Source: a virus (lineage: Duplodnaviria > Caudoviricetes). Taken from it: 64,000 bases of DNA. This document shows, piece by piece, positions 1-64,000 of the stretch. The stretch covers positions 1-64,000 of the IMG/VR virus record IMGVR_UViG_3300050509_000221; one strand, written 5' to 3'. Within the stretch, counting starts at the first letter, position 1. Each line of letters begins with the position of its first letter. The notes under the pieces were generated by a model. The model searched no databases. It saw nothing but the letters and a program-made list of their open reading frames with translations, and had not been told where the DNA came from. The position numbers and the translations under genes are program-made.

Positions 1-184
1 GCGCGTCGTTCGCGGTGATCGCCGCCGAGTTGATGATCCGGTTGGCGCACGCGAGGCGATCGGACCATGCGTCGCCGTTCACCCACGACAGCGCGGTCAT
101 CGTGCATGCGGTCTGTTCGCCGTCGCCCTGACCGGCGATGAGGTCGAACTTCGCGAGTGCTTCGTCGATGGTGTGAGCGGTCAT
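1..184 (-). CDS. N-terminus of pentapeptide-repeat family protein (partial, homolog of 53823-54431)
   Basis: [27 protein letters not shown]..., 199/203 nt identical to 54248-54450. Confidence 0.85.
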   Translation of the reverse strand, partial: MTAHTIDEALAKFDLIAGQGDGEQTACTMTALSWVNGDAWSDRLACANRIINSAAITANDA

Positions 185-465
185 CAGTTCGTCTCCTGGT
201 GGTCTGGGACGCGCGGGTTTGATTGCTCGATCCGTACGACTCGCACCGATCGATACCGGCGGTTCGTACACACGGCGAACGTCGTCTCTCGGTTCGCGCC
301 GTAACCACTGTGGAGGAACAGCGCCATCTCCACGATCGACTCCGTCGCGAGTGGCGCGCGACAACGTGGGCACTCGTCACGATCGCGTGGTACCAGCGCG
401 CGACACTTCGACACCGGCGCACGCTCGGCGCGTTCCACGTCGATCAGCCGCAGGCGCGTGCTCAC
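184..465 (-). CDS. Hypothetical protein
   Basis: GTGA overlap with the upstream stop and TGATG overlap with the downstream start. Confidence 0.55.
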   Translation of the reverse strand: MSTRLRLIDVERAERAPVSKCRALVPRDRDECPRCRAPLATESIVEMALFLHSGYGANRETTFAVCTNRRYRSVRVVRIEQSNPRVPDHQETN

Positions 466-1043
466 GCTGCCCCTCCCGTCGAATCCCCTGTGGTTGTGTC
501 CGCACTTCCCCGAGCAGCCACAAACACAGGGAGACCCACACCACCCAACGCGTCGATCAACGACTGAGCGGCTTCCATGTCGGACCCCGACGCAGCGATG
601 CACAGCGCGGCGAGCGCGTCAGGGTCAATCAGCGCGATGAGGGGCTTGTCGTCCGACGAGAGCAACAGCGCGCCGGGACGTTGACGGTCCGCGCGAACGC
701 GGGCCATCTTCTCGCCCACGTCTTTGCGTGCGAGATACCGCTCGAGTGGTTCCACCAACACGCGTGCGCTGGTTTCCTCAACCGCGAGGACCCCAGACAG
801 GTCGTAGCCACGGTGACGGCCCGACCCTGGTGTCGGCGTAAGCCCCGACTTCTTCCCGAAGCGACGGACCCGCTTGCGTTCCGCTTTGCCGTACCCGCCG
901 GCCATGCACTCGCGACACGTGCATTCGCGGGTGTGCATCCCCGACTTCCATGCCTTCGGACGTGGGCGGCCCTCACCACAGTTCGCGTCGGAACACGCGC
1001 AGACGACAAGGGCCTTGAAGTTCGGTGTCACTTCGACGGTCAC
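462..1043 (-). CDS. Hypothetical protein with Cys-rich N-terminus
   Basis: CxC/CxCxxC clusters; coupled to neighbours. Confidence 0.65.
   Translation of the reverse strand: MTVEVTPNFKALVVCACSDANCGEGRPRPKAWKSGMHTRECTCRECMAGGYGKAERKRVRRFGKKSGLTPTPGSGRHRGYDLSGVLAVEETSARVLVEPLERYLARKDVGEKMARVRADRQRPGALLLSSDDKPLIALIDPDALAALCIAASGSDMEAAQSLIDALGGVGLPVFVAARGSADTTTGDSTGGAA
486..531. repeat. 46-bp hairpin element, copy 1 (copy 2 at 54658-54703)
   Basis: CCCTGTGGTTGTG...CACAAACACAGGG, 12/13-bp stem. Confidence 0.8.
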
Positions 1044-1381
1044 GACGCGCGCCGTTCACTCGCGCAGACCAGCGATGTCCAGATCGGCTTCTCACTCAGG
1101 TGACTTCTGACGGACGGCTTCGAACGCCCCGACTTTGCCATGAGGCCACGGTTCGTGGCCTTCTTGAACAACGGGCCAAGCGCGCGCATCTCGCGTGGTT
1201 CGGGCATCCCCGCGGCCCACAGATCATCGACGTGCATCTCTGCGTGGGCGCGTAGGTAGGCCTCGAGGAACGCGTACGCCTCGTCGGTCCAGCCGATCGG
1301 TGCGTGTTCCTCGACCGCGACGAGAGCTTCGTCGCGTGCCTGTTCCGCGGCGGTGAACAAGTCGAGCGTCTCGACAGTCAC
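1040..1381 (-). CDS. Hypothetical protein, possible winged-helix
   Basis: Typical phage early gene composition; overlapping start/stop codons. Confidence 0.65.
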   Translation of the reverse strand: MTVETLDLFTAAEQARDEALVAVEEHAPIGWTDEAYAFLEAYLRAHAEMHVDDLWAAGMPEPREMRALGPLFKKATNRGLMAKSGRSKPSVRSHLSEKPIWTSLVCASERRAS

Positions 1382-1575
1382 GCCGAGGCCCGTTCGATCA
1401 GCGCGCCGACCATCGCGGCTGGGATCAGCAGCGTGGCTGTCATCCCGTCACGTACGTAGAACACGACGCCGAGCACGACCCACCCCGCCGCGGTCAACAG
1501 ACACGCGGCAGTGCGGCGAGGCTCGACCAGTTCGCGCCACCACGACGATCTCTGACCGGACGGTCGAGGGTTCAC
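1378..1575 (-). CDS. Small membrane protein
   Basis: Two hydrophobic segments; GTGA coupling. Confidence 0.5.
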   Translation of the reverse strand: MNPRPSGQRSSWWRELVEPRRTAACLLTAAGWVVLGVVFYVRDGMTATLLIPAAMVGALIERASA

Positions 1576-1697
1576 CGTTGCTCCCGATCGAGGCGACGGG
1601 CACTGACGAGCCACACGCCGATCAGGACGGCAACACCAACGGTGGCGCACACGAACCAGAACGGCAACGCGTCGACACGCGCCAGGAACCAAGTCAT
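1572..1697 (-). CDS. Small single-TM protein (41 aa)
   Basis: MTWFLARVDALPFWFVCATVGVAVLIGVWLV; ATGA/GTGA coupling on both sides. Confidence 0.5.
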   Translation of the reverse strand: MTWFLARVDALPFWFVCATVGVAVLIGVWLVSARRLDREQR

Positions 1698-1864
1698 CGG
1701 TGTCCTGTTGTGGTGCGACGCAAGAGCTCGCGCCGTTCGGCCCACTCACACAGGCCGCCATCGACGGGCCGGGTGCGGGCCCGCCACGCCCGGTACTGAC
1801 GGACCCGCAACGGCGGGTCGAGCACCAGACCGACAGCCATCGCCGCGAACAGGCCGGCGATCAC
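1694..1864 (-). CDS. Small membrane protein
   Basis: Hydrophobic N-terminus; GTGA coupling. Confidence 0.45.
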   Translation of the reverse strand: MIAGLFAAMAVGLVLDPPLRVRQYRAWRARTRPVDGGLCEWAERRELLRRTTTGHR

Positions 1865-2340
1865 GCTGCTCTCCCAACAGCAGCGAGCGCGACGTGGCCG
1901 AGACCGCGGGGCACCAGCCGGGAACGAGCAACCGCGACACCATGCGCACGGAACGCACCCGCAAGTCGACGCCCCGCGTCGAGGCCCAGCACAGCGCAGA
2001 CGATCTCGAGGTACCGGGCGGCGAACACGGGCCCGTGCCCGGCATCGCCGGGTGCGAGCGTCACGTGGGCGAGTTCGTGACAGACCGTCAGTTCGGTCCA
2101 CGCCCACGCGGGGAGCGTGACGAAGTGTCCCCGGGCGGGATGCCACCCCGCGGTGCCGACCGTGTCGAGGGTGCCGATGACAGCCACGAACGGCGGGAAG
2201 TCGTTGTCTGCCCACCAGTCGGTGCTGGTGAGGGCGTCGATGTAGGCGCGGAGCTCGAGGAGGGTGACGAACCGTTCGCCTCGTTCGACTGCTAGCTCGG
2301 CGCGGTAGAGGCGTCGAGCTTCCAACTCTCGGGGAAGCAC
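1861..2340 (-). CDS. HExxH metallohydrolase (SprT/TIGR04338-like)
   Basis: TVCHELAH ... HGPVFAARYL motif. Confidence 0.75.
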   Translation of the reverse strand: MLPRELEARRLYRAELAVERGERFVTLLELRAYIDALTSTDWWADNDFPPFVAVIGTLDTVGTAGWHPARGHFVTLPAWAWTELTVCHELAHVTLAPGDAGHGPVFAARYLEIVCAVLGLDAGRRLAGAFRAHGVAVARSRLVPRGLGHVALAAVGRAA

Positions 2341-2382
2341 GCCGTCACTCTAACTGATTTACTCGTGAGCGTCAAGTGGGCG

Positions 2383-3156
2383 TCATCCGTTGGCTGCGGC
2401 GTTGCGGATGCGGTCCTCGTCGGAGGGTCCCTCACCGTCGGGGGCAAGGTCAGGCAGGTGGACCTTGGTCGGCATCGCGAGGCCTTCCACGGACGGCTCG
2501 GCAGGGCTGAGGACGATCTTCGCTGCGCCAGTGGGACCACCGAACGACCAGCCGACCGTGGATCCTGGGTGGAGCTTCCCGAGCTTCCCGAGGCGAGCGA
2601 CGATCAGCTCGGGGGCGAAGTGAACCTCGGTCGTGGTGTGTGACGTCCAGGTGTCCCACAGGTGCCGCCAGTCGGGCCAGTCACCCTCGTAGAGCGGCAG
2701 AGTCAAGAGCTCCTGGTCGGGGACGTCGAAGATCGCGCACTGCCGCTCGAACCCGACGAACGACGGTTCGATGTCGACGCGGGGGTCGGGGCCGATGGAG
2801 ACCCGCACGTCGTAGGGCGGGGCATCCTTCGCGGTGGCGAGAGCGAGCATGTGTCGCATGAGGCCGGCGCCACGCCCGTAGACGTCGAGCGCGACCGCCC
2901 GGCGAGATGGGGCTTCGTCGAGGTCGGGTTCGGGGGCGTCACCAGCACCGACCCAGGACCGCAGCAGCATGTAGCTGTCGGTCGCGACGAGGCGGACGCC
3001 ACGCTCGAAGAACTCGATGTTGATGCCGGTCAGGGCTGGGCGGGCCTCGTCGGTGCTGCGGGCGAGCGCGACGGACAGCCAGCCACGCGCGATGTGTTCC
3101 GCGTCGAACGTGAGGGCGTCGCTCTCAGGTGCTTCCTGGTCCAGGGTCGCGGTCAT
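2383..3156 (-). CDS. DNA polymerase III beta-clamp-like protein (shortened, 257 aa)
   Basis: STDEARPALTGINIE...LVATDSYML resembles the DnaN central-domain motif. Confidence 0.65.
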   Translation of the reverse strand: MTATLDQEAPESDALTFDAEHIARGWLSVALARSTDEARPALTGINIEFFERGVRLVATDSYMLLRSWVGAGDAPEPDLDEAPSRRAVALDVYGRGAGLMRHMLALATAKDAPPYDVRVSIGPDPRVDIEPSFVGFERQCAIFDVPDQELLTLPLYEGDWPDWRHLWDTWTSHTTTEVHFAPELIVARLGKLGKLHPGSTVGWSFGGPTGAAKIVLSPAEPSVEGLAMPTKVHLPDLAPDGEGPSDEDRIRNAAANG

Positions 3157-3430
3157 TGCCGGCCTCCTCGTTTCGACGTGCAGGAGAGCCAGGCTTGGGA
3201 GACGCCGCCGCCTTCGGAGGGTCGGCGATGATCTGGAAGATGCGCTTGTCGGACCGGTCGATCCACTCGGCCAACTGGCCTGGTGTCGCACCATCGGCGT
3301 GGAGCTCGCGGACCAGCCGGTGCTGCTTGGCGACGAGACGCTCACGCGCTGGTCCCAGCAGTTCGGTCAGTTCGCGAAGCTCGACCACGCGAGGGTCGCT
3401 CGAGTCGATCGGTTGCGGCTTCACCAGCAC
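3125..3430 (-). CDS. Small HTH DNA-binding protein
   Basis: ELHADGATPGQLAEWIDRSDKRIFQII helix-turn-helix pattern; two operators directly upstream. Confidence 0.65.
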   Translation of the reverse strand: MLVKPQPIDSSDPRVVELRELTELLGPARERLVAKQHRLVRELHADGATPGQLAEWIDRSDKRIFQIIADPPKAAASPKPGSPARRNEEAGNDRDPGPGST

Positions 3431-3457
3431 GGAATCTAGCGTCCTCGACAGCTTGGC

Positions 3458-3488
3458 TCTAGGTCGCTAGAGGTTCTAACGGGTTAGA
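3458..3488. promoter_or_regulatory. Tandem TCTA-N6-TAGA operators (3458-3471, 3475-3488)
   Basis: TCTAGGTCGCTAGA and TCTAACGGGTTAGA in an intergenic gap. Confidence 0.8.
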
Positions 3489-3552
3489 CCCGGATGCTCA
3501 GGGACTCGCTCGCCGGGCTGGTCAGGCGATGTCGCGTCGTTCCTTCCAGGCA

Positions 3553-4206
3553 TCATCGGGTGCCGGTGTCGTGGGTGGCGTCATCCGTTCCGGTGGCGCG
3601 ATCTTCCCCTTCGCGCGCGCAAGTTCGCGAAGCGCCAACACCCGAGATGCCAGCTCGGCCGAGGTGGGCGCGGAGGGTTCCGAGCTTGTCTGGTCCTCGG
3701 GCCCATTCGGGCGGTGGGGCTGCATCATCTGAATCCTCGATCGACTCTGGAGAGAATTCTGCCCTCTGGAGGCCCTCCGGATTGGGGCTTTGACCTGCGG
3801 AAACGCTGACCATGAGCGGACGGGGCCGTCCCGCGGATCGGACGGTGACGTCCGACGATCGGACGCCAGGGACCAACGCCAAGGCAGGTCGGACGGTGAC
3901 GTCCGATGGCGGGTCGAACTCGAGCACCCACCGGTCGACCTGCGTTGGGCGGATCGCGCCGACCGCGGCGAGCACCGCGAGGGTGCGGCGCACCGACCGT
4001 TCTGTCACCCCCAGCACGTCAGCGACATCGCGGCGTCGGCCCGGGTCGAGGCGGGCTTCTCCCGTCCGGTAGTCGGCGTGGCGGGCAGCCACGGCAGCGA
4101 ACACGGCCACGGCTGTCGCCGGCGACACGCCAGGGCGGTCCTCGGGCGCAAGGGCACCGAGGGCCTCCAGGAGCCACTCGGGTACACGGGCGAAGCGGGC
4201 GGTCAT
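3553..4206 (-). CDS. Putative replication initiator (wHTH)
   Basis: RRDVADVLGVTERSVRRTLAVL HTH; internal DNA repeats; 3' end uncertain. Confidence 0.6.
   Translation of the reverse strand: MTARFARVPEWLLEALGALAPEDRPGVSPATAVAVFAAVAARHADYRTGEARLDPGRRRDVADVLGVTERSVRRTLAVLAAVGAIRPTQVDRWVLEFDPPSDVTVRPALALVPGVRSSDVTVRSAGRPRPLMVSVSAGQSPNPEGLQRAEFSPESIEDSDDAAPPPEWARGPDKLGTLRAHLGRAGISGVGASRTCAREGEDRATGTDDATHDTGTR
3838..3906. repeat. Two perfect 18-bp palindromic direct repeats (candidate ori iterons)
   Basis: TCGGACGGTGACGTCCGA at 3838-3855 and 3889-3906. Confidence 0.7.
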
Positions 4207-4364
4207 GCCACCCGGCGTTCGAGATCCTCGAGGGCCGTGCAGCCGCACCGCGTCGCGCCATCGCGTGCCCAGCATGGGATGGCATCCCCGATAGTCGTGG
4301 TCTGCGTGACGATGTTCTCGCGGTGACGGACCTCGTCGTGGCCGCAGCGTCGACAGCGCCTCAC
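4203..4364 (-). CDS. Small Cys-rich protein (53 aa)
   Basis: CxxC...C...CxC; GTGA and ATGA overlaps. Confidence 0.5.
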   Translation of the reverse strand: MRRCRRCGHDEVRHRENIVTQTTTIGDAIPCWARDGATRCGCTALEDLERRVA

Positions 4365-4660
4365 CCGGTGAACCTCGGCACGGCACCCATCGGCGACGGC
4401 GCAGGTACAGCCTCGTCAGGTACCGGCTCCGCGACTGGCTGGCCGCACGATCCCACCGCGAGACAGTCGATCGTCTCCTGCTCCACGCGACCCTGACCGC
4501 CGTCGTCACCACCAGGACAGAACCCGTGGAGCTCCTGCCCGGCGTCGCACTGGCCGGCCGGGTCGAACTCCGCCGCGTGCGTCGCCCGGTACGTCCACAG
4601 CAGCAACGCGAGGACCAGCAACGCGCAGGTCGCCAACCGTCGCCAGTCGTGTCGGGTCAC
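4361..4660 (-). CDS. Small secreted or membrane-anchored protein
   Basis: N-terminal hydrophobic helix, four downstream Cys, Pro-rich tail. Confidence 0.55.
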   Translation of the reverse strand: MTRHDWRRLATCALLVLALLLWTYRATHAAEFDPAGQCDAGQELHGFCPGGDDGGQGRVEQETIDCLAVGSCGQPVAEPVPDEAVPAPSPMGAVPRFTG

Positions 4661-4803
4661 GGTTCGTCCCCCTCGTCGCGGTCGTTGTGGATCAGGTGAG
4701 GGCCACCACACGTGCATGACACAACGACCGCGCGTGCGTCTGCCTGGTTGTCGGCTGGTGTGTCGTCGCCCGTCGCGAGACACGTGACGGTGAGGTCATT
4801 CAC
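4657..4803 (-). CDS. Small hypothetical protein
   Basis: GTGA coupling on both sides. Confidence 0.45.
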   Translation of the reverse strand: MNDLTVTCLATGDDTPADNQADARAVVVSCTCGGPHLIHNDRDEGDEP

Positions 4804-5720
4804 GCGCTTCGCAGCGTGGGCTGCTCCCCCTCCGCGTCGGCGGCCTGTGGCGAGACGCGCGCGGCGACCCACTCCTGCGCCTCGGTCAAGCGCGAAGCCA
4901 GCAGGAACTCGGGGCGGCCGAACTGATCGAGGAACGCCTCCTTGGCCTTCACCTTCTCGCCTCGATCGGCGATCGTGTTGAGCTGCTCGACCATCGCGTC
5001 CACTGCCGCCCGCTCCGCGACCGGCTCGCCACCGGCGAGCCATTCCTTGTAGACGGTCGCGAACTCCTCAGCGTGTCCCGCGGTGAAGATCCGACCGACT
5101 GGCACTGCGTTGGTGCGCGACTTCCCGACCTGGAGCGCGTGCTGCATGTCGATCTCGATGGAGACGTTGACCTCGTACTCGAAGTCGTCGTCCTGTTGCG
5201 GGGCCATGCCGAGCTTGACGACCCTGATCTTGCCGTCCGCACCGACCTCTTGCGCGTGGTCCATGCGCGATCGGCAGCACGCGACGACATGGCAGTCCGC
5301 CTCGAGGATCGCCTCGGTGACATCGACCTGCGCCGGGCGCGCGTCCTTCCATCCCGTGAACTTCCCGTTGGCGATGTCGAGCGTGCCGCCGGCGCCGCGC
5401 CAGAAGTGCGTGAAGCTGTCGATGATGACGACGTCGTACGAGTCGCCGGCTTCCAGGAGTGTGTCGGCGAGCTCGCGTGGGTCGAACGGTGCGGACCAAC
5501 GCAGGTGCTCGAACGTGAAGAGGTCGGCGTAGGTGAGCGCCGATTCCTTCTCCGTGTCGACGACAAGGATGCGACCGTCCGGTCCGCCGAGCACCTCGGC
5601 GATCGTCAGCGCGGTGAACGTCTTGCCCGCGCCAGAGGGTCCGCCGAGGAGCATCTTGCCGTGCATCGCCGGGCGGATCGCCGCGCGGGCCTGCGTGAGC
5701 CTCGATTTCTTGGGTGCCAT
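4800..5720 (-). CDS. AAA_24 / Sak4-like ATPase (phage recombination)
   Basis: Walker A GPSGAGKT, Walker B VVIIDS; next to a Gam-like gene. Confidence 0.85.
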   Translation of the reverse strand: MAPKKSRLTQARAAIRPAMHGKMLLGGPSGAGKTFTALTIAEVLGGPDGRILVVDTEKESALTYADLFTFEHLRWSAPFDPRELADTLLEAGDSYDVVIIDSFTHFWRGAGGTLDIANGKFTGWKDARPAQVDVTEAILEADCHVVACCRSRMDHAQEVGADGKIRVVKLGMAPQQDDDFEYEVNVSIEIDMQHALQVGKSRTNAVPVGRIFTAGHAEEFATVYKEWLAGGEPVAERAAVDAMVEQLNTIADRGEKVKAKEAFLDQFGRPEFLLASRLTEAQEWVAARVSPQAADAEGEQPTLRSA

Positions 5721-5729
5721 GGGTCCTCC

Positions 5730-6332
5730 TCAGAGACGGGCGGTGTCATCGCCGTGGATCGACACCTCGAACTTCGGGTCTCGGCTTGTGACGGTCACGC
5801 CCGGTGGCGTCTCCCCGTCTTCGGTGACACCAAAAGCGATGGCGCGACCCTTGCCGTCGCGGCGTGTCAGCGCGTTCTTCGCTTCGGCCTTGTCGATCTC
5901 AGGGTCCGGGGCAGGCGGGTAACGCACCGCTTCGGGCGCATGGTCACGCGCCCACGCGATGAACGCTTCGTCGTCGAACTCCCACACCGGCTGCTGTGCC
6001 CGTGACGTGAGCGTCCCGTTGGGCAGCTCAATCGTCTTCGCCTTCGGGTTCTTCGCGAGGACCGCCGCGTGATACTGGGCAAGCTGGCCGGTGTGGTACT
6101 CGATCGCGCGGACGTGCTTCGCCTCCGCCGCTTCGAGCCACCGTTGCACTTGCTCGATCTGTGCTTCGGCGACTTCACGCAACGCGGCACGCTTACGGCG
6201 CTCGCGTGCCAGCCAGCCGATCGCACGGTTCGCCTCGAACGCGTCGGGGACCTCGATCGCTTCTGTCTCGTAGTCCGGCGGCTCGCCGAGCATGTCGACC
6301 TCGAGCTGTTCCCACGCATCGGCGATTGTCAT
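5730..6332 (-). CDS. Mu Gam-like host-nuclease inhibitor family protein
   Basis: Coiled coil followed by KTIELPNGTLTSR...DDEAFIAWA. Confidence 0.75.
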   Translation of the reverse strand: MTIADAWEQLEVDMLGEPPDYETEAIEVPDAFEANRAIGWLARERRKRAALREVAEAQIEQVQRWLEAAEAKHVRAIEYHTGQLAQYHAAVLAKNPKAKTIELPNGTLTSRAQQPVWEFDDEAFIAWARDHAPEAVRYPPAPDPEIDKAEAKNALTRRDGKGRAIAFGVTEDGETPPGVTVTSRDPKFEVSIHGDDTARL

Positions 6333-6553
6333 GTTCTTCCCTTCGTGTCCACGTCGACCAGTGCCCGTTCAGGCGCGCAACACTCCGGGTCGCGACACTC
6401 GCCATGCAGGCACGCCATCATCAGGTCGAACTCGTCGTCACCGACCGTCTCCTGCGCGTGTTCGTCACACATCGGGACACCGTCGATCCACCAGGCGGCG
6501 AGACGCGTACGGCGACCGGGACCGTCTGAGCACGGTTGACAACAACCCATCAT
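6329..6553 (-). CDS. Small Cys-rich hypothetical protein
   Basis: Coupled ORF. Confidence 0.5.
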   Translation of the reverse strand: MMGCCQPCSDGPGRRTRLAAWWIDGVPMCDEHAQETVGDDEFDLMMACLHGECRDPECCAPERALVDVDTKGRT

Positions 6554-6822
6554 TGGACCGCCAGCACATGCGCGTACGCCACGTCGGCACAGTGGTTCGC
6601 CAGGTCCCGCTCAGCCATCACGCGCGACACATACAGCAAGGTGCGAGCGTCGGTGAGAGTGCGCGTCGTGACTCGCCTGCCGTCCGGGCGACGACACCCC
6701 GTGTAGTAGACGCGGCCACGTCCATGACCGGTGCCGCGTTGTCGTTCGTTGCGACCGAGGACGATCACGTACCGCAGCCCACAACCGAGAACCTGGATGA
6801 CCTGCTCGCCAGCGACCGCCAT
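6550..6822 (-). CDS. Hypothetical protein
   Basis: Coupled ORF. Confidence 0.5.
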   Translation of the reverse strand: MAVAGEQVIQVLGCGLRYVIVLGRNERQRGTGHGRGRVYYTGCRRPDGRRVTTRTLTDARTLLYVSRVMAERDLANHCADVAYAHVLAVQ

Positions 6823-7016
6823 CAGACATCCGCCCCTGCTGCGGCGAGCAACGCGAACGCGACTTCCTGACGGAGTTGAAGGCGATGCTCACGCGCCCGG
6901 TCGGCCTGCACCGGGGAACGGAACCCGCCAGTGCGGTGCGCGTGGTCGATCGCGGTGATGGCCGCTTCGGCCTGTTCGATCGACGTCGGGACCAGCAACG
7001 TGTCGGAGTACGCCAT
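6822..7016 (-). CDS. Hypothetical protein
   Basis: TGATG coupling. Confidence 0.5.
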   Translation of the reverse strand: MAYSDTLLVPTSIEQAEAAITAIDHAHRTGGFRSPVQADRAREHRLQLRQEVAFALLAAAGADV

Positions 7017-7240
7017 CACGTCACCTGCGCCGCGGCGAACAACGCGGCCGGCTCGAGCAGCTCGGCGGTGGTAAACCCGAGCGCCCGGGCCGTGGCACGA
7101 ACGTGGGACGCGCCGAACGACGCGATCCACAGTGCGAGCTCGGCCGGGTTGTCATGCGCGTCGATCAACGCGGCGGCCTCGTCGGGCTGATCGTTGACGA
7201 CGAGGGTGAGGACCGCGATGGCGTCCTGTTGGACGGTCAC
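7016..7240 (-). CDS. Hypothetical protein
   Basis: Coupled ORF. Confidence 0.55.
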   Translation of the reverse strand: MTVQQDAIAVLTLVVNDQPDEAAALIDAHDNPAELALWIASFGASHVRATARALGFTTAELLEPAALFAAAQVT

Positions 7241-7491
7241 GACCGCCCCTTGAGCACCGCAGCGCGGAGCGCATGGCGGGTTGCGTCGCGGTCTGCGAGC
7301 AGTTCACACACCCGATCCCAGGTGTCCTGTGATGGGAGCTTCACCCCAGCGACCGCGGCGGCGTCCATGCGTGCGGAGTGCGGCAAGTCACGTGCGACAT
7401 CAGCGGGGACCTCGAACACGTCGAGGACGTCCGCGAGCGCCACGGCTTTCCGTTCGCGTGCGGCGACCTCATGGCCGTTGACGATCGTCAC
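7237..7491 (-). CDS. Hypothetical protein
   Basis: GTGA coupling. Confidence 0.55.
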   Translation of the reverse strand: MTIVNGHEVAARERKAVALADVLDVFEVPADVARDLPHSARMDAAAVAGVKLPSQDTWDRVCELLADRDATRHALRAAVLKGRS

Positions 7492-7895
7492 GGTGTCGCC
7501 CGACCAGCCACCACACGTGCGGCTTCTTCGGCCGCGCCGTGGGCGTCGTCTTCGTCGCGGGCGAAGAGCCACGCGTCGGCGTCTTGGAACGAGTCGAACG
7601 CGAGCGGCGAGTAGAGCGGGTCGCCCGTCTCCACGTCACACGGGTCCTCGGGGACCTTCGGCAGGAAGTCGTCGAGACCGCGACGCAACGCCGCGACGCT
7701 GTCGAAGTGCCAGATGCCCGCACCGTCAGGGCCGTCGCAACACAGGCAGCGCAACTCCCCGGCCTCGAAGAGGTGCACGCGGCATGCCGGACAGGTCGCG
7801 TCGTACTGGGCGTACGTGCCGTCGTCGTTGGCGTCGTAGCCGCACTGGTCGGCGTGGACAGGCGGGAGGGGAAGTAGCGTCGTGCTCATCGCCAT
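7488..7895 (-). CDS. Hypothetical protein with Cys clusters; first gene of early operon
   Basis: RBS GGAAGG; downstream of promoter 7960-7988. Confidence 0.6.
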   Translation of the reverse strand: MAMSTTLLPLPPVHADQCGYDANDDGTYAQYDATCPACRVHLFEAGELRCLCCDGPDGAGIWHFDSVAALRRGLDDFLPKVPEDPCDVETGDPLYSPLAFDSFQDADAWLFARDEDDAHGAAEEAARVVAGRATP

Positions 7896-7959
7896 CGGGT
7901 CCTTCCGGTGGTGGTCGTGCTCCCGGCTGCTACCAACAGCGCGGGAGCCTGCACCAGCA

Positions 7960-7988
7960 ACTCTAGCCGATTAGAGCCGGCGAGTCAA
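7960..7988 (-). promoter_or_regulatory. Sigma-A-type promoter with overlapping operator (7962-7975)
   Basis: TTGACT-17-TAGAGT on the minus strand; TCTAGCCGATTAGA overlaps the -10. Confidence 0.8.
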
Positions 7989-8208
7989 ACTCGCTAGAGC
8001 GTCCCGCGAGCGGGGGGCCGTTCGCGATCCACTCGTCGAGCCACGCTCGAGACACCCGCAGGGACCGGCCGACCTTCCGGCTCGGGATCCCGCCGTTGTG
8101 CTCTCCCCGTTGGATCAGCCGGTAGACGTGGGCCTCGGAGACCTTGAGGTAGGTGGCGACCTCGGGGACGGTCAGGACGGCGGGGGCGAGCACCGTAGAG
8201 GTCGACAC
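7963..8208 (-). CDS. xis: Excisionase/Cro-like HTH_17 protein
   Basis: LTVPEVATYLKVSEAHVYRLI...IPSRKVGRSLRV. Confidence 0.85.
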   Translation of the reverse strand: MSTSTVLAPAVLTVPEVATYLKVSEAHVYRLIQRGEHNGGIPSRKVGRSLRVSRAWLDEWIANGPPLAGRSSEFDSPALIG

Positions 8209-8214
8209 CGTCCG

Positions 8215-8243
8215 ACTGTACGCTCGCGTATCGTGGGCGTCAA
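8215..8243 (-). promoter_or_regulatory. Leaderless promoter of xis
   Basis: TTGACG-17-TACAGT, 6 nt before GTG 8208. Confidence 0.7.
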
Positions 8244-8287
8244 GTGACGCTCCACGCTCACTACTCTCCGCTACCGGGTTCGCCACT

Positions 8288-8692
8288 ATGCGTGGTATAC
8301 GCTCCCGCGTCGTGGGCGAGACAACGTTGGGCGAGGCGATCGACGCCGAACTGGCACGACGGCGGATCCGTCAACGCGCCGCGGCCAAGCAACTCAAGGT
8401 CTCACAGCAGACCTTGTCGAAGTGGCGCAGCGGTGTCCACTTCCCGTCCGAGCACTACCACGCCAGGCTCGCCGACTTCCTCGACCTCACCCCCGAGGCG
8501 ATCGACGCAATGCGTCCCGGTGGTGCGGTCAAGACGCGCCGCGCGAACACGTCACGCATCGACGAGCTCGAGACCGCGGTCAGCCGACTCGCGACGCGCC
8601 AGGCGGCACTGGTCGTGACGATCGAGTCGCTCGCCGAGCGTGCGGAAGCACTGGAGCGTCATCTCGATCGCCGAGACCGTCCCGCCGGCTGA
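8288..8692 (+). CDS. Immunity repressor (XRE HTH plus C-terminal coiled coil)
   Basis: QRAAAKQLKVSQQTLSKWRSG; divergent from xis. Confidence 0.8.
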   Translation: MRGIRSRVVGETTLGEAIDAELARRRIRQRAAAKQLKVSQQTLSKWRSGVHFPSEHYHARLADFLDLTPEAIDAMRPGGAVKTRRANTSRIDELETAVSRLATRQAALVVTIESLAERAEALERHLDRRDRPAG

Positions 8693-8866
8693 ACACTGCG
8701 TCGATCCTGGCGGCGGCTGCCTCAGCGCGATCGAGCGATTCCTCGAGGTCCGCGAGTGCGGCGCGCAAACGATCGAGTCGCGCCCGTTGCCGCATTCACA
8801 CCCCCGCACACCAGGCATCTTCTGGGCCTGGCCTGGCCGCACCGTAACCTCACGCAGAGTGGCAGG

Positions 8867-9982
8867 TCAACCGCCGTCGATCACCTCATCGAGGGCCAGC
8901 GCGAGGGCCTGGTCGCCCGGCTCGAGGAACGCCCGATACCGATCCAACGTCGTCGATTCCCGCGCGTGATCCGCACGCCCCGCCACCGCCGCGGGCGACG
9001 CGAGCTCGAGACCCTGCGTCGCCATGAAGTGCCGGAACTGGCGCAACTGCACACCCGCCGCGGCCGGCACCACCGCACGCACCTCGGCGAACCGCCGCGA
9101 GACCGTCTGAGGATGCCAATGGACACGACCCTCGGGGTCGGAGCAGAACACGTAGCCGTCCGTGTCGACCGTGGTTCCGAGCTCCGCGGCCAGTACGTCC
9201 TGCGCGTCAAGATGCGCGCGCAATGTGACAAGCGTCGCAGGCCCGATGGTGAGGCTCCGCTTGGACCGCGTCTTCGTCGGTTTCACGTACGCGGTGGTCG
9301 ACACGCCGATGGCCCGAACGATGCGGGCCCGGGCGTGTTCGAGGTCGAGGTCCGAGCGGCGAAGAGCGCAGACCTCCCCGCGGCGCTTGCCGGTGTTGGC
9401 CGCGAACCGCAAGAACGCGACGAGGCCAAGGTCCACGGCGGTGGCTGTGGCGAGCAGCTCGCGCAACACCGCGGGGGACGGGGCGGAGGTCTCGACGTCG
9501 CCGATCGCAGGTGGGCGGGCATGTTCGGCCGGGTTGCGGGAGATCCACCCCCACCGGACCCCGAGGCCGAGCGCGGCGCGGAGGTACCGGTGGACGCCGT
9601 TGATCGTGCTGGGCGACAGGGCCCGCTGGCCTTTCCAGCCTCGGGCCATAGCGAGGTAGAGGTCGTCGAGGTCGGCTGGTTGCAGCGACGCGATGGGCGT
9701 GGCCCCAAGCGTGGGGCGCACGTACCGCTCGAAGGATCGTCGGGCCTGGTAGCGGGTGGAGTCCTCGGGGACCCGCTCGAGCCATCGTGCGTACAGGTGT
9801 GCGAGGGGGGCGGTGTCTCCGTCGGCGACGCGTCCTTCGTCGCGTTGGGCGAGGAGGTCGACCTCGAGACGTTTGGCTGCGGCCTTGGTGGGTGCCATGC
9901 GGGACCGTTGCCGGCGACGGCCGTTGGAGTCGCGGCCGAGGTCGACAACAACCTCGTAGCCCTTCCCCCGCTTACGGATCAC
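8867..9982 (-). CDS. int: Tyrosine integrase with N-terminal arm-binding domain
   Basis: TGKRRGE (catalytic R), QFRH, RADH, DRY; beside attP; GTG 9982 is the probable start (ORF open to 10057). Confidence 0.92.
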   Translation of the reverse strand: MIRKRGKGYEVVVDLGRDSNGRRRQRSRMAPTKAAAKRLEVDLLAQRDEGRVADGDTAPLAHLYARWLERVPEDSTRYQARRSFERYVRPTLGATPIASLQPADLDDLYLAMARGWKGQRALSPSTINGVHRYLRAALGLGVRWGWISRNPAEHARPPAIGDVETSAPSPAVLRELLATATAVDLGLVAFLRFAANTGKRRGEVCALRRSDLDLEHARARIVRAIGVSTTAYVKPTKTRSKRSLTIGPATLVTLRAHLDAQDVLAAELGTTVDTDGYVFCSDPEGRVHWHPQTVSRRFAEVRAVVPAAAGVQLRQFRHFMATQGLELASPAAVAGRADHARESTTLDRYRAFLEPGDQALALALDEVIDGG

Positions 9983-10010
9983 CTCGCGAGCATGCCAGAC
10001 CAGCGTGACA

Positions 10011-10032
10011 AATGCGGGATTGGTGGCGGGAT
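10011..10032. promoter_or_regulatory. Integrase arm-type sites (int side)
   Basis: AATGCGGGATTGGTGGCGGGAT, two GCGGGAT repeats. Confidence 0.7.
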
Positions 10033-10040
10033 ACCGGCCC

Positions 10041-10054
10041 TCTACCCGGCTAGA
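10041..10054. promoter_or_regulatory. TCTA-N6-TAGA operator upstream of int
   Basis: TCTACCCGGCTAGA. Confidence 0.7.
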
Positions 10055-10081
10055 CAACGCCCGGTAGCCCTACTGTCACAA

Positions 10082-10130
10082 TGGAGCGGGTGACGAGAAT
10101 CGAACTCGCGTTCTCAGCTTGGGAAGCTGA
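10082..10130 (-). other. attP: attP common core = 3' 49 nt of tRNA-Gly(CCC)
   Basis: TCAGCTTCCCAAGCTGA anticodon arm, GCGAGTTCGATTCTCGT T arm, CACCCGCTCCA end; no 5' half. Confidence 0.9.
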
Positions 10131-10212
10131 GAAGTTCTCTCGCCTCTACTCGCCTGACCTCTCCGACCTGCGGTTACTCGGGCGTCAAGGTTCCACGTGG
10201 AACAACCACAAC

Positions 10213-10250
10213 GGCGGGATTTCTCGCGAATGCGGGATCGGCGGCGGGAT
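10213..10250. promoter_or_regulatory. Integrase arm-type sites (lysis side)
   Basis: Three GCGGGAT repeats, including AATGCGGGATCGGCGGCGGGAT matching 10011-10032 at 20/22 nt. Confidence 0.7.
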
Positions 10251-10286
10251 CGACACGGCTGGAACGCCGCCTGCGAGACGGCATGG

Positions 10287-10640
10287 TCATCGAGTGATGC
10301 CCGCCGCGACAGCGGCCACAACTGCGACTGCGGCGACGAGCCAGCCGACGAGATCACCGACGCCGCGGCCGTGGCCTTCGGACGCCGCGCTTCCATGCTC
10401 GAGCGAGCTGAGGCGACCGTCCACGAGATCGAGGGCCAGGCTCAACGCGGTGGCTTGCGATTCCTTGTAGTCCTCGAACTTCTCCGCGGTGACGGAGCGG
10501 GCTTGCACGTCAGCGATGCGGCGCGCTTCGCCGTTGAGCACCGTCAAGCGACGTGCGTACTCGCGGGCTTGAAGCTTCCGCGCGTTGCGGTCGGCCTTCT
10601 GACGTTCCTCGAGTCGGATGATGCGGTCGTGGTCGTTCAC
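10287..10640 (-). CDS. Coiled-coil protein with C-terminal TM (lysis cassette)
   Basis: Coiled coil then LVGWLVAAVAVVAAVAAG. Confidence 0.65.
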   Translation of the reverse strand: MNDHDRIIRLEERQKADRNARKLQAREYARRLTVLNGEARRIADVQARSVTAEKFEDYKESQATALSLALDLVDGRLSSLEHGSAASEGHGRGVGDLVGWLVAAVAVVAAVAAGITR

Positions 10641-10861
10641 CGGAACCCTGTCGTGGCGAGCGCGACCGCGAGACCGGAGACGATGGCGGTCATGAGCGTG
10701 ATGTAGGTAGCGACTGCCCATGAGGGACGACCGATCAGGCGGTCCTTCATCTCGGCGATGTCGTCGCGGACGTTGGTGACGTCGGTTTCGAGCTTCGCTA
10801 GCCGTTCTGCTTCCGTGGGAGCCACCTCCTCACCTGCCCATCGTGGGGGTTTGTGTGGCAA
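10637..10861 (-). CDS. Small coiled-coil + TM protein (holin/XhlA-like)
   Basis: ERLAKLETDV... then a hydrophobic C-terminus; follows the endolysin. Confidence 0.6.
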   Translation of the reverse strand: MPHKPPRWAGEEVAPTEAERLAKLETDVTNVRDDIAEMKDRLIGRPSWAVATYITLMTAIVSGLAVALATTGFR

Positions 10862-10944
10862 CGTGTCTCATGTCGATCACCTCGTTCGTTGGGGTGGTCG
10901 GCTCAGGCCCCGCGGTCGGCCTGTAGTTGGCCGCGGGGCCGCTC

Positions 10945-11778
10945 CTACTGCTCCGGGCTCACGAACACGTCGAGGTAGTCCTTGTTGCGCACGGCGACGA
11001 AGCCGGCCCACCAGTACGGCCAGGTGGCCTTGTCCACACCGGGCGGGACCGGAAGCACCTTGCCCTCATTGATGAGGGTCTGCACCATGCCCTCATGCAG
11101 GGGCGCCGACACACACGCGCCGGACTGGTACCGGATCACTCCGGTGCCGTACTCGTTGACGAGCCAGCCTTTTGCCATATCGATCCCCTCGACCATCTCG
11201 AAGAACGCGCCGATCTGATCGACGCTCGGCTCGCGCTGGGCGACCATCGCGAGGAAGTCATCCCAGGGGAACTCCGGCCCTGGGTCCGATCGGTACGCGC
11301 CGACAGGCCAGCCCTCATGCCAGTCGGCGTGGCCAGCGAACCCGTCACGCTCACCCGCCCGGAGCTGCGCCCCGGTGAGACGCACGGGTCGAATGTGCGG
11401 GTACCGGCCGAGCAACGTCTGGCAACCGGCCGCGAGGTTGACGAGCTCCCAACGGGAGTAGTCGTCCTTCCAGTCGGCACCGTCCTGTCCTGCGTACCCG
11501 GCAAGCTCCCATTGGAGACTGACGTCGTTCGCCGGGCCTTCACCTGCACCCCAGCACCGTTGGTCCTCGGGGACGCAGCGGACGATCGAGTCGACATCGA
11601 CAGTGAAGTGTGTCGATGCCCTCACGTTCCCCGACGCGAAGTAGTTCGCGACACCCTCCGCGCCGAACGGCGTCTCTGGGGTCTCGGCGGTGTGGATCGT
11701 GATGACCGACACCTCGCGGATCGCCGGGCCGAAGAAGCTCGCCTGGACGTACGGCGCGGAGTCGAGGTCGACGGCCAT
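10945..11778 (-). CDS. Endolysin, N-acetylmuramoyl-L-alanine amidase (Amidase_2)
   Basis: ITIHTAE, ASTHF, GHADW...SDPG Zn-amidase motifs. Confidence 0.9.
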   Translation of the reverse strand: MAVDLDSAPYVQASFFGPAIREVSVITIHTAETPETPFGAEGVANYFASGNVRASTHFTVDVDSIVRCVPEDQRCWGAGEGPANDVSLQWELAGYAGQDGADWKDDYSRWELVNLAAGCQTLLGRYPHIRPVRLTGAQLRAGERDGFAGHADWHEGWPVGAYRSDPGPEFPWDDFLAMVAQREPSVDQIGAFFEMVEGIDMAKGWLVNEYGTGVIRYQSGACVSAPLHEGMVQTLINEGKVLPVPPGVDKATWPYWWAGFVAVRNKDYLDVFVSPEQ

Positions 11779-11827
11779 CAGGTCTGCTCCGGGATGTCGA
11801 ACACGTCGCAGGCGTCGAGCTCGGGCA

Positions 11828-12241
11828 TCAGCCGACGAGGCCCTTGCGTCCGAGGATCTTGTTGACCCACTGCTGAGTGAACGTCTTCTGCGACGCCGCC
11901 GCGATCACGAACGCGATCACGAACACCGACAGTGCGCCCTTCCACGTCCGGGCACCGTCGGTGCCCGTCAGGTAGGTACCCAAAGCGGTGAGGCCGGTGG
12001 CGAGGAACGCGAGGGCGGTCTTGATGTTGTCGCTCGCAGAGGCGTTCACCAGCGACGCGACCACGAACGGGATCAGGACACCCCCGACGAGGGCGAGGAG
12101 CTGCGCGGTGTCGAACAGGTTGACGAGCTGCGGTGTGGTGCCGTCAGCGGCGACCGCTGGGACGGCGAGGAACACCGACAAGAGGGCGAGCACCGCGACC
12201 ACGAACCCGAGTCGGGTGAGACGTACGGCAACGATCCGCAT
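11828..12241 (-). CDS. Holin
   Basis: Three to four TM segments, directly upstream of the endolysin, RBS GGAGG. Confidence 0.7.
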   Translation of the reverse strand: MRIVAVRLTRLGFVVAVLALLSVFLAVPAVAADGTTPQLVNLFDTAQLLALVGGVLIPFVVASLVNASASDNIKTALAFLATGLTALGTYLTGTDGARTWKGALSVFVIAFVIAAASQKTFTQQWVNKILGRKGLVG

Positions 12242-12319
12242 ACGGGTTGACCTCCGAGCGCGCGGGTGCGAACAGAGGTGACGGTACGGGGACACCGCAG
12301 AACCCTCAGGGACTCGGCC

Positions 12320-12349
12320 TTGACGCTCCGCTCTCTAACCGGCTAGAGT
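12320..12349 (+). promoter_or_regulatory. Leaderless promoter with overlapping operator (12334-12347)
   Basis: TTGACG-18-TAGAGT, 7 nt before GTG 12357; TCTAACCGGCTAGA. Confidence 0.8.
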
Positions 12350-12356
12350 CCGAGGC

Positions 12357-12680
12357 GTGGTTGCTGTCGCCCGCCGCTACCGGCTCGAGCTCGTCACCGC
12401 GATCGCCGTGATCGCGGCTGGGATGGCGGACGCCTGGACAACCCATGCTGGGCTGGAGCGTGGCGCGACGGAAGCGAACCCGGTCGGCGCCCGTGCGTTC
12501 GACGCTCTCGGTGTCCTCCCGGTGCTCGCGCTGCGCGTCGTACTTCCCGCGGTGGCCGCGTGGGCGATCGTCCGTGCCGCGCGGCGTGACCCGATTCTGC
12601 ATCGCGTCGCGGTCGTAGCGGTGCTCGTGATGGCGGCCGGTTGGACAGGGCTCGCTGTGCGGAACATGCTCGTCGGGTGA
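12357..12680 (+). CDS. DUF5658-like membrane protein (moron)
   Basis: DAWTT...GATEANPV motif, three TM segments. Confidence 0.7.
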   Translation: MVAVARRYRLELVTAIAVIAAGMADAWTTHAGLERGATEANPVGARAFDALGVLPVLALRVVLPAVAAWAIVRAARRDPILHRVAVVAVLVMAAGWTGLAVRNMLVG

Positions 12681-12795
12681 ACGACATCGCTAGCGTTGTC
12701 GGGGTCGTCGCGTGCTGGACGTTCGCGCTCTGGGCGACGCGGGAGGCCGTGCGAGGGATTCGAGAGGATCGTCGCGAGAAGCGGCGACAGGCCCC

Positions 12796-13356
12796 GTGAC
12801 GACCGCCGAGTACCGCTATTGCGGGAACTGTGGGGAACCGGTCGACGCGGAAGCGTCGGCGTGTGCGAACTGTGGTGCTCCCGTAGACGAGACCGGCTTG
12901 ACGGCTGGGATCGTGAACGAACCGACCGGCGATCAGACCATCGCAATGCCGGCGACTGCCGGTGGTGCGGGCGCCGGTCGCGGCGAGCCTCCCACGTCGG
13001 GTCCTCCCGACGACGAAGGCGGACTGTCGAACGGGATGCGCTGGCTCATCGGCGGGCTGATCGTCCTCGCAGTGGTGCTGGTTGGGGTCATCGCCGCGAT
13101 CGCGGTGGGCGACTCAGGCGGGGACGACACGCCGAACAGGTCGACCACTACGACGTGCGCGCCGCTGGCCGGGCGCACGGTGTTCCAAGTTGATGAGACG
13201 ACCACCACGTCGAGCACGACTACGACCAGCTCGACAACGACGACGAGCAGTACGACAACCACCGCGCCGACAACGACAACGACAATGGCCGCGCCAACTA
13301 CCACGACCACGGGGTCCACGACCACCGCGCCGACAACAACGGCCGCGCCTTGCTGA
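12796..13356 (+). CDS. Zinc-ribbon, single-TM, Thr-rich surface protein (moron)
   Basis: CGNCG...CANCG, TM helix, long poly-Thr/Ser tail. Confidence 0.7.
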   Translation: MTTAEYRYCGNCGEPVDAEASACANCGAPVDETGLTAGIVNEPTGDQTIAMPATAGGAGAGRGEPPTSGPPDDEGGLSNGMRWLIGGLIVLAVVLVGVIAAIAVGDSGGDDTPNRSTTTTCAPLAGRTVFQVDETTTTSSTTTTSSTTTTSSTTTTAPTTTTTMAAPTTTTTGSTTTAPTTTAAPC

Positions 13357-13383
13357 GCGGCTAGCGCCTGCCAGAGTCAGCGC

Positions 13384-14064
13384 CTAGGTGTGGTTCACGG
13401 GCGCGTCGAGCAATAGCAGATCGACTGTCGTCGGCGATCCGCCAGCGATACGGGCTTCGTAGGTCAGTTCCATCAGTCGTCCCGCAGGGTCCGTGCCTGA
13501 CGCTAGCGCCGCTTCGGGAATCGTGAACGTGCCCGAGTGGTCGGTGTTCACGGAGTCGGAGTTCGGCCCTACGACTACCACGGGTGCCTGACCGACCTCA
13601 TTAACCAGGACGCGCCACTCGATCGTTCCGCCGTTCGCGTACGCCTGGAGCGACCAGTCGACCTTGTCGCCGATGCTGTGGAATTGGCCCTGCCACAGGC
13701 GCGCGAGCCCACCGAACGTCGACTGGTTGGTGCCGGGCCGGAAGCCGGGACCTCCCCCGCTGAGGAAGGCGGGCATCACGTTCATCGGGACGATGTAACG
13801 CGGCAGGGTCTGACCGTCTTCGCTCACACGCTGGATCAGCGTGCCGTTCTTGTTGTAGATCTCGAATCCGTACGCGACCCCGTCGGCGAGCAGCCCTAGG
13901 CGGATTCGGGCGACGCCGTTCGGGTCTTGGACGACCATCTGCGACCCGACCATCGGTTGACCTTCGAGGTCTGCGACGCGTTGCTGGAGTGCCCGTAGTT
14001 GCTCGGCGAGCCATGCGGTGCCGGTCTCGTCGTACGGTTCGTGATACCGGTCGCGGTCACTCAC
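13384..14064 (-). CDS. Minor tail protein
   Basis: Last gene of tail operon; LAEQLRALQQRVADLE N-terminus. Confidence 0.65.
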   Translation of the reverse strand: MSDRDRYHEPYDETGTAWLAEQLRALQQRVADLEGQPMVGSQMVVQDPNGVARIRLGLLADGVAYGFEIYNKNGTLIQRVSEDGQTLPRYIVPMNVMPAFLSGGGPGFRPGTNQSTFGGLARLWQGQFHSIGDKVDWSLQAYANGGTIEWRVLVNEVGQAPVVVVGPNSDSVNTDHSGTFTIPEAALASGTDPAGRLMELTYEARIAGGSPTTVDLLLLDAPVNHT

Positions 14065-15251
14065 GCTGCCTCCTCTGGGGCGAGGGTTTCTCCTGGGGTG
14101 ATGTAATGCTCGCCGGATTCCTGGACTTTCCAGCCCGTGATACGAACCCGGTCCCCAACTACAGGAGTGGAGGACCCGTACCCGTCGCGGACTTTCCCGA
14201 TGACCGTGTCACCCGTGGACCAGTCACCCCACGCCGGGGACATGGTCGGATCGACCTGCCATTGCGGAAGACGAAACGGGCGACGCGTCCGCGCGAACGC
14301 GGCGGCGGTGTTCTCGTCGAGGGTGGTCTGTTCGGTTACCTTCGACCAGGTCGGCGCGGCGTCGTAGAGCGGGTAGACACCGGCGAGGGTGGGGTCGATG
14401 TACGGGGACCGCATGCGAGTCGCGTCGTTGCCGCTCGACCAGCCGTCCCCGTTCCATGCGAGCTCGACCGGGTCCGTGAACCCACGTTGGATGATGTTCG
14501 TCGGACCGACCGGATGGTCGTCGGTGGCACGTTCGTACTCGAACGTGAAGTTCGTGTCGCGGCCCTTACGCGGGTAGTAGAGACGGATGGTCTTGTCGAC
14601 CCGGTCCGTGGTCGCGTTCAGCGAGTATTCCATCGCGTAGTCGAACCCGTCGATGACGGCCGCGAGTTGACGGATCGCGTCGCCGATCGTTTTGGTTTTC
14701 TCGACCTGGTAGTCGTCGCTGCGAGTGCGAAGCACCCCGGACGGTTCGTCGTACACGACAGTGATGCCAAGGTTTGCCCAGTCGTAATCGGTTGCCAGGC
14801 CCAGCTCGGCGAGGTGGTCCTCGAGTTCGGCGAGTTGGTCGGCGGTGAGGAGCGAGTTGTAGTAGTCGGTGTCTTGGCCGTCCGTGATGAGTTGAGTGAA
14901 GATGTCGAACTGTTCGACGTCGGTTGGCGTGTACGGCTTGCGGATCCTGCGGCGGTCCCAGATGCCGAGCCATCCGAAGCAGTCGATGGTCAGTTCGTTG
15001 GCGCCCATGCTGAGCGACGGGGGTAACAGGACGCCGCCCCAGTCGTCGATGGTGCCGTCACGTAGCGGGTAGATCGCGGTGCGCCACGGGTCGAGGAGTT
15101 GTTCGGTCGCGTAGTCGGAGGTGAGCGACATGACGGCGTTCAGGGAGCCGGGCCGGTTCAGGACGTCTTCGTAGGACCAGCCGGGACCGAACTCGATCAG
15201 CGACAGTTCACCCGTGGGGAGCTGCTCGCGTAGGAAAGCGAAGTCGGTCAC
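14061..15251 (-). CDS. Minor tail / hub protein (siphovirus Gp37-like)
   Basis: Position after Dit; size and composition. Confidence 0.7.
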   Translation of the reverse strand: MTDFAFLREQLPTGELSLIEFGPGWSYEDVLNRPGSLNAVMSLTSDYATEQLLDPWRTAIYPLRDGTIDDWGGVLLPPSLSMGANELTIDCFGWLGIWDRRRIRKPYTPTDVEQFDIFTQLITDGQDTDYYNSLLTADQLAELEDHLAELGLATDYDWANLGITVVYDEPSGVLRTRSDDYQVEKTKTIGDAIRQLAAVIDGFDYAMEYSLNATTDRVDKTIRLYYPRKGRDTNFTFEYERATDDHPVGPTNIIQRGFTDPVELAWNGDGWSSGNDATRMRSPYIDPTLAGVYPLYDAAPTWSKVTEQTTLDENTAAAFARTRRPFRLPQWQVDPTMSPAWGDWSTGDTVIGKVRDGYGSSTPVVGDRVRITGWKVQESGEHYITPGETLAPEEAA

Positions 15252-16279
15252 GCTCGAGCGTCAGCGGCGCTGATCGGATAGGAGAACCGCCACCAAAGCT
15301 TGTCGTTCGTCGCCCAGGTCCACGGCACGTTGGCGCCCGCGTTGCGGATCCCGCCGTTGTTGAACTGCGTCACACCCGCGAGAGCCAGCAGCATCACCGT
15401 CGTCGATGACGCCATGTAGACACCCAGGGGCGAGGCGACCGCCGTGGAATCGTCGGTCGCGCCCCCCAGTATCCCGACGTGAGCGGAAGTTGGCCCAACC
15501 GTGTTGTACGGGAGCGAGAGCGTGAGCGCAGCACCAAAAGTCGTCGTGCCCCCGGCAACTATCTCCCCGTAGGTATGACAGATGTCACCGACGCGCTTGG
15601 ATCGTGCGCTGATAGTGCCGTTGCCGATTCCCCACCCTCCGACAGTTGGTGTGTACGACTGCCACGGCTCGTCCAGCACCTTCCACCCGGTGCCGTCGTG
15701 GACGAGCAGCCGATCGGAGTCGGTGGTGCGAAACTGCAGGGCTTCACCCGCGCCGGCGACGCGGGCGAGCATCGCAGCAGTGCCGTACCCGCGGCCGCCT
15801 CGGAACGCCGGTCGGCGGCGGTCTGTGATGTACGCGCCGATGACGTCCGTTGTGGACGGCGGCAGGGTGATGAGCGCGAGTTCTTCGTAGTTGTCTTCGG
15901 TGATCGTCGGCTCGGCAGGCGATCCGGACGCGACGCCTTCAACGATGTGTAGGTCCGGTACGCCGGTGGTGCCGTTCACTCGGACGATGAGCCGGTCCTT
16001 GCGTCCGTTGCCTGACGTCGGCGTGAAACTCCCGGTGTTGAGCGACGCGTCGTTCCACAGGTGATACTTGCCGCCGAGCCCCGCACCTGCGGCGCTGACG
16101 ACCACTTGCCCGGCAGCGACTTTGAGTGTCGGCCCCGCCACCGCCTGCTGTTCGACGAGCAGATGCGCGGGCGCGACGATGCCCGGCAGGTCGAAGAGCG
16201 AGTCGGCCAGGCGGCGCATGTCGTCTTCGTTGTAGGTACCGCCGTCCTGACCCCACGCGTACGCGGCGAGTGTCATCAT
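15248..16279 (-). CDS. Minor tail protein (possible receptor-binding)
   Basis: Tail operon position; beta-rich C-terminus. Confidence 0.7.
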   Translation of the reverse strand: MMTLAAYAWGQDGGTYNEDDMRRLADSLFDLPGIVAPAHLLVEQQAVAGPTLKVAAGQVVVSAAGAGLGGKYHLWNDASLNTGSFTPTSGNGRKDRLIVRVNGTTGVPDLHIVEGVASGSPAEPTITEDNYEELALITLPPSTTDVIGAYITDRRRPAFRGGRGYGTAAMLARVAGAGEALQFRTTDSDRLLVHDGTGWKVLDEPWQSYTPTVGGWGIGNGTISARSKRVGDICHTYGEIVAGGTTTFGAALTLSLPYNTVGPTSAHVGILGGATDDSTAVASPLGVYMASSTTVMLLALAGVTQFNNGGIRNAGANVPWTWATNDKLWWRFSYPISAADARA

Positions 16280-16285
16280 GTGCTC

Positions 16286-17206
16286 CTAAGAGTGGTAGCC
16301 GTCGTAGCCCGAGACGGTGAGTGTCCCGGTACCTGAGTCGGCGTCGAACTGGAAGGGATTGGAGCCGGGTTCGCGTTGCCACCAGTCAGAGTCGACGGTG
16401 AGTTGCGTACGACGATCCGCGGCGCCGTTCAGCAGCACCGACCGTGTCGCAGAGTCGATCAACAGGTAGTCCGACACGCCGAGTTCCACGCCGCCGTTCG
16501 CCTCGAACGCGAGTGACAGTCGACGGCCCGAGACGAGATGCGTGATCGTCGGGAACGCGACGGGCCCATCGAGCCTTGCTGTCCACGGCGCGGGCGCGTT
16601 CCCGTTGTTGACGGCGTCGAGTGTCCCCGACGTCGAGGCACCCAACGTGAACGGCACCGTGAACGGCACCGTGAACCCGGAACCCGACACGACACGGGTC
16701 GTGACCCACGTGTTGAGATCATCGCCGTAGGTGAGCCCATCGAGGGACACGAACTGTGTGGAGCCGACCGCCCGGAGACCACACGACTGCTCGCTCGCGT
16801 CGGAGTCGCGGAGGAACGACACCTGATCGACCTGCACATCACCGGGGATGCGGAACCTGCCGACACGTCGCCGTACCGTCCCGAACGCGGCGGAGCGGAC
16901 CGTCACGACACTGTCGATGCTGCGCGCCGTCGCGGACTTCCACGCGTCGATGCGGGCGAGGAGATCCGCTTCGGTGTCAGCGGTGATGAGACACACGAAC
17001 GTCGTCGTGTGCGTGTCGATCCAGTCTGACCCGGCAACGACACCATCGCCACCGCCACGCGCCAGGTCACTGGTCCGCAACGTCGGGGCCGACCACCACG
17101 AGTACCAGTCGCCACGCCACGCGAAACGGGTGTCGCAACCAACGACGAGCGCCGCGTCGTCATCGACACGGAACTCGACCTGACCGTCGAGGAGCACGGC
17201 GGGCAT
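16286..17206 (-). CDS. Distal tail (Dit)-like protein
   Basis: Follows tape measure; NNGNAPAPW...LLIDSATRSVLLNG...PGSN. Confidence 0.75.
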   Translation of the reverse strand: MPAVLLDGQVEFRVDDDAALVVGCDTRFAWRGDWYSWWSAPTLRTSDLARGGGDGVVAGSDWIDTHTTTFVCLITADTEADLLARIDAWKSATARSIDSVVTVRSAAFGTVRRRVGRFRIPGDVQVDQVSFLRDSDASEQSCGLRAVGSTQFVSLDGLTYGDDLNTWVTTRVVSGSGFTVPFTVPFTLGASTSGTLDAVNNGNAPAPWTARLDGPVAFPTITHLVSGRRLSLAFEANGGVELGVSDYLLIDSATRSVLLNGAADRRTQLTVDSDWWQREPGSNPFQFDADSGTGTLTVSGYDGYHS

Positions 17207-20178
17207 CAGCCACCACTCCGCGACAGCCGGAAGAAGTCCAGGTCGCTGACAACTTGCCGTGCGTCGATCGTGAGGTTCGCCCCGTCAAGTGGGCCTCGTT
17301 TCCCCACGCCGCCCACGATGCGGTCCGCGAGACGGTCGAGGTCAACCGGCGGTAGGCCGCCAGTCGCGGGGGTGACGGCGTGCAGTGCCGGTTGCTTCAC
17401 GGCGCCGAGCATCGACGCCACCTCCGCCGGGATCGTGTCTCGTCCTGCGAGCATGTCGCGGGACACCACGAACTCACCCGGCGACAGCCGTGCAGGGACG
17501 ATGTCGCCCGCGCCGATCTGTCCACCGACCCAACCGCCCTTCGAGTAGAACCCCTCCGGCGCGTACGTGTAGTCGTCGAAGACGGAGAAGTCGACGACGA
17601 CGTTCGTTTTCCGGTTCTCTGGGATCGCGTAGAGGCGTCCGATGTACTGCTCGATGAACTGCCGCAGGGGCGAGTCGGGAGCGAGGCCGTTCGCGAGGTT
17701 CTGGAGGTAGCCGACCTGCGCGTTGATCCCTGCCGCGTGCGCGGCGGCGGCACCTTGGCCTGCGGCGTCCTTCTCGGCTTTCGCGCCGAGCTGCACTGCG
17801 GCACGCAACGTCGATTCCTCCACGTCGCGTGACGCACGAGCGACTTCCTCATTCGCCTCGGCGTTCTCGCCACCCGCGATCGCCGCTGCGTACCACGCCC
17901 CGTTCAGACGTTCCTGAGCGTCTTCTTGCGCGTCGACCGCGCGTGACGCCGCGAACCCCGCGTCGTACTGCGCGAGGAGCGCGTCCGACGCGGCGTCGAG
18001 AATGCGGATCTGGTCCTCGTACGACCCGGTCAAGAACTCGACAGACGTCGTGAGTGTCTCGACAGCGCCACGCTGCGACTGCGTGACCGCCACGTCATCC
18101 GCGCCGGCCTTCGTGCGGTCACGTTGGGTGCGCGCCGCCGCGGCGTACTTGTCGGCCAACCCCGCGATGGTCTTTGCGAGAGCAGGACTCAAGTTGTTCT
18201 CTTCGGATAGTTGGCGGAGTTGCTGCGCGAGGTGCGGGTTCCCGCGGGCGATCTCGTCGATGTACTCGGCCTGACGTTGACGCACGTTCCGCAGTCGTGT
18301 CTCGCTGAGGTCCCGCAAGCCGTTCTCGGTGGTCAGGATCTCGCGCTTCCCGACGGCCTGACCGATCTCGATCTCGGTCTCATGGATCAGGCCTCGAAGC
18401 GCGTCGCGTTGACGTTCCGTCGTCGTGGTCGTGGACGACAACACCTGATCGAGGGTGAGGCCCGCCTGTCCCAGCTCGCCGAGCTGCCCGCGGGCCTCGA
18501 AGAACGACCGGGCAGCCTTGACGCCCGTCTCGGTGAGTTCACCGTTCGCGTCTTCGAGCGCACCTTGGAAGGTGTCCAGCTCGTCGGAACCCTCCTCGAC
18601 GGTCTCGTTGAAGAGCCCGAGACCAACCGCGGCGGTGACCGCGACGCCAGCGACGATGCCAAGCGGACCGAGGAACGCGTTGATCCCCGCACCACCGACC
18701 GCCGCCGCCTTGATCGACTCAAGGCCGGTCTTCACGAAGTCGAGCACCGCGGGGACACCCTCCGCGACAGCCTTGAAGGTGACGAACCCGGCGATGCCCG
18801 GCCCAAGCGCCGGGGAAATCAGGCCAAGTCCGGATGCCACCGCGGGGAGCACCGTCCCGGCAAGTTGGCCGAGGGGTTCCAGGACGGACTGCACGACAGG
18901 CCGCGCGGCGCGCAAGGTCTCCAGGGTTGGGCTGACAAGCGGCCGGCCGATCTCCGTCGCGGTCGACGCGAACTCGCGGCCCAACGAGCGGACCTCGAGC
19001 AGCGAGTTCCGCGACCCGGCCTCGATGTCCGACGCGAGCCGGCCACCGAGTCGTTCCGACGCGAGCGACGCGCCTGCCATGGCCTTGTCCGCGGCGGTGA
19101 TCTCCTCGCGTCCGTCCGCGAGGGCGAGGGTCGCGGCACGCTGGTTGATCTCGATGCCAGAGATACCGAGCGAGAACGGCAGCAACGCCCGGTCCCGACC
19201 GGACGCAAGCGCCCGGATCATGGTCTCGGCAACGTCGCCGGTCTGACCGAGGTTGGGGTTCAGCGCGACAGCACGGGCCGACAGGGCGAGGATCTCGGCG
19301 GAGAAGTCGGCGGACTCCTCACGTCCATGCCCGAACGATGTCCCAAGCTGGAACGCGTCGGCTGCTGCGTTGCGCATCCCGGACCCACTGGAGCCCGTCT
19401 TGACGGCAAGGTCGGCGAGTTCGATGTTGAGGCTGCCGACCTTGATCGTCTCGACCCGTGACGCGAGGGCACCCATCGTCGAGTCGAGCCGCTGTGATGC
19501 TCCCTCGGCGGAGATCGCCCCGGCGGTGAAGCCACCGAGGGTGACGACACCCGCGGCGAGGACCGTGCCGACCGAGCCGCCCTTCCCGACCAGGTTCGCG
19601 GCGGAACCGGCAAGTGCGTCCACTGAACCGGACGCCAACGAGCTCGACGTCGACACAGCGGCCGCGGCGGCGCTGGTGCCCGACAGGGACTCCTCGGCGG
19701 CGCCACCACTGCCCGCGAGGCCGTCAAGGGATTCCTCGGCGTCGGTGGTGTCCGCAGTGACCGGCACCTCAACGCTGGTGGCTTCTGCGCTGGTGACGAA
19801 CCCGGCGACTTCGGCCTCAGCCGGCCCCGTGTCAGCGGTGACAGGCACGGACGGGGTCACCCCTGCGAGTGCCTCATCGACTTCTCCGGGGAGCTGTGTG
19901 GCGTCGCCCTCAACGACGACGGTGCCGTCCGTGGCCTCGAGTGCGGTCTCGATCTCGCCGGGTACCGCGGAGGCGTCCGCGGTGACAGGCACATCCGCGA
20001 GGGCATCCGCGAGGAGGTCACCGATCTGGCCGGACGCGGTCGTGAACTGGGCCCGGAACGACTCGACCGCGCCACCAAGCGCCGCTTCAAGGGCTTCGCC
20101 GGCTTCCTGCGCGAGCCGGTCCGCGTCGCGCAACGCATCGGAGATATCGAGGCCGACTCCTTCCTCGAGGCCCGCCAC
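17206..20178 (-). CDS. Tape measure protein
   Basis: 990 aa, Ala/Gly-rich, after the chaperones; C-terminal SKGG...ARLSPGEFVV. Confidence 0.9.
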   Translation of the reverse strand: MAGLEEGVGLDISDALRDADRLAQEAGEALEAALGGAVESFRAQFTTASGQIGDLLADALADVPVTADASAVPGEIETALEATDGTVVVEGDATQLPGEVDEALAGVTPSVPVTADTGPAEAEVAGFVTSAEATSVEVPVTADTTDAEESLDGLAGSGGAAEESLSGTSAAAAAVSTSSSLASGSVDALAGSAANLVGKGGSVGTVLAAGVVTLGGFTAGAISAEGASQRLDSTMGALASRVETIKVGSLNIELADLAVKTGSSGSGMRNAAADAFQLGTSFGHGREESADFSAEILALSARAVALNPNLGQTGDVAETMIRALASGRDRALLPFSLGISGIEINQRAATLALADGREEITAADKAMAGASLASERLGGRLASDIEAGSRNSLLEVRSLGREFASTATEIGRPLVSPTLETLRAARPVVQSVLEPLGQLAGTVLPAVASGLGLISPALGPGIAGFVTFKAVAEGVPAVLDFVKTGLESIKAAAVGGAGINAFLGPLGIVAGVAVTAAVGLGLFNETVEEGSDELDTFQGALEDANGELTETGVKAARSFFEARGQLGELGQAGLTLDQVLSSTTTTTERQRDALRGLIHETEIEIGQAVGKREILTTENGLRDLSETRLRNVRQRQAEYIDEIARGNPHLAQQLRQLSEENNLSPALAKTIAGLADKYAAAARTQRDRTKAGADDVAVTQSQRGAVETLTTSVEFLTGSYEDQIRILDAASDALLAQYDAGFAASRAVDAQEDAQERLNGAWYAAAIAGGENAEANEEVARASRDVEESTLRAAVQLGAKAEKDAAGQGAAAAHAAGINAQVGYLQNLANGLAPDSPLRQFIEQYIGRLYAIPENRKTNVVVDFSVFDDYTYAPEGFYSKGGWVGGQIGAGDIVPARLSPGEFVVSRDMLAGRDTIPAEVASMLGAVKQPALHAVTPATGGLPPVDLDRLADRIVGGVGKRGPLDGANLTIDARQVVSDLDFFRLSRSGG

Positions 20179-20179
20179 G

Positions 20180-20446
20180 TCAGTTCACCTCGATCACGCG
20201 TGCGACACCTACGGGTGCGGTCGGGTCGTGCGGGAGGATGAGTTGCGCGGTACCACCCGGCTGCTCTTCGTCGGAGCCGAGCAGGCTGCCGATCTGCCAG
20301 AGCTCCATCTCGCCAATCACTGGGGGGAACAGCCCGACGGGGGCCAAGGCCCGGTAGACGAGCGCGAGGATGCCCTTGACGCCCGGCAGCGACGAGGGTG
20401 GGAGTGGTTCGCCGTCTCCACCGCGGCCTCTCAGCCAGTCAAAGGG
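20180..20446 (-). CDS. Tail assembly chaperone -1 frame extension (gpGT-like)
   Basis: Frame opens at the slippery site and reads PFDWLRG... up to the tape measure start. Confidence 0.75.
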   Translation of the reverse strand, partial: PFDWLRGRGGDGEPLPPSSLPGVKGILALVYRALAPVGLFPPVIGEMELWQIGSLLGSDEEQPGGTAQLILPHDPTAPVGVARVIEVN

Positions 20447-20799
20447 AGGGCCATCCAGTGCGCGTTCAGCCGGATCGCGAACTTGGCGTCGATCATCCAG
20501 CCCGGCAGGTCGGTTTGCGCGATGGGTTGGCCGCCGAGCTCGTCGAGGATGCGGGTGTAGAGCGCCTTGTACGGGGTGGGTTCCGCGACGAGGAGACGCA
20601 TCGGGCGGGGTTCGCGGTCCTTCGCGTCGATCTCTGGCTGCGTGAGCCACTCGTCGGCGGCTTCGAGTTCCTCGATGTAGGAACCCCACTCCTTCGCCTT
20701 CGGGCGCCTGAGCTCGACCTGGAAGTCGTCCCACTTGACGAGCACCGTCCCGTCCGAGCGCAGCGTGAGCGCGTCAGCCTGTTTCTCCTCGCCCGCCAT
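20431..20799 (-). CDS. Tail assembly chaperone (gpG-like)
   Basis: RBS GGAGG; position before tape measure. Confidence 0.75.
   Translation of the reverse strand: MAGEEKQADALTLRSDGTVLVKWDDFQVELRRPKAKEWGSYIEELEAADEWLTQPEIDAKDREPRPMRLLVAEPTPYKALYTRILDELGGQPIAQTDLPGWMIDAKFAIRLNAHWMALPLTG
20440..20446 (-). promoter_or_regulatory. -1 ribosomal frameshift heptamer C CCT TTG
   Basis: X XXY YYZ pattern two sense codons before the chaperone stop. Confidence 0.75.
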
Positions 20800-20894
20800 G
20801 CGGTACCTCCTCGTACGCCGACGACGTGAGCGTGACGTGAGCGTAGATGGCGGATCGCGGCAGCGGCGGACTGCGCCTGCCACACTGTGTGACC

Positions 20895-21194
20895 ATGCGA
20901 CGATTCACCGTGGCTGTCTGCGTCGTGGTGTTCCTCCTCGCCGCGTGCAACGGCAGCTCAACCGGCGATGGCGACGACGCGGTCGAGCAGTACCGCAAGG
21001 CGTTCGTCGCCCGCTCAGGACACCCGATCGAGGACGAAGCGGCGTTCAAGCGGGTCGTCGCCGCGGCACGGGACACCTGTGACCTCGGTGACAGGGAACT
21101 CGAGGAGCAGTACGCACTTGCTGGCGGTCAGCGCGGCTACTTCCGTGACGAGGTCAAGGCGTTCTGCCCCGACCGGCTCGACGACCTCAGCTAG
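20895..21194 (+). CDS. Lipoprotein (moron, DUF732-like)
   Basis: Signal peptide with lipobox LAAC; opposite strand within tail operon. Confidence 0.7.
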   Translation: MRRFTVAVCVVVFLLAACNGSSTGDGDDAVEQYRKAFVARSGHPIEDEAAFKRVVAAARDTCDLGDRELEEQYALAGGQRGYFRDEVKAFCPDRLDDLS

Positions 21195-21699
21195 CCGACC
21201 ACGCTCTCCACTGCGCCCGGACCTTCCACTCGATTCCCGCGCAGCCCCCCGCAGGCTTCCGTGGTGTCGCGCCGAGGAGTTCGAGACCCGCGCAGCCCGC
21301 GAGGTGTTCGGCGAGGGTCCCGGCGCAGATCGCGGTGAGGAGCGCCGTGGTTATGCAGTCGAGGTCGAGCGCGAGTCCGGCTGCTGCGCTGTCGGCCTTC
21401 GCGTCGTCGAACGTGCCGTCGTCGTTGAGGGTTGGGAAGCACCGGTAGAGCCGCAGGCACACGTCGGCTGAGGGCCGCCCGGGGGGCTTCGTGACTCCGG
21501 CGGGGATGCCGGTGCGGTCGATTGTGACCGGGTTCCAGTGGCAGGTGAGGAGTCCGTGGTCACAGCAGGACTGCACGGCGATGTCACCGTGGTACCGGAT
21601 CCGTTTCGTCGCGTCAGGTACCGGCCGTCCGCATGCGGTGAGCGCGGCGGCAGCAAGGTCGAGGTGTGCCTGCTCGAGCTCGGCGAGACCCCCAGCCAT
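21187..21699 (-). CDS. Tail terminator / minor tail protein
   Basis: Position after neck genes. Confidence 0.6.
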   Translation of the reverse strand: MAGGLAELEQAHLDLAAAALTACGRPVPDATKRIRYHGDIAVQSCCDHGLLTCHWNPVTIDRTGIPAGVTKPPGRPSADVCLRLYRCFPTLNDDGTFDDAKADSAAAGLALDLDCITTALLTAICAGTLAEHLAGCAGLELLGATPRKPAGGCAGIEWKVRAQWRAWSAS

Positions 21700-21701
21700 G
21701 T

Positions 21702-22094
21702 TCAGTGTCCGATCACGCGGGCGACGTACTCACGCCAACGGGTGACCTTCGACGTCCACCAGTCGGTGCGGGGCACACCACTGGTCGACTTCACGAAAAC
21801 CTCCGAGCCGTCTGAGGCGACGAACCGCAACGCCTTCACCCGCACCGGCAGGATTGGGCCTGGGACACCTTCGTCTTGGTAGGAGGCGTATTCGGCGGGG
21901 GCGCGGAGGTGACGGGCGATCGTCGTGGGGCTGTCGTTCTCGGTGATGGTGATGTCGTTCACCATCGACCCGGTACGTCGCGGTGCATCCTTCTCCATGT
22001 CGAGGAGCATCGCCAGGACAGCGTCGTCGGCTCGACGGGCGAACAGCTCGCGTACGGCGTCTTGGAGGCCACGCGGGTCGACCTTGACGGCCAT
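21702..22094 (-). CDS. HK97 gp10-like neck protein
   Basis: APRRTGSM...AEYASYQDEG...KALRF motif. Confidence 0.7.
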   Translation of the reverse strand: MAVKVDPRGLQDAVRELFARRADDAVLAMLLDMEKDAPRRTGSMVNDITITENDSPTTIARHLRAPAEYASYQDEGVPGPILPVRVKALRFVASDGSEVFVKSTSGVPRTDWWTSKVTRWREYVARVIGH

Positions 22095-22315
22095 CAGGCA
22101 CACTCACCGCAGCCGACGCGGCCGGTCTGTGGGCATGGACGCCCAGGGGACCCTTCGAGCGACACGTGGACACACAAGCCGCCGTCCGAGCAGGGGCAGC
22201 GTGGGGTGCCATGCGGGCACGGGCCACACGCACCAAGGACCGGAGCGTCGCCACGGCGACGGCGATCCGCGCGGATGCCGAGGCCGAGCATGCCGACGGT
22301 GCCGACTGCGGTCAT
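22094..22315 (-). CDS. Small Cys-rich protein (73 aa)
   Basis: ATGA and TGATG overlaps; 8 Cys. Confidence 0.5.
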   Translation of the reverse strand: MTAVGTVGMLGLGIRADRRRRGDAPVLGACGPCPHGTPRCPCSDGGLCVHVSLEGSPGRPCPQTGRVGCGECA

Positions 22316-23001
22316 GTTCCGGTCCGCCACGCGCCCGGTGCTGCGTTACCTGGGTCGAAGATCCCGCCGCCGCAACGGTGCCGGGCAACCCAGTTGTCGA
22401 CGAGTTGGATCCCGACCGTTTCGCCCGGCTTCGGGGGCGCGAGGTTGATCGTGACCCCTTCACGCGAGATCGCTTCGGCGTTCGATGGGGGTGCCCCGCA
22501 GGAGTCGACGACGTCGTGGGCGAGTTTGCAGGCGAGGGCTTGCGCGGCGAGGACACCCATCGCGGGGACCGCGACGCCTTGGGTCCAGGTGACGGTCACA
22601 CCGTCGTCGGTGTCGAAGTGCTGACAGGCCGGCCAGTCGTCGCCGTCGACACGGACGAGGTACCGCCACTCGTCCACCCGGTACGCGTCAGCGTCGAGGG
22701 TGACACCATCGACAACGACTGTGGTGACCGCGGCGACGGGGGTGGTGCCGAGGTCGAGGTACGGGTACCGGCCGCACGCGCAGTGCGGGTTCTTGTGTCG
22801 GCAGCACACCATCGGCCGGGCGGTGACGGTGCAAACCCCGAACTGGCGGCACGTTTCCTCGTAGAGCCAGTCGGACGCCGCGGTGACGATGAGACCTTGG
22901 AGGGTCTCGGTGTCCATCGGTAGTTCGGACAGGTCGATGTCGCACGGCAGGTCACACCAGGCAACCCACGCGTCGCATGCGCCCGTGGCGGGTGCTGGCA
23001 T
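22312..23001 (-). CDS. Head-to-tail adaptor
   Basis: Typical actinophage adaptor: VVDGVTLD...YRVD...LVRVDG..WP.CQ. Confidence 0.75.
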   Translation of the reverse strand: MPAPATGACDAWVAWCDLPCDIDLSELPMDTETLQGLIVTAASDWLYEETCRQFGVCTVTARPMVCCRHKNPHCACGRYPYLDLGTTPVAAVTTVVVDGVTLDADAYRVDEWRYLVRVDGDDWPACQHFDTDDGVTVTWTQGVAVPAMGVLAAQALACKLAHDVVDSCGAPPSNAEAISREGVTINLAPPKPGETVGIQLVDNWVARHRCGGGIFDPGNAAPGAWRTGT

Positions 23002-23027
23002 CGGCCCTCCTCAGCCGTGAACGGGTT

Positions 23028-23073
23028 GGGTCCCGGCCGCTCCCACGTGGGGAGAAGGAGGTGGCCGGGACCC
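23028..23073 (-). terminator. Stem-loop after major tail gene
   Basis: 11-bp inverted repeat GGGTCCCGGCC/GGCCGGGACCC. Confidence 0.5.
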
Positions 23074-23093
23074 TTCCCTCCTCGGGTGCTCCG

Positions 23094-23774
23094 TCAGGAC
23101 TGCGACGGCGTCGTGACGTAGCCGCAGTCCACCGACGCTGTCGGCAGGCCCGTGTCTTCGATGACGAACCGTGCCTTGTTCGGGATCGCGAGCACCGACG
23201 ACGGCCAGTCGTTGAAGGGACCGTTGCCGGCACCGTCGTTGACGCGGGCGTACCCCTTGAGCACCATGTGGTTCGCGCCGGCCTTCATCTCCCCGTCGGT
23301 CGGGTTGAAGACGACCTTGGTGAACACGACCCGGTGGTACGGGTTCGTGGCGTCGAGCTGCGCGCATTCCTGGTTCTCGCCCCACGCCTCGAGGACGACC
23401 CCGGTCTTCGCGGTGACCGTCCCACACGCCGTGTCGACCGTGTCGGCTGCGCCGAGGACCGTGGCGCCGTTCGTGATGAGCTGCGCGCCGTATGCGAGTT
23501 CACGCAGCTCGTAGCTGGACACGAGGAGGTCGAGTTCGACGTTGAAGCCGGCGAGCTTGTCGTCGTAGTCGCGCACGACAGCGAGGTTCCCGCAGCCGTC
23601 CTTGTCGCGGATCTTGTCACCCGCGACGATGTCGGCCGTCCACTTGAGGACACCGATGCCGCCCTGCTGGGAGATCGCACCCGCGGTGTGGTTCGAGATC
23701 GGTGCGCCAGACGCGTTGAGTCGCGAGAGACGCACCGCGCAGATCGACATGGGGGAACGGCAACCAGAGGCCAT
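23094..23774 (-). CDS. Major tail protein
   Basis: Size, position and composition of an actinophage tail tube protein. Confidence 0.75.
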   Translation of the reverse strand: MASGCRSPMSICAVRLSRLNASGAPISNHTAGAISQQGGIGVLKWTADIVAGDKIRDKDGCGNLAVVRDYDDKLAGFNVELDLLVSSYELRELAYGAQLITNGATVLGAADTVDTACGTVTAKTGVVLEAWGENQECAQLDATNPYHRVVFTKVVFNPTDGEMKAGANHMVLKGYARVNDGAGNGPFNDWPSSVLAIPNKARFVIEDTGLPTASVDCGYVTTPSQS

Positions 23775-23908
23775 GGTGGCTCCTTAGGGGCGTCGCCGGG
23801 GAACGGCGACGGGGCGGGGCGGGACCTTCCGGGGGCCGTCCGAGGACTGGCTCTCCCGACGATCGGGGACGGGCTTCGCGGCGGGCTGTCCGCAGCCGCA
23901 ACCCACGG

Positions 23909-24337
23909 TCAGGTGTCCTGTCCGTCGGTGTCGACGACAGCGACACCCGCGTCGATGAGGGGCTGCACGTCACGGTCGTACGCCTGCTGCTCGGCGACGA
24001 GCTGCTGGGACTCGTAGTGATCGAGGCCGGGGGTGCGTTCCCCGAGTTGGCTGTCGGCGCTGGCCGGCGCACGGTACGGGTCGGCTTCGAGTTCGCCGAT
24101 GTACTGCTCGAGTTCGGCGAGCTTCGCGTCCGCCGCGGCGAGTGCCGCTTCGAGCTCTTCGACGTGGACCTCGAGCGCCGCGATGCGTTCGGCGTCGGCC
24201 GCGTCATCGACCGGGGCTGGCTCGGCGACGTCTGCTGGCGGGTCGGTAGGCACGACCGGTTCCGTGGAACCCTGGTCATCGGCCAGGGTGTCGTCGGCCG
24301 GTACGTCGGGGGTGTCGTCGCTCATCGTGTCTCCCAT
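23909..24337 (-). CDS. Acidic coiled-coil protein
   Basis: Asp/Pro-rich N-terminus plus heptad repeat. Confidence 0.65.
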   Translation of the reverse strand: MGDTMSDDTPDVPADDTLADDQGSTEPVVPTDPPADVAEPAPVDDAADAERIAALEVHVEELEAALAAADAKLAELEQYIGELEADPYRAPASADSQLGERTPGLDHYESQQLVAEQQAYDRDVQPLIDAGVAVVDTDGQDT

Positions 24338-25227
24338 CACGCGGGCAGTTCGTTCGCGTACGTCGGGGCCTGCACCGCGATGGCGAACACGCAGCACGGG
24401 TCGAACCGGTGAATCGCTTGACGCAACGCCCAGTCGAGGTACTTGTTGAGCCGCGGGTTGTTCAGCACGTCACCCACCGCGACCTCCGGGGCGGACAGGG
24501 CGTACTCGACAGGCCCGGAGATGTAGACCCACGCGTCTTCGTCGCCGTCTTCGCCGTCGTCGGGCACCGCGGCGAGCGGGTAGCCAGGGCCGGGTGAGAC
24601 GAGGGACCCGACCGGGCCGTGGAGGACATCGCCGATCTGGGCGACGACACCATGCGCGAGGAGGTCAGTCACGACCGACGGGGCGGCGTGAATGATGGGG
24701 CCGTTGCGTCCGTCTCCGCTTTGCTGCGTACACGCCGACCAGGCGTCGAGGAGGAGACCGACCGCGCGGACAGGATGGACCGGGGTGGCTTCGCTGATGT
24801 CCGACGCGGTCGACACCAGCGATGGGTTCTCGTCTTCGGTGTCGCCGACCATGAGCTCGCGTGACACGTGCCATGCGCTCGCCGCGTCGAGCGCAGCCAG
24901 CGACGCTTGCGTGAACGCCGGTTCGCCCTCGGGACCGTCGGGGAGAACCCAGTCACACTCGTACGGCAGGTACACGTCGTACGGGTAGAACGCGACCCGA
25001 CTGGTCGGGGTGTCGTCGTCGAGGCCTTCCATGTCGCCCGACGCGCAGAACTCACGCCGGTACGCCGGCCCGGCGTCACCAGCACCGCAGGTGACGAGGG
25101 GACGCCACGCAATGCCGGAACCCCAACGGGCCCCCGGGGGAAGTGCACGCGCGACGGACAGCAGCGATGCCGTGCCACGCACCGGCGCGATACCGACGAT
25201 CGGCTCGAACCCTGCTCCCTTCGCCAC
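24337..25227 (-). CDS. Second capsid-type protein (minor or pentamer-like capsid)
   Basis: Directly follows the MCP; ~300 aa with RW..G..W and A.E motifs like actinophage capsid paralogs. Confidence 0.55.
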   Translation of the reverse strand: MAKGAGFEPIVGIAPVRGTASLLSVARALPPGARWGSGIAWRPLVTCGAGDAGPAYRREFCASGDMEGLDDDTPTSRVAFYPYDVYLPYECDWVLPDGPEGEPAFTQASLAALDAASAWHVSRELMVGDTEDENPSLVSTASDISEATPVHPVRAVGLLLDAWSACTQQSGDGRNGPIIHAAPSVVTDLLAHGVVAQIGDVLHGPVGSLVSPGPGYPLAAVPDDGEDGDEDAWVYISGPVEYALSAPEVAVGDVLNNPRLNKYLDWALRQAIHRFDPCCVFAIAVQAPTYANELPA

Positions 25228-25273
25228 GCGTTCACCTCCTCCCGAGAGTCGTGTTCTTCTCCGACCGGACGGG

Positions 25274-27106
25274 TCAGCTCGCGGTGGTCGGGCAGGAGAA
25301 CGCGGTGGTCAGCGCGGCGCGGGTGCCGTTCGGGCACACGGTGAGATGCAACGTGTACGCCGGGTGGCAGCCGTGCTTCGCGAGACCGACGTACTCCTCC
25401 TGGAACCACTGGAGCTGGTTGCGTCGCGCGAGGTCGGGGGACGTCTGGACGCCGGTCTCGATCTCACCGGTCGAGAAGTACAGGAACGACTCGGGGGCGA
25501 GCAGCCGGGCCTTGAAGGGACGTGTGGTCCCACCGAGGCCGGGCAACGCGACCTTCCCTGCGGTGCCTGCGGTGGGCAGCGACGCGAACGGCGTCTGCCC
25601 GGCGGTCTCGATGTCGTCGAGGTCCACGACTCGGACGTTCTTGCCGGCGTCGCTGCACGACTGCTCGATGTACGCGGCGATCTCGCCTCGCTGCGACTGG
25701 TCCAGGTACGCCTGGTTCTCCCGGTCGATGACGAGCGCGGAGAGCAGCCCGGGCGGGGCGTAGAACACGTACGGGGCGTCGTCGAGACGCTCCGGGTACT
25801 CGCCCTGCTCGAGCGTCGTCAGGATGACCTGCACGATGCCGGGCAGCGCCCCGTACGGGGTCGCGGCCTCGAAGTGGTGCGAGAACGTGTCGGCGATCTG
25901 GAGCAGCCGGCCGGTCTTCGTGCGGGCCTTCTGCGCCTTGATCTTCGACATGGCGTCCCGGATGCGTTCCTGGTTGCTCATGTCGGTCGTCCGGTCGAAG
26001 TACATGCACGCCGTGATCGCTTCCGCGGTGACGGACAGCGGCGACGGGCACGTCACCTGGACGCACGGCTTCCACGTACCGACGGTGCCGGCCACGACGT
26101 TGCTCTGGTCGGTCTCGTCCCACACGTCGACACCCGACGAGATGGCCGAGAGACCCATCGACGGGGTGTACGTGAAGCCGAGCCGCCCGGCGGGCCGCAT
26201 GGGCAGCGAGTCGGAGAACGGCTCGGTGGACTGCACGCAGTCCGGGATGTCACGCAGCGGCTCGTACGGGGTGCAGATCGCCGCGACACGGGACTCGGGG
26301 GCACGGGCGGCGTCCCACCGGGCACGCCACTCGGCGTTCGCTTCGCGGATCATCCGGTCGGTCTCCACCGCCGACTGCGAGAGACGCTCGACGCCCATCG
26401 TGTTCGGGTCGGCGTCGTAGCCGGCGATGGCCGCGATGCGGGCGGTGGCCTTCTCGGCCGGGTTGCCCTGGAGGACCTGGCCGCGCGCGGACTGGAACGC
26501 GACGGCGAGCTGCTCGTAGTCGACACCGCCGTCGCTGTCCATCACGGTCGCCGCGCCGAGACCCGCCGTGACCGCGAGGGGCGTGACCGGACGGTGACCG
26601 GCGGGGCCGCCGGGCGGGGGTGGCGACGCAGGGTCGGTGACCTGGGCCAGTTCGGCTTCGGTGATCGCAGCGACGACCGGGACCGGCTCGGCCTCCACCG
26701 GTGCGGGCTCCGCGGCCGGCTCGGCTGCTTCCGCGGCGGGGGCTTCTGGCGCGACGGCAGGTTCGGGGAGCGGCTCCGCGAACGTGATCTCGTTCAGCGC
26801 ACCGATCGCTTCGGCTTCGACGGTGGTGACGGCCGTGGCCTGCTCCGTGACCTGACGCCACTCGTCGGCGATCTCGCGGGCCCGGAGGACACCGATGCCG
26901 GGCGTGCGGGCTTCGGTCTCCAGGTGGGCGCGGTACGCGGTGAGCGACTGGCGGAGCTCGCCGAGTTGCTCGACACTCAACGCGTCGAGGGACTCGGGGA
27001 CCTCGGGACGGGTCGGCGTGGTGGGCTCGCCGTCGCCGCCGCGGACACCATGCTCGAAGATTGAACGGTGGCGGGGGCTGAGGCCGGTGAGGTCGAAGCG
27101 GTCCAT
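25274..27106 (-). CDS. Major capsid protein with N-terminal scaffold region
   Basis: RBS GAGGAG; coiled-coil and Pro/Ala/Glu-rich N-terminus followed by a capsid-like domain. Confidence 0.8.
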   Translation of the reverse strand: MDRFDLTGLSPRHRSIFEHGVRGGDGEPTTPTRPEVPESLDALSVEQLGELRQSLTAYRAHLETEARTPGIGVLRAREIADEWRQVTEQATAVTTVEAEAIGALNEITFAEPLPEPAVAPEAPAAEAAEPAAEPAPVEAEPVPVVAAITEAELAQVTDPASPPPPGGPAGHRPVTPLAVTAGLGAATVMDSDGGVDYEQLAVAFQSARGQVLQGNPAEKATARIAAIAGYDADPNTMGVERLSQSAVETDRMIREANAEWRARWDAARAPESRVAAICTPYEPLRDIPDCVQSTEPFSDSLPMRPAGRLGFTYTPSMGLSAISSGVDVWDETDQSNVVAGTVGTWKPCVQVTCPSPLSVTAEAITACMYFDRTTDMSNQERIRDAMSKIKAQKARTKTGRLLQIADTFSHHFEAATPYGALPGIVQVILTTLEQGEYPERLDDAPYVFYAPPGLLSALVIDRENQAYLDQSQRGEIAAYIEQSCSDAGKNVRVVDLDDIETAGQTPFASLPTAGTAGKVALPGLGGTTRPFKARLLAPESFLYFSTGEIETGVQTSPDLARRNQLQWFQEEYVGLAKHGCHPAYTLHLTVCPNGTRAALTTAFSCPTTAS

Positions 27107-27279
27107 CTTGGGCTCCTCGTGGTGCAACGGGTCACGCGCCGGTGGCGCGGGGTCTCGGTGCGACCGCTACGAGGGAGCCTCAAGGGCTTCCGCTCCGGTG
27201 CCACAGGGGCACCGGCGTCGTCGGAGGTCAGTATGGCACGCCCGGTTGTCGTGGGCGTGGATTCTCTCTGCGGGACGCG

Positions 27280-27314
27280 ACAGCGCCCCCGTCCGCTGGA
27301 ATCGGGGGCGCTGT
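27280..27314 (-). terminator. 12-bp perfect stem-loop downstream of tRNA-Met
   Basis: ACAGCGCCCCCG / CGGGGGCGCTGT. Confidence 0.55.
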
Positions 27315-27332
27315 GCTCACCGCCAGGAGGGC

Positions 27333-27409
27333 TGGTGGCAGGGGCGGGCTTCGATCCCGCGACTTCCTGGTTATGAGCCAGGCGAGCTGCCAGACTGCTC
27401 TACCCTGCT
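27333..27409 (-). tRNA. tRNA-Met(CAU), initiator-like, 77 nt, CCA encoded
   Basis: Full cloverleaf: AGCAGGG/CCCTGCC acceptor, GAGC/GCTC D stem, CCTGG-CTCATAA-CCAGG, GCGGG-ATCGAAG-CCCGC. Confidence 0.9.
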
Positions 27410-27416
27410 CCCCCGG

Positions 27417-27446
27417 ACTCTAGTCGCCTAGACCGACAGGTGTCAA
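27417..27446 (-). promoter_or_regulatory. Promoter of tRNA-Met with overlapping operator (27419-27432)
   Basis: TTGACA-18-TAGAGT, 7 nt before the tRNA 5' end; TCTAGTCGCCTAGA. Confidence 0.8.
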
Positions 27447-28160
27447 CCGTTCGGCGAGTAGGGCGCGCATCTCGTCCGGTTTGCCCGACGCGTGGAGGTA
27501 CCGGATCTCCAGGGCATGGTTCGTGTCGTACACCACGCCGGGGTCGGCCCGCGGGTGGTACAGGTGCCAGAGCGGAGCAACACCCCGCCAGTGGGGGCCC
27601 GCGAGGGTGTCGAGCGCATGGCCGAACGCGGCGTCTTCGCCACCCCACCCCTCGAAGCGTTCATCGAACCCGCCGACTGTCTCCCATGCGTCGCGCGACA
27701 CGACGAGGATCCCACCACCGGGGACACCGAGGTAGGGGGCACGTTGGCCGTCCTGGCGGGACACAGGCCCGACGGCGACATGGACGCCATGCCGGTAGAG
27801 GGAGCTGGTCGTGTCGGAGTTGAGCCGGTACACCATCCGGTGCGGCACCGCCCACGATGCTCCCCGGTCGACCGCGTCGACCGCACGCTCGAGCGCGGCG
27901 GGTTCGACGAGGCAGTCGGCGTCATGAACCACGATCACACGCCCGGTCGTCGCGGTGACCGCGGCGTTCACCGCGCGGGGTTTCGACCATCCGGTGTGGG
28001 GCTCTACCGCGAAGCACGCCGGCCAGTCGGGGTGCATCGCGTGGAGGTAGCGACGGACGAACGCGGCGGCGCGAGCTCGGATGCGGGACCCGCCACGCCG
28101 GTACGGGACGATCAGGACGGGCACAGCAACGCCCGGTAGCGGGGCGCCCACCGTTCCCAT
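27420..28160 (-). CDS. Glycosyltransferase, GT-A fold (GT2/GT7-C)
   Basis: LIVPYR, VHDAD, GGFDERFEGWGGED; start may be 28124. Confidence 0.85.
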   Translation of the reverse strand: MGTVGAPLPGVAVPVLIVPYRRGGSRIRARAAAFVRRYLHAMHPDWPACFAVEPHTGWSKPRAVNAAVTATTGRVIVVHDADCLVEPAALERAVDAVDRGASWAVPHRMVYRLNSDTTSSLYRHGVHVAVGPVSRQDGQRAPYLGVPGGGILVVSRDAWETVGGFDERFEGWGGEDAAFGHALDTLAGPHWRGVAPLWHLYHPRADPGVVYDTNHALEIRYLHASGKPDEMRALLAERLTPVGLGD

Positions 28161-29122
28161 GACATCTCGTCGGCCCACGCGAGCGCACGACGCGAGAGCA
28201 GTTGTACCCGCTGAGGGTTGGTGGCGAGGTCGTCGATCGTCGCGGCGAGGACACGCGGGTCCACGCTGTACGCGTCGAACAGGCCGCCTTTCATCCGCAC
28301 CCGATCCGCCCGCGCGACAGGTACCGGCTCGACGTGCGGCCACGCAGCCTGCGGGGCGAGGTCGGACATCACGACCGGGATGCCTTGCGCGGCGGCTTCC
28401 TGCGCCGGGAGACACAACCCGCCGTATCGGCGTGGGAGGAGCATGACGTCCACGTCGTCGGGATACGCGTCGAAGTACGCGCTGTCGGTGTGTTCGAGTT
28501 CGAGGAGCTTCACGTTCGGTGGCATGTCGCGTGGGGCACGTGCGATCTCGCCGCGGGTGCGGGCACCACGGATCACGATCTCGATGTCGGCGGTGACGTG
28601 ACGGAGCGCGGCGGCGACGAGGCCCGTGCCGTTGCGGTCGGCCATCGCGGGTGACGCCGGATGGTAGAACCGGCGTGCTTCGCGCCGTTCACGCGCGGTG
28701 AACCGGTCACACGCGATGGGGACGGGCAACAACGTCGCGTGGGGGAACCGCTCGGCAAGCCATGGTGTTGGCAGGACGACCTGGGCGCCGTGGGCTTCGC
28801 CGTCCCACATCTCCGGGTTGGCTTGGACGATCACACGGCAGCCGTGCTCGTGTGCGATGTTCACGAAGTCGGGCGAGTAGACGGTCTCCGCGGTGAACAC
28901 GACATCGAGACCATCGACGAACTTGTCGATGTGTGCCGGCTGTGGGAGGCCGGGGATCCAGGTGACGTGCTCGCCGTACCGTTCGGAGTCGCAGACACCG
29001 CGGGTGCGGTGGTCGGTGAGGACGACGAGGGTTCGGTCGGGTGTGAGGTGCCGGTAGAACTCGGCGGTCTGGACGCCAAGACCGCCCGAGTCGCATCGGG
29101 CAACGAGACCAACGTGGGTCAC
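28112..29122 (-). CDS. Glycosyltransferase, GT-B fold (GT4-like)
   Basis: GGLGVQT N-terminus; PRRYGGLCLPAQEAAAQGIPVV. Confidence 0.85.
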   Translation of the reverse strand: MTHVGLVARCDSGGLGVQTAEFYRHLTPDRTLVVLTDHRTRGVCDSERYGEHVTWIPGLPQPAHIDKFVDGLDVVFTAETVYSPDFVNIAHEHGCRVIVQANPEMWDGEAHGAQVVLPTPWLAERFPHATLLPVPIACDRFTARERREARRFYHPASPAMADRNGTGLVAAALRHVTADIEIVIRGARTRGEIARAPRDMPPNVKLLELEHTDSAYFDAYPDDVDVMLLPRRYGGLCLPAQEAAAQGIPVVMSDLAPQAAWPHVEPVPVARADRVRMKGGLFDAYSVDPRVLAATIDDLATNPQRVQLLSRRALAWADEMSWERWAPRYRALLCPS

Positions 29123-30792
29123 GTGAACCTCATGTCGTACTTGTCGCCGTCGCCCCGCGAATCCAAGTGCGTCGAGCGTTTGATCGAACCGTCAGGCGCG
29201 TAGAGCCATAGGCGCCATTCCTCCCAGCCGGTGACGCCATGGTCACGACAGGCGTTCTCGACGATGCCGTACACGCGGTCTTCGATCATCGACCGGGACG
29301 ACTCGGGGAACACACGGTCGATGAGCTGGCGGTACCAGAGGGTGCGGGCCAGGTGGGGTCGTTGGGACCATTGCTCGGTGCGGAGCATCGGTGCGCCTGC
29401 GATGACGCGCGGTTCCCGGTCGAGCATGAGGTGACGGTGTGGTTCGAGGACGTGGGTTTCGTGGTGGAGTCGGATGACGTTCGCACGGCCGGTGTGCATC
29501 GCGGCACACAACGCCGACCAGTCGATGTCACCGACGAGGGGGGTGTCGTGCTCGACGAACAGGACGAGTGGGGTGCGGACCTGTGTGAGTGCGTGGCGGG
29601 CGACGTTCGCCTGGTGTCCCCACGTGTCCATGAGGACGGGGACGACGTTGTGCCACCGGTGGTTCGTCAACCAGACGAGGCGACGCAGGTATTCGTCGTA
29701 CGCGTCGCGGAGGTGTTCCTGTTCTGGGCGTACCCCGTCCGCGCAGACGACGATCTCGCAGTCACCGAGCGAGGCGCGTATGGACTCGATGGTTTCTTCG
29801 ATGTGCGCGGTGCTCGGATGCAACCCGGCGGGTGAGGTCGGCATGACGACGGTGATCTCGTCCGCAGGTCTGTCCATCGTGCGTGGTTCACCGCGGAGGT
29901 CCGCGAGTTGGTCGTGGAACCGGTAGGCGAGGTCGCGCTTCCACTGCTGCCACCAAGCGCCTACCCGGTTCGCGTTCGCGGGCCAACCATCGAGGATCTC
30001 GCGCATTGTCGCCGGTGCGTGTTCCCACTCCCCCACGACCGGGAACGGTGGCGGGCCACCGAAGATGTACGTCCAGTAGTCATCCGCGCGACCGCCGGGT
30101 GTTGCACCGTCAGCGAGTGGGATGCACCCGGCTTCGAGGGCTTCGTAGAGACGGAACGTGTCGGGGGTGTGCAGCCCGGACGGGCAGGGCGCGACCTTCG
30201 CTGACGCGAGACCATGCGCGTAGTCGCCGTGTGCCCGGCCTTGCGTGAACCCTGGCGAGGGGAGCAGCAGCCCGTTCGGTTGGTCACGGAACGCGGCGGC
30301 CATGTCGTCGCGGCGTGCATGGTTGAGTTGCCCGGCGAAGTACCAGTCGAGTGGCTTGTCTGGTGCCGTGTTGGGGAGGCAGGCACGGAACCAGGGTGGG
30401 TAGCCGGACCCGAGAGGTTGCGCGCAGCCGTCCATCGCAGCAACTTGGCCGCCCATCTTCCAGACGCGTACGCCGTCGTGGGTGACGTCACGCCACGGGA
30501 AGGCGTCTTCCTCGTCGCCGGTGAGCGCGACCAGGCACCACGCCATGCGGGTCATCTCACGCTCGAGTTCTGCGACGTGCTCGACGTTCTGGCGAGCAGC
30601 AACGACCATCACGCCACCGCGACCGTCGGGGAGGCGAGCTCCGTGCATGTTCGTGAACGAGGGCGAGCCGGGCACCCGCCACGCTGTACCAGCGAGCACG
30701 TCGGACAAGAGGCCGCGGTCCCAGTACTCGTCGTCTGCGTGGTCACCCCAGTAGAGGACGTGGGGTAGCTCAATGGCTCGTCCTACCGGCAT
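29119..30792 (-). CDS. Two-domain glycosyltransferase: exostosin/GT47-like plus GT-A
   Basis: APCPSG...DTFRLYEALEAGCIP (GT47-like); ITVVMPT...VCADGV...FVEHD (GT-A). Confidence 0.75.
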   Translation of the reverse strand: MPVGRAIELPHVLYWGDHADDEYWDRGLLSDVLAGTAWRVPGSPSFTNMHGARLPDGRGGVMVVAARQNVEHVAELEREMTRMAWCLVALTGDEEDAFPWRDVTHDGVRVWKMGGQVAAMDGCAQPLGSGYPPWFRACLPNTAPDKPLDWYFAGQLNHARRDDMAAAFRDQPNGLLLPSPGFTQGRAHGDYAHGLASAKVAPCPSGLHTPDTFRLYEALEAGCIPLADGATPGGRADDYWTYIFGGPPPFPVVGEWEHAPATMREILDGWPANANRVGAWWQQWKRDLAYRFHDQLADLRGEPRTMDRPADEITVVMPTSPAGLHPSTAHIEETIESIRASLGDCEIVVCADGVRPEQEHLRDAYDEYLRRLVWLTNHRWHNVVPVLMDTWGHQANVARHALTQVRTPLVLFVEHDTPLVGDIDWSALCAAMHTGRANVIRLHHETHVLEPHRHLMLDREPRVIAGAPMLRTEQWSQRPHLARTLWYRQLIDRVFPESSRSMIEDRVYGIVENACRDHGVTGWEEWRLWLYAPDGSIKRSTHLDSRGDGDKYDMRFT

Positions 30793-31658
30793 GGTGATGC
30801 GCCGTCGAGGTTGATCGCGTCTTCGCGTTCGATCGGATAGAAGAGCACGTGGTGTTCGTGGTCGTAGCCAAGATGCACCGCCCAGTACCGGTGGTCGTGC
30901 ATCCAGTCGTGCAGGTCCCGCTCGTACTGGTCGTACATGTGGAACATGAACTCGGGATGCACCGAGCACCAGACGAGGGGACGCTGCTCGGTGAGTGTGT
31001 GGTCTGCGCCGCGGAGGACGTGCAGCTCGGCGCCTTCGACGTCAATGGTGATCGCGTCGGGTGGTCGACCGGTCGCGGCGGCCATCTGGTCGATGGTGAT
31101 GCTGGGCACGTCGGGTCGTTCCGACAGGTTGAGAAACCCGTGGTCGCCGATGAGTGGCCCGGACGCGCACGCAGGCCACTTGCCGTCGCGGGGAAGTACG
31201 TGCTCGGCGACGAACTCGCGCGACACCCGTTCGCCCGACCCAGCGAAACCGACCCAGGTGGCGATCGGCGCGGCGAGAGCGTTCGCTTCCCAGATGGCAC
31301 GGATGTTGGGCCACACGCGCGGGTTCGGCTCGAACAGCACCGCACCCCCTCCCCCTGTCCTCGCGCACGACTGCCACCAGCACAGCGGGCCTTGAGCCGC
31401 GCGCACATCGGTCGCGGGATACCCCCCGCAGTTGGGACAGCGGCCGGCGTCTGCGACCCATGACGCATACAGCGCGGAGAGGTCGCCTTCTTCGGTGCCG
31501 ATGTCGTAGAGCACCATGCCCGGCCGCAAGTTGGCGTGCATCGACTGGACACGCTCGACTTCCCAGCCGGTCCACTCGGGCCGCGCTGCGCGGTGCTCCG
31601 GGAGGAGCAGGTTCCAGCGGCCGTTGATCGTGGTGGGGACCATCGCTACATCAGTCAC
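30783..31658 (-). CDS. FkbM-family methyltransferase
   Basis: YDIGTEEG, LFEPNP, ITIDVEGAELHVLRG. Confidence 0.85.
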   Translation of the reverse strand: MTDVAMVPTTINGRWNLLLPEHRAARPEWTGWEVERVQSMHANLRPGMVLYDIGTEEGDLSALYASWVADAGRCPNCGGYPATDVRAAQGPLCWWQSCARTGGGGAVLFEPNPRVWPNIRAIWEANALAAPIATWVGFAGSGERVSREFVAEHVLPRDGKWPACASGPLIGDHGFLNLSERPDVPSITIDQMAAATGRPPDAITIDVEGAELHVLRGADHTLTEQRPLVWCSVHPEFMFHMYDQYERDLHDWMHDHRYWAVHLGYDHEHHVLFYPIEREDAINLDGASPCR

Positions 31659-32629
31659 GGTCGGTCTCCGAACACAGTGGCGAGGATGGTGCGGGCACGG
31701 ATCGTGTACGTGTGCTCCGCACGGATCGTCGCGGCGATGCGTTGCCGGGTGCCGCCACGCGCGTACGCGTCGCCGAGCCACCCGTCGATGCAGTCACGCA
31801 ACGCCGACCAGTCACCCGCGTCCCACGTGGAACCGGGGTAACCCTCCCCGAGTTGTTCGACGAGCGCGTCGACGCGCGGGTGGATGAGGAACCCGCCGCG
31901 ACCCCACGTCTCCGGCACCCGATCCGACCAGTACGCACGGTCTGCACGCACGAAGCACGAGTCGCCAACGATGACCGGCACCGACGCGTAGAACCGGTTG
32001 AGGTCGCCGCCGCGGAGCGTCCCGATCGGGCCGCCGTTGCCGACATGGACGAACTGGTCGCCGTACCAGTCGGTGAGGTGTGCGACGAGCTCGCGGCGGT
32101 GCCCGTGTTCGGGGTGGTAGTTCCCGCCGAGCGCGGTGGGTGCGCTGCCGACGAATCCGACCTTGACGCCGGCCCATTTCTCGTCGGGTGTGGCGTCGTA
32201 ACACTCGGGGGCGTACACGGCGGGGGGCATCCAGTGGTGGTTGATCCCGCACGTGGACCAGTCGGTGTCGTGGGCGCCGTCGGTGGAGAACAGGTGATCC
32301 ATGCGGAAGAGCGGGTCGGACTTGTCGCGCACCCACCGTTCCCGTTCGGGGAGTCCCCAGAACAAGTCAAGGTGGAACCCGACGGTTGGGATGCCCCGCT
32401 CGCGGCAACGACGTGCGAACTGTGGGGTGACCGCGGAGCGTGTCCCCCACGGGCGGGTGAGGAGGAACACGTCAGGCTGGTAGCTGTCAAGCAAGAAGAG
32501 CAGGCCGATGGGGTCGGTGTCTTGTGGTGCGACGAGCATCACGTCGTGGCCGAGGGCACGGAACGACTCGGTGAGGTGTACCTCGGTACACCACGGGACG
32601 ATGTCGTTGCCTTCGTAGAGGATCTTCAC
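31655..32629 (-). CDS. CgeB/DUF3880-like glycosyltransferase
   Basis: VGFVGS...YWSDRVPETWGRGGFLI...EHTYTIRA. Confidence 0.8.
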   Translation of the reverse strand: MKILYEGNDIVPWCTEVHLTESFRALGHDVMLVAPQDTDPIGLLFLLDSYQPDVFLLTRPWGTRSAVTPQFARRCRERGIPTVGFHLDLFWGLPERERWVRDKSDPLFRMDHLFSTDGAHDTDWSTCGINHHWMPPAVYAPECYDATPDEKWAGVKVGFVGSAPTALGGNYHPEHGHRRELVAHLTDWYGDQFVHVGNGGPIGTLRGGDLNRFYASVPVIVGDSCFVRADRAYWSDRVPETWGRGGFLIHPRVDALVEQLGEGYPGSTWDAGDWSALRDCIDGWLGDAYARGGTRQRIAATIRAEHTYTIRARTILATVFGDRP

Positions 32630-32736
32630 TGCTCGTATCCGGCAGCGCGTGTCTCGAGTTCGGCGACGACGTTGCAGATCGCGATCGTGACGGTGAGTCC
32701 AACCGCGACGAGGAGCAGCCGTCGCCAGTGCGTCAT
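32626..32736 (-). CDS. 36-aa single-TM peptide
   Basis: MTHWRRLLLVAVGLTVTIAIC; ATGA and GTGA overlaps. Confidence 0.55.
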   Translation of the reverse strand: MTHWRRLLLVAVGLTVTIAICNVVAELETRAAGYEQ

Positions 32737-34085
32737 CGTGCATCCTCTCCTACCGGGGCGCGCAAGATCCGCGCGCTGAGGGCACGGTGAGCCGCGACCG
32801 GGTCGTCCAGGTGCGGCTTCGCCGCGTCAAGCAGCTCGGCGTGCGTGAGATGCGCGCCATTCAGCGCCGGGAGCGGGTAGCGGTTCGTGGATCCCGTCAC
32901 GAGGTCCCCGAGACGCTGAGCCTGGTCGCCGTCGAGGGGGCCGAACTCTTCGACGAGGTCAGCGCGCCCGGGACGCACGAGCGCCGGGTCGAGCGACGCG
33001 AGGTCGTTCGTGGTCATCACGGTCACCAGCCCATGAGGGGTGGCGATCCCGTCAAGCGCGTTCAGGAGACCTGAAAGCGTGACGCCCTTGCGGTCGTCGT
33101 CGCGTGTCGTTGCCGCGTGCACGACGTCGATGTCTTCGAGGATCAGCACGGAGCGTGCGTCAACGTTGGCGAGGAGCCCCATGAGGTGCGCGTCTGCCTC
33201 AAGGTCTGAGAGCGGGAGGAGATGCACGTCTAGGCCGAAGTGCCCAGCGAGCGCCGTTGCCAGTGACGTCTTCCCGCAGCCGGGCGGCCCGTGGAATAGC
33301 AGACCGTGATGCCATGGGATCCCGACCCGCGAGTACAGGCCCTCGGCGGCGAGGAACCCCGCGAGGTCAGCGACAATCCGCTCGCGCTGGTCGGCTGGAA
33401 GGATGACCGTGTCGAGCGACCTGAGTGGCACCTCGCGCACGCGGCGCCACTCACCCCACCGAGTCGCAATCCACATGCGTGGCCGGACCTCGCTCCCGGC
33501 GAGGCGTTCAGCGGCGAGCTGCGTGAGGAACGCAAGGACAGCGTCGCGTGACCGTTCGCCGTAGCAGGTGAACTCGACGGACTTCATGGCTCGCGACCAG
33601 GAGTCACCATGAGTGTTGACCGAGAGGGTGAGGCCTTCACCGAGGGACTTCTGGTTGATCTTCACTGAGACACGGTGACCTGCGATGCGGACGTTCTGCG
33701 CGACGGTCCCGTCGTAGAGGGCCCGCATGTCGGGCGGGTCCGTCTGACGGGACGAGCCCTCCGGCTCTATGGGCTGATCGTCGTACGAGCTGGCGCGGCG
33801 GCGTGTACGGATGGTCAGCGCGCGCCGTGACCGCGCTGGCACTTGATCGGTGAGCCAGTCGGAGATGGCGTCGTACACCTCGTCGGCCGCTGGGACGGAC
33901 ACGGTGTACGTGATCCTGCCGCGGCCCTTGTCGTACGCCTTCTTGCCAACCTCATAGACGGCGAGACCGACTGTGAGCGCGCGTGCGGCGCGCAGGGTGC
34001 GCGGGCCCTTCGCGAGGGCGAGCGCAGGACGCAACCAGCCCGCCCCGGCGTTCTCGGGAACAGCGAGGCGTTCGGTCACACTCAC
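32733..34085 (-). CDS. BCS1-type AAA ATPase
   Basis: BCS1_N-like N-terminus; GPPGCGKT, LEDID, TLSGLLNALDG, TTN..LDPALVRPGR. Confidence 0.85.
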   Translation of the reverse strand: MSVTERLAVPENAGAGWLRPALALAKGPRTLRAARALTVGLAVYEVGKKAYDKGRGRITYTVSVPAADEVYDAISDWLTDQVPARSRRALTIRTRRRASSYDDQPIEPEGSSRQTDPPDMRALYDGTVAQNVRIAGHRVSVKINQKSLGEGLTLSVNTHGDSWSRAMKSVEFTCYGERSRDAVLAFLTQLAAERLAGSEVRPRMWIATRWGEWRRVREVPLRSLDTVILPADQRERIVADLAGFLAAEGLYSRVGIPWHHGLLFHGPPGCGKTSLATALAGHFGLDVHLLPLSDLEADAHLMGLLANVDARSVLILEDIDVVHAATTRDDDRKGVTLSGLLNALDGIATPHGLVTVMTTNDLASLDPALVRPGRADLVEEFGPLDGDQAQRLGDLVTGSTNRYPLPALNGAHLTHAELLDAAKPHLDDPVAAHRALSARILRAPVGEDAR

Positions 34086-34378
34086 CGGTCGAGGGTGATG
34101 CCGTCGCGGTGTCGTTCCACGGCCGGGTCGTCGAGCACCTTGATCCGTAGTCCCGCGGCACGGATCCACCCGAGGTTCAACGTGAGTCGCGGCTTGCCCG
34201 TCGCCACGATGCTCTCGGTGTCTGCGACGTCGTAGTCGAGGCCGCCGATGGCGATGCCGTCGTACATGACGGTGCCGTTCGGTCGCACCTCGATCGGCCA
34301 GTCGACCTGACGTTCGATCGGCAGCCAGCCCTCGATCGGCTCGTCGATGGGCGTCGTAGGGTTGTCGTTGGTCGGCAT
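34082..34378 (-). CDS. Hypothetical protein
   Basis: RBS GGAGG; coupled ORF. Confidence 0.6.
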   Translation of the reverse strand: MPTNDNPTTPIDEPIEGWLPIERQVDWPIEVRPNGTVMYDGIAIGGLDYDVADTESIVATGKPRLTLNLGWIRAAGLRIKVLDDPAVERHRDGITLDR

Positions 34379-34410
34379 GCGTTGGGCCTCCTCGTCCCTC
34401 GGCGTGATGT

Positions 34411-35136
34411 TCAGTCCGCGGCCGCGATTGCTTCCTCGATCGCGGCGCAGTGGTCGTCGATCAGACCCCGTGCCCGTCCCGGTAGGCCGCCGAGCGCAGC
34501 GACTAGCGCGACGTCGGCGAGTCGTTCGGGGAGTTCGTCGTCGATCGCGGCGGGACCACCGTCACCGCCGATGTACACCTCACCGGAGAGTCCCGCAGCA
34601 CGGCGCATGAGCGGGAAGCCGGGGTTGTTGACGAGCTGCGCGCCGGTCATGTCCCACGCCTTCGAGTGCGGGTGGACACGCCAGTCGCCCGACAGGGCAG
34701 ACGCACGCGCGACGGCGAGTTGGAGGTCGTCGACGTCGGGCCAGAGGGCACCGAGGGCGATGATGTGCCCGTCGTGGTCCTGGTACCGGACTCGCATGAT
34801 CTGGCTTGCGGTGTTGTCGTAGTGCTTCACCGCTTCGTCGAACCGGGCGGAGACCCGCGCATGGTTCACACCGCCACCGATGTTCGCGGTGTGGACGAGG
34901 TCACCTTCGGCGGTGATCGTGTCGCCCTGGTGTGCGGCGGCGTACGCCGTTGGGGAGACCGGTGGTCGCCAGCAGCCGGGTTGGCCGTCGAGGATGCACT
35001 GGTCGTGTGGCGCGATGGTCGCGGCGACACGGCCGGCTTCGTCGCCGTCGGTGACGATCGTCAGGTGTTCACCGACGGTGAACCAGTCCGGCAGTTCGTC
35101 GAACCAGGCGCGGGGCGGGTGGAGCGGGAAGAGCAC
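34411..35136 (-). CDS. Putative capsid maturation protease-like protein
   Basis: Head module position; GRVAA..A...C..G..C..PP and SGDWR motifs resemble actinophage prohead protease domains. Confidence 0.45.
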   Translation of the reverse strand: MLFPLHPPRAWFDELPDWFTVGEHLTIVTDGDEAGRVAATIAPHDQCILDGQPGCWRPPVSPTAYAAAHQGDTITAEGDLVHTANIGGGVNHARVSARFDEAVKHYDNTASQIMRVRYQDHDGHIIALGALWPDVDDLQLAVARASALSGDWRVHPHSKAWDMTGAQLVNNPGFPLMRRAAGLSGEVYIGGDGGPAAIDDELPERLADVALVAALGGLPGRARGLIDDHCAAIEEAIAAAD

Positions 35137-35139
35137 CGA

Positions 35140-35334
35140 TCAGTCCGTGCCCATGCCTTGGAGGGCATCCTGGACGCCTGCTTCCTCAAGCGCGGCGAGG
35201 CGACCTTCGAGGTCAGCGACGGTTGCTTCGAGGTCGTCGATGCGGGCGTTCGGGTCGGGTGGTTCGTCGATCGGGGTGAGCGCAGCCTGACGGGCGGCGA
35301 CACGGCCGGTGATCCGTTCGAGTGGGGTCTCCAT
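35140..35334 (-). CDS. Small coiled-coil protein
   Basis: RIDDLEATVADLEGRLAALE. Confidence 0.6.
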   Translation of the reverse strand: METPLERITGRVAARQAALTPIDEPPDPNARIDDLEATVADLEGRLAALEEAGVQDALQGMGTD

Positions 35335-35359
35335 GCGGGGCGACGGTACGCATCGCCCC

Positions 35360-37099
35360 TCAAACGCTCAGGGACTCCAACTCGGCGGTGGGGCCTGTCG
35401 TGTACGGCTCGTAGGACTCTTCGATCGTGCAGGTGCAGCCGTCGTGGTCGCCAGGCTGGTACACGTCGACATACGGGAAGGCGGCGGGGTCCGCGGCGAG
35501 TTCGTCGGGTTGGGTGTCGACCCAGGTGACACCGTCGAGGGCTTGGTGTGGCTCGAACGTCCGGGCCGGGTCGCCATGGACCCATGTGGACCTGACGATC
35601 ACGGGGACGTTCGTGTCGGTGAGGAGCTGCCCGGCGAGGGTGGTGCCGGGTTCGACGCGTGGGATGGGTGTCGTGGGAACGGGACCGGGGCCGGTTTCGG
35701 CACGGAGAGGCGCGGTCGCGTTGGTGGCGCCGAGTGCCCATGTGGAACGCACGAGCGAGAACGGCACGGGCCCCGCCTGCTCCCCGAGTGCATCACCCGC
35801 GATGTCGCCGGCGAGGCGGGCACGGGCGAGAAGCGCGACACCGGCGGCGAGGAACCCGGCTGCGGTGTGGGCACGTCGGTCGATTTCGTCTTCCCACTGG
35901 TCGTCGGGTTCGACGCCAAGCGCGCGGGCCGTGGCGCGCAGCTTGCGGAGTTCGGCGGTGACGATCCACCCTTCGGCGGCGAGGGCCAGTTCGTCGAAGC
36001 GTTTGTCGAGGAGTTCTTGTTCGGTGACACCCAACGCGGCGACCAGCGCCGGGGGGTACCGGCCGTCAGCAGCGTTGAGCGCGGCACGTTGCGCGTTGTT
36101 GCGGGCCTTCTGGTTGAGCTTCACGGTCGCGGCGCGGACTGCTTCGGCGAGGGCGACTTGGGCGGCGGCGTGGAGTTTGACGCGGAGGCGTTGGTCGGTC
36201 TGGTTGAGGGTGCGGGACAAGCCGGCGAGCCGGTCGCTCTCGACTCGTGCGAGCGCCGCGGTGACGGGTTGGGTCCACGGGTCTGCGTGCTGGCGGTTCG
36301 TCAGCGGATAGAACGCCGAGCTGTCACCCCACACCAACGCGACCTGATCGGCGGTCCACTCGACCGGGGCCGGAAGCGGGCCGGGTTCCATCCCTGCGGG
36401 GAGTGCATCGGCGGGCCAGTACCCGAGCGTGAGGTGGGGATGGAACGCGAACCGGTCGGAGTGTTCGATGTCGCCGAGTGCTTGGCGGAGCCGCTCACGG
36501 AGGTCATACACGGCGGGGGCACCGGTGACGAGCACCACAGGGCTGATGCCATCCTCGTTGGCCGGGAACACGTCGAGGTGCGTGAAGGACAGCGCGACGG
36601 GTTCCATCGTTGGCGTCACCGCCCGTAGCCTGTCCGCGATGCGGACGTGTTCGGCTGGTGCGAGGTCGTCGCTCTTCCCGAGGAAGAAGAGGGTGACGTG
36701 CATGTTGTCGGCCGGTTCGCCGTCCGACACGGCGAGCCGTTCCGCGATCGAAGACGGGCAAGTGAGCGCGACCATCGCGCCTGCGCCTTCCATGCCGGAC
36801 ACGGCGGCGACCTCGACGTCAGCTTCGTACGGTTGGATCTGGTCGACCCACACGCGGGCCGGACGGCCGCCGTAGAGACCGGCGAGCATCGTGGACGCGT
36901 CGCCTTTCACTTCGTCGGGGTGGTCGCGATGCCAGGCGTGGAGCTCGTCGAGTTCGTGGCCGGTGACGACCCCGGTCGTGAGCGCGGTTGCGATGGTGAC
37001 GCCGCGGGCGGTGCCACCCTGGCCGCGTTCGGCTCGGGTGTGGAGCGCCGCGCGGGCGGTGCGGGCGACGTCTTCGGGGACAGCGAGAAGGTCGGTCAC
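35360..37099 (-). CDS. MuF-like head morphogenesis protein with internal 2H phosphoesterase domain
   Basis: HVTL and HLTL motifs; C-terminal W..GD..R..H..LDG...PG...CTC. Confidence 0.75.
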   Translation of the reverse strand: MTDLLAVPEDVARTARAALHTRAERGQGGTARGVTIATALTTGVVTGHELDELHAWHRDHPDEVKGDASTMLAGLYGGRPARVWVDQIQPYEADVEVAAVSGMEGAGAMVALTCPSSIAERLAVSDGEPADNMHVTLFFLGKSDDLAPAEHVRIADRLRAVTPTMEPVALSFTHLDVFPANEDGISPVVLVTGAPAVYDLRERLRQALGDIEHSDRFAFHPHLTLGYWPADALPAGMEPGPLPAPVEWTADQVALVWGDSSAFYPLTNRQHADPWTQPVTAALARVESDRLAGLSRTLNQTDQRLRVKLHAAAQVALAEAVRAATVKLNQKARNNAQRAALNAADGRYPPALVAALGVTEQELLDKRFDELALAAEGWIVTAELRKLRATARALGVEPDDQWEDEIDRRAHTAAGFLAAGVALLARARLAGDIAGDALGEQAGPVPFSLVRSTWALGATNATAPLRAETGPGPVPTTPIPRVEPGTTLAGQLLTDTNVPVIVRSTWVHGDPARTFEPHQALDGVTWVDTQPDELAADPAAFPYVDVYQPGDHDGCTCTIEESYEPYTTGPTAELESLSV

Positions 37100-37449
37100 G
37101 GCAGGGCGAGGGCGGATGGCTTCACGTCCCACCGCTTTTCTTCTGAGCCGCCGGGGCCGGTGAACTCCACGTGCGCGGCCCACTTGCCTGAGGTGGTTGA
37201 GGTGATCGCGATGTGGAAGAGGCCGGTGTCGTCGCGGACAAGTTCGGGGTCGGTGCCGTAGGTCTTCAACGTGCCGGCGGTGCCTTCGGGGCCGTACCGG
37301 ACGGTGAGGGTGTCCGGGTCCACCAGTTCAGGAGTGTCGAGTGACGCGCCGGTGTCAGGGTCGGTGAGTCGTTGGACACGGATGCGGAGCACGTGTTCGA
37401 CGCCGGGGAACATCAGCGGTGTGTCCTCTCGGGGGCCATCTAACAGCAC
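37096..37449 (-). CDS. Small beta-rich structural/adaptor protein
   Basis: Ig-like composition; analogous to 61772-62137. Confidence 0.6.
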   Translation of the reverse strand: MLLDGPREDTPLMFPGVEHVLRIRVQRLTDPDTGASLDTPELVDPDTLTVRYGPEGTAGTLKTYGTDPELVRDDTGLFHIAITSTTSGKWAAHVEFTGPGGSEEKRWDVKPSALALP

Positions 37450-38813
37450 GTCTCCAGGTCGAGGTCAACGCGGACGGTAGCGACGAGACGGAGTCCTGCG
37501 GCGGTTTCGCATGCGAGCGCGAGAGAGCTGAGCGTGTCGTCGTGTTGTTCGATGACGACGAGGGTGGGGCAGGCGAGTTGGAGAGCCGCGAGCGCGGTGG
37601 GGGTTAGCGCGAGCGTGACGCACGCGTCACCGCCAGCGGGCGCAACGATGGTGACGGTCTCAGTTTCGGTGACGACCGCGGCGGCGTCGGCGTCGGTGAG
37701 TGTTGCGAGGATGTCCGCGAGGTCGTCAACCGCGATGCCTGCGTCGGTGTCTGTGACAGCGACGGTCACTTGCTCGAGGTCGTCGCTTGTGCCCTGGTCG
37801 GTGTCGACAAGTTGGGCGGCGGCCGCTTCGGCTTCTGTCGTTGTGGCTGCCTCGCTGTCTGTCAGAGCTGCGGCGATGGCAGCTTCGAGGTCACTCGCTG
37901 TTCCGGTGTCGTTGTCCGCGACGGGAACCGCGAGGAGTTCCCCTTCGCCGCCGGTGCCGGTGTCGTCCGCGCCGGTGAGCACGATGGCCGTCTCGGCCTC
38001 GACGCCTACGGCTGCGTCGTCGCCCGCGATCGTTGCGGTCATGGTTTCGCCCGCGTCGGCTGCGGTGGCAACGTCGGAGTCAGTAAGAGCGACGCCTGCT
38101 TCGGCGTCGGCGGCAGTGGCGGTGTCGCCGTCGGACTTCTGGACGTTGGTGCCGTCGAGCTCGAGCGCGATGCCGAGGAGCCGGTCGTTCGCGGCACTGA
38201 CCGTCGCGTCGATGCTCGTGTCGTTCGCTGTGCGCCACTCGAACCCGATGCGGATGGAGTCGCTGCGGTTCGCGATGGTCTGTGAGAACTCGCCGATCAT
38301 CGTGAACCCGGAGCCCGCGGTGAGGTCGAGCGCACCACCCGCGTTGTCGTACGACCCGAAGAACGCGACGGTGCCATTCGCTGCGTTCGCGAACGCTGCG
38401 AGAGTCACGGTGAGACTGTCGGCCGCGGTCTGGCCGACGGCCTTCTGCACCACGCCGTTGTTCGTCGTCGGGTTCACCCCGGCGACTTCCACGACACACC
38501 ACGCCGCGCCTTCGACGGTGCCCGCACCGGTGATGCCACTGAACGTCAACGCGCCCGGCGTCACGGACGCAGGGTCGGCCCACGCGCGGAACGCCACGAG
38601 GAACGGGTCGGTGTTGGCGCTGCCTATCACGTCGATCTGTGTCCACGTCAAGCCACACCCGGCCAGCGTGGGGACCGCCACGTCACCATTCCGCGCGACC
38701 TCAATCCCGACGAGGATGGTCGTGCCAGGCGTGGGGCTGATCGACGCGGTCGCGTAACTCGACGCGTCGGCGTCGGAACCGTCCGCGGTGAGAACGGTCG
38801 GGCTGATCGCCAC
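37440..38813 (-). CDS. Putative head fibre/decoration protein with acidic repeats
   Basis: Beta-rich N-domain plus recurring T/SDxD units; Ala/Thr/Asp-rich. Confidence 0.6.
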   Translation of the reverse strand: MAISPTVLTADGSDADASSYATASISPTPGTTILVGIEVARNGDVAVPTLAGCGLTWTQIDVIGSANTDPFLVAFRAWADPASVTPGALTFSGITGAGTVEGAAWCVVEVAGVNPTTNNGVVQKAVGQTAADSLTVTLAAFANAANGTVAFFGSYDNAGGALDLTAGSGFTMIGEFSQTIANRSDSIRIGFEWRTANDTSIDATVSAANDRLLGIALELDGTNVQKSDGDTATAADAEAGVALTDSDVATAADAGETMTATIAGDDAAVGVEAETAIVLTGADDTGTGGEGELLAVPVADNDTGTASDLEAAIAAALTDSEAATTTEAEAAAAQLVDTDQGTSDDLEQVTVAVTDTDAGIAVDDLADILATLTDADAAAVVTETETVTIVAPAGGDACVTLALTPTALAALQLACPTLVVIEQHDDTLSSLALACETAAGLRLVATVRVDLDLETCC

Positions 38814-38820
38814 TGGCGTC

Positions 38821-39471
38821 TCAGGTGATCGTGATAGTGACCGTCAACGTCCACGCCGCAGCGGACGTCTTCGTGCCAAGCGACGTGACCTTCCGATTGA
38901 TGAGCCCTGGGGTGGTGTTCCCCTCGGAGGTGACGGTCGTGCCGTCCGCGGTGCCGCCATCGATGCCCCACTCCGACCATGCGAAGTTGGCGTCGCCGGT
39001 CTCGAACGTCGCGACGAACGTGAGGACACCCGACGACGCGCCCGTCCCAACCGCGGGTGCGGAGTCGACGAGCTCGAACTGCCGGTTGCCGGACCCCGCC
39101 GCGGCGGAGAGATCGGTGTCGGTGTTCGCGAACGCGGTGGAGCCGTTCCCGACCCCGATGCGGCAGTGTGTCGCGTCGAGCGCCTGATTCGACGCGGTGC
39201 CGGCGAGGCGGTCCATGATGCGGCGGAGGCCTTGACGGGTGAGCGCGTTGCCGACGTCCTCCACGACTTCGTGCGGGACGAACGTCTCGTGGAGGGCCTG
39301 CGAGAGCGGGATCTGCCGCTTGACCGCGATGACCTTCGCGGCGGCTTCCTGCTCCGCGGTGAACTTCCTGACGGTGATGCGCGGCTTCCACAACGCCGAG
39401 TCGGCGTCGCGCAGCAGCGCGTACACCTGCTCGAGGTCGAGACCTTCGGCGGTGTCGGTGTCCGTGGTCAT
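38821..39471 (-). CDS. Structural protein (fibre-collar/decoration-like)
   Basis: GVGNGSTA..NTDT.L...TF..TF....ANFAW.E.G motif. Confidence 0.6.
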   Translation of the reverse strand: MTTDTDTAEGLDLEQVYALLRDADSALWKPRITVRKFTAEQEAAAKVIAVKRQIPLSQALHETFVPHEVVEDVGNALTRQGLRRIMDRLAGTASNQALDATHCRIGVGNGSTAFANTDTDLSAAAGSGNRQFELVDSAPAVGTGASSGVLTFVATFETGDANFAWSEWGIDGGTADGTTVTSEGNTTPGLINRKVTSLGTKTSAAAWTLTVTITIT

Positions 39472-39803
39472 GCGGGCTCCTCGAACGGCGGGGGCGCGTC
39501 GGGAACGCGTGTCGGGTCGTACGGCACCGGTAGTGGTGCAGGGCGACCGATCACCAAGCCGTCGAGCGCGTCGGCGTCGCGGTCCTGTTCCCACAAGACG
39601 TACTCACCCTGGTCGTCGGCGGCGAGGATCGTGACGTGTGTGATGCGCGCCTCGGGCAGGGACCGGATGTAGTCCTTCGCCGCGTCGAGGGTGCCGAAGT
39701 CGTAGACCTTGTCTTCCCACACGTCGTCAGGTTCGCCGTCTAACCAACCCTTGAGGGGGTTCCCGGCGACGCAGGCGATGAGGCTGACTGTGACGGCGTC
39801 CAT
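39468..39803 (-). CDS. Hypothetical protein
   Basis: Coupled ORF. Confidence 0.55.
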   Translation of the reverse strand: MDAVTVSLIACVAGNPLKGWLDGEPDDVWEDKVYDFGTLDAAKDYIRSLPEARITHVTILAADDQGEYVLWEQDRDADALDGLVIGRPAPLPVPYDPTRVPDAPPPFEEPA

Positions 39804-39844
39804 CGGCAGGCAGTTTGGCGACGGGTCTGCGACTGCTCAGGGAC

Positions 39845-41305
39845 TCAGTCGAGCCAGCCGGTCAACTCGCCCGGGAACGGCCCCAACGGGACCGTCTCAC
39901 GCACACGTGACCGTGCATCGAGAGACCCCGCGACCGGCTGGCCGGGCAACACGCGGGGCGACGACCCATCGACTGGTTGGCCGTCGCGGCGGCGGGCGAT
40001 GACTGCCATGCGTTGCACCCACCGTTCCAGCTCGGCCGTGTCGGGTGCCTGCGCGACATCGAAGCCGGTGACGTCAAGCAACGCCCGGTCGGAGATCACC
40101 CCCAGGTTGTACAGCTCGATCGCGAGTTGCGACTGGTTCGGATGCACCACCACCGGTGACATGTCGAACCCGACGCGGTACCGGTCAGGGTCACCATCCC
40201 AGACGCCACGCCGGCGCAACACTTCGAGGCCGGGACGCAGGAACGAACGGGTGAGGTCACCCCAGCAGACCCGTTCGAGCGCGGGGGCGAGGGCGTTCTT
40301 CGCGAACTGTTCCTCGAGGAGCCAGTCGGCCCAGTGGTTGCCGTCACCGACACCGGCGACGAGGAGTCGTTGTGGGTAGTCGAGGCCCCGGCCGATCGCT
40401 TCGAGAGCTTCGTTACGCCAGGGGATGGCCTGCGCGTCGAACGGTTGTGACAGGTCAACCACTTCGGGCTTGCCGTACGAGTGCTTCCAACGCCACATCA
40501 TCGGCGTGATCGACTCGACTGCGTCGTCGTCGGAGAACATGCGTTGCGCAGCGGCGTAGTAGTCCCGTTCGAGTTCGGTGCCGGGACCATGGCCTGTGGG
40601 ATCCTGCGCGGCGCGAGCAAGGTGAGTGTGGGCTTCGTCGGGTGTCCACACAACCTTGCTCATCCCGAGCGCACTGTCAGCGGTGCGGGCCATGCGTCGT
40701 TGCAACGACCAGTACCGCTCACAGTCAGGCAGCACCGCCTTGAGGGACGACACCGACCGGCCGTTCCACGTCTCGTCAGGGATCCACAGGCGAGCAACCT
40801 GCGCGTAGGTGAGCTCGCGGGCAGTGCCGTCACGGACGGTGCCGCCGGGGACGTCACGGATGATGACCCGGTCGTTCTTCCATTCGACCGCACGAGGGGA
40901 GTGTATCCCGAACGACAGGCGGCCGTTCACCGCGACATGGGTTTGGAGGGCTTCGCCGAGTACCTCGTAATGCCACAGGTGCAGACGGACCAGCTCGCGT
41001 TGGTCTTGAGTCTCGCCCCGGTATTGGCGGAGGAGGTCTTGGGGGGCGAGTTCGCGGGTGACGGGTTCCCATTCGTCGGAGCGTGGGTCGGTGAGTTTCT
41101 CGACGATCAGGTCGCATCGTGACCCCGAGTTGGCTTTGAGGCCGGCTGCGAAGCGGATGACGCCGAGGTTCTCGGAGAAGTGTGTGGCGCGTTCCCACCA
41201 GTGCTGCTTGACGGACCGGGATGTGCGCGCCCAGGTCGGGTCGATCGGGGTGGTTGCGGCGACACGCACGTCGGGGGTGCGTCGGAACCAGTCGCGTATG
41301 CCCAT
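39845..41305 (-). CDS. Portal protein
   Basis: 486 aa after terminase; W.P......SSL..VL and GDGNHWADW motifs. Confidence 0.8.
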   Translation of the reverse strand: MGIRDWFRRTPDVRVAATTPIDPTWARTSRSVKQHWWERATHFSENLGVIRFAAGLKANSGSRCDLIVEKLTDPRSDEWEPVTRELAPQDLLRQYRGETQDQRELVRLHLWHYEVLGEALQTHVAVNGRLSFGIHSPRAVEWKNDRVIIRDVPGGTVRDGTARELTYAQVARLWIPDETWNGRSVSSLKAVLPDCERYWSLQRRMARTADSALGMSKVVWTPDEAHTHLARAAQDPTGHGPGTELERDYYAAAQRMFSDDDAVESITPMMWRWKHSYGKPEVVDLSQPFDAQAIPWRNEALEAIGRGLDYPQRLLVAGVGDGNHWADWLLEEQFAKNALAPALERVCWGDLTRSFLRPGLEVLRRRGVWDGDPDRYRVGFDMSPVVVHPNQSQLAIELYNLGVISDRALLDVTGFDVAQAPDTAELERWVQRMAVIARRRDGQPVDGSSPRVLPGQPVAGSLDARSRVRETVPLGPFPGELTGWLD

Positions 41306-41739
41306 CAGCGTCGCCGTTGCTTGCGGCGCTGCGCCCGGTTCGGGCGGACGGGCACGACATGGTCACCGTCGCGGACCATCGTGAACTCGTCCGCGGTGAT
41401 TGGGGTTGTGTCCGGGTTGCCACGGAAGGTGGTGATGGTGTCGGCTTGGCGTTCGGTTGCGACCTGTTCGTACTCGGCGTTGGTGACTTCGCGGAGGGTG
41501 CCGTCGCGGATCTCGAACCCGAGGCGGGTGAGTGCGTCGTAGGTGCCGACGTAGAACTCGGCGGGGTCGAGGGCACGGCCGAGGGGCGGCCAGTCGAACT
41601 GGACCCAGGCGGGGACGCCAGCACAGGTGATGGGTTCGACGTCGAGGGTCGCGAGGTAGGAGCGGCCGTCGTAGGACCGGGCACCCCACACGACGGGGAC
41701 GGTGTCGCGGGGCACGCGAGGCACGGAGGCGATCGTCAT
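41305..41739 (-). CDS. Hypothetical protein
   Basis: Coupled ORF ending NRAQRRKQRRR. Confidence 0.6.
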   Translation of the reverse strand: MTIASVPRVPRDTVPVVWGARSYDGRSYLATLDVEPITCAGVPAWVQFDWPPLGRALDPAEFYVGTYDALTRLGFEIRDGTLREVTNAEYEQVATERQADTITTFRGNPDTTPITADEFTMVRDGDHVVPVRPNRAQRRKQRRR

Positions 41740-42008
41740 CGGGTGCGTTCCGCTGCGGGGACGTTGACGCCGTAGCCCATGAACGACACGGTGATGTCCG
41801 ACATGACGCGCGTGGTCGTTCCAGTGCTGTTCGTGTGCAGCACTCGTCGAACCCGGAGCGCCTCGGCGTGGATCGGTGTTACTCCGCCGCATCGGGAACG
41901 CCGCAGCTCGTGGGCCTTGGCGCGCAACGCCACCGCCTCAGGAGCCGGACACGCAGGGTCAGCAGCCTTGCGTTCCAACGCTTCGATCGTGCGACGCCAG
42001 TCCCTCAC
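41736..42008 (-). CDS. DUF2786-like small protein
   Basis: TIEALERKAAD..CPAPEAVALRAKAHEL. Confidence 0.55.
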   Translation of the reverse strand: MRDWRRTIEALERKAADPACPAPEAVALRAKAHELRRSRCGGVTPIHAEALRVRRVLHTNSTGTTTRVMSDITVSFMGYGVNVPAAERTR

Positions 42009-42346
42009 CGTGCCGGCCCGACGTCGAGACGGGCGCACAGCGCAGCACCACCCGCGACCGCGACCGCTGCGATCGGCCCGTGAGACCAGGCCCACCATGA
42101 CCACGCCGCGTAGGTACCGAGGGCGAGCCACCAGCCTGCGCAGAACGGACATGACAGCAGCCCGTAGATCCACGCCCAGCCGCGTGACTTCCGGTCCGCG
42201 CTATCGGGGTAGTCGGCGACGCCGTGGTAGGCGTGGTCCCAGACGTGGGCGCGGAGCGGCGCGGTGATGGTGTCGATCGTGACGACGCGTGCGAGTCGGT
42301 ACGCGCAGAGGGCGCAGACGAGCACGGTGAGGATCAGGTTCGTCAC
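42005..42346 (-). CDS. DUF1360-family membrane protein
   Basis: AYRLARVVT.D.I..PLR...LLSCPFCAGWW. Confidence 0.75.
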   Translation of the reverse strand: MTNLILTVLVCALCAYRLARVVTIDTITAPLRAHVWDHAYHGVADYPDSADRKSRGWAWIYGLLSCPFCAGWWLALGTYAAWSWWAWSHGPIAAVAVAGGAALCARLDVGPAR

Positions 42347-42621
42347 TCGACAACCGCGTCGACCGTCTCGGCCGTGCCGGCGAGGGGGTCGGGCCAGGCG
42401 TCATCGTCACCGATCGGGCCAGCGGGGACATCGACACGCACCAGGAACCCGGCCGCGATCTCCCCCGCCCATTCCTCGATCTGCAACCGGTCGAGAACGA
42501 TCGTGTCACCCGGCTTGAGGCCGTTGTGGTGGACCTGCGATTCGTACGTCGGCACGCGCGCGACCTCCCCGGGTTGACCTTGCGTGAGGGTACGAACCGG
42601 TCGTGTCCCCCTCAGGGACAC
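42343..42621 (-). CDS. Hypothetical protein
   Basis: Coupled ORF. Confidence 0.55.
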   Translation of the reverse strand: MSLRGTRPVRTLTQGQPGEVARVPTYESQVHHNGLKPGDTIVLDRLQIEEWAGEIAAGFLVRVDVPAGPIGDDDAWPDPLAGTAETVDAVVE

Positions 42622-42624
42622 GCG

Positions 42625-45252
42625 TCAACGACGCAACGACCCCGCGGCTGCTCCCGCCGCCGCGCTGATCCCACCCGACGTTGCGCCTTCTTGGCGGATC
42701 CAGTTGAACCCATGCGCGCCCGCGTCGACTTGGTCGTCATGGTCCCCGAGGGGGAACCCCTCCAACTCGGCGAGGAACACCCGGCTCCCCGACCGGTGCC
42801 CGTCGCGGTCCGGTGCCTGCTCGACGATCGTGACGAGACCGTTTTCCATCGCGGATGCCATCCCCGCCGCCCGGTCTTCTTTCGTGCCGATCGGGGAGAC
42901 CTTCGTCGCACGGAACCCGGCGAACACCTCGCGTACGAGCCGGTCGGCTTCGTCGCGGCCCAGGTCCCCCGGGCGGCGCTCCACAAGGTGAGTCACCGCG
43001 TCGATGCCGCCGCATTCGTCGGCGTCAGCGCGGGCGGTGGCACGCATGATGTTGTCGCGGGTGCCTGCGGCGTGACGGAACCGGACGATGTCCTCGATGC
43101 GGTACCGGTGCGTGTCGGGGTCGTAGGCCCATCGGACACCGACGGTCCAGTCCGGGTCGTTCTTCCCGTCGAACTCGGTGCCGGCCTGGTCCCACGCCCG
43201 GCACCGTTTCACCGTCGGCTCATACGACATCGGGCCGTCCGTCCAGTGGTCCTTCATCCAGTCCCACGCGGCGAACTTCCCACCAGAGCGGAGCTCCACC
43301 TGATGTTGCGCCTCGATGAGGAACGCGGTGCGGCCCCACAGCTTGATCTGCTGGCGGATCTGATCGGGCCCCTGACCGTCCCAGACGATGTCACCCTCGA
43401 GGTACGTGTCGAGGCCGTCGTTGTCCTTCCCGAGCACCAGGCCCCGCACCGCGGGGACCGGGCCGTCGCCCCACATGACACGATCCTGGAGGAAATCGGC
43501 TGACTGTTCCGCGAGGCCCGCGATGCGAGCAAAGACACCGTTGGGGAGAACGAGGTTCTGCACGGCAAGGACCGTGCCGTTCGGTGCCAGCGCGGGGAGG
43601 AACGTGCGGGTGAGTTGGTCGATCTTGCGGGCCGTGACTTTCGGGCTGTCGTTGGCGTCGTCGATGTCGTCGAACACGATGAGGTCGGGGCGTTCCTCGT
43701 CAAGTTTCGCTCCCCGCGCAGCAGAGTCGAGACCGATCGCGTCGACGGTGAACCCGGCCGCGGAACGAAGTCGTTCGCGTCGCCATCCTCGGGAGCGGCC
43801 GAACTTGTTGACGAGTTGCTCGCCGATCTCCGGGTACAGGTCAGCGACCCGGGGCGACTCGAGAAGTTTCCCGACGTTGCCGACATGGTCTTCGGCTTGG
43901 TCTTGGGTGTCGCAGTTGTGCGATCGGGCGAAGTGCGTCCGGTAGTCACCGGTTGATGTGGTGATGGACACGAACCGGCGTTCCGTCACCGGGTCGACGG
44001 TCTTCACCCGTGACCACAGATGGCCTTCGCCGATCCACACATCGCGGAGCTGGTTGCGATGTTGGCCTGCCGGAAGTCCCAGTGGGCGGCCGTCGAAGAA
44101 CCGGAGTGCGTAGCCGGACGCCTCCCTGATGGCGCGTCCGCGGATGTGTCCTCCACCGCGGCGATGGGGGCCACTGATCGTGCAGGCAACACCGAGACGA
44201 GCAAGCATCCGTCGGACTGCTAGGAGGCCTGGCAGATGCACGCCCGACAGATAGACGCCACGAGCGCTCACGTATCCGTCGGCGTCCACGTAGCCCCTCA
44301 GCAGGGCTGCCTGCTGAGTTGCAGGCAGCCACTCGACCCAGGCTGGCGGCGTCTTCCGACTGTTGCCGTACTTCCACGTGCGTAGCCAGTCAGCAAGGTC
44401 CGGAAGCCAGAACGACACCGAGCTCAGGCGGCCTTGACCGCGCCGCTCACCCCAGCAGACGCCACTCCGGTCCAGGAGGCTCAGCAGGCGTCGGCGAACG
44501 GCAGGGTGGTCGTCGGACAGTGCGAAGGAAATCTGGCGTCCCTGCGGCCCGCCGAGCGTGCCGTCACCCCACCAGAGACCGGTCGCCCACCACCACTCGG
44601 GGTCCGCGAGGAGCGGACTCGGCCAGGACTCTGGCACCTCGGAAGTGGTGTCGATGGGCAACCCGAGCCACGTTGAACGGTCCAGGTTATGCGCCTCAAC
44701 CCACGCAGGTTCTCCCCGAGTGATCTCGACGCGACGCCCGTGGCCGCGGTCGCGGCGCATGATCCGACGTGCCCAGTACCGGTGCTCGGCCGTGACTACC
44801 TCGCTGCTCGGGAGTCCCACCACACGCACCTCCAGGCCATCACAGCGCCGTTCGGTGGCCGTCGGGTGCTCGTCCACGGTCATCCAGCCGAAGTCGGGAT
44901 CGAGAACCTCCGTCCCGGTCTCGTGGCACACGTAGAGGACGTACCTGCGACGGCCTCTGGCGCCGGCGGCAGCGAGGGCGAGTTCGACTGAGGTTGACTT
45001 CGCTCCGCCTCGGGCCCAGATCCCCACGCCGGGCTGTTGCCACCGGTCTAGTTCCAGGGCCCAGACCCAGTTCCAGAAGTCGATGTGGTGGGGGGCGAAA
45101 CCGGCGGTGACGTAGCTGGGGAACAGGTAGCGGAGCCAGGCGCCCCAGGATTCCTCGAGTTCGTCGCGCAAGCACACCATGAGCGCGGTGACGTCCGCGG
45201 GGTCGTGTGCCTGGCCGATGGCTTCCCGGTACAGGTCGAGGTCGACGGTCAC
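42625..45252 (-). CDS. terL: Terminase large subunit (intein-containing)
   Basis: Walker A RGGAKST, Walker B IVFDDID, nuclease AWDQA and DDQVDA. Confidence 0.92.
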   Translation of the reverse strand: MTVDLDLYREAIGQAHDPADVTALMVCLRDELEESWGAWLRYLFPSYVTAGFAPHHIDFWNWVWALELDRWQQPGVGIWARGGAKSTSVELALAAAGARGRRRYVLYVCHETGTEVLDPDFGWMTVDEHPTATERRCDGLEVRVVGLPSSEVVTAEHRYWARRIMRRDRGHGRRVEITRGEPAWVEAHNLDRSTWLGLPIDTTSEVPESWPSPLLADPEWWWATGLWWGDGTLGGPQGRQISFALSDDHPAVRRRLLSLLDRSGVCWGERRGQGRLSSVSFWLPDLADWLRTWKYGNSRKTPPAWVEWLPATQQAALLRGYVDADGYVSARGVYLSGVHLPGLLAVRRMLARLGVACTISGPHRRGGGHIRGRAIREASGYALRFFDGRPLGLPAGQHRNQLRDVWIGEGHLWSRVKTVDPVTERRFVSITTSTGDYRTHFARSHNCDTQDQAEDHVGNVGKLLESPRVADLYPEIGEQLVNKFGRSRGWRRERLRSAAGFTVDAIGLDSAARGAKLDEERPDLIVFDDIDDANDSPKVTARKIDQLTRTFLPALAPNGTVLAVQNLVLPNGVFARIAGLAEQSADFLQDRVMWGDGPVPAVRGLVLGKDNDGLDTYLEGDIVWDGQGPDQIRQQIKLWGRTAFLIEAQHQVELRSGGKFAAWDWMKDHWTDGPMSYEPTVKRCRAWDQAGTEFDGKNDPDWTVGVRWAYDPDTHRYRIEDIVRFRHAAGTRDNIMRATARADADECGGIDAVTHLVERRPGDLGRDEADRLVREVFAGFRATKVSPIGTKEDRAAGMASAMENGLVTIVEQAPDRDGHRSGSRVFLAELEGFPLGDHDDQVDAGAHGFNWIRQEGATSGGISAAAGAAAGSLRR
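43915..44928 (-). mobile_element. Intein (338 aa) with LAGLIDADG homing endonuclease
   Basis: C1 (CHETG), block B TAEH, ATGLWWGDG and LRGYVDADG, terminal HN followed by C+1. Confidence 0.9.
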
Positions 45253-45815
45253 GCGGTGTGCTTCGCGCGTTGATCCGCCACCTCGTCGCGTTGCTGTGCG
45301 ACCTGTTCGATGAGCTCGCGGCCTCGTGCTCGTTGCGCTTCGATTTCGACGTGTTCGACGCGGGCTTCGATCTTCACCGGCTTGTCGAGGCCGAGAAGCC
45401 GGGCGGTGCGGTCGTGGGAGGCGTGCATCTTGTCGAGCGCGGCGAGGCGCACGTCGGGCTTCTGGGCGGGGTCGAGAGCGATCGTCGCTGCGACTTGGCG
45501 GGTGCGGTCCAAGATGGCGAGTTGCCGGTCGACGTGCGCCTCGAATGTCTCGGTGGTGCGTTCACGCCACTGGCCGCGGATCCAGATGATGTCGCGGTGG
45601 ATGGTGCCGGTCCCGACATGGAGGGCGTCGGCCATGACGCGTTGCGGGGTGCCCTGGAAGAGCATGTCGGCGACAGCTCGTCGGCGGAGCGCGATGCGGT
45701 CCTTCTTCGCTCGGCGGTGTGCCTTCGCTTCGCGTTCCGCTTCTCGGTCGGCCCATTCGGCCCGGAACCGTTGCCACCATTCGCTGTTGTTGAGCGGGGC
45801 GATCTCGGCGTTCAT
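45249..45815 (-). CDS. terS: Terminase small subunit
   Basis: HTH (QRVMADALHVGTGTIHRD) plus RTARLLGLDKPVKIE; directly upstream of terL. Confidence 0.75.
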   Translation of the reverse strand: MNAEIAPLNNSEWWQRFRAEWADREAEREAKAHRRAKKDRIALRRRAVADMLFQGTPQRVMADALHVGTGTIHRDIIWIRGQWRERTTETFEAHVDRQLAILDRTRQVAATIALDPAQKPDVRLAALDKMHASHDRTARLLGLDKPVKIEARVEHVEIEAQRARGRELIEQVAQQRDEVADQRAKHTA

Positions 45816-46087
45816 GCCGCTCGTCGCCGGCGACGCTGGTTCGGGTTGAGGCCACCCCACATGCCGTGGTCGATCTTGTTCACGACCGCGAAGTCGCGAC
45901 ACGCCGCCCGGACCGGGCACTCGGCGCAGATCCGTTTCGCTTCATGGTCGTACGCGACGGCCCCCGGGCCTGGTGGTACGAGCTCGGGGAACCAGAGGTC
46001 GGGGTTGGGGTGGTCTCGGCAGGCGGCGTCGGTCATCCAGTCGTCGTCGCCGATCGGGGCGAGGAGTGACAGGGCTGGCCCGGTCAT
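45812..46087 (-). CDS. whiB: WhiB-family transcription factor
   Basis: WM.DAAC...CAECPVRAAC...GMWGG. Confidence 0.9.
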   Translation of the reverse strand: MTGPALSLLAPIGDDDWMTDAACRDHPNPDLWFPELVPPGPGAVAYDHEAKRICAECPVRAACRDFAVVNKIDHGMWGGLNPNQRRRRRAA

Positions 46088-46386
46088 GCTGCTGCTCCGG
46101 TGACAGCAACGCCGGCGGCTTCCCACAGGCAGTGACGCACCATCGCTTCGGTGTCGCCAAGGTTGACGGGTTGGGCCTTCACGAGACCGTCGATCATGTC
46201 GGACGCGATGGCGTGGGGGTCTCGGTCGAGTCGGATCGAGATGACCACTTGGCTGGGGTGTCGGCGGAGGGTGCGGTCGCTGTCGACGTGGGGTGGTGAA
46301 CGAAACGCGGGCGCGACGAGACCGAGTCGGGTGGCCTCGACTTGGAGGCTGCGGGCTATGCGCGCGAACTCGGTGGCGCTCGTCAC
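46084..46386 (-). CDS. Conserved hypothetical protein (paralog of 55996-56310)
   Basis: EF..AR......GL..PAFR.PP motif shared. Confidence 0.7.
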   Translation of the reverse strand: MTSATEFARIARSLQVEATRLGLVAPAFRSPPHVDSDRTLRRHPSQVVISIRLDRDPHAIASDMIDGLVKAQPVNLGDTEAMVRHCLWEAAGVAVTGAAA

Positions 46387-46395
46387 ACCATGCGG

Positions 46396-46409
46396 TCTAA
46401 CCCGTTAGA
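46396..46409. promoter_or_regulatory. TCTA-N6-TAGA operator
   Basis: TCTAACCCGTTAGA, 9 nt upstream of GTG 46386. Confidence 0.75.
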
Positions 46410-46651
46410 GCCTCGGGGGGTTGGACTGCGGCGTGGCGGTCACGGAGGTACTCGGCCAGTTTGCGGAGGGTCCGCATGCTGGGCGGGCCGCCGACATGCC
46501 AGTGGGTGGGGTTGAACGGGCAACGGTACGCGGCGATCTGTTCCCCTCGTTCACGTTGGTAGACAGCGAGGCGCATCGCGCCGGCACGGGTGCGGCGCTT
46601 CTTGCGTCCGCAGACCCACCAGCGGAGCCGGTCGAGCTGCTCGGGTGCCAC
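46397..46651 (-). CDS. Small zinc-finger-like protein
   Basis: CGRKKR...AYRCPF...WHVG; RBS GGAGG. Confidence 0.65.
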   Translation of the reverse strand: MAPEQLDRLRWWVCGRKKRRTRAGAMRLAVYQRERGEQIAAYRCPFNPTHWHVGGPPSMRTLRKLAEYLRDRHAAVQPPEALTG

Positions 46652-46718
46652 GATCTGTGCCTCCCAGTCGGGGACGGTGATCCTCCACCGTCACGCGCCC
46701 GACGAGAGGGACCAGCGG

Positions 46719-46732
46719 TCTAGCCGGGTAGA
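46719..46732. promoter_or_regulatory. TCTA-N6-TAGA operator
   Basis: TCTAGCCGGGTAGA, exact reverse complement of 10041-10054. Confidence 0.75.
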
Positions 46733-46823
46733 GCCGGGCGTGGAGGGGTTGCGGGAGCAGAACAAATGCCATTGATGGGATTCGTTCCGAGAGTGGCAGA
46801 GGCTAGCGGGCGTCAATCGGGCG

Positions 46824-47744
46824 TCACGCCGCGGACTCCTCCGACTCACGTTCACGGTCCGCCTTGAGGCGCTCGAGCTTCTCCACCAACACCACCTCCG
46901 GGGCCTGCTCGGAGAGGTCGATCACCTCGCCCGCGTCGAGACCAAGATGGTGGATCAGACGACGAGCCTGGCCGGTCGTGCGACCCCAGATCCCCACCGT
47001 GTACGTCGAAGCCAACGCGAGACGGAGACACTCGAACGCGACCGGGCACCGTCCACACACCTCGAGTGCGGCATCGGCTGGGATGCCCCGCTCCGGGAAG
47101 AACGGGGCCTGACGGGTGCGGGCGTCACCGTCGAGATGTCGACATGCCGCGTTGCGTCGCCACTGGCCGTCGTCACCATCGACGATCGGCCATGCTCCTG
47201 CCGGGTCGTCACCATCCGCGACCACCGGGGGGAACACCCCGACGTGCAACGCGGCGATGCGATCCACGGTGCGTTGCCGGGCGAACGGGCGGAGCTCCAC
47301 AGCCTGGGCATGTGACCCGGCACCGAACACCTCGCGGACCAGTTCTCGTTCGGACCAGCCGGCGTCACGCAACGCGTCGAGTTGCTCACGGGCCCGGTCC
47401 GAGACGACCAGCGCGCCCGCCGCCCGAGGTGATGGCATCACGCCAAGGAGGCGTTCCTTCGTCGCTGGTCGTACCCGGTCCGCTTCACCCGCGACGATGC
47501 GGTAGACGGTCCTGGGTGCGACACCGGCACGGCGGGCGATCTCGGGAAGACCCAACCCTTCGGACCGCAACAACTCGAGGTGGGCGCGCACCTGCCCCGG
47601 TGGCGCGAGACGCGGGACGGAGATCGCGTCGGGGCGGGCCGCGCGGCGTTTCTCGCCCCGCCAGTACGCGCGCACCGCGGTCGTGCAGTCCGGGCAGTGG
47701 CAGCCGTTCCAGTAGCCACGCACATCACGCGTGCAGTCGCTCAC
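46824..47744 (-). CDS. HTH-WhiB fusion regulator
   Basis: GCHCPDC N-terminus, EIARRAGVAPRTVYRI HTH, C-terminal AAC...CGRCPVAFEC...GIWG. Confidence 0.75.
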   Translation of the reverse strand: MSDCTRDVRGYWNGCHCPDCTTAVRAYWRGEKRRAARPDAISVPRLAPPGQVRAHLELLRSEGLGLPEIARRAGVAPRTVYRIVAGEADRVRPATKERLLGVMPSPRAAGALVVSDRAREQLDALRDAGWSERELVREVFGAGSHAQAVELRPFARQRTVDRIAALHVGVFPPVVADGDDPAGAWPIVDGDDGQWRRNAACRHLDGDARTRQAPFFPERGIPADAALEVCGRCPVAFECLRLALASTYTVGIWGRTTGQARRLIHHLGLDAGEVIDLSEQAPEVVLVEKLERLKADRERESEESAA

Positions 47745-47789
47745 CGTGTTCCTACCCTCCTGTCTTCATGAACGAGGCGACGGGCGCGC

Positions 47790-48149
47790 TCATGGGGTGT
47801 GCTCCCCACCAGCCGCCCCACGGCGACGCGCGCCGGGCCATACGCGAGCAACCATCGCGTGGTGTCCAGCTCTGGCTTCTTCGATCGTCGCGTAACGGTC
47901 CTGCTCGCCGTCGAGATCGCCACCGAACACCATCGTCTCGAAGATGACCGGAGGACCCTGCCCCCACGAGTGGTCGATGCCGATCCACGTGGTCGACACC
48001 ACGACCCCGTGATGTTGCGTCAACCCGACGCGTGTCGGGTCGTCATCAGGCGTCGACCACTCGCCGCCGCCGCGCAGCCTTGCCAGCTTCAACGCCATCC
48101 ACTGGTCGCCGTCGATGGGCTGTCCAGCGAGGTCGTAGTAGTCACTCAC
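47790..48149 (-). CDS. Conserved phage hypothetical protein
   Basis: VSTTWIGIDH...PPVIFETMVFGG motif. Confidence 0.65.
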   Translation of the reverse strand: MSDYYDLAGQPIDGDQWMALKLARLRGGGEWSTPDDDPTRVGLTQHHGVVVSTTWIGIDHSWGQGPPVIFETMVFGGDLDGEQDRYATIEEARAGHHAMVARVWPGARRRGAAGGEHTP

Positions 48150-48189
48150 GTCCGGGTCTCCGCGTTTCCCATTTTCATTGCTCCTGTTC

Positions 48190-48618
48190 TTAGGTTGGGT
48201 TGAGAACCCCACCAGACGCGGGTGCGTTCTTCACGCGCCACAACACGGGAGGCTCGCTTCTGACGATGTGATGCCCCTCGCTCGGCTCCATCGTTTCTGT
48301 GATGTGGAGTGGCAGGGTGCTCTCACCAGAACCACCACAGACCGAACATGAGTCGAACACGCGAATAGGCGCACCCGCAGCGAGGGACGCTCCTTGGTCG
48401 ATACGACTCTCGCCCTCACCTGTTCCCCCGCACGTTTCGCATGGGGCTTTGACAGCGAACACCGCACGTAGAGCAACGCGCTGGGCAACCCTCATGCGCT
48501 CCCGTACGTCCTCGCTAGTTGCAGCCCACGTCAACGACGCAGGCGTCCCGTCGCTCCACGTCTGTCCCTCGTACCACGCTTTTGCGCCTGCTTCGATGAG
48601 TGCAGGGTGAATGTCCAT
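48190..48618 (-). CDS. DnaJ-type zinc-finger protein
   Basis: CETCGGTG and CSVCGGSG. Confidence 0.6.
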   Translation of the reverse strand: MDIHPALIEAGAKAWYEGQTWSDGTPASLTWAATSEDVRERMRVAQRVALRAVFAVKAPCETCGGTGEGESRIDQGASLAAGAPIRVFDSCSVCGGSGESTLPLHITETMEPSEGHHIVRSEPPVLWRVKNAPASGGVLNPT

Positions 48619-48775
48619 CACGCTTCCTCCACACGATGTGGCCCAACGTTCGGGACGATCCGATCCCACACCCGACGCAACACCTCGGCCCGCTCGCGGG
48701 TGTGCGTGTTCAACGAGTGCGGGGTGCCGTCCGCGCGGACAACCCGATACCTGACATCCAGCAGAGCTGGCGTGC

Positions 48776-49921
48776 TCACCTGGACTCCTCAAGACAAAGA
48801 GACGCGAGAACCGCGTGCGCGAGCCGCGGCGGAATCGCGTTGCCGATCTGCTCAAACTGCTTCGTCTTCGTACCCTGCACCGGGTAGTCGGGACGGAACG
48901 ATTGCAGGATCAGCGCATCACGGACGGTGAGCTTGATCGGCTCGACACCGGTACCTTCCCCTGCGGCTGCGGCTGCGGCGTCGAGCGCGTCGCGTCCTTG
49001 CATCCCGTCGTCGTGATGGCAACGCGGCGACACACGCGGGTCACCACCCAGCGTCGTGGACGGCTGTTCCCACCACCACTGGCCCCCCGCCTTCGCCGAG
49101 AGCGCGGGCGCGGGCGCGGAACCATCGCGCGTCTGACGATTGCCGTCCTCGTCCTGACCGCGGTTCGTGTGCAACGTGAAGCGCCAGTTGCCGTTGTCGG
49201 CCGCCGACGTGATCGTCGGAGCCGGCTGCACATCGTCTCGCACACACCCGTTGCTTTGGTTGTGGTCTCCGAAGCGGAACCCTGACCAGCCGAGAGCTTC
49301 GGCCATCGACACCCACGGGGCGAGCTCACCCAACAACGTCGACGCGCCACCCCGACAATGCGTCGGCACCGGAGGCACCACCTGACGGCGACGGTGCGCC
49401 ATCAAGATCGCCCGCCGGCGGGTCTGTGGCACCCCGTAATCCGCCGCGTTCAACACCCCACACCACACCGACCAACCCAACGCCTGGAGCGTCTGGCGGT
49501 ACTGCTCCCACACCGGGACCACATCAGGGACCTGCTCGAGCGCGATCCATTCGGGCACCAACGTCAACGCGTAGCGGAGCGGCTCGAGGACGAGACCGGT
49601 ACGGGGATCGTCGAAGTCGGGAGCCGGATGCCAGCCGGTGACACACGACCGGACATGGTCGATGACCTTCGCGAGGTCAGCGATCCCAGAGCGGTTCCCC
49701 GCCGTGGAGAACGTCTGGCATGGCGGCGACGCGATCAACCCCGACACGCGGCGGTACGCGGCAAGGTTGAGTGCGGCGACATCGGCGCGCATGGTCGCGT
49801 GGCCGGCTGCGGCGCGTGTCGCGCACGCAGCGGCGTCGGTCTCGATGCCGAGCGGGTACAGCTTGAGGGGCCGGGCGCCCTCGTCCCAGCCTCCCGGACC
49901 TCCGAACGGGTTGACGATCAC
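48776..49921 (-). CDS. DNA (cytosine-5)-methyltransferase
   Basis: PFGGPGG (motif I), SPPCQTFS (IV), EQV (VI), YGVPQTRRR (VIII), QIGNAIPP (X). Confidence 0.9.
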   Translation of the reverse strand: MIVNPFGGPGGWDEGARPLKLYPLGIETDAAACATRAAAGHATMRADVAALNLAAYRRVSGLIASPPCQTFSTAGNRSGIADLAKVIDHVRSCVTGWHPAPDFDDPRTGLVLEPLRYALTLVPEWIALEQVPDVVPVWEQYRQTLQALGWSVWCGVLNAADYGVPQTRRRAILMAHRRRQVVPPVPTHCRGGASTLLGELAPWVSMAEALGWSGFRFGDHNQSNGCVRDDVQPAPTITSAADNGNWRFTLHTNRGQDEDGNRQTRDGSAPAPALSAKAGGQWWWEQPSTTLGGDPRVSPRCHHDDGMQGRDALDAAAAAAGEGTGVEPIKLTVRDALILQSFRPDYPVQGTKTKQFEQIGNAIPPRLAHAVLASLCLEESR

Positions 49922-49948
49922 GTCGCACCCCGGCGCGACACTCCGTGG

Positions 49949-50173
49949 GTGGAGATCCCCGACGACGACACCGCGATGCTCGAGCTCGCCGCCACGTACG
50001 GCCTGACCCTCGTCGAAGAGACGCGCGACGGTGTGGTGGTGTGGTCGTGTCGGGATGAGCGACGGTCGTGGCAGCCGTACGCGTTGGAGCGGCAGATCAC
50101 CGTCGACCTGATCCGTGAGCGGGTGCGCCAGCTCGGGCATGACCCGCGGCCGATGGACCAGCGTCCCGGCTGA
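49949..50173 (+). CDS. Possible small opposite-strand gene
   Basis: Protein-like sequence EIPDDDTAMLELAATYGLTLVEE...; the minus-strand frame here is not MTase-like. Confidence 0.4.
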   Translation: MEIPDDDTAMLELAATYGLTLVEETRDGVVVWSCRDERRSWQPYALERQITVDLIRERVRQLGHDPRPMDQRPG

Positions 50174-50180
50174 CGGCCGC

Positions 50181-50915
50181 TCATTGCGTCCAGTCCTTCT
50201 CGGTGGGATACCAGATCACGTCCCGTCTCCTGTCGGCACGGTCGTCCTCCCACTTCGGGTACCAGAGACCGGGACGGCCTCGCATCGGAACCGGCGCGCA
50301 TGTGCCACGCCCGTCGCACGTCGGGCACCGCTCGGCGTGCAGGTCGTACGACTCGTCGGGAACGAGCAGAGTTGTCCCCCAGCAGTGGGGGCATCGACGA
50401 GACGTCGGCTCCACATCCGACAGAATCCAGGCGAAGTTCCCCGGCGAGAAGTCGCCGAACGGGCGTTGGTCCTCGATGCGAGTGCGAGTGCAGACGTCAT
50501 AGCCGCCGTCAGCGCGGAAGCTGCCGGTGAGCCACAGTCCGCCCTGCTGGTGAGCGAGAGGTCCGTCGTGCGGATAGTCCGCGATACGGGCGCGCGCCCG
50601 GTCGGGGTAGCCATGACCGCTGGTGATCGGGACGCAGTCCTCAACGACGCAGGACGCCACCACCGCACCAAGCGTCAGGACGTGCTCGACGTACGGGACG
50701 TTGCCCACGGTCCACATCTTCGGGACGGAACCGATCCATCCCCACGCCCAGCCGCCCGCTTCACCCATCGAGCGGAACGTCGAGCCCGCGTGGAGTCGGA
50801 GTCGTCCCCCGATCAACTCCGGAGGACACGCCGACGACCGAGTGAGCATCGAGACGACACCAGCCTCGACGAGCGCAGGGAGCGGCTGGGTGAGAGTGAG
50901 CGCAGGAACGGTCAC
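50181..50915 (-). CDS. ASCH-domain protein with zinc finger
   Basis: ALTLTQP..ALV..G...TR...LRLHAG; CPHC and CPTC. Confidence 0.65.
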   Translation of the reverse strand: MTVPALTLTQPLPALVEAGVVSMLTRSSACPPELIGGRLRLHAGSTFRSMGEAGGWAWGWIGSVPKMWTVGNVPYVEHVLTLGAVVASCVVEDCVPITSGHGYPDRARARIADYPHDGPLAHQQGGLWLTGSFRADGGYDVCTRTRIEDQRPFGDFSPGNFAWILSDVEPTSRRCPHCWGTTLLVPDESYDLHAERCPTCDGRGTCAPVPMRGRPGLWYPKWEDDRADRRRDVIWYPTEKDWTQ

Positions 50916-51223
50916 GACGCGTCCCCGATCGCTTCGATGCGCGCCACCGGGTTCGGTTCGGACCAGTCGACAGGGGCCGAACGCTCGATGGTCACATTCG
51001 CCCCGTACCGAGCGAAAAGTCGAGCGCGAGCGGTCGCACCCGAGAGCGAGAAGTACGAGCGCACCCGCGGCCACCGGAACGGAGCGGTCTCGTCCAGAGT
51101 GAACCACTCCGGCTCCCAGCCTTCGGGTTCCCAGCCGGGCGCGTCGCTGCCTTCCGGGTACTCGACCACCAGGCGGTACACGAACATCGACCGGGGCTCA
51201 GTGAGCGCAGGAACGTCAGTCAT
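50912..51223 (-). CDS. Hypothetical protein
   Basis: Coupled ORF; RSYFSLSGA..RA.LF..YG motif. Confidence 0.6.
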   Translation of the reverse strand: MTDVPALTEPRSMFVYRLVVEYPEGSDAPGWEPEGWEPEWFTLDETAPFRWPRVRSYFSLSGATARARLFARYGANVTIERSAPVDWSEPNPVARIEAIGDAS

Positions 51224-51420
51224 CGGCGAGCCTCGAACTTGTCGTACAGCACGCCCCACAACGGAGTGCAGCAGCCGACCGCGACGGCAACGTTCCTGAG
51301 GATGCGCCGACGATTCCGGCGCGCACGGTCCTTGCGCTCCCACTCCGCAAGTCGAATGGCCGCCTCCACCATGCTCAGGGGATCGCGCGTCGGTCGCTCA
51401 CCCATTGGTGGGTTCCCCAC
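51220..51420 (-). CDS. Small hypothetical protein
   Basis: Coupled ORF; start uncertain. Confidence 0.45.
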   Translation of the reverse strand: MGNPPMGERPTRDPLSMVEAAIRLAEWERKDRARRNRRRILRNVAVAVGCCTPLWGVLYDKFEARR

Positions 51421-52177
51421 CAGAAAGCGCGGCAGCCAGCGCGGTGTGGGCGTTACCGAGGGTCGCTGTCATGATCTCCAACCGGTGACGAGCGAGCTTC
51501 ACGGCCTGGTCATCGGTAACGACGGCCTTGACCGCCGCGAGTACGTCGTCACGCGACACGTACCCCCACACCGAACGGTCGGCGTTCGACCATGTCGCGA
51601 TCGGGATGCCTGTTGCTTCCTCGGCCGCAGCGACCTTGGCGCGCAGCTCCGCCAGCGCCTCGACTCCCGACTCGCGCTCACCCTCGGCGCGACCTCGTTC
51701 GTGACCACGATCGAACCCACGGGACTCCGCCCGCTGCAACGCGCCGGACCCGGCGTCCTGTGCGGCGCGCAGTAGGCCGATGGACTGCGACCAAGTGAAC
51801 GGTTCGCGCCCATGCCTCTGTGCCTGGACGACCACCGACGCAACTCCGGCCGACACCCCGAGCAGCCCCCATGCAGGCGGTAGCTCGTCACGCACCTTTG
51901 CCGTCATCTCAGACGGCACCGCGAGCCAGAAACGATCCGAGTGCGTCCACCAGCCATCCGCTTTGCCGATGTCCGCGAGTTCCTTGCGCCAGTCGGTCAT
52001 CGACACCTTGATCTCAACGGCATCGACAGCGAACCCGCGGGACTTCCAGGCCGAGATCGCGACCAGGTCGATCTTGCGTCCCTGCCGCGACGGGTCGAGC
52101 GGTGCTTCCTCGATCACCACGTAGTCGCCATCGGGCCACCGCTTATGCAGCGCCTCGCGAATCTCCGCCGCGTTCAC
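51398..52177 (-). CDS. MmcB-like PD-(D/E)XK nuclease-fold protein
   Basis: RKIDLVA...AVEIKVS..DW..EL...K......RFWLAVP. Confidence 0.75.
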   Translation of the reverse strand: MNAAEIREALHKRWPDGDYVVIEEAPLDPSRQGRKIDLVAISAWKSRGFAVDAVEIKVSMTDWRKELADIGKADGWWTHSDRFWLAVPSEMTAKVRDELPPAWGLLGVSAGVASVVVQAQRHGREPFTWSQSIGLLRAAQDAGSGALQRAESRGFDRGHERGRAEGERESGVEALAELRAKVAAAEEATGIPIATWSNADRSVWGYVSRDDVLAAVKAVVTDDQAVKLARHRLEIMTATLGNAHTALAAALSGGEPTNG

Positions 52178-52962
52178 TGTTCCTCCTCTGTGTCGTACCG
52201 ATCCCCGACCCCGAAATCGAGCACTCCCTGCGCGAGACGCTTCGCAGCGATCTCGCAGTACCGCTCGTCGGCTTCGACCGCGATGGACCGGCATCCGTGT
52301 TGCTTCGCCGCGAGCGACGCCGATCCCGCGCCAGCGAAGAGGTCGAGCACGGTCCCGCCTGGAGGGCAGGAGTAGCGAACCAGTGGCTCGAGGATGCCGA
52401 GCGGCTTCTGCGTCGGGTGCAGCGCACGTCCGTGCTCGGAGCGGCAATAGATCACCGACCGCTGCAGCCGCGGCCCGCCATCCTCGGAGCGGTACACGTT
52501 GTCACCAGTCGCGCCGTGCCACTGCGGCGGGCGGGCCTTCTTGCGAACCGTCCGCGCTGTCGCGTCAGGCGTAGTGACAACCGCCCGATAGATGTTCGCC
52601 CATTCACCCCGGTACCACTGCACCGCCAACTCGTGAACACGGCGGAACCGATCGGCGTGGAAGTTGGAGCCGTTGTGCTTCTCCCACACGACCTCCTGGG
52701 CGATCGACCACTGTGCGAACTCGTCGCTTCGATCGAGGAACATGCGTAGCGACCCGAAGCACCACAGGGGCGCCGACCTCGGAACCTGTTGAGCGACGGC
52801 TTGCGGCCACGAGTCGGGCCAACGGTCCCACTGCAGGTTCGTCTCCGCGTACGGCGGGTCCGCGATAACGGCGTCGATTGACAAGGTGTCGATGAGCGCG
52901 AGCACGCACACCGCGTCGCCGTGGTAGATCGTGATGCCACCCTCGTCGTAATACGGCTTCAC
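52174..52962 (-). CDS. DNA methyltransferase, N6-A/N4-C (beta class)
   Basis: DPPY, HPTQKP, DLFAGAGS. Confidence 0.9.
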   Translation of the reverse strand: MKPYYDEGGITIYHGDAVCVLALIDTLSIDAVIADPPYAETNLQWDRWPDSWPQAVAQQVPRSAPLWCFGSLRMFLDRSDEFAQWSIAQEVVWEKHNGSNFHADRFRRVHELAVQWYRGEWANIYRAVVTTPDATARTVRKKARPPQWHGATGDNVYRSEDGGPRLQRSVIYCRSEHGRALHPTQKPLGILEPLVRYSCPPGGTVLDLFAGAGSASLAAKQHGCRSIAVEADERYCEIAAKRLAQGVLDFGVGDRYDTEEEQ

Positions 52963-53063
52963 GAGTCGTCCTCGTCGTACCGATCCCCGAACGCGTACGC
53001 GACTGCCACACCCACCGCCGCGCCGAACACGACGACCGCAACCGCGACCACCACACGACGCAT
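52959..53063 (-). CDS. Small single-TM peptide
   Basis: Hydrophobic helix; coupled ORF. Confidence 0.45.
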   Translation of the reverse strand: MRRVVVAVAVVVFGAAVGVAVAYAFGDRYDEDDS

Positions 53064-53245
53064 CACGACGCGTCCGTCCGCTTGCGGACACGGCGCTCGA
53101 TCTCTCGGTTCAGCACGATGCCCGCGGCCGCGAAATGCAACGCCAGATCGAGCCACACAACCGGGTTGCCGAGATCGTCATGTCCGGGGTCAGCGAACGG
53201 GAACACTCCGAACAGCGCCACCCACAACAGAACCAGCGTCGTCAT
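53063..53245 (-). CDS. Small two-TM protein
   Basis: Coupled ORF. Confidence 0.5.
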   Translation of the reverse strand: MTTLVLLWVALFGVFPFADPGHDDLGNPVVWLDLALHFAAAGIVLNREIERRVRKRTDAS

Positions 53246-53760
53246 CAGCAGGCGTCCCAGTTGGAGCACCCGGCACCGTTCGCCCACAGGGCACGCGCCG
53301 CGGCGTCTTGCTGCTCGGGTGTCGCCGTCGACAAGTCCAACGGTAAGCCGAGCTTCCCGGCCCACTCGCCCGAGAACTGCCACGCGCCGTAGCAGCCGCG
53401 GCCACCACAACCCGTCGGGTTGTACGCGTTGTAGTCGCCGCCGCTCTCGCGTGCCTTCACTGAGCACGGCGGCAGATCACCGCCGCACGCGTCACCGATC
53501 ACGTTCGGCACAGGCGCGGCAGGCGCGCTCGGCACCACGACCGGCGGGGCTGGTATTTCGATCTCTGGTGGGGCTACAGGCATGGGTTCCGGTTCCGGCG
53601 CGAGCGTCGTCGTCGTTGAACTTGTCGTGGTGGTCAAACTCGTGGTGGTGGGAGTCGCGACGGTCCGTTCAGACGACGGATCGTGAACGGACACGACCGC
53701 GATGACAGCCACGCACACCACGCAACCGATGACGATGGACTTCCAAGGTGAAAAGGACAC
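53245..53760 (-). CDS. Membrane-anchored Rpf-like lytic transglycosylase
   Basis: TM/signal, Thr/Pro linker, CSVKARESGGDY...GAWQF...ATPEQQDAAA..LW..G.G.SNW..C. Confidence 0.8.
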   Translation of the reverse strand: MSFSPWKSIVIGCVVCVAVIAVVSVHDPSSERTVATPTTTSLTTTTSSTTTTLAPEPEPMPVAPPEIEIPAPPVVVPSAPAAPVPNVIGDACGGDLPPCSVKARESGGDYNAYNPTGCGGRGCYGAWQFSGEWAGKLGLPLDLSTATPEQQDAAARALWANGAGCSNWDAC

Positions 53761-53822
53761 GGGTCACGGCGACTCCTGAGAGACGATGGGATCCTCCCGC
53801 GCGGCGGGGCTTCCAGAACGTG

Positions 53823-54431
53823 TCAGACGAGACGCGCACCGGCCGCTGACGGGTCGAACTCCGTCGGCCAGAGCGTCAACTGCGAATAGTTGGCGCCCCC
53901 GAGGTTGGCGCCCCTGAGGTTGGCGTCCCTGAGGTCGGCGTCCCTGAGGTCGGCGTCCCCGAGGTTGGCGCCCCTGAGGTTGGCGTCCCCGAGGTCGGCG
54001 CCCCTGAGGTCGGCGTCCCCGAGGTAGGCGCCCCTGAGGTCGGCGTCCCTGAGGTAGGCGCCCACGTCGTAGCGCGTGTCCTTCCACGCGGCGATGGCAC
54101 GCACCGCGGCGAGAACCCGCGGGTACCACTCGCCAGGCTCCTGCCCGAGTGCCCACGCGACCACGACATCGGGCACCCACCAGGTGTCGAGCACGCCTGT
54201 TTCACCGGCGCGTACCAGCTCGGCGCGTTGCTTGGCGGTGACACCCGGCGCGTCGTTCGCGGTGATCGCCGCCGAGTTGATGATCCGGTTGGCGCACGCG
54301 AGGCGATCGGACCATGCGTCGCCGTTCACCCACGACAGCGCGGTCATCGTGCATGCGGTCTGTTCGCCGTCGCCTGTCCCGGCGATGAGGTCGAACTTCG
54401 CGAGTGCTTCGTCGATGGTGTGAGCGGTCAT
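53823..54431 (-). CDS. Pentapeptide-repeat protein
   Basis: About 11 A(D/N/Y)L(R/G)(D/G) repeats at the C-terminus. Confidence 0.85.
53894..54063. repeat. 15-bp coding tandem repeat
   Basis: About 11 degenerate GAGGT(C/T/A)GGCG(C/T)CCC(C/T) units encoding the pentapeptides. Confidence 0.9.
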
Positions 54432-54637
54432 CAGTTCGTCTCCTGGTGGTTCGGGGAGGTGAAGGACACACACATCGACGCGGTCACGGGCGCGTACCAA
54501 TAGGGGCGCCCGCGGCAGTCGAAGCGAAGTCGGTAAGCAAACGCGACCGTCTGACCTTCTGCACCGGACGTCTGCCCCAACCAGCGCCGCGACGCGGTCA
54601 CATGAGCGGTCTTCGCCTCGTCGAAGCGCGCGCTCAC
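54431..54637 (-). CDS. Hypothetical protein (variable cassette gene)
   Basis: Same overlaps as 184-465 but unrelated internal sequence. Confidence 0.5.
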
Positions 54638-55146
54638 GATTCCCCTCCCATCGAATTCCCTGTGTTTGTGTCCGCACTTCCCCGAACAGCCACAAACACA
54701 GGGAGACCCCATTCCTCCTGCAACGAACCACCGACCGACGCGCGCTTCTTGCCGGTGCGCGCGAGGTGACGCTTCGCTCGCGTCCACGCGCTCGAGACGG
54801 TGTCGGAGCGGTAGCCGCGGGGCGCGAGCACCGCGACGACTTCGGCGAGGATGCGCGCCCGACCGTCGGCCATCAGCTCCCGGATCGCTGCTTCCGCACC
54901 GCCACGCAGGGCACGTTCACCCGCGGCGCGTGACGTCTCCGGGTCGTGGAGGTGGTAGGGCGCGTCGGGAAGTCCGGAGAGGGGCGCAGGAACTTCGTGC
55001 GCGGGCATCGGGACCCGAGCCGGGTATCGGGGAGTCTCCGGGTAGCACGACTCACAGAGAGACCGTGGGCGTCCGTGACCGCGGTACTCGACCGGGTTGC
55101 CGCACTCCCGGCAGGTCGTCGTCAACGCGAGCTCGGCCTGGCTCAT
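54634..55146 (-). CDS. Zinc finger + putative wHTH protein
   Basis: CRECG...CESC; DPETSRAA motif. Confidence 0.65.
54658..54703. repeat. 46-bp hairpin element, copy 2
   Basis: Perfect 13-bp stem CCCTGTGTTTGTG/CACAAACACAGGG. Confidence 0.8.
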
Positions 55147-55508
55147 GCCGCGTCGTCCGTCTCGGGAAGCGACGATCGCAACAGGCCGCGCTCACGGGCA
55201 GCGGCGGGGGCGACGTGGTGAATCCAGTCGTGACACGCACCACAGACCGCGATCAGGTTCTCGAGTACGTCGGGTCCACCGCGCCCTGACGGCCAGACGT
55301 GGTGAGCGTGGTGGGCAGTGCCGACACACACGCCTTCCACGCGGGCTTCGCACCGCCACGTTGCGCGAGCCATGACTACCGGACGCAGTTCGTCCATCCG
55401 GTCGCGGTGGGTACGGCCCTTCGATCCGACGACGCGGAGACGCTTGCGACGCTTCGGCTTCCAGTTGCCGACATCCTTGAACCGGGTGACGACCTCGCGC
55501 GACGTCAT
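55143..55508 (-). CDS. HNH endonuclease
   Basis: CE...C...HAHHV..SGRGG.D..ENLIAVCGACHDWIH. Confidence 0.9.
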   Translation of the reverse strand: MTSREVVTRFKDVGNWKPKRRKRLRVVGSKGRTHRDRMDELRPVVMARATWRCEARVEGVCVGTAHHAHHVWPSGRGGPDVLENLIAVCGACHDWIHHVAPAAARERGLLRSSLPETDDAA

Positions 55509-55999
55509 GCCGCACCTCGCGCCTTGGCCTTGAGGCGTTCACGCTTGCGGTGCGCTGATTCTTTGCGGCGCTTCGCGGTGCCGCCGAGCCGCGCGGTGCG
55601 GCGGTACTGGCGCGGGCGCCGTTCGTTGTGCTCGCGCTGCTGCTGTAGGCGGCGGTCGTAGGCGCACAGATCGGAGCACGTCACCGGCACGGCGCCAGCG
55701 CGGCGAGGGGCCACGAACGTCGCAGCGCACACGACGCACGTCAGCTCTCGCCATCCGACGTCGAACTGCGCCCGTTCCGTCGGAGTCATCCCGCCGCGGA
55801 ACCCGTGCCTGTAGGAGAACCCGCGAGCGAACATCTCGCGTTCCTCGTCAAGCGCAGCGGCAAGACACGCCGCAACGACTGGACACCCGGCGCACGCTGC
55901 ACGCGCGGCCGTGTACGGGCGACACCCGGAGCGCGATCCCTCCGGGTAGAAGTCGGTCACGGGCATGGACCGACACGCGGCCAGCTCACGCCAGCTCAC
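55505..55999 (-). CDS. whiB: WhiB-family factor with C-terminal zinc finger
   Basis: W...AAC...CAGCPVVAAC...GFRGG; CVVC...CSDLC. Confidence 0.8.
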   Translation of the reverse strand: MSWRELAACRSMPVTDFYPEGSRSGCRPYTAARAACAGCPVVAACLAAALDEEREMFARGFSYRHGFRGGMTPTERAQFDVGWRELTCVVCAATFVAPRRAGAVPVTCSDLCAYDRRLQQQREHNERRPRQYRRTARLGGTAKRRKESAHRKRERLKAKARGAA

Positions 56000-56310
56000 G
56001 CCGGCACCCCGCGTGCTGCTGCGGCGAGAGCGGACAGCGCGGGATGCGTAGCGTCCTTGCGGTTCGCCACGAGCGCGCCGAGCACCACGTCGTCGATCAC
56101 GGCCTCGTCGTCTCGGTCCGCGAGGCGCACGGAGACCACCGCTCCGCCTGGGTGGAAGCGGACCGAACGCGTCAGGTCGCGCCTCCGCGGTGGGACGCGG
56201 AACGCCGGAACGTGCAGGCCGTTCGCGAGGCAGGCCGCGCCAACTCGGCGCGCTACGGCAGAGAACTCGAGCGGCGTCACGTCGAGCCGATCGGGTGAGC
56301 GTCCAACCAC
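55996..56310 (-). CDS. Conserved hypothetical protein (paralog of 46084-46386)
   Basis: EFSAVARR...GLHVPAFRVPP; probable start GTG near 56280. Confidence 0.65.
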   Translation of the reverse strand: MVGRSPDRLDVTPLEFSAVARRVGAACLANGLHVPAFRVPPRRRDLTRSVRFHPGGAVVSVRLADRDDEAVIDDVVLGALVANRKDATHPALSALAAAARGVPA

Positions 56311-57227
56311 ACGGCGAGGCCGGCCGTCTGCTCGTCGGTGATGCCGACGAGGTCCATCGCGATGCCCGAGTCATTCAGGAACTCGTCGAGCTCGCGGTGC
56401 GCCTTCGTCGCCCCGGAGACCTTCGTGGCGCGGTACTCGGCGATGCGCTCCGGGACGGACAACTCGTCGGGCTCCGGCTCGACGTCGATGACGTTGGGGT
56501 CGTCGGTACGGGCGATCGGATCGTCGGTGTCATCGGGCCGGAAGTCGAAGACCCCTTCGTCGGCGGCGAGGGCCGCGGCGAACTCGGGCGACATGGGCAG
56601 GTAGGGGGACATGGCGCGGATCACCGTCTTGCGCGACATCGGTCCGGGGTCCGTCACCCACGGCCCGGACGACTTCGCCTTGGATCGGTTCCGCCGCTCT
56701 GCGATCTCGGCCAAGTCCATGACGTGCAGCAGTTGGCCCCCACCGGGGAACTTGGCGATGCCGTAGTACGCAATCGTCTCGCCGCGGTCGTTGAGCTTGG
56801 GGACGTGGCGCAGGAACTCGGCCGACCCGTACTCGAACGCGAAGTCGTCCTTGGTCCTGACTTCGCGCGCCACGATGTCGAGCAGTTGGCCCGACCGGCG
56901 AGCGAGGTCGATGTAGCCGCGATAGCCGATGATGAGCGAGACTTCGCCGTTGTAGGGAACGAGATACGCCTGGCCGAGCGGTCCCGGTTCGAGGCCGAGC
57001 TGTGCGGCCTGCATCATCGAGCCGAGCAGCGACGACGGCGTGCAGGTGAGCAGCTTCTTGGTGCGCTTGCACTCGGTGAGGACGATCCGGGCGAACCGCT
57101 CGGTCGTGAGGTGGCGCGGGAGGGCGCGAGCGATCTCGTGCTTCTGCACGTCGATCAGTTGAGCGACGGTGGGCTTGGGCTTCTCGACCTCGGTCGAGCT
57201 GGCGGCGACAGACTCCGCGAGGGTCAT
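56277..57227 (-). CDS. recT: RecT single-strand annealing protein
   Basis: AAQLGLEPG.LGQAYLVPY...LIIGYRGYIDLARRSG; M.RKTVIR. Confidence 0.93.
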   Translation of the reverse strand: MTLAESVAASSTEVEKPKPTVAQLIDVQKHEIARALPRHLTTERFARIVLTECKRTKKLLTCTPSSLLGSMMQAAQLGLEPGPLGQAYLVPYNGEVSLIIGYRGYIDLARRSGQLLDIVAREVRTKDDFAFEYGSAEFLRHVPKLNDRGETIAYYGIAKFPGGGQLLHVMDLAEIAERRNRSKAKSSGPWVTDPGPMSRKTVIRAMSPYLPMSPEFAAALAADEGVFDFRPDDTDDPIARTDDPNVIDVEPEPDELSVPERIAEYRATKVSGATKAHRELDEFLNDSGIAMDLVGITDEQTAGLAVWLDAHPIGST

Positions 57228-58126
57228 CGCGCCCCCTTCAAGAGGAAGGCGCGAGACGGCGGGCCGGCGGGGTGCTCGCAGTCCGGGCAGTTGTGGAGGT
57301 GGTCTCGCTGCTTCCCCGCCTTCCAGGTGACGACCTGCTCGCCGTCGAGCAGACCGATCTCGGCGTTGCCAAGCAGCGCCTTCAACTCGTTCTGCACGAG
57401 ATCCACGTCCGCCTTCGCGTCCGTCGCCATCTGCTTGGCGAGACGCAGTTCCTCCACGAGTCGACGCGCGTCGTCGGGCAGGTCGACTTCCAGGTCGCGT
57501 TCGGAGAACGCGTAGAGCTGCGCGAGTGCCGTGGTGGTCGACTGGTGTCCGTCTACGGGGGGCGGGTCGCCGTCGAGCACGCGCTGCCAGAACCGTGTCT
57601 CGATCTCGACGAGGAGCGCGATGGTGTCCTCGTCGCGCTCGAACGTCCAGGTGTCGTAGTAGCGCCCGTCGAGCAGGCAGGCGAAGTGGACGCGCTCGCG
57701 GCCGGTGACGAGGAGTTGATGCTGACCCTGCACGAGCACGCGTTCGGGCGGGCCGTCGCGCCAGTCGTGACGCAAAGCGGAGGTCTTGATCTCCAGCAAA
57801 GCGACATCGCCGACGAGCCGGTCCGGCGAGCACAGCATGAACGGGTGCTCCGGGTGGCGGTACATGACGGTCGGCTTGGCTACCTCGAGGCCGGTGTCGT
57901 CGGCGAACTTCGCGGCGATCGGGTCCTCCAGGCGACGGCCCCACTCCATCGCCGGGTTCTCGGGCTCCTCGTCGAGCTCGCCGCGCTTGTCGAGGTAGAC
58001 GACGAACGGGGAACGGAAGCGGTCCAGGCCGCAGATGGCAGGCGCGTCCGAGGAGCCGATGCCTTGGCGGCGCACATCGAGCCACTCGTCGCGGCTCATG
58101 CCGTCGATGTCGATGGTGGCGGTCAC
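57224..58126 (-). CDS. YqaJ-family viral recombinase exonuclease
   Basis: EWL..RRQGIGSSD...WGRRLE...SPD...LEIKT...Q.QHQL. Confidence 0.92.
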   Translation of the reverse strand: MTATIDIDGMSRDEWLDVRRQGIGSSDAPAICGLDRFRSPFVVYLDKRGELDEEPENPAMEWGRRLEDPIAAKFADDTGLEVAKPTVMYRHPEHPFMLCSPDRLVGDVALLEIKTSALRHDWRDGPPERVLVQGQHQLLVTGRERVHFACLLDGRYYDTWTFERDEDTIALLVEIETRFWQRVLDGDPPPVDGHQSTTTALAQLYAFSERDLEVDLPDDARRLVEELRLAKQMATDAKADVDLVQNELKALLGNAEIGLLDGEQVVTWKAGKQRDHLHNCPDCEHPAGPPSRAFLLKGAR

Positions 58127-58287
58127 AGCATCTCTCCTTGGCCCGTGCACGCGGCGACCTCTGAGGCGAGGTACGAGTAGGCGTCGTGGACCTCCGGGGG
58201 GTCCGCATCGTCGAGCGTCGACGCGATGTAGTTCGCGAGCGCGTCGGCCAGCGCGAGCGGGAGGTCGACCGAGGTCGGATAGGCCAT
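58123..58287 (-). CDS. Small hypothetical protein (54 aa)
   Basis: RBS AGGAG; GTGA coupling to yqaJ. Confidence 0.55.
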   Translation of the reverse strand: MAYPTSVDLPLALADALANYIASTLDDADPPEVHDAYSYLASEVAACTGQGEML

Positions 58288-58525
58288 GCGTTACGCTCCT
58301 TGGTGTCGGGCGCTCCGACCGCTCTGCTTCCAAGGGCAGCGGTCGGAGCGTTCTCGCGTCAGGACTGGTCGTTCCGGAATCGGTGCGGGTACTTCTCGAG
58401 GTTCAACACCTGACCGGAGTCCGCGAGGAACCCGGCTCCGATCGCGACGCCGAACAGGAACCGGCCGCGGTACTCGACCCGCACGCGCGGCAGAGGCTCC
58501 GGGGTGACGGGCCGACCGAGGGCGT

Positions 58526-58669
58526 TCACGCGTCACCTTCGATGCGGACGTAGGCCGGTGCGGGCTTGCCGTGTTGACGGTTCGGACAGGACCCGTGGAT
58601 CGCGGATGATCCGGGAAGAAGGCCGATGCGGTGACCGCACGCGGAGCAGGCGAACTCTTGGAGGCTCAC
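58526..58669 (-). CDS. Small zinc-ribbon protein
   Basis: FACSACGH...HGSC. Confidence 0.45.
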   Translation of the reverse strand: MSLQEFACSACGHRIGLLPGSSAIHGSCPNRQHGKPAPAYVRIEGDA

Positions 58670-58848
58670 GCGAGCGGCGCGATCGTCTGTCCGGATGGGA
58701 GGCCCGAGAGACGCCACATGAAGTGCGCGTCGTCTGCGTGGGCGCGGAGGGCGGCGAGCTTGCGTTCGTCGAGCTGGCTGAACTTCGCCTCCAACGCGAC
58801 TCTCAGGTTCGCGACTCCACGCAGGAACGCGTCGCGGTCGCCTCTCAC
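58666..58848 (-). CDS. Small hypothetical protein
   Basis: Coupled ORF. Confidence 0.5.
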   Translation of the reverse strand: MRGDRDAFLRGVANLRVALEAKFSQLDERKLAALRAHADDAHFMWRLSGLPSGQTIAPLA

Positions 58849-59171
58849 GACTGGTCCCTCGCGGCTTCTTCACGCGCGGCTTGGAGAGACCAGCGAGCGA
58901 GACGTGACCCCGGACGCATCGAGCGGAGCGGAACAGGAACGCTTCCGGTCGTACCGTCCGGGGCCACATCGAGACCAGCCGTCCCCGACACGGCGGAAGG
59001 AGCCGTCGGGGGTTCGCTGGTCTCCACGGGGGCCAGCGGCGACGCACTCGCCTGCACCCCCGCGTTCTTGTCGCGGTGCAGCCACAGGAACCCGGCCGCG
59101 ATGGCGAGCAGCGCGAGAACACCGAGTGCCGCGACGAGGAAGTCGCCCGACGTGTACTGCTCGGCGGTCAC
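58845..59171 (-). CDS. Single-TM membrane protein
   Basis: FLVAALGVLALLAIAAGFLWL; GTGA coupling. Confidence 0.55.
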   Translation of the reverse strand: MTAEQYTSGDFLVAALGVLALLAIAAGFLWLHRDKNAGVQASASPLAPVETSEPPTAPSAVSGTAGLDVAPDGTTGSVPVPLRSMRPGSRLARWSLQAAREEAARDQS

Positions 59172-59353
59172 CGGCCACGCCATTCGCGTCGAAGCTGCGC
59201 GCCCCGCTGCTCGCGTTCCACATCACGCCACCGACGCGAACGCCGGACCATCAACGCGAAGTCGATCGCCGCGACAAGCACGATCCCCGCGAAGATCACC
59301 CACGCGAGCGCGCGTCCGAAGCCGGTACCGGGAGCAGTCGCCAGGAAGATCAC
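59168..59353 (-). CDS. Small membrane protein
   Basis: Hydrophobic helix with basic tail. Confidence 0.55.
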   Translation of the reverse strand: MIFLATAPGTGFGRALAWVIFAGIVLVAAIDFALMVRRSRRWRDVEREQRGAQLRREWRGR

Positions 59354-59532
59354 GACTGCCTCGACCGCAACTCGGAGAGCACGTCGTGGGCGCCGTCACG
59401 AACACCACGGTCGTAGAAGGTCATCGCGCCGGCAGCGAACCCGAGGCCGATGAGGAGGAGCAGGAAGGCGTACCCGTACAGGAACGAGAACGCGCAGACG
59501 AGGGTCAGGGCGAGGAACCCGAGCACCTTCAC
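59350..59532 (-). CDS. Small two-TM protein
   Basis: Hydrophobic; coupled ORF. Confidence 0.55.
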   Translation of the reverse strand: MKVLGFLALTLVCAFSFLYGYAFLLLLIGLGFAAGAMTFYDRGVRDGAHDVLSELRSRQS

Positions 59533-59723
59533 GACGCGGCCTCGGTGGGCTCAGGAGCCAGCAGCCGCTCGACCTCGACGCGGCGAACACGGATACCGCG
59601 ACCCGGCGTCCGGACTGCGGTGACCATCTCGTCGCGCACCCAGCGGCGCACCGTTCCGGGATGGACCCGGTAGAGATCGGCGACTTCCTGCACCGTCAGG
59701 AGCTCGGGAGAGGCGTTGGTCAC
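59529..59723 (-). CDS. xis: Excisionase/Cro-like HTH_17 protein
   Basis: LLTVQEVADLYRVHPGTVRRW...RTPGRGIRV. Confidence 0.85.
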   Translation of the reverse strand: MTNASPELLTVQEVADLYRVHPGTVRRWVRDEMVTAVRTPGRGIRVRRVEVERLLAPEPTEAAS

Positions 59724-59730
59724 GAGCGAG

Positions 59731-59759
59731 AGCGTAGAACATTCAACGCTCGGTTGCAA
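59731..59759 (-). promoter_or_regulatory. Leaderless promoter of xis/Cro (phage B)
   Basis: TTGCAA-17-TACGCT, 7 nt before GTG 59723. Confidence 0.7.
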
Positions 59760-59800
59760 GACCCTTCATCACCGACTTTCAGTGTTCATCCGGCCACGCC

Positions 59801-59829
59801 TTGCAACAGGAGCGCACAATCTGTACGCT
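59801..59829 (+). promoter_or_regulatory. Promoter of repressor (phage B)
   Basis: TTGCAA-17-TACGCT. Confidence 0.7.
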
Positions 59830-59868
59830 CTCCGGAACAGAACCCCCCGCACGGTGGAGAGAGGAACG

Positions 59869-60276
59869 ATGACGACAGCACAGGTCCTCCGAGTTGAGTG
59901 GACGATGGCCGACCGAATCAGCAAGGTTCGGCGCACCCTGGATCTCGAGCAGGAGGAGTTCGGCCAGAAGGTCGCAGGCGTGGGCTCGGCAGCGGTCTCG
60001 AAGTGGGAGCGCGACCGCGGCAAGCCGTCAGACCCGATCGGCACAGCGCGTCGCATCGAAGACCTCGCCATCGCCAGCGGGCACCCGGAGTTCACCGCAG
60101 CATGGGTGCTCGGACTCGACTCGTACGACGAACCACGAACCGGAGGCACAATGGGCATGTTCGACAAGATCAACGTCGAACGCCCGCAACGCTCGCGAGG
60201 CCAGAACCGCACCGGCGCAGGGCGCAACCGCGCTGGCGGAACCCGGCCCGCAGAACGCGGCCAACGCGCTGCCTGA
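59869..60276 (+). CDS. XRE immunity repressor with Arg/Gly-rich tail ending in -AA
   Basis: ADRISKVRRTLDLEQEEFG...VSKWE; RBS GAGG. Confidence 0.8.
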   Translation: MTTAQVLRVEWTMADRISKVRRTLDLEQEEFGQKVAGVGSAAVSKWERDRGKPSDPIGTARRIEDLAIASGHPEFTAAWVLGLDSYDEPRTGGTMGMFDKINVERPQRSRGQNRTGAGRNRAGGTRPAERGQRAA

Positions 60277-60327
60277 CCCGTCAGATCCAATCGACCCCTT
60301 GCACCCATCCCCACGGTGAGTGAACAT

Positions 60328-60369
60328 TCGCCCACTCGGCACCGCACGCGAACAGGGCCGGGTGGGCGA
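60328..60369 (+). promoter_or_regulatory. Stem-loop just upstream of integrase start
   Basis: TCGCCCACTCGGC / GCCGGGTGGGCGA 13-bp stem (one G:U), ends 6 nt before ATG 60376. Confidence 0.5.
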
Positions 60370-60375
60370 GGCCCG

Positions 60376-61215
60376 ATGGACGGAGCCGAGATCATTCGGC
60401 GGCACGTCGCGCACATGACAAGACGCGGCTTACGACCGACCACCGTCACCTACCGCATCCGCGCGCTACGACGGCTCGAGATCCACGCAAGTCGCTCCCT
60501 GCTCCACATCCACCTCGACGACCTCCGCGCCTACCTCGACGCGCTCCCCGACGCGGGCTACCGCTCCGCAGAGACCAGCCACTTCCGCGGGTTCTTCAAG
60601 TGGGCAACGATCGAGGGCTACGTCCACGAGGACCCGACATACCGGCTGGAACGCACCCGGCGGCGGAAGTACCTGCCGAACCCGATGCCCGTCGATGACG
60701 TCGCTCGCGCGCTCCAGAACCCGCCCGCTCGGATCGCGAATGCGATGTGGCTCGCAGCGTACGCGGGTCTACGCGCCTGCGACCTCGCGCCGCTCCGGCG
60801 TGAACACCTGATGATCGACGCTCGGGTCCCGACCGTGTTCGTCGAGGAATCCAAGGGCGGGAAACCTCGCACCGTGCCGCTCGCGCCGCTGCTCGTCGAG
60901 GCCCTGCGACTCCCCCGCTCCGGGTGGCTGTTCCCCTACCACGACGGGCGCAGCGGACACATCACCGCCCACTACATGTCGATGCTCTGCAACGCCTACC
61001 TTCACGATCTCGGCATCGACCACACGCTCCACACGCTGCGACACCGGTTCATCACGGACTGCTACGCCGTCGACAGGGATCTCGTCGTCACCCAGGAACT
61101 CGCCGGGCATGAGTCGATCGAGATGACCCGCCGCTACACCTGGACCGACCCTGGCGCCGCGGCGAACACTGTCGCTCAGCTCCCCGACCCACGGCGCGTG
61201 CTCACGTTCGCCTGA
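60376..61215 (+). CDS. int: Short tyrosine integrase without arm-binding domain
   Basis: AGLRACD, KGGK, HTLRH, AGH, RRY; 279 aa. Confidence 0.9.
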   Translation: MDGAEIIRRHVAHMTRRGLRPTTVTYRIRALRRLEIHASRSLLHIHLDDLRAYLDALPDAGYRSAETSHFRGFFKWATIEGYVHEDPTYRLERTRRRKYLPNPMPVDDVARALQNPPARIANAMWLAAYAGLRACDLAPLRREHLMIDARVPTVFVEESKGGKPRTVPLAPLLVEALRLPRSGWLFPYHDGRSGHITAHYMSMLCNAYLHDLGIDHTLHTLRHRFITDCYAVDRDLVVTQELAGHESIEMTRRYTWTDPGAAANTVAQLPDPRRVLTFA

Positions 61216-61236
61216 TTCGGTGTACCCTCCGCGTCC

Positions 61237-61494
61237 ATGCAGAAGGGAGCGCTCACCGAGACCGGCGCCCGGTTCTCGGACCGGAATCTCATCGCAGCCA
61301 ACCTGTTCTCCGTCGCCCGCGTCACATGCAACATGCACGACGCACTTCTGATCGAACAGCGACGGACGAACCAGCTTCTCGAAACCCTGATCGAGCTCGG
61401 CGGGGGCGACGTGCCCGATGTTGAGCCAGCAGTTCTGGTGGAGCACCACTCGTTAGACCCGATGACCGGCGAACCCGTCCGGGATCGGGCCTGA
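61237..61494 (+). CDS. Hypothetical protein
   Basis: TACCCT -10-like hexamer 8 nt upstream (leaderless). Confidence 0.55.
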   Translation: MQKGALTETGARFSDRNLIAANLFSVARVTCNMHDALLIEQRRTNQLLETLIELGGGDVPDVEPAVLVEHHSLDPMTGEPVRDRA

Positions 61495-61621
61495 GCAATC
61501 TCATCCGGTGAACGTTACGGTCCGTGATGCACTGCGCGACTCACACGGGAAGACAACCCGGCTCCAGTACGCAGCCGCAGCGAAGAAGTGCCGAGCCACC
61601 TAAGACAATTCGAGGCTCGAA

Positions 61622-61762
61622 GTGCAAGCACTCTGGAACGGTTTCTGGTACTACGGGATGTGGTTATTCCTGATCCCGTTCGGGGCAGGCGCAGGAGTGT
61701 GGATCGTTCGTCGAACGCGAAGAAGCCCCCGACCGAAGTCGGGGGCGCAACGCGTGAAGTGA
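61622..61762 (+). CDS. 46-aa aromatic single-TM peptide
   Basis: VQALWNGFWYYGMWLFLIPFGAGAGVWIVRRTRRSPRPK; below the ORF-track cutoff. Confidence 0.45.
   Translation: MQALWNGFWYYGMWLFLIPFGAGAGVWIVRRTRRSPRPKSGAQRVK
61720..61746 (-). terminator. Intrinsic terminator of phage B structural operon
   Basis: GCCCCCGAC-loop-GTCGGGGGC followed by TTCTT on the minus strand. Confidence 0.7.
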
Positions 61763-61771
61763 CGGGCTAGG

Positions 61772-62137
61772 TCAGGACGCGGCGAGCACGACCCTGCGTA
61801 CCTCGAACATACCCTCGAACACGCGGTCCAGAGACCCGGTCGCGCGGGCGGTGAGCTCGAACACGTAGCTCTGCCCGGCGACCACGCTGGACGCGGCAAT
61901 CTCACCCGCGCTCCACGTCACCGTGACGTTCGGGACGCCGGTCGGTTCCTTCCCGGAACCTGCCGCGCCCGTGATGCCCGAGGCCTTCGTGAGCTTCGCG
62001 GCGGAACCCTTGTCGCCGATCAGGAGCGTGAACGTGTAGCCCGTCGAGAAGTCGATGAGGGTGCCGTCGTCGTCTTCGAGCCAGAGCTTCGCGGCAGGAC
62101 GATCCGCCGTGATGTGGTAGGCGAGCTTCTGGCTCAT
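61772..62137 (-). CDS. BppU-like / adaptor structural protein
   Basis: L.DDDGT.IDFS.G.TF...VTVTW...Y.FEL pattern. Confidence 0.6.
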   Translation of the reverse strand: MSQKLAYHITADRPAAKLWLEDDDGTLIDFSTGYTFTLLIGDKGSAAKLTKASGITGAAGSGKEPTGVPNVTVTWSAGEIAASSVVAGQSYVFELTARATGSLDRVFEGMFEVRRVVLAAS

Positions 62138-62880
62138 CGGCGCTGCTCCCGGAGGGTGGCGGTGTGGCCGCGGTCGCGGACCGTCACGGTGTGGCCGTCG
62201 TCGTCGATCGTGGCGGTGTGGGTTCGATCTCGCAGTGTCGCGGTGTGACCGTTGCCGTCGAGGGTTGCGGTGTGGCCGCGGTCGCGGAGGGTGAGCGTGA
62301 TCGGGTTGGGGTCCGCGGTGGCGCCGAACGTGCCGTCCGCGTTGATGGTGCAGCCCGCGAGCAGCGCCGCGAGGGTGCCGACCACCGACGAACCCGACGC
62401 GGCACAGAGCGCATCCGCGAGGGTCGCAGCGAGGCTTCCCGCCGCGCCCACCCCACCAGACACGGAGCCCGTTGCGTCATCGAGCGTGGCGGCGCAGGAC
62501 CCGGCGACACCATGCCCACCGGAGGCCGCGCCTGTGCAGTCCGAGAGGGTTGAGCCGAGAGCCCCGGTGACCGACGACCCGGAAGCTGCGCCGGTCGCGT
62601 CGTCGAGCGTGACGGCCAGGGTCCCAGCAGGGCCGGTGCCACCTGTCGCGGTGGAAGTCGCGTCGGCCAACGTCTGCGCGAGGGACCCGGACGGGCCATG
62701 CCCACCGGACGCGACGACGGTCGCTCCGGCGAGGGTCTGAGCAACCGTGCCGGTGACGCTCGAACCTGAGGCCGCGCACGTCGCGTCCGCCAGTGTGACC
62801 GCGACGGTGCCGGTGACGGTCGTTCCTTCGGAGTGGGTTTGGCCTGGCGCAACCCATCCGAACGCGTCGCCACCGAACAT
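62134..62880 (-). CDS. Repeat-built fibre-like protein
   Basis: Eight 20-21-aa repeats plus five 9-aa TLxDxGHTA repeats. Confidence 0.7.
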   Translation of the reverse strand: MFGGDAFGWVAPGQTHSEGTTVTGTVAVTLADATCAASGSSVTGTVAQTLAGATVVASGGHGPSGSLAQTLADATSTATGGTGPAGTLAVTLDDATGAASGSSVTGALGSTLSDCTGAASGGHGVAGSCAATLDDATGSVSGGVGAAGSLAATLADALCAASGSSVVGTLAALLAGCTINADGTFGATADPNPITLTLRDRGHTATLDGNGHTATLRDRTHTATIDDDGHTVTVRDRGHTATLREQRR

Positions 62881-62883
62881 GCG

Positions 62884-63210
62884 TCAGGACCCGTTTCGTC
62901 CGGATGCCTCGATCAGATCGGCCATGCCGTCGAAGAACGTCCCGAGCCGGTTCACGACGACTTGAAGCGTCGCTACCGCGTTTCCCGCGGTGACGGTGGT
63001 ACCTCGCGCGTCGCTCGCCCACTGACGCAACGTCGGCACGGAGGCTTTGATCCTAGCGTCGCGGAGGGCGGCGAGTCCGGCGTTGGAGCCGACTTTGGGG
63101 CGATGTTCGACGGTGCCGCCATTCGCGGTGCGAGTCGCCCACGTCTCATGGTCGGCGGTCTCGGAGACCTTGGTCGGCGTGTTGAGAGGCAGGCCGTCGT
63201 ACTCCGCCAT
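62884..63210 (-). CDS. Hypothetical protein
   Basis: RBS GGAGG. Confidence 0.6.
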   Translation of the reverse strand: MAEYDGLPLNTPTKVSETADHETWATRTANGGTVEHRPKVGSNAGLAALRDARIKASVPTLRQWASDARGTTVTAGNAVATLQVVVNRLGTFFDGMADLIEASGRNGS

Positions 63211-63211
63211 A

Positions 63212-64000
63212 TCACGACACCTCCGCGTACACGATGCGGGTCGAGTTGGCGAACGTGAACGGGTTGGGACACGACGCCGGATTCGTCAGGCTGGTGTCGG
63301 CACTGCCCCCAACCTTCGGGTTCTGACCTCCCGCGTTGCCGAACAACACCAGACCTTCCAACGTTGGGACCGTCGTGGCTTTCACCATGATCCCCACGTA
63401 GTACAACCCTGCGTACGTCGTGACGAACGTCGACGACAAGTTGAGGGTCTTGGCCGAGTTCGCCGCCCACGCCGTTGACGTGTCATCTGCGGTGACTCGC
63501 AACATCGCGCCTGCGGAGTCGAACAGGGCGAACCACTGATTCGTGCCGACGCTGAGCGCGGTGGTCGCGGAACGGAACGTGATCGACGTGCAGGTCAAGC
63601 CCTTCGGCAAGAAGATCCGGTAGACGCTGAGCCGCCCGGTGGAGAGCTCCGCGGCGTTCGCTCCAGCGAACAGACCGCGGTCGTAGGTGGAGGCGATGGA
63701 ACCCGTCGTGCCGCGTGTCGCGGCTTCGCCCGTGAGATAGCTCTCGATGTCGGTGAGGGTCTTCGCGGTGATCGTCGCTGCGATCTGATCCCCAACGACG
63801 ACGGTGCGTGCGCTCGTCGATTCCTGTGTGCGGGTGATCGTGAGGGTGTCGGTGGAGATGTTCGTGACCCGGACGATCTCCGCGTTCGCGGGGGTTGGGA
63901 TCGTGCCGGTCGGCCAGATCGTCGCGTTGAACGGCACCGCCGGGAACCGGGCACCTTCACCGGATGCGACGACGAGTGACGTCCCCGACGTCGCGGGGGA
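63212..64000 (-). CDS. Tail fibre / minor structural protein (5' end outside window)
   Basis: Frame open to the window edge; EIVRVT...LTITRTQE...TAKTL domain. Confidence 0.7.
   Translation of the reverse strand, partial: SPATSGTSLVVASGEGARFPAVPFNATIWPTGTIPTPANAEIVRVTNISTDTLTITRTQESTSARTVVVGDQIAATITAKTLTDIESYLTGEAATRGTTGSIASTYDRGLFAGANAAELSTGRLSVYRIFLPKGLTCTSITFRSATTALSVGTNQWFALFDSAGAMLRVTADDTSTAWAANSAKTLNLSSTFVTTYAGLYYVGIMVKATTVPTLEGLVLFGNAGGQNPKVGGSADTSLTNPASCPNPFTFANSTRIVYAEVS

Follow-up and report, generated by a model that had tools for sequence, protein, structure and literature searches.

Operators that are dispersed over a phage genome have been described in several systems. In mycobacteriophage BPs (Cluster G), the operators of gp33 are 12-bp palindromes, and the full operator consists of a perfect palindrome and a degenerate partner at a short fixed spacing, with 5 bp between the 12-mers and hence 17 bp from centre to centre (PMC4557955). 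The repressor c of Streptomyces phage phiC31 is associated with conserved inverted repeats that are likewise dispersed over the genome (summarised in PMC4557955). Repressor–stoperator systems are found in Cluster A (L5 gp71), in Rhodococcus Cluster CA and in the Streptomyces R4/phiScoe phages (PMC9283540, PMC13313380, PMC10276819). These systems use many copies of one 13-14-bp site, placed in intergenic regions or over gene termini, together with one operator at the early promoter; the sites silence the prophage and block elongation.

The palindrome TCTA-N6-TAGA of an uncultured phage is most likely a real dispersed operator of a kind already known from other phages. The contrast with stoperators drawn in the first-pass annotation overstated its novelty, as symmetric, promoter-associated and genome-dispersed operators have been published for BPs gp33 and phiC31 (PMC4557955). 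Judged from the sequence, it is rather probable (roughly 0.6) that its eight copies are the operators of one dimeric helix-turn-helix (HTH) regulator encoded by this 54-kb temperate actinophage, a single factor reading all sites being the most economical reading. Binding, repression and the identity of the binding protein are all three what we infer.

The phage and its record

The window (the whole 64-kb stretch of DNA that was analysed) belongs to an 82.7-kb record that looks chimeric: a closed 54,247-bp phage runs on, by way of a 127-nt exact repeat, into 28 kb that belong to another phage (bases 54,375-82,663). This matters to users of the IMG/VR entry, who meet it as an ‘82.7-kb, 98% complete’ genome. 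Portal-based locus searches recovered only two short relatives of the phage, one (47% identity) with a single copy of the motif, inside a 906-aa ORF, and the other (48%) with none.

Distribution of the palindrome

Exact TCTA-N6-TAGA occurs eight times in the window, at 3458, 3475, 7962, 10041, 12334, 27419, 46396 and 46719, precisely where the first-pass annotation had placed it, against an expectation of 0.01 from shuffles (shuffled maximum 1) and no match to a reversed control pattern. The remaining 18.7 kb of the record hold no exact copy. It had also been claimed that there are none beyond 46.8 kb; this is correct up to the end of the record, but it is partly a matter of assembly, the 28 kb that belong to the second phage being free of the motif. 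Allowing one mismatch adds only 3435-3448 and 7985-7998, the latter already proposed as a degenerate copy, each with its centre 23 bp from that of an exact site. When a weight matrix was built from the eight exact sites and then scanned over the 82.7-kb record, these scored 18.5-26.5 bits, 7985 scored 14.6 bits and all other positions at most 5.0, and in both searches the distribution of motif scores was bimodal, with no weak tail. The consensus, sTCTArCC.GGyTAGAs, is self-complementary, and both half-sites are invariant among the eight sites. About 11% of positions are non-coding by our gene calls; five of the eight sites are fully intergenic, and the other three (7962, 27419 and 46396) overlap the end of an upstream minus-strand gene, spanning its last four codons and TAG stop, so that the placement at gene boundaries claimed for all of them is borne out. 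TCTA-N6-TAGA is a highly non-random, phage-specific palindrome at gene boundaries. A literature search for the motif gave no paper. A 12-mer, CTCAGGGACTCG, adjoins two of the sites, but with 17 matches against 11.8 expected at up to two mismatches it was not kept as a second motif.

Sites, promoters and neighbouring genes

The sites and the features around them are as follows (centre-to-centre distances).

3125..3430, minus strand: gene for P0021, a 101-aa orphan HTH protein, behind the only triple site
3435..3448: degenerate site, TCTA-N6-TCGA, 23 bp from 3458
3458..3471: exact site, TCTAGGTCGCTAGA, flanked by the other two members of the only triple cluster and preceding the 101-aa HTH gene by about 28 nt
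3475..3488: exact site, TCTAACGGGTTAGA, 17 bp from 3458
7963..8208, minus strand: Xis/Cro-like gene of the HTH_17 type, placed without a leader behind TTGACG-17-TACAGT (8243-8215)
7962..7975: exact site covering the early promoter's -10 and coding for the end of the HTH_17 gene, its TAG stop included
7985..7998: degenerate partner site over the -35 TTGACT, 14.6 bits, 23 bp from 7962
7988-7960, minus strand: promoter-like TTGACT-17-TAGAGT preceding the early operon, whose first ATG is at 7895
8237..8250: perfect palindrome, GCGTCAAGTGACGC, present only once and covering the -35 of the HTH_17 promoter
8312..8692, plus strand: XRE-type (HTH_3/HTH_31) repressor gene with a coiled-coil tail, -10-like TACGCT 8 nt from the GTG
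10041..10054: exact site before the tyrosine integrase gene (8867-10057, with 9982 scoring best as its start)
12320-12349, plus strand: promoter-like TTGACG-18-TAGAGT in leaderless geometry, the GTG at 12357 being 7 nt away
12334..12347: exact site covering the -10 of the plus-strand promoter of the DUF5658 membrane gene
27446-27417, minus strand: promoter-like TTGACA-18-TAGAGT, 7 nt to the tRNA-Met 5' end at 27409
27419..27432: exact site covering the tRNA promoter's -10 and containing the TAG stop of a GT2 glycosyltransferase gene (27420-28124)
46396..46409: exact site within the packaging operon, between its leading gene (84 aa) and the next one (100 aa)
46719..46732: exact site that follows the HTH-WhiB fusion gene by 91 nt and precedes the first packaging gene by 68 nt
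46824..47723, minus strand: gene for an HTH-WhiB fusion (HTH at residues 46-96, WhiB domain at 188-255), the last gene of the right arm and a candidate reader

Beyond the pairs at 3458 and 7962, the other five loci carry single sites. In three near-consensus promoters the TAGAGT -10 takes its first four bases from the right half of the site, and a consensus scan recovered them exactly as the first-pass annotation had written them (TTGACT-17, TTGACG-18 and TTGACA-18, each with TAGAGT). As SigA/sigma-70-type promoters, defined by TTGACN at -35 and TANNNT at -10 with 16-18 bp between them and by transcription starting about 7 nt further on, these have a good predicted fit, scoring 9-10 of 12 with starts predicted from sequence. 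The description of the palindrome as a promoter-embedded box holds clearly for these three sites, but only 3-4 of the eight stand in a recognisable promoter. Sites 46719, 3475 and 10041 have no usable -10 box, with no canonical -10 on either strand at 10041, and at 46396 the sequence TAGACC is found 7 nt before a GTG at 46386 and lacks a -7 T; these four sites look like roadblock or auxiliary sites. On the minus strand of the degenerate site 3435, TAGA followed by TT gives a -10-like TAGATT (3438-3433) just before GTGs at 3430 and 3424. A plus-strand promoter, TCGACA-17-TAGAGG (3445-3473), is probably not functional, having no -7 T and no convincing plus-strand gene.

The gene classes said to lie downstream of the sites were all recovered: the early operon, the integrase, a reverse-oriented membrane gene, tRNA-Met and small genes leading to the terminase. 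The membrane gene behind site 12334, which is of the DUF5658 type, had been called a moron; that name is a guess, and if the sites are read by a lysogenic repressor the gene would be off in lysogens. The major capsid gene (25274-27127) follows tRNA-Met downstream of the promoter 27446-27417, and that operator-bearing promoter is predicted to drive the tRNA and probably the capsid gene. The result is a testable regulatory map for an uncultured 54-kb actinophage, with three near-consensus leaderless-type promoters that have a built-in operator and five remaining sites that would be auxiliary or act as roadblocks.

Proposed action of the bound regulator

The operator of phage 434 is ACAA-N6-TTGT, and this 4-N6-4 geometry is one seen in XRE-family operators. 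By the same geometry the half-sites of TCTA-N6-TAGA are one helical turn apart, which fits a dimeric HTH protein. At the TAGAGT promoters a bound dimer would cover about -21 to -8 and so keep a host SigA-type polymerase off; this occlusion of the -10 would apply to the early (7988-7960), DUF5658 (12320-12349) and tRNA-Met/capsid (27446-27417) promoters. It can account for only half of the sites, because four of the eight are without a recognisable promoter. At the promoterless sites (46719, 46396, 10041 and 3475) the bound protein may act instead as a cooperative partner or as a roadblock, which would keep the integrase off and prevent transcripts of the right arm from running on into the packaging operon.

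Comparison with described operator systems

Several of the features on which BPs-type operators are recognised can be found here: a palindrome repeated between genes far above chance, sites in predicted promoters, three of them with the half-site as the -10 and one of these directly before the early operon, and perfect sites with degenerate partners. As in BPs, perfect and degenerate sites are paired (here at 23 bp), the 17-bp spacing recurs at 3458/3475, and the layout of integrase, leftward repressor, switch and early genes is the same. In contrast, the BPs motif is CGACATATGTCG, it is present at the repressor's own switch, which here is without the motif, and of these two phages only the present one has a half-site that itself provides the -10 box. 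No protein homology to the BPs system was found when the XRE gene was compared by tblastn with 50,697 cultured-phage records, in which it had no match. The parallel with phiC31 lies in inverted-repeat sites before transcription units and in a repressor gene that is co-oriented with its neighbours and is not part of a cI/cro pair, as would be the case for P0021. phiC31 has 18 or more sites, early promoters that are not sigma-70-like and a repressor with three large isoforms, whereas the present phage has eight sites and sigma-70-like promoters. Four of the sites are without a recognisable promoter and three lie over gene termini, and the non-promoter sites 46719, 46396 and 10041 would silence and block elongation as stoperators do. 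Stoperators, however, lack symmetry, point in the direction of transcription and bind a protein monomer; the sites described here form a perfect dyad with a self-complementary consensus, number only eight and are about half promoter-embedded, and so are not the asymmetric, oriented 13-14-bp site that defines the stoperators of Cluster A.

Candidate readers of the palindromes

The first-choice candidate for the reader is P0021, to which we give slightly less than even odds, because it lies directly behind the only triple site and is co-oriented with the early genes like the repressors of L5 and phiC31. From this position it would be autoregulated. P0021 is a real conserved gene product, with one homologue at 53%, and its model has four HTH-like helices with HTH look-alikes among the fold matches, which are weak (E at least 0.25). 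Its family is tiny: a profile search of 1.8 billion proteins gave ten matches at E<=1e-3, with only P0021 itself and P0023 beyond E 1e-10 and only one true homologue, and locus searches of IMG/VR based on P0021 found nothing. Neither the XRE protein, with no match, nor P0021, with its one close homologue, was thus found to be homologous to a characterised repressor. It counts against P0021 that, if it is made in lysogens, an overlapping DnaN-like gene would be co-transcribed. If P0021 does read the sites, it would be a new repressor family beside those of L5, phiC31, BPs and R4, and the compact repressor with its operator-in-promoter pair would be a possible switch for high-GC actinobacteria.

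The immunity switch has a bearing on this choice. No copy of TCTA-N6-TAGA lies at the HTH_17 promoter (8243-8215) or elsewhere in the switch region (8194-8311), in agreement with the claim of the first-pass annotation, and a different perfect palindrome, GCGTCAAGTGACGC, is found there. This palindrome is likely a separate operator; it is a single copy, for which we roughly estimate a probability of chance origin near 0.2. There is a fair, though less than even, chance that the phage runs two independent operator codes, a local GCGTCA-N2-TGACGC that serves the XRE/HTH_17 switch and the genome-wide TCTA-N6-TAGA. The reader of the latter would then be an additional, orphan regulator and not the canonical XRE protein, the choice lying between the 101-aa HTH protein and the HTH-WhiB fusion. 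The genome-wide code would then gate the early genes, the integrase, the tRNA/capsid promoter and entry into the packaging operon. Under such an arrangement the 101-aa protein may be a master repressor in the style of L5 and phiC31, of a family never described; alternatively, the HTH-WhiB fusion may be a sigma-tethered factor that reads the dyad across the spacer and -10.

The XRE-type immunity repressor (8312-8692) may itself read the network and silence the whole prophage, as BPs gp33 does, which we regard as unlikely. It is the only classic lysogeny-oriented repressor of the phage, being divergent and leaderless-looking with an HTH_3/HTH_31 domain and a coiled coil, the 4-N6-4 geometry matches the operators of its family, and the strong early promoter (7988-7960), which must be off in lysogens, is only about 320 bp from its gene; moreover, in phage G152 (see below) a like palindrome lies in a divergent XRE/XRE switch, favouring an XRE-type reader. 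Its own control region (8194-8311) is nevertheless without a site, the strong divergent promoter there carrying the other perfect palindrome, and it is 5 kb away, before another HTH gene, that the sites are most densely clustered.

It is improbable that the sites serve timing or activation and not the maintenance of lysogeny, through another phage protein that acts via polymerase, namely the HTH-WhiB fusion tethered to SigA region 4 or the Cro/Xis-like HTH_17 protein. WhiB-type proteins bind SigA region 4, and the fusion, which couples a sequence-specific HTH to a WhiB domain, adjoins site 46719; the -10-like TAGACC boxes at 46719 and 46396 would need help, and the HTH_17 gene ends within site 7962. 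The embedded promoters, on the other hand, are already near consensus, so that an activator is unneeded, a site over -21 to -8 is in the position of a repressor, and neither of the two genes has an upstream site. HTH_17/Xis-type proteins, furthermore, usually read direct repeats.

It is very unlikely that a host transcription factor site, such as that of a TetR-type regulator, was copied into the phage promoters. The tetO operator is a TCTA...TAGA palindrome, and in one host genome (G129) a TetR-like gene is preceded by TCTAC-N4-GTAGA pairs arranged in tandem with a 17-bp spacing. Among 151 sampled Actinomycetes genomes, however, copy numbers were 0-14, mostly below the reversed control, with none in 75 of the 151 and no regulon-sized excess in any, and a host regulon is rejected in this sample, the comparison with such host-type genomes being an indirect one. 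This result is independent of the two unpublished genomes in the sample (G015 and G043). Phage Y, the second phage of the record, which probably stems from the same community as the present one, also has no copy.

Least credible of all is that the palindromes act as RNA, in the form of hairpins or terminators, or are recognised by one of the two DNA methyltransferases that the phage encodes. They can fold into small hairpins, and Type I targets are bipartite words similar to 4-N6-4. Folding energies, however, are low (-4.7 to -8.1 kcal/mol) and in most cases do not surpass those of shuffled sequences, U tracts are lacking, and Rfam found only the tRNA, so that the RNA reading is rejected. Three of the palindromes, moreover, precede the start predicted for their promoter and would be absent from its transcript. 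A methylation target would not be restricted to gene boundaries.

Similar palindromes in other phages

A tblastn search of cultured phages with HTH_17 gave only Paenibacillus HTH proteins. Scanning for the pattern TTGAC-N8/9-TCTA-N6-TAGAGT yielded 116 mostly unrelated single matches; a few high-GC contigs show TCTAC-N4-GTAGAGT promoters, none of them with proteins in common with the present phage. Two uncultured IMG/VR phages carry arrays of the same 14-bp pattern: G152 (45.7 kb, GC 0.66) has six copies of GTCTA-N6-TAGAC (none for the control), and G153 (44 kb, GC 0.51) has 13 copies of AATTCTACYYRRGTAGAATT (two for the control), each with a tandem pair 17 bp apart. They differ from the present phage in their central bases and flanks and have no regulator in common with it; they are analogues, not relatives. 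G153 has TAGAAT, once more a half-site that can be read as a -10. The TCTA-N6-TAGA design, with its -10 of the form TAGAnT, is thus used by two unrelated phages, which suggests that building a -10 box into one half of an operator is a recurrent solution reached by convergence.

A discrete set of palindromic sites

A search for the 14-bp palindrome TCTA-N6-TAGA (TCTANNNNNNTAGA) returned exactly the eight sites listed in the first-pass annotation (3458, 3475, 7962, 10041, 12334, 27419, 46396 and 46719), and no copy was found in the part of the 82,663-base record outside the window, the reversed control pattern likewise giving 0. The count lies well above background: 100 dinucleotide-preserving shuffles gave a mean of 0.01 copies and a maximum of one. 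When one mismatch was allowed over the eight fixed bases, only 3435-3448 and 7985-7998 were gained, the latter being the degenerate copy already reported, and each has its centre 23 bp from that of an exact site. A weight matrix derived from the eight exact sites and scanned across the record has the consensus GCTCTAACCGGTTAGAGC, in which the centre and flanks are weakly preferred. The eight sites scored 18.5-26.5 bits and the copy at 7985 scored 14.6, with every other position of the record at 5.0 or below; given this gap, the sites form a discrete set and not the top of a continuum.

Architecture of the record

The GC content is 0.65-0.72 and the minus strand holds nearly all genes. Bases 1-127 recur exactly at 54,248-54,374, with 98% identity up to base 203, beyond which the copies diverge. 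A de Bruijn assembler that closes a cycle yields a contig beginning exactly at a 127-nt exact repeat, and because this contig does so, bases 1-54,247 are read as the closed genome of a single phage, X, of 54.2 kb. Bases 54,375-82,663 appear to come from a second phage, Y, present as a fragment and joined via a shared pentapeptide-repeat gene (53823-54500; ~60-nt tandem repeats of 86-93% identity are found inside it at 53889-54066). In support of this reading, a protein database places the portal and the 101-aa protein of X on a separate contig 54,328 bases long. A second virion gene set is present at 64-82.6 kb of the record, and its terminase shares 39% identity with the Gordonia phage Eyre enzyme. 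Y also carries RecET genes and, at 60-61 kb, an integrase and a repressor distinct from those of X. The record label of '82.7 kb, 98% complete' is probably wrong. A 62-nt stretch at the 3' ends of lysis-region genes of the two phages (10897-10956 in X and 65889-65948 of the record in Y, 89% identical) is another mosaic junction between them.

All eight sites fall within X. None occurs in its distal right arm (46.8-54.2 kb) or in Y, as expected from the earlier statement that the motif is missing beyond 46.8 kb, and Y, without any site, is an internal control.

Gene map of phage X, minus strand read from 46.75 kb downwards
First in order from 46.75 kb, minus: two small genes
45812-46087, minus: small WhiB gene, separate from the HTH-WhiB fusion
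45249-45815, minus: 188-aa gene, PHROG match annotated 'Rnase E'
After the 188-aa gene, minus: large terminase (875 aa), then portal
After the portal, minus: MuF/ligase-like gene and ATPase, then several unannotated genes
27420-28124, minus: GT2-type glycosyltransferase
27333-27409, minus: tRNA-Met
After tRNA-Met, minus: major head protein, 617 aa
After the major head protein, minus: 990-aa protein
12357-12680, reverse-oriented relative to neighbours: DUF5658 membrane gene
Between the DUF5658 gene and integrase, minus: amidase
8867-10057, minus: tyrosine integrase
8312-8692, reverse-oriented relative to neighbours: XRE repressor
After the XRE repressor, minus: HTH_17 Xis/Cro-like gene
Early genes, minus: Mu Gam-like, AAA_24, wHTH, 101-aa HTH, DnaN-like, SprT-like
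1861-2340, minus: the SprT-like gene of the early set
46824-47723: HTH-WhiB fusion, 299 aa, last right-arm gene, adjoining site 46719

Site placement and promoters

The described placement at gene boundaries holds throughout: five sites are intergenic, and those at 7962, 27419 and 46396 extend over the final four codons of the gene upstream and its TAG stop. Gene termini are occupied by published stoperators too (PMC13313380). The three promoters said to use the right half-site as their -10 (minus 7988-7960, plus 12320-12349 and minus 27446-27417) were recovered by a consensus scan among five sigma-70-like promoters in 1-40 kb, of which four have TAGAGT as the -10. In these three the palindrome TAGA supplies the first four -10 bases, with TCTA in the spacer. 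The -10 is 7 nt from the GTG (12357) of the DUF5658 gene and, similarly, 7 nt from the 5' end of tRNA-Met (27409), and the early operon has a 58-nt leader before its ATG at 7895; the degenerate site at 7985-7998 overlies the -35 of this early promoter. A long imperfect hairpin (GCTCCCG...CGGGAGC, 7915-7950) is present in the leader, just downstream of the predicted start.

Two strong promoters are palindrome-less: 2375-2347 (TTGACG-17-TAGAGT; the SprT-like gene starts at a GTG 6 nt further on), the sole consensus TAGAGT promoter to escape the regulon, and 8243-8215 (TTGACG-17-TACAGT; 6 nt to the GTG at 8208 of the HTH_17 frame). The palindrome is thus an addition to the promoter and not a by-product of it. 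Three sites (3435-3488) stand ahead of the 101-aa HTH gene, the degenerate one at 3435 giving TAGATT on the minus strand just before the GTGs of that gene. A -10 with the invariant final T was not found at 46719, 3475 or 10041, with no TA step downstream of 46719, and site 46396 has a T-less box only (TAGACC, 7 nt ahead of a GTG).

The 12-mer CTCAGGGACTCG is exact only at 3497-3508 and 12305-12316, each beside an operator site, with one-mismatch copies at three late-gene junctions (35367, 39836 and 42611); with up to two mismatches allowed, its overall 17 occurrences do not exceed chance expectation (11.8). Between the lysis genes and integrase, a perfect 10-bp hairpin (TTCTCAGCTT-aag-AAGCTGAGAA, 10111-10133) may act as a terminator or belong to attP.

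Comparison with known operator arrays

The TCTA-N6-TAGA set of X probably belongs to an already known kind of dispersed operator array. Its logic matches that of the phiC31 inverted repeats and of the BPs gp33 operators, the latter being a 12-bp palindrome at five loci with four promoters controlled (PMC4557955), while the non-promoter sites match the stoperators of L5, R4 and Cluster CA. Because it is a dyad, the X site falls outside the strict definition of a stoperator. No homologous protein was found among characterised repressors. Arrays of the same 14-bp pattern are carried by two complete, unrelated IMG/VR phages: G153 (L258-L260) has 13 copies of AATTCTACYYRRGTAGAATT in its right arm, and G152 (L261-L263) has six copies of GTCTA-N6-TAGAC, mostly at an XRE/XRE switch. 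Each includes a tandem pair 17 bp apart, and in G153, as in the X promoters, a half-site again forms the -10 (TAGAAT). Of moderate interest in X are the operator doubling as a -10 box and a reader (the regulator presumed to bind the sites) that is probably an orphan protein.

A dimer on TCTA-N6-TAGA would cover about -21 to -8 and shut polymerase out of the three embedded promoters. Binding may be cooperative, via the degenerate partners 23 bp off and the 17-bp pair; BPs gp33 binds cooperatively on perfect-plus-degenerate half-operators (PMC4557955). The sites that lack a promoter, found upstream of the integrase and at the start of the packaging operon, would stop transcription arriving from upstream, which on a circular genome might include right-arm read-through across the genome ends.

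Candidate readers of the sites

The favoured reader, at about 45%, is P0021, the 101-aa orphan HTH protein encoded directly behind the triple site (3125-3430, minus strand). Its family is tiny; a homologue is 53% identical, with conservation through a long helix and HTH-like segment, and the predicted model has four helices (pLDDT 72). Fold matches to HTH domains and a PHROG match to an HTH protein family are weak, and a language model places it near HTH_23 or sigma region 4-like proteins. L5 and phiC31 are the two classic dispersed-repressor-site phages, and in both the repressor gene is co-oriented with its neighbours and not divergent (PMC4557955); P0021 is likewise co-oriented.

An XRE-type reader is rather unlikely. 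The XRE repressor (8312-8692, plus strand) is the textbook candidate, and the presence of sites in the XRE/XRE switch of G152 counts against P0021, though the XRE control region of X (8194-8311) has no copy, which agrees with the reported absence of the motif from the immunity switch. The divergent XRE/HTH_17 region holds a unique perfect palindrome, GCGTCAAGTGACGC (8237-8250), which covers the -35 element of the HTH_17 promoter (8243-8215), and this is probably a second, local operator. Two unrelated dyads are rarely read by one HTH protein, and since GCGTCAAGTGACGC is unrelated to the TCTA dyad, two regulators are likely. A further candidate is the HTH-WhiB fusion adjoining site 46719, which combines an N-terminal HTH (HTH_38/LacI/TetR_N-like, residues 46-96) with a C-terminal WhiB domain; that either it or HTH_17 is the reader is improbable. 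A host or other protein takes up the remaining odds.

Host regulon and RNA structure

Membership of a host regulon was rejected: among 151 Actinomycetes genomes, which may not include the host, copies numbered 0-14 per genome and 75 genomes had none. The sample takes in the unpublished G015 and G043, neither of which affects this result. A 6.2-Mb Rhodococcus genome has three motif copies against 16 of the control pattern, and the eight copies in the 54 kb of X represent an excess of two orders of magnitude over the genomes sampled, although the test is indirect. RNA structure was also rejected: the hairpins are weak, at -4.7 to -8.1 kcal/mol, most of them do not outperform shuffled sequence and none has a U tract, and the tRNA was the sole Rfam match. 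One host genome shows that dyads of this type are ordinary HTH operators, with two TCTAC-N4-GTAGA sites 17 bp apart upstream of a gene with a TetR-like N terminus.

Follow-up and report, generated by a model that had tools for sequence, protein, structure and literature searches.

The minus strand of an uncultured high-GC phage carries a gene that raises the question of why a phosphoesterase should be built into a protein of the phage head. The window, the whole stretch of 64,000 nucleotides analysed here, contains this gene at 35360–37099. An earlier note had read its product as a MuF-like head protein carrying a 2H phosphoesterase, and had suggested either an injected degrader of signalling nucleotides or an RNA/tRNA repair enzyme.

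Gene and domain architecture

The open reading frame (35360..37099, minus strand) encodes 579 aa and is a genuine gene. Its GTG start (37099–37097) shares bases with the TGA of an upstream 117-aa gene (GTGA), the start point agrees with that of the database copy (P0002) and of every homologue, and the GC content by codon position (0.76/0.52/0.81) is usual for coding DNA in this phage genome. The AlphaFold2 model of the protein (mean pLDDT 88.6) contains three confidently folded domains, at residues 1–89, 103–268 and 280–570, connected by two low-confidence linkers (residues 90–102 and 269–279), confirming the three-part architecture that had been proposed: an N-domain, a 2H phosphoesterase, and a helical plus MuF-like module (hereafter the C-module). 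No match to the 15 kb around the gene was found among cultured phages by megablast, no prophage copy was present in the 185,579 species genomes scanned, and a scan of viral contigs for related loci recovered only two.

The N-domain (residues 1–89; 36833..37099, minus strand) is helical and carries the pattern GGTARG...WH...LYGG..R.W. The GGTARG...LYGG...W block noticed earlier is a real conserved domain, with G28, T30, W56, H57, T70, G74, G77, G78, R82 and W84 invariant among 15 homologues, and it gave no Pfam match at E<=1. It is confined to stand-alone (not portal-fused) members of the family; its HMM matched forms with a 2H domain, a Nudix domain, DUF7701 or nothing in the middle, and zero portal fusions. 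In the ESM Atlas, its structural neighbours (TM 0.61–0.65) occur as small domains in fusion with Peptidase_S78, portal and capsid proteins, which is only a lead. The N-domain may serve to dock onto the head or the portal.

The 2H phosphoesterase domain

The central domain (residues 103–268; 36296..36793, minus strand) is LigT/ThpR-like. Two Pfam families matched the protein above their cut-offs, PF13563 (E 2.3e-15, 57.4 bits, cut-off 27) and PF02834 (E 1.3e-6, 28.9 bits, cut-off 23.3), both far beyond chance. The first HxT motif is H134-x-T136 (HVT within MHVTLF; 36692–36700), and the second is H222-x-T224 (HLT within HPHLTLGY; 36428–36436). Reading the codons in the DNA placed the two histidines (CAC at 36700–36698 and 36436–36434) exactly where they had first been reported. 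Together with a bilobed predicted fold, these results bear out the original assignment to the 2H phosphoesterases. Neither motif varies among eight orthologues, nor do 31 positions of the domain; mean identity in these proteins is 48% for the 2H domain and 50–59% for the other domains. Judged from these alignments, the catalytic motifs are intact and under purifying selection, and the phosphoesterase is apparently active.

The domain was modelled at pLDDT >90, and its predicted fold gave Z 13.5–15.5 against LigT-type enzymes as a group, including the Deinococcus CPDase 5h7e (Z 15.5, rmsd 3.5, 158 aligned) and Escherichia coli LigT (Z 14.1, rmsd 2.6, 147 aligned); it also matched 1vdx (Z 14.7) and 1iuh (Z 14.3). 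Foldseek likewise returned a LigT-type fold, whereas TIGR02258 matched the protein weakly and below its cut-off (E 4e-10, 39.7 bits, cut-off 65.7). On the basis of the model, the nearest kin of the domain are the bacterial LigT/ThpR cyclic phosphodiesterases. LigT/ThpR and the Deinococcus radiodurans CPDase, the best structural matches, are 20–23% identical to the domain and share its two HxT motifs, but they are free-standing cellular enzymes, whereas here the domain lies within a phage head protein. These enzymes are RNA 2',3'-cyclic phosphodiesterases; the substrates of LigT and the CPDases are RNA>p or 2',3'-cNMP, not CBASS or CRISPR signals. A word-based search for free-standing relatives of 96–308 aa found none at E<=1e-3, and the Pfam profile search of the protein detected no RNA-binding domain beside the 2H domain.

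Kinship with Acb1, a 2H enzyme named in the earlier note, was not supported. The Acb1 HMM (PF23474) stayed under its cut-off of 27, at 11.8 bits (E 0.21), and the Acb1 structure 7t27 gave Z 8.5 (rmsd 3.9, 129 aligned), compared with 13.5–15.5 for the LigT-type enzymes; membership of the Acb1 family is rejected. Acb1 of T4 and FBB1 is phage-encoded, belongs to the same superfamily and has the same catalytic HxT pair, but it stands alone as a small protein and is not known to be part of heads. Cleavage of CBASS cyclic oligonucleotides by the 2H domain is compatible with this failed membership.

In cultured phages, the nearest 2H domains (35–39% identical) occur in giant head-module proteins of Gordonia and Arthrobacter phages, for example RoadKill gp15, whose place in the head module is between the genes for MuF and the major capsid protein. 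In this case, however, the 2H domain belongs to a protein of its own, 960 aa long, alongside which gp13, a canonical MuF protein of PF04233 (E 3.5e-13), is encoded. The 2H-bearing giant proteins of these phages carry the annotation 'RNA ligase' or 'capsid maturation protease'.

A divergent MuF-like module at the C-terminus

The C-module begins with a long-helix region (residues 280–~494; 35618..36262, minus strand), in which AlphaFold2 placed helices at 280–331, 369–394 and 402–429. This region always lies upstream of the MuF-like core, and directly after the portal in relatives, where profile matches locate it in portal fusions. The core (residues ~495–565; 35405..35617, minus strand) is defined by the pattern W506, R513, H518-x-x-L-D-G and P549-G-D551-H552-x-G-C555-x-C557, and the end of the protein reads W..R..H..LDG...GDHxGCxC. 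Across at least 146 relatives, W506, H518, D551, H552, C555 and C557 are invariant or nearly so, and the H/H/C/C set probably binds a metal. In four relatives, inteins split precisely this core motif.

Any relation to MuF proper would be distant. The MuF family PF04233 (TIGR01641) had no match to the protein at E<=1 and none in the whole 82.6-kb genome at E<=10; in relatives of the protein it matched weakly (E 0.25, 4.7e-4 and 0.0095). Alignment by hhalign of the C-module family profile with a profile of PF04233 proteins related to SPP1 gp7 was weak (E 0.0026, probability 11.6%, 60 columns), and it paired the W, H, LDG, P and CxC of the module with the invariant W216, H228, LDG, P253, C265 and C267 of 20 PF04233 proteins. 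Single-sequence tests of the module against MuF gave E 0.06 and 0.68. The family HMM found nothing in the genomes of SPP1, Mu and the Gordonia phage RoadKill, and hhalign of small profiles with RoadKill gp13 produced only an irrelevant match of 14 columns. Searches of the PDB returned only chance matches with the sequence profile (E>=1) and, by structure, only generic helical bundles (Z<=6.1), which is not evidence of fold novelty; we know of no solved MuF structure for comparison. Nearly all named structural neighbours in BFVD are called 'minor capsid protein' or 'phage head morphogenesis domain'. The C-terminal MuF-like motif of the earlier note is confirmed: the conserved W...R..H..LDG...P...CxC signature is present. 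The PF04233 HMM does not match, and we therefore file the module as MuF-like and not as a PF04233 member.

Head operon and fusion to portals

The gene lies in a portal-to-protease head module with the order TerL, portal, target gene and protease-like gene. The portal gene (39845..41305, minus strand; phrog_776, E 9e-48) belongs to the same head operon, with three extra genes between it and the target gene in this phage. Its product and the portal portion of portal–MuF-like fusions are homologues, with 26% identity over 458 aa to residues 1–440 of one such relative, P0087 (E 2e-18). Downstream, a 241-aa protein (34411..35136, minus strand) resembles head-maturation-protease-type modules (phrog_18402, E 5.6e-18, and others) and is syntenic with the target homologue in the related contig L004 (tblastn, 45% identity). 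In L004 the homologue follows immediately after the portal, and a second related contig, L005, has a homologue with a Nudix domain downstream of its portal.

Searching with the C-module profile yielded 924 relatives, mostly proteins of ~800 aa with the module at the C-terminal end. These ~800-aa proteins are portal fusions: in hundreds of relatives, the same module is attached where a portal ends, the portal being a homologue of the phage's own. The Pfam portal family PF04860 matched four of 69 relatives. Since relatives join the C-module to portals, the gene occupies a head-module position and its homologue adjoins the portal in L004, a Rosetta-stone argument favours targeting to the capsid, as for SPP1 gp7 (PMC6316719). 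The same three observations substantiate the MuF-like head-protein context proposed at the outset.

An exchangeable cargo slot

The position between the N-domain and the C-module holds a 2H domain, a Nudix domain, DUF7701 or nothing in close relatives. The backbone tree of 32 proteins implied 13 or more changes of slot content, compared with a mean of 15 for shuffled labels. This is a rapid turnover, and on this count the slot content behaves as exchangeable cargo. The 2H domain is wholly absent from seven close homologues, and P0012 retains a remnant of its C-terminal end. The cargo sits in the identical position with either anchor, the small N-domain or a complete portal: P0063 and P0156 are portal–2H–MuF-like chains with a 2H domain of the same clade as the target. 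Another relative, P0071, has the classic layout of MuF with a C-terminal ADP-ribosyltransferase.

Discussion

On balance, we lean towards a MuF/SPP1-gp7-type minor head protein that associates with the portal and has a capsid-loaded and injected LigT-type 2H phosphodiesterase as exchangeable cargo. It would belong to a divergent MuF clade missed by the Pfam model and would be built from an anchor plus cargo. The C-module, perhaps together with the N-domain, would bind the portal, so that the protein is carried into the procapsid; the middle slot would hold an exchangeable enzyme, here a 2H phosphodiesterase with catalytic motifs that read as intact. A few copies would be packed per head and would exit with the DNA at infection. 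The substrate that the cargo then hydrolyses would be a cyclic phosphate or a 2'-5'/3'-5' phosphodiester, either an immune signalling nucleotide of the host or RNA ends with a 2',3'-cyclic phosphate produced by host defence RNases.

SPP1 gp7 is present at about 1–2 copies in each capsid, and very little enzyme would therefore be delivered. Like SPP1 gp7 and Mu gpF, the protein is encoded near the portal gene, has the C-terminal signature that hhalign aligns with theirs, and has structural neighbours of the C-module that bear their names; it differs in the lack of an HMM-level match and in carrying an enzyme, which gp7 and gpF do not. Portal binding and presence in the virion have been demonstrated for gp7 only. 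SPP1 gp7 enters the procapsid via the portal in few copies and helps infection (PMC6316719; PMC5576092).

The idea of injected anti-defence enzymes is already in print for 2H–MuF/portal fusions, and is not new: 2H and Nudix fusions to MuF or portal were predicted as injected counter-defence enzymes in 2017 and 2022 (PMC5512222; PMC9503650). The present protein shares with these fusions an intact 2H domain joined to a MuF-type module, a late head operon, no RNA ligase, and Nudix and ADP-ribosyltransferase domains in sister architectures. It differs from them in being unfused to a portal, with an 89-aa N-domain in the portal's place, and in a MuF-like module too divergent for PF04233. As in the head-packaged effector (polyvalent) class (PMC5512222), an enzyme domain and a head anchor are combined among late packaging genes. 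On our reading, PMC5512222 and PMC9503650 do not describe the slot-wise swap of 2H, Nudix, DUF7701 or nothing on near-identical backbones. A broader and more tentative reading, which we regard as possible but doubtful, is that of a plug-in delivery platform. Here, a portal-docking chassis (the N-domain and the MuF-like module) would have one slot in which small enzymes cleaving nucleotides or RNA ends (2H, Nudix, DUF7701) are swapped at a near random-assortment rate to match the signalling defences of current hosts, and the 2H cargo, delivered with the virion, would degrade an immune second messenger before phage gene expression.

Other explanations of the 2H domain have to be weighed against capsid-loaded, injected cargo. 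One is RNA repair: where host anticodon nucleases or toxin RNases have cut tRNAs or mRNAs, the domain would open the resulting 2',3'-cyclic phosphate ends, enabling religation and perhaps protecting the phage tRNA-Met. The closest structures are RNA 2',3'-cyclic phosphodiesterases (LigT/ThpR and the Deinococcus CPDase, Z 14–15.5), TIGR02258 matches weakly below its cut-off, and the phage has one tRNA gene. We nevertheless consider RNA repair unlikely: no Rnl1, Rnl2-type or RtcB ligase was found at E<=1 in the 98%-complete 82.6-kb genome, the slot holds Nudix or stays empty in close relatives, and MuF/portal-linked 2H domains are never associated with RNA ligases according to Iyer et al. (PMC5512222). 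The tRNA-Met gene is 8 kb away in a different gene block, and the suggested link to the phage tRNA found no support; the absent ligase and the lack of tRNA linkage lead us to reject tRNA repair as the main explanation. If the enzyme were instead an offensive RNase, it would be a Usb1-like 3'-5' exoribonuclease or endoribonuclease leaving cyclic phosphates, injected against host RNAs such as CRISPR or other regulatory RNAs. This was proposed for 2H–MuF fusions by Iyer et al. in 2017 (PMC5512222), and Usb1 is close in structure (Z 13.3, rmsd 3.2, 157 aligned), but the LigT-type enzymes outscore it, though the top matches lie within about 1–2 Z, and the 2H domain has no accompanying RNA-binding domain; we rate this explanation as improbable.

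The enzyme might also act late in the producing cell with no injection at all. Made together with the head proteins when capsid-sensing defences fire, it would clear signal nucleotides or cyclic-phosphate products, and its tether to the head would be a side effect or a means of concentrating it. The gene is translationally coupled in a late head operon, and the sequence holds no proof of ejection. However, the shared cargo position with either an N-domain or a whole portal as anchor is hard to explain unless capsid location matters, and MuF/gp7 proteins are found inside the procapsid (PMC6316719), so that we give late action only a small chance. The absence of the 2H domain from seven close homologues means that it is dispensable for assembly, as expected if it were a structural spacer or a decayed passenger without catalysis in a protein that is simply a head-assembly factor. 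This is very improbable, given the invariance of the HxT pair and 31 positions in eight orthologues that are only about 48% identical, and the confidence at which the 2H fold was modelled.

For capsid-loaded 2H cargo, the consequence would lie in timing. To our knowledge, the characterised phage destroyers of immune signalling nucleotides (Acb1, Apyc1 and the ring nucleases) are all made after infection starts; a capsid-borne signal-degrading enzyme, if real, would act ahead of the first transcript. The 2H–MuF/portal class has been predicted as capsid-loaded since 2017, and we know of no member that has been assayed. The present protein is a good example of this predicted, probably capsid-loaded class of phage enzymes. 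Its family forms a clean test set, as near-identical chassis carry 2H, Nudix, DUF7701 or nothing, making the contribution of the cargo separable. Moreover, the MuF-like clade missed by the Pfam MuF model is large, comprising over 600 representative clusters (E<=1e-10), and with its recognition many 'hypothetical' head proteins of actinophages could gain annotation.

Head operon and domain architecture of the target protein

The target gene (35360–37099, minus strand) lies within a long minus-strand series of late genes. The IMG/VR virus record spans 82,663 bp, with an estimated completeness of 98% and a G+C content of approximately 68%. The series contains, in order, a large terminase with a probable LAGLIDADG-type intein (42625–45252, −), a 195-aa gene (−), the portal (39845–41305, −; phrog_776, E 9e-48), a 257-aa gene whose only match was phrog_23653, of unknown function (38821–39594, −), a 457-aa gene with no family match (37440–38813, −), the C-terminal half of its product including a long Ala/Thr/Asp-rich low-complexity stretch, and, directly upstream of the target, a 117-aa gene without an informative match (37096–37449, −). 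In the 875-aa terminase, LAGLIDADG_3 (PF14528, E 1.4e-10, residues 313–374) separates the ATPase part from the nuclease part, recognized by Pfam as Terminase_6C (residues 686–847), and the insert probably represents an intein that includes a homing endonuclease. Downstream of the target are a 64-aa gene (−) and a 241-aa protein resembling head-maturation-protease modules (34411–35136, −). The latter gave no Pfam match, and stretches of about 150 residues matched several long PHROG profiles with differing names (head maturation protease, portal protein, virion structural protein), indicating an often-fused head-module domain. A BCS1-type AAA ATPase (32733–34169, −; BCS1_N, E 3.8e-11; AAA, E 4.4e-20) comes next, and glycosyltransferase and FkbM methyltransferase genes lie beyond it; the head module is an unusual site for all of these. 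A short G+C-rich inverted repeat, GGGGCGA ... TCGCCCC (35335–35359, −), was observed between the target stop and the ATG of the next gene.

An alternative start of the target is possible at GTG 37183. The GTG at 37099 shares the sequence GTGA with the stop codon of the preceding gene, and the database copy and all homologues start there; therefore, 37099 is the real start, and the coordinates given in the earlier note (35360–37099, corresponding to 579 aa) were right. All three parts described in that note were present. The N-terminal GGTARG...LYGG...W block corresponds to a conserved 89-residue domain (10 invariant positions across 15 homologues), the two catalytic histidines of the HxT motifs are encoded by CAC codons at 36700–36698 and 36436–36434, the positions given in the note, and no feature of a very large family is more strongly conserved than the C-terminal motif, W506, H518-x-x-L-D-G and P549-G-D-H-x-G-C555-x-C557. 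The AlphaFold2 model from 56 homologues (mean pLDDT 88.6) showed domains at residues 1–89, 103–268 and 280–570, with two disordered linkers between them, and we hold this three-domain architecture with high confidence.

The N-domain (36833–37099, −) had no Pfam match and was confined to family members without a portal fusion. As a lead, its structural look-alikes in the ESM Atlas (TM 0.61–0.65 over 87–89 residues) were short viral domains joined to prohead proteases of the Peptidase_S78 type, to portals or to capsid proteins, and DUF5824, DUF3721 or DUF5872 occurred in some of them. Our guess is that the N-domain docks to the head or portal, and, judging from predicted structure, it might serve more generally to direct proteins to the interior of the head.

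The 2H domain is LigT-like

The central domain matched PF13563 (E 2.3e-15) and PF02834 (E 1.3e-6), and the genome contained no second 2H domain. Structural neighbours were collected with Foldseek, and VIA-align was then run on the Foldseek list. The nearest solved structures were free-standing bacterial and archaeal RNA 2',3'-cyclic phosphodiesterases, namely, Deinococcus CPDase (5h7e; Z 15.5, rmsd 3.5, 158 aligned), the Pyrococcus (1vdx; Z 14.7) and Thermus (1iuh; Z 14.3) structures, and E. coli LigT (Z 14.1, rmsd 2.6). Usb1 (Z 13.3), AKAP18 (Z 12.3), the rotavirus VP3 2',5'-phosphodiesterase (Z 12.1), a Burkholderia phage phosphodiesterase (Z 10.2), Acb1 (Z 8.5) and the penguinpox cGAMP phosphodiesterase (Z 8.0) followed. 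Given this ranking, and an Acb1 HMM score of 11.8 bits, short of the cut-off of 27, membership of the Acb1 family was rejected, and the domain is LigT-like.

Both HxT motifs and 31 positions were invariant in eight orthologues with only about 48% identity in the 2H domain, a degree of conservation close to that of the structural parts (50–59% identity). The domain is presumed to be enzymatically active. The suggested link to the phage tRNA was not supported: the sole tRNA-Met gene is 8 kb away, and no RNA ligase of the Rnl1, Rnl2 or RtcB type was detected in the genome at E<=1.

The C-terminal module is MuF-like but outside PF04233

The Pfam MuF model (PF04233) matched neither the target nor any other part of the genome, and reached only E 0.25 to 5e-4 on relatives; the target-family HMM gave no matches in SPP1, Mu or Gordonia phage RoadKill. 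For comparison, 42 SPP1 gp7 relatives that do belong to PF04233 were collected and 20 aligned. With hhalign, the family and gp7 profiles aligned over 60 columns (E 0.0026) at a low calibrated probability of 11.6%, and the family W, H, L-D-G, P and C-x-C were paired with W216, H228, L231-D232-G233, P253, C265 and C267, all invariant in the gp7 set. The PDB contained no structure comparable to the module. A separate model of it (pLDDT 91.3, pTM 0.88) had BFVD matches with modest E-values (1.5e-4 to 5e-2) and low TM-scores, and almost all were named as head, zeta toxin or portal proteins ('minor capsid protein', 'phage head morphogenesis domain', 'minor head protein', 'zeta toxin domain containing protein', portal). 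Based on the missing HMM matches, the aligned motif columns and the head-protein neighbours, we describe the module as MuF-like, representing a divergent sister clade and not a member of the Pfam family.

Four relatives (P0011, P0029, P0030 and P0035) carry an intein (PF14890) at the same point, just before the first Cys of GDHxG-CxC, corresponding to approximately 35435–35449 in the window; the P0011 insert begins CFPVGT and ends VHN. Insertion at this point singles out the motif as the functional core of the module.

Exchange of the slot content

Among the 15 closest homologues, eight carried the 2H domain between the N-domain and the C-terminal module, while seven lacked exactly that segment and kept both flanking parts. 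In one short form (P0012), the last strands of the 2H domain were still present, pointing to deletion. In slightly more distant relatives (P0023, P0025, P0028, P0033, P0035, P0027, P0117 and the IMG/VR locus L005), the slot was filled by a Nudix hydrolase, and in the close relative P0020 by DUF7701 (PF24792, E 1.3e-27, residues 90–177), suggesting that this uncharacterized domain is another capsid-carried effector. The same 2H clade was also found immediately N-terminal to the helical plus MuF-like module in giant portal fusions (P0063, P0156 and P0157), and P0071 had the classical layout of MuF plus a C-terminal ADP-ribosyltransferase.

In a maximum-likelihood tree of the chassis, that is, the protein without its slot content (35 rows, 17 starred branches), the slot forms were interleaved within well-supported clades. 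The 32 scorable rows required a minimum of 13 slot-state changes, compared with a mean of 15 (minimum 11) for shuffled labels, indicating that slot content is almost uncoupled from chassis phylogeny. A domain that assembly does not require, that is conserved in the proteins that have it and that is swapped so frequently behaves like an accessory weapon and not like a morphogenetic part.

Link to the portal and probable capsid location

A profile of seven short family members was searched against 1.84 billion representative proteins, yielding 924 relatives, 608 of them at E<=1e-10; in the majority, the module forms the C-terminal 300 residues of a protein of about 800 aa. The N-terminal 440 residues of one such relative, P0087, were homologous to the portal of this phage (26% identity, 458 residues, E 2e-18), and PF04860 was found in 4 of 69 relatives. 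In the related viral contig L004, a 2H-bearing homologue directly follows the portal and precedes homologues of the 64-aa and 241-aa genes, whereas the 257-, 457- and 117-aa genes intervene here. This Rosetta-stone pattern agrees with knowledge of SPP1 gp7, without which phage assembly is unimpaired but only about 25% of the virions can infect (PMC6316719; PMC5576092). Mainly from this fusion and adjacency, we infer a capsid location, and packaging of the target protein in the capsid appears fairly probable.

2H domains fused to MuF or portal, never with RNA ligases, were described by Iyer et al. 2017, who proposed a Usb1-like RNase or degradation of defence nucleotides (PMC5512222). The target belongs to a known, computationally predicted kind, and the idea of the earlier note, partly supported here, was thus already in print as a prediction. 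RoadKill encodes a 960-aa head-module protein (4888–7770) named RNA ligase, capsid maturation protease or hypothetical protein in sister phages; since Pfam recognizes only its 2H domain (residues 439–548), the name 'RNA ligase' is probably misleading.

New in this study are the stand-alone chassis, with the N-domain standing in the place of the portal, the internal cargo position, evidence that the slot content is exchanged rapidly, and a large MuF-like clade now recognized as lying outside PF04233. An anti-defence role of the target can be proposed only tentatively. Most likely, a minor head protein docked to the portal would take an active LigT-type phosphodiesterase into the capsid, from which the enzyme would then pass into the host.
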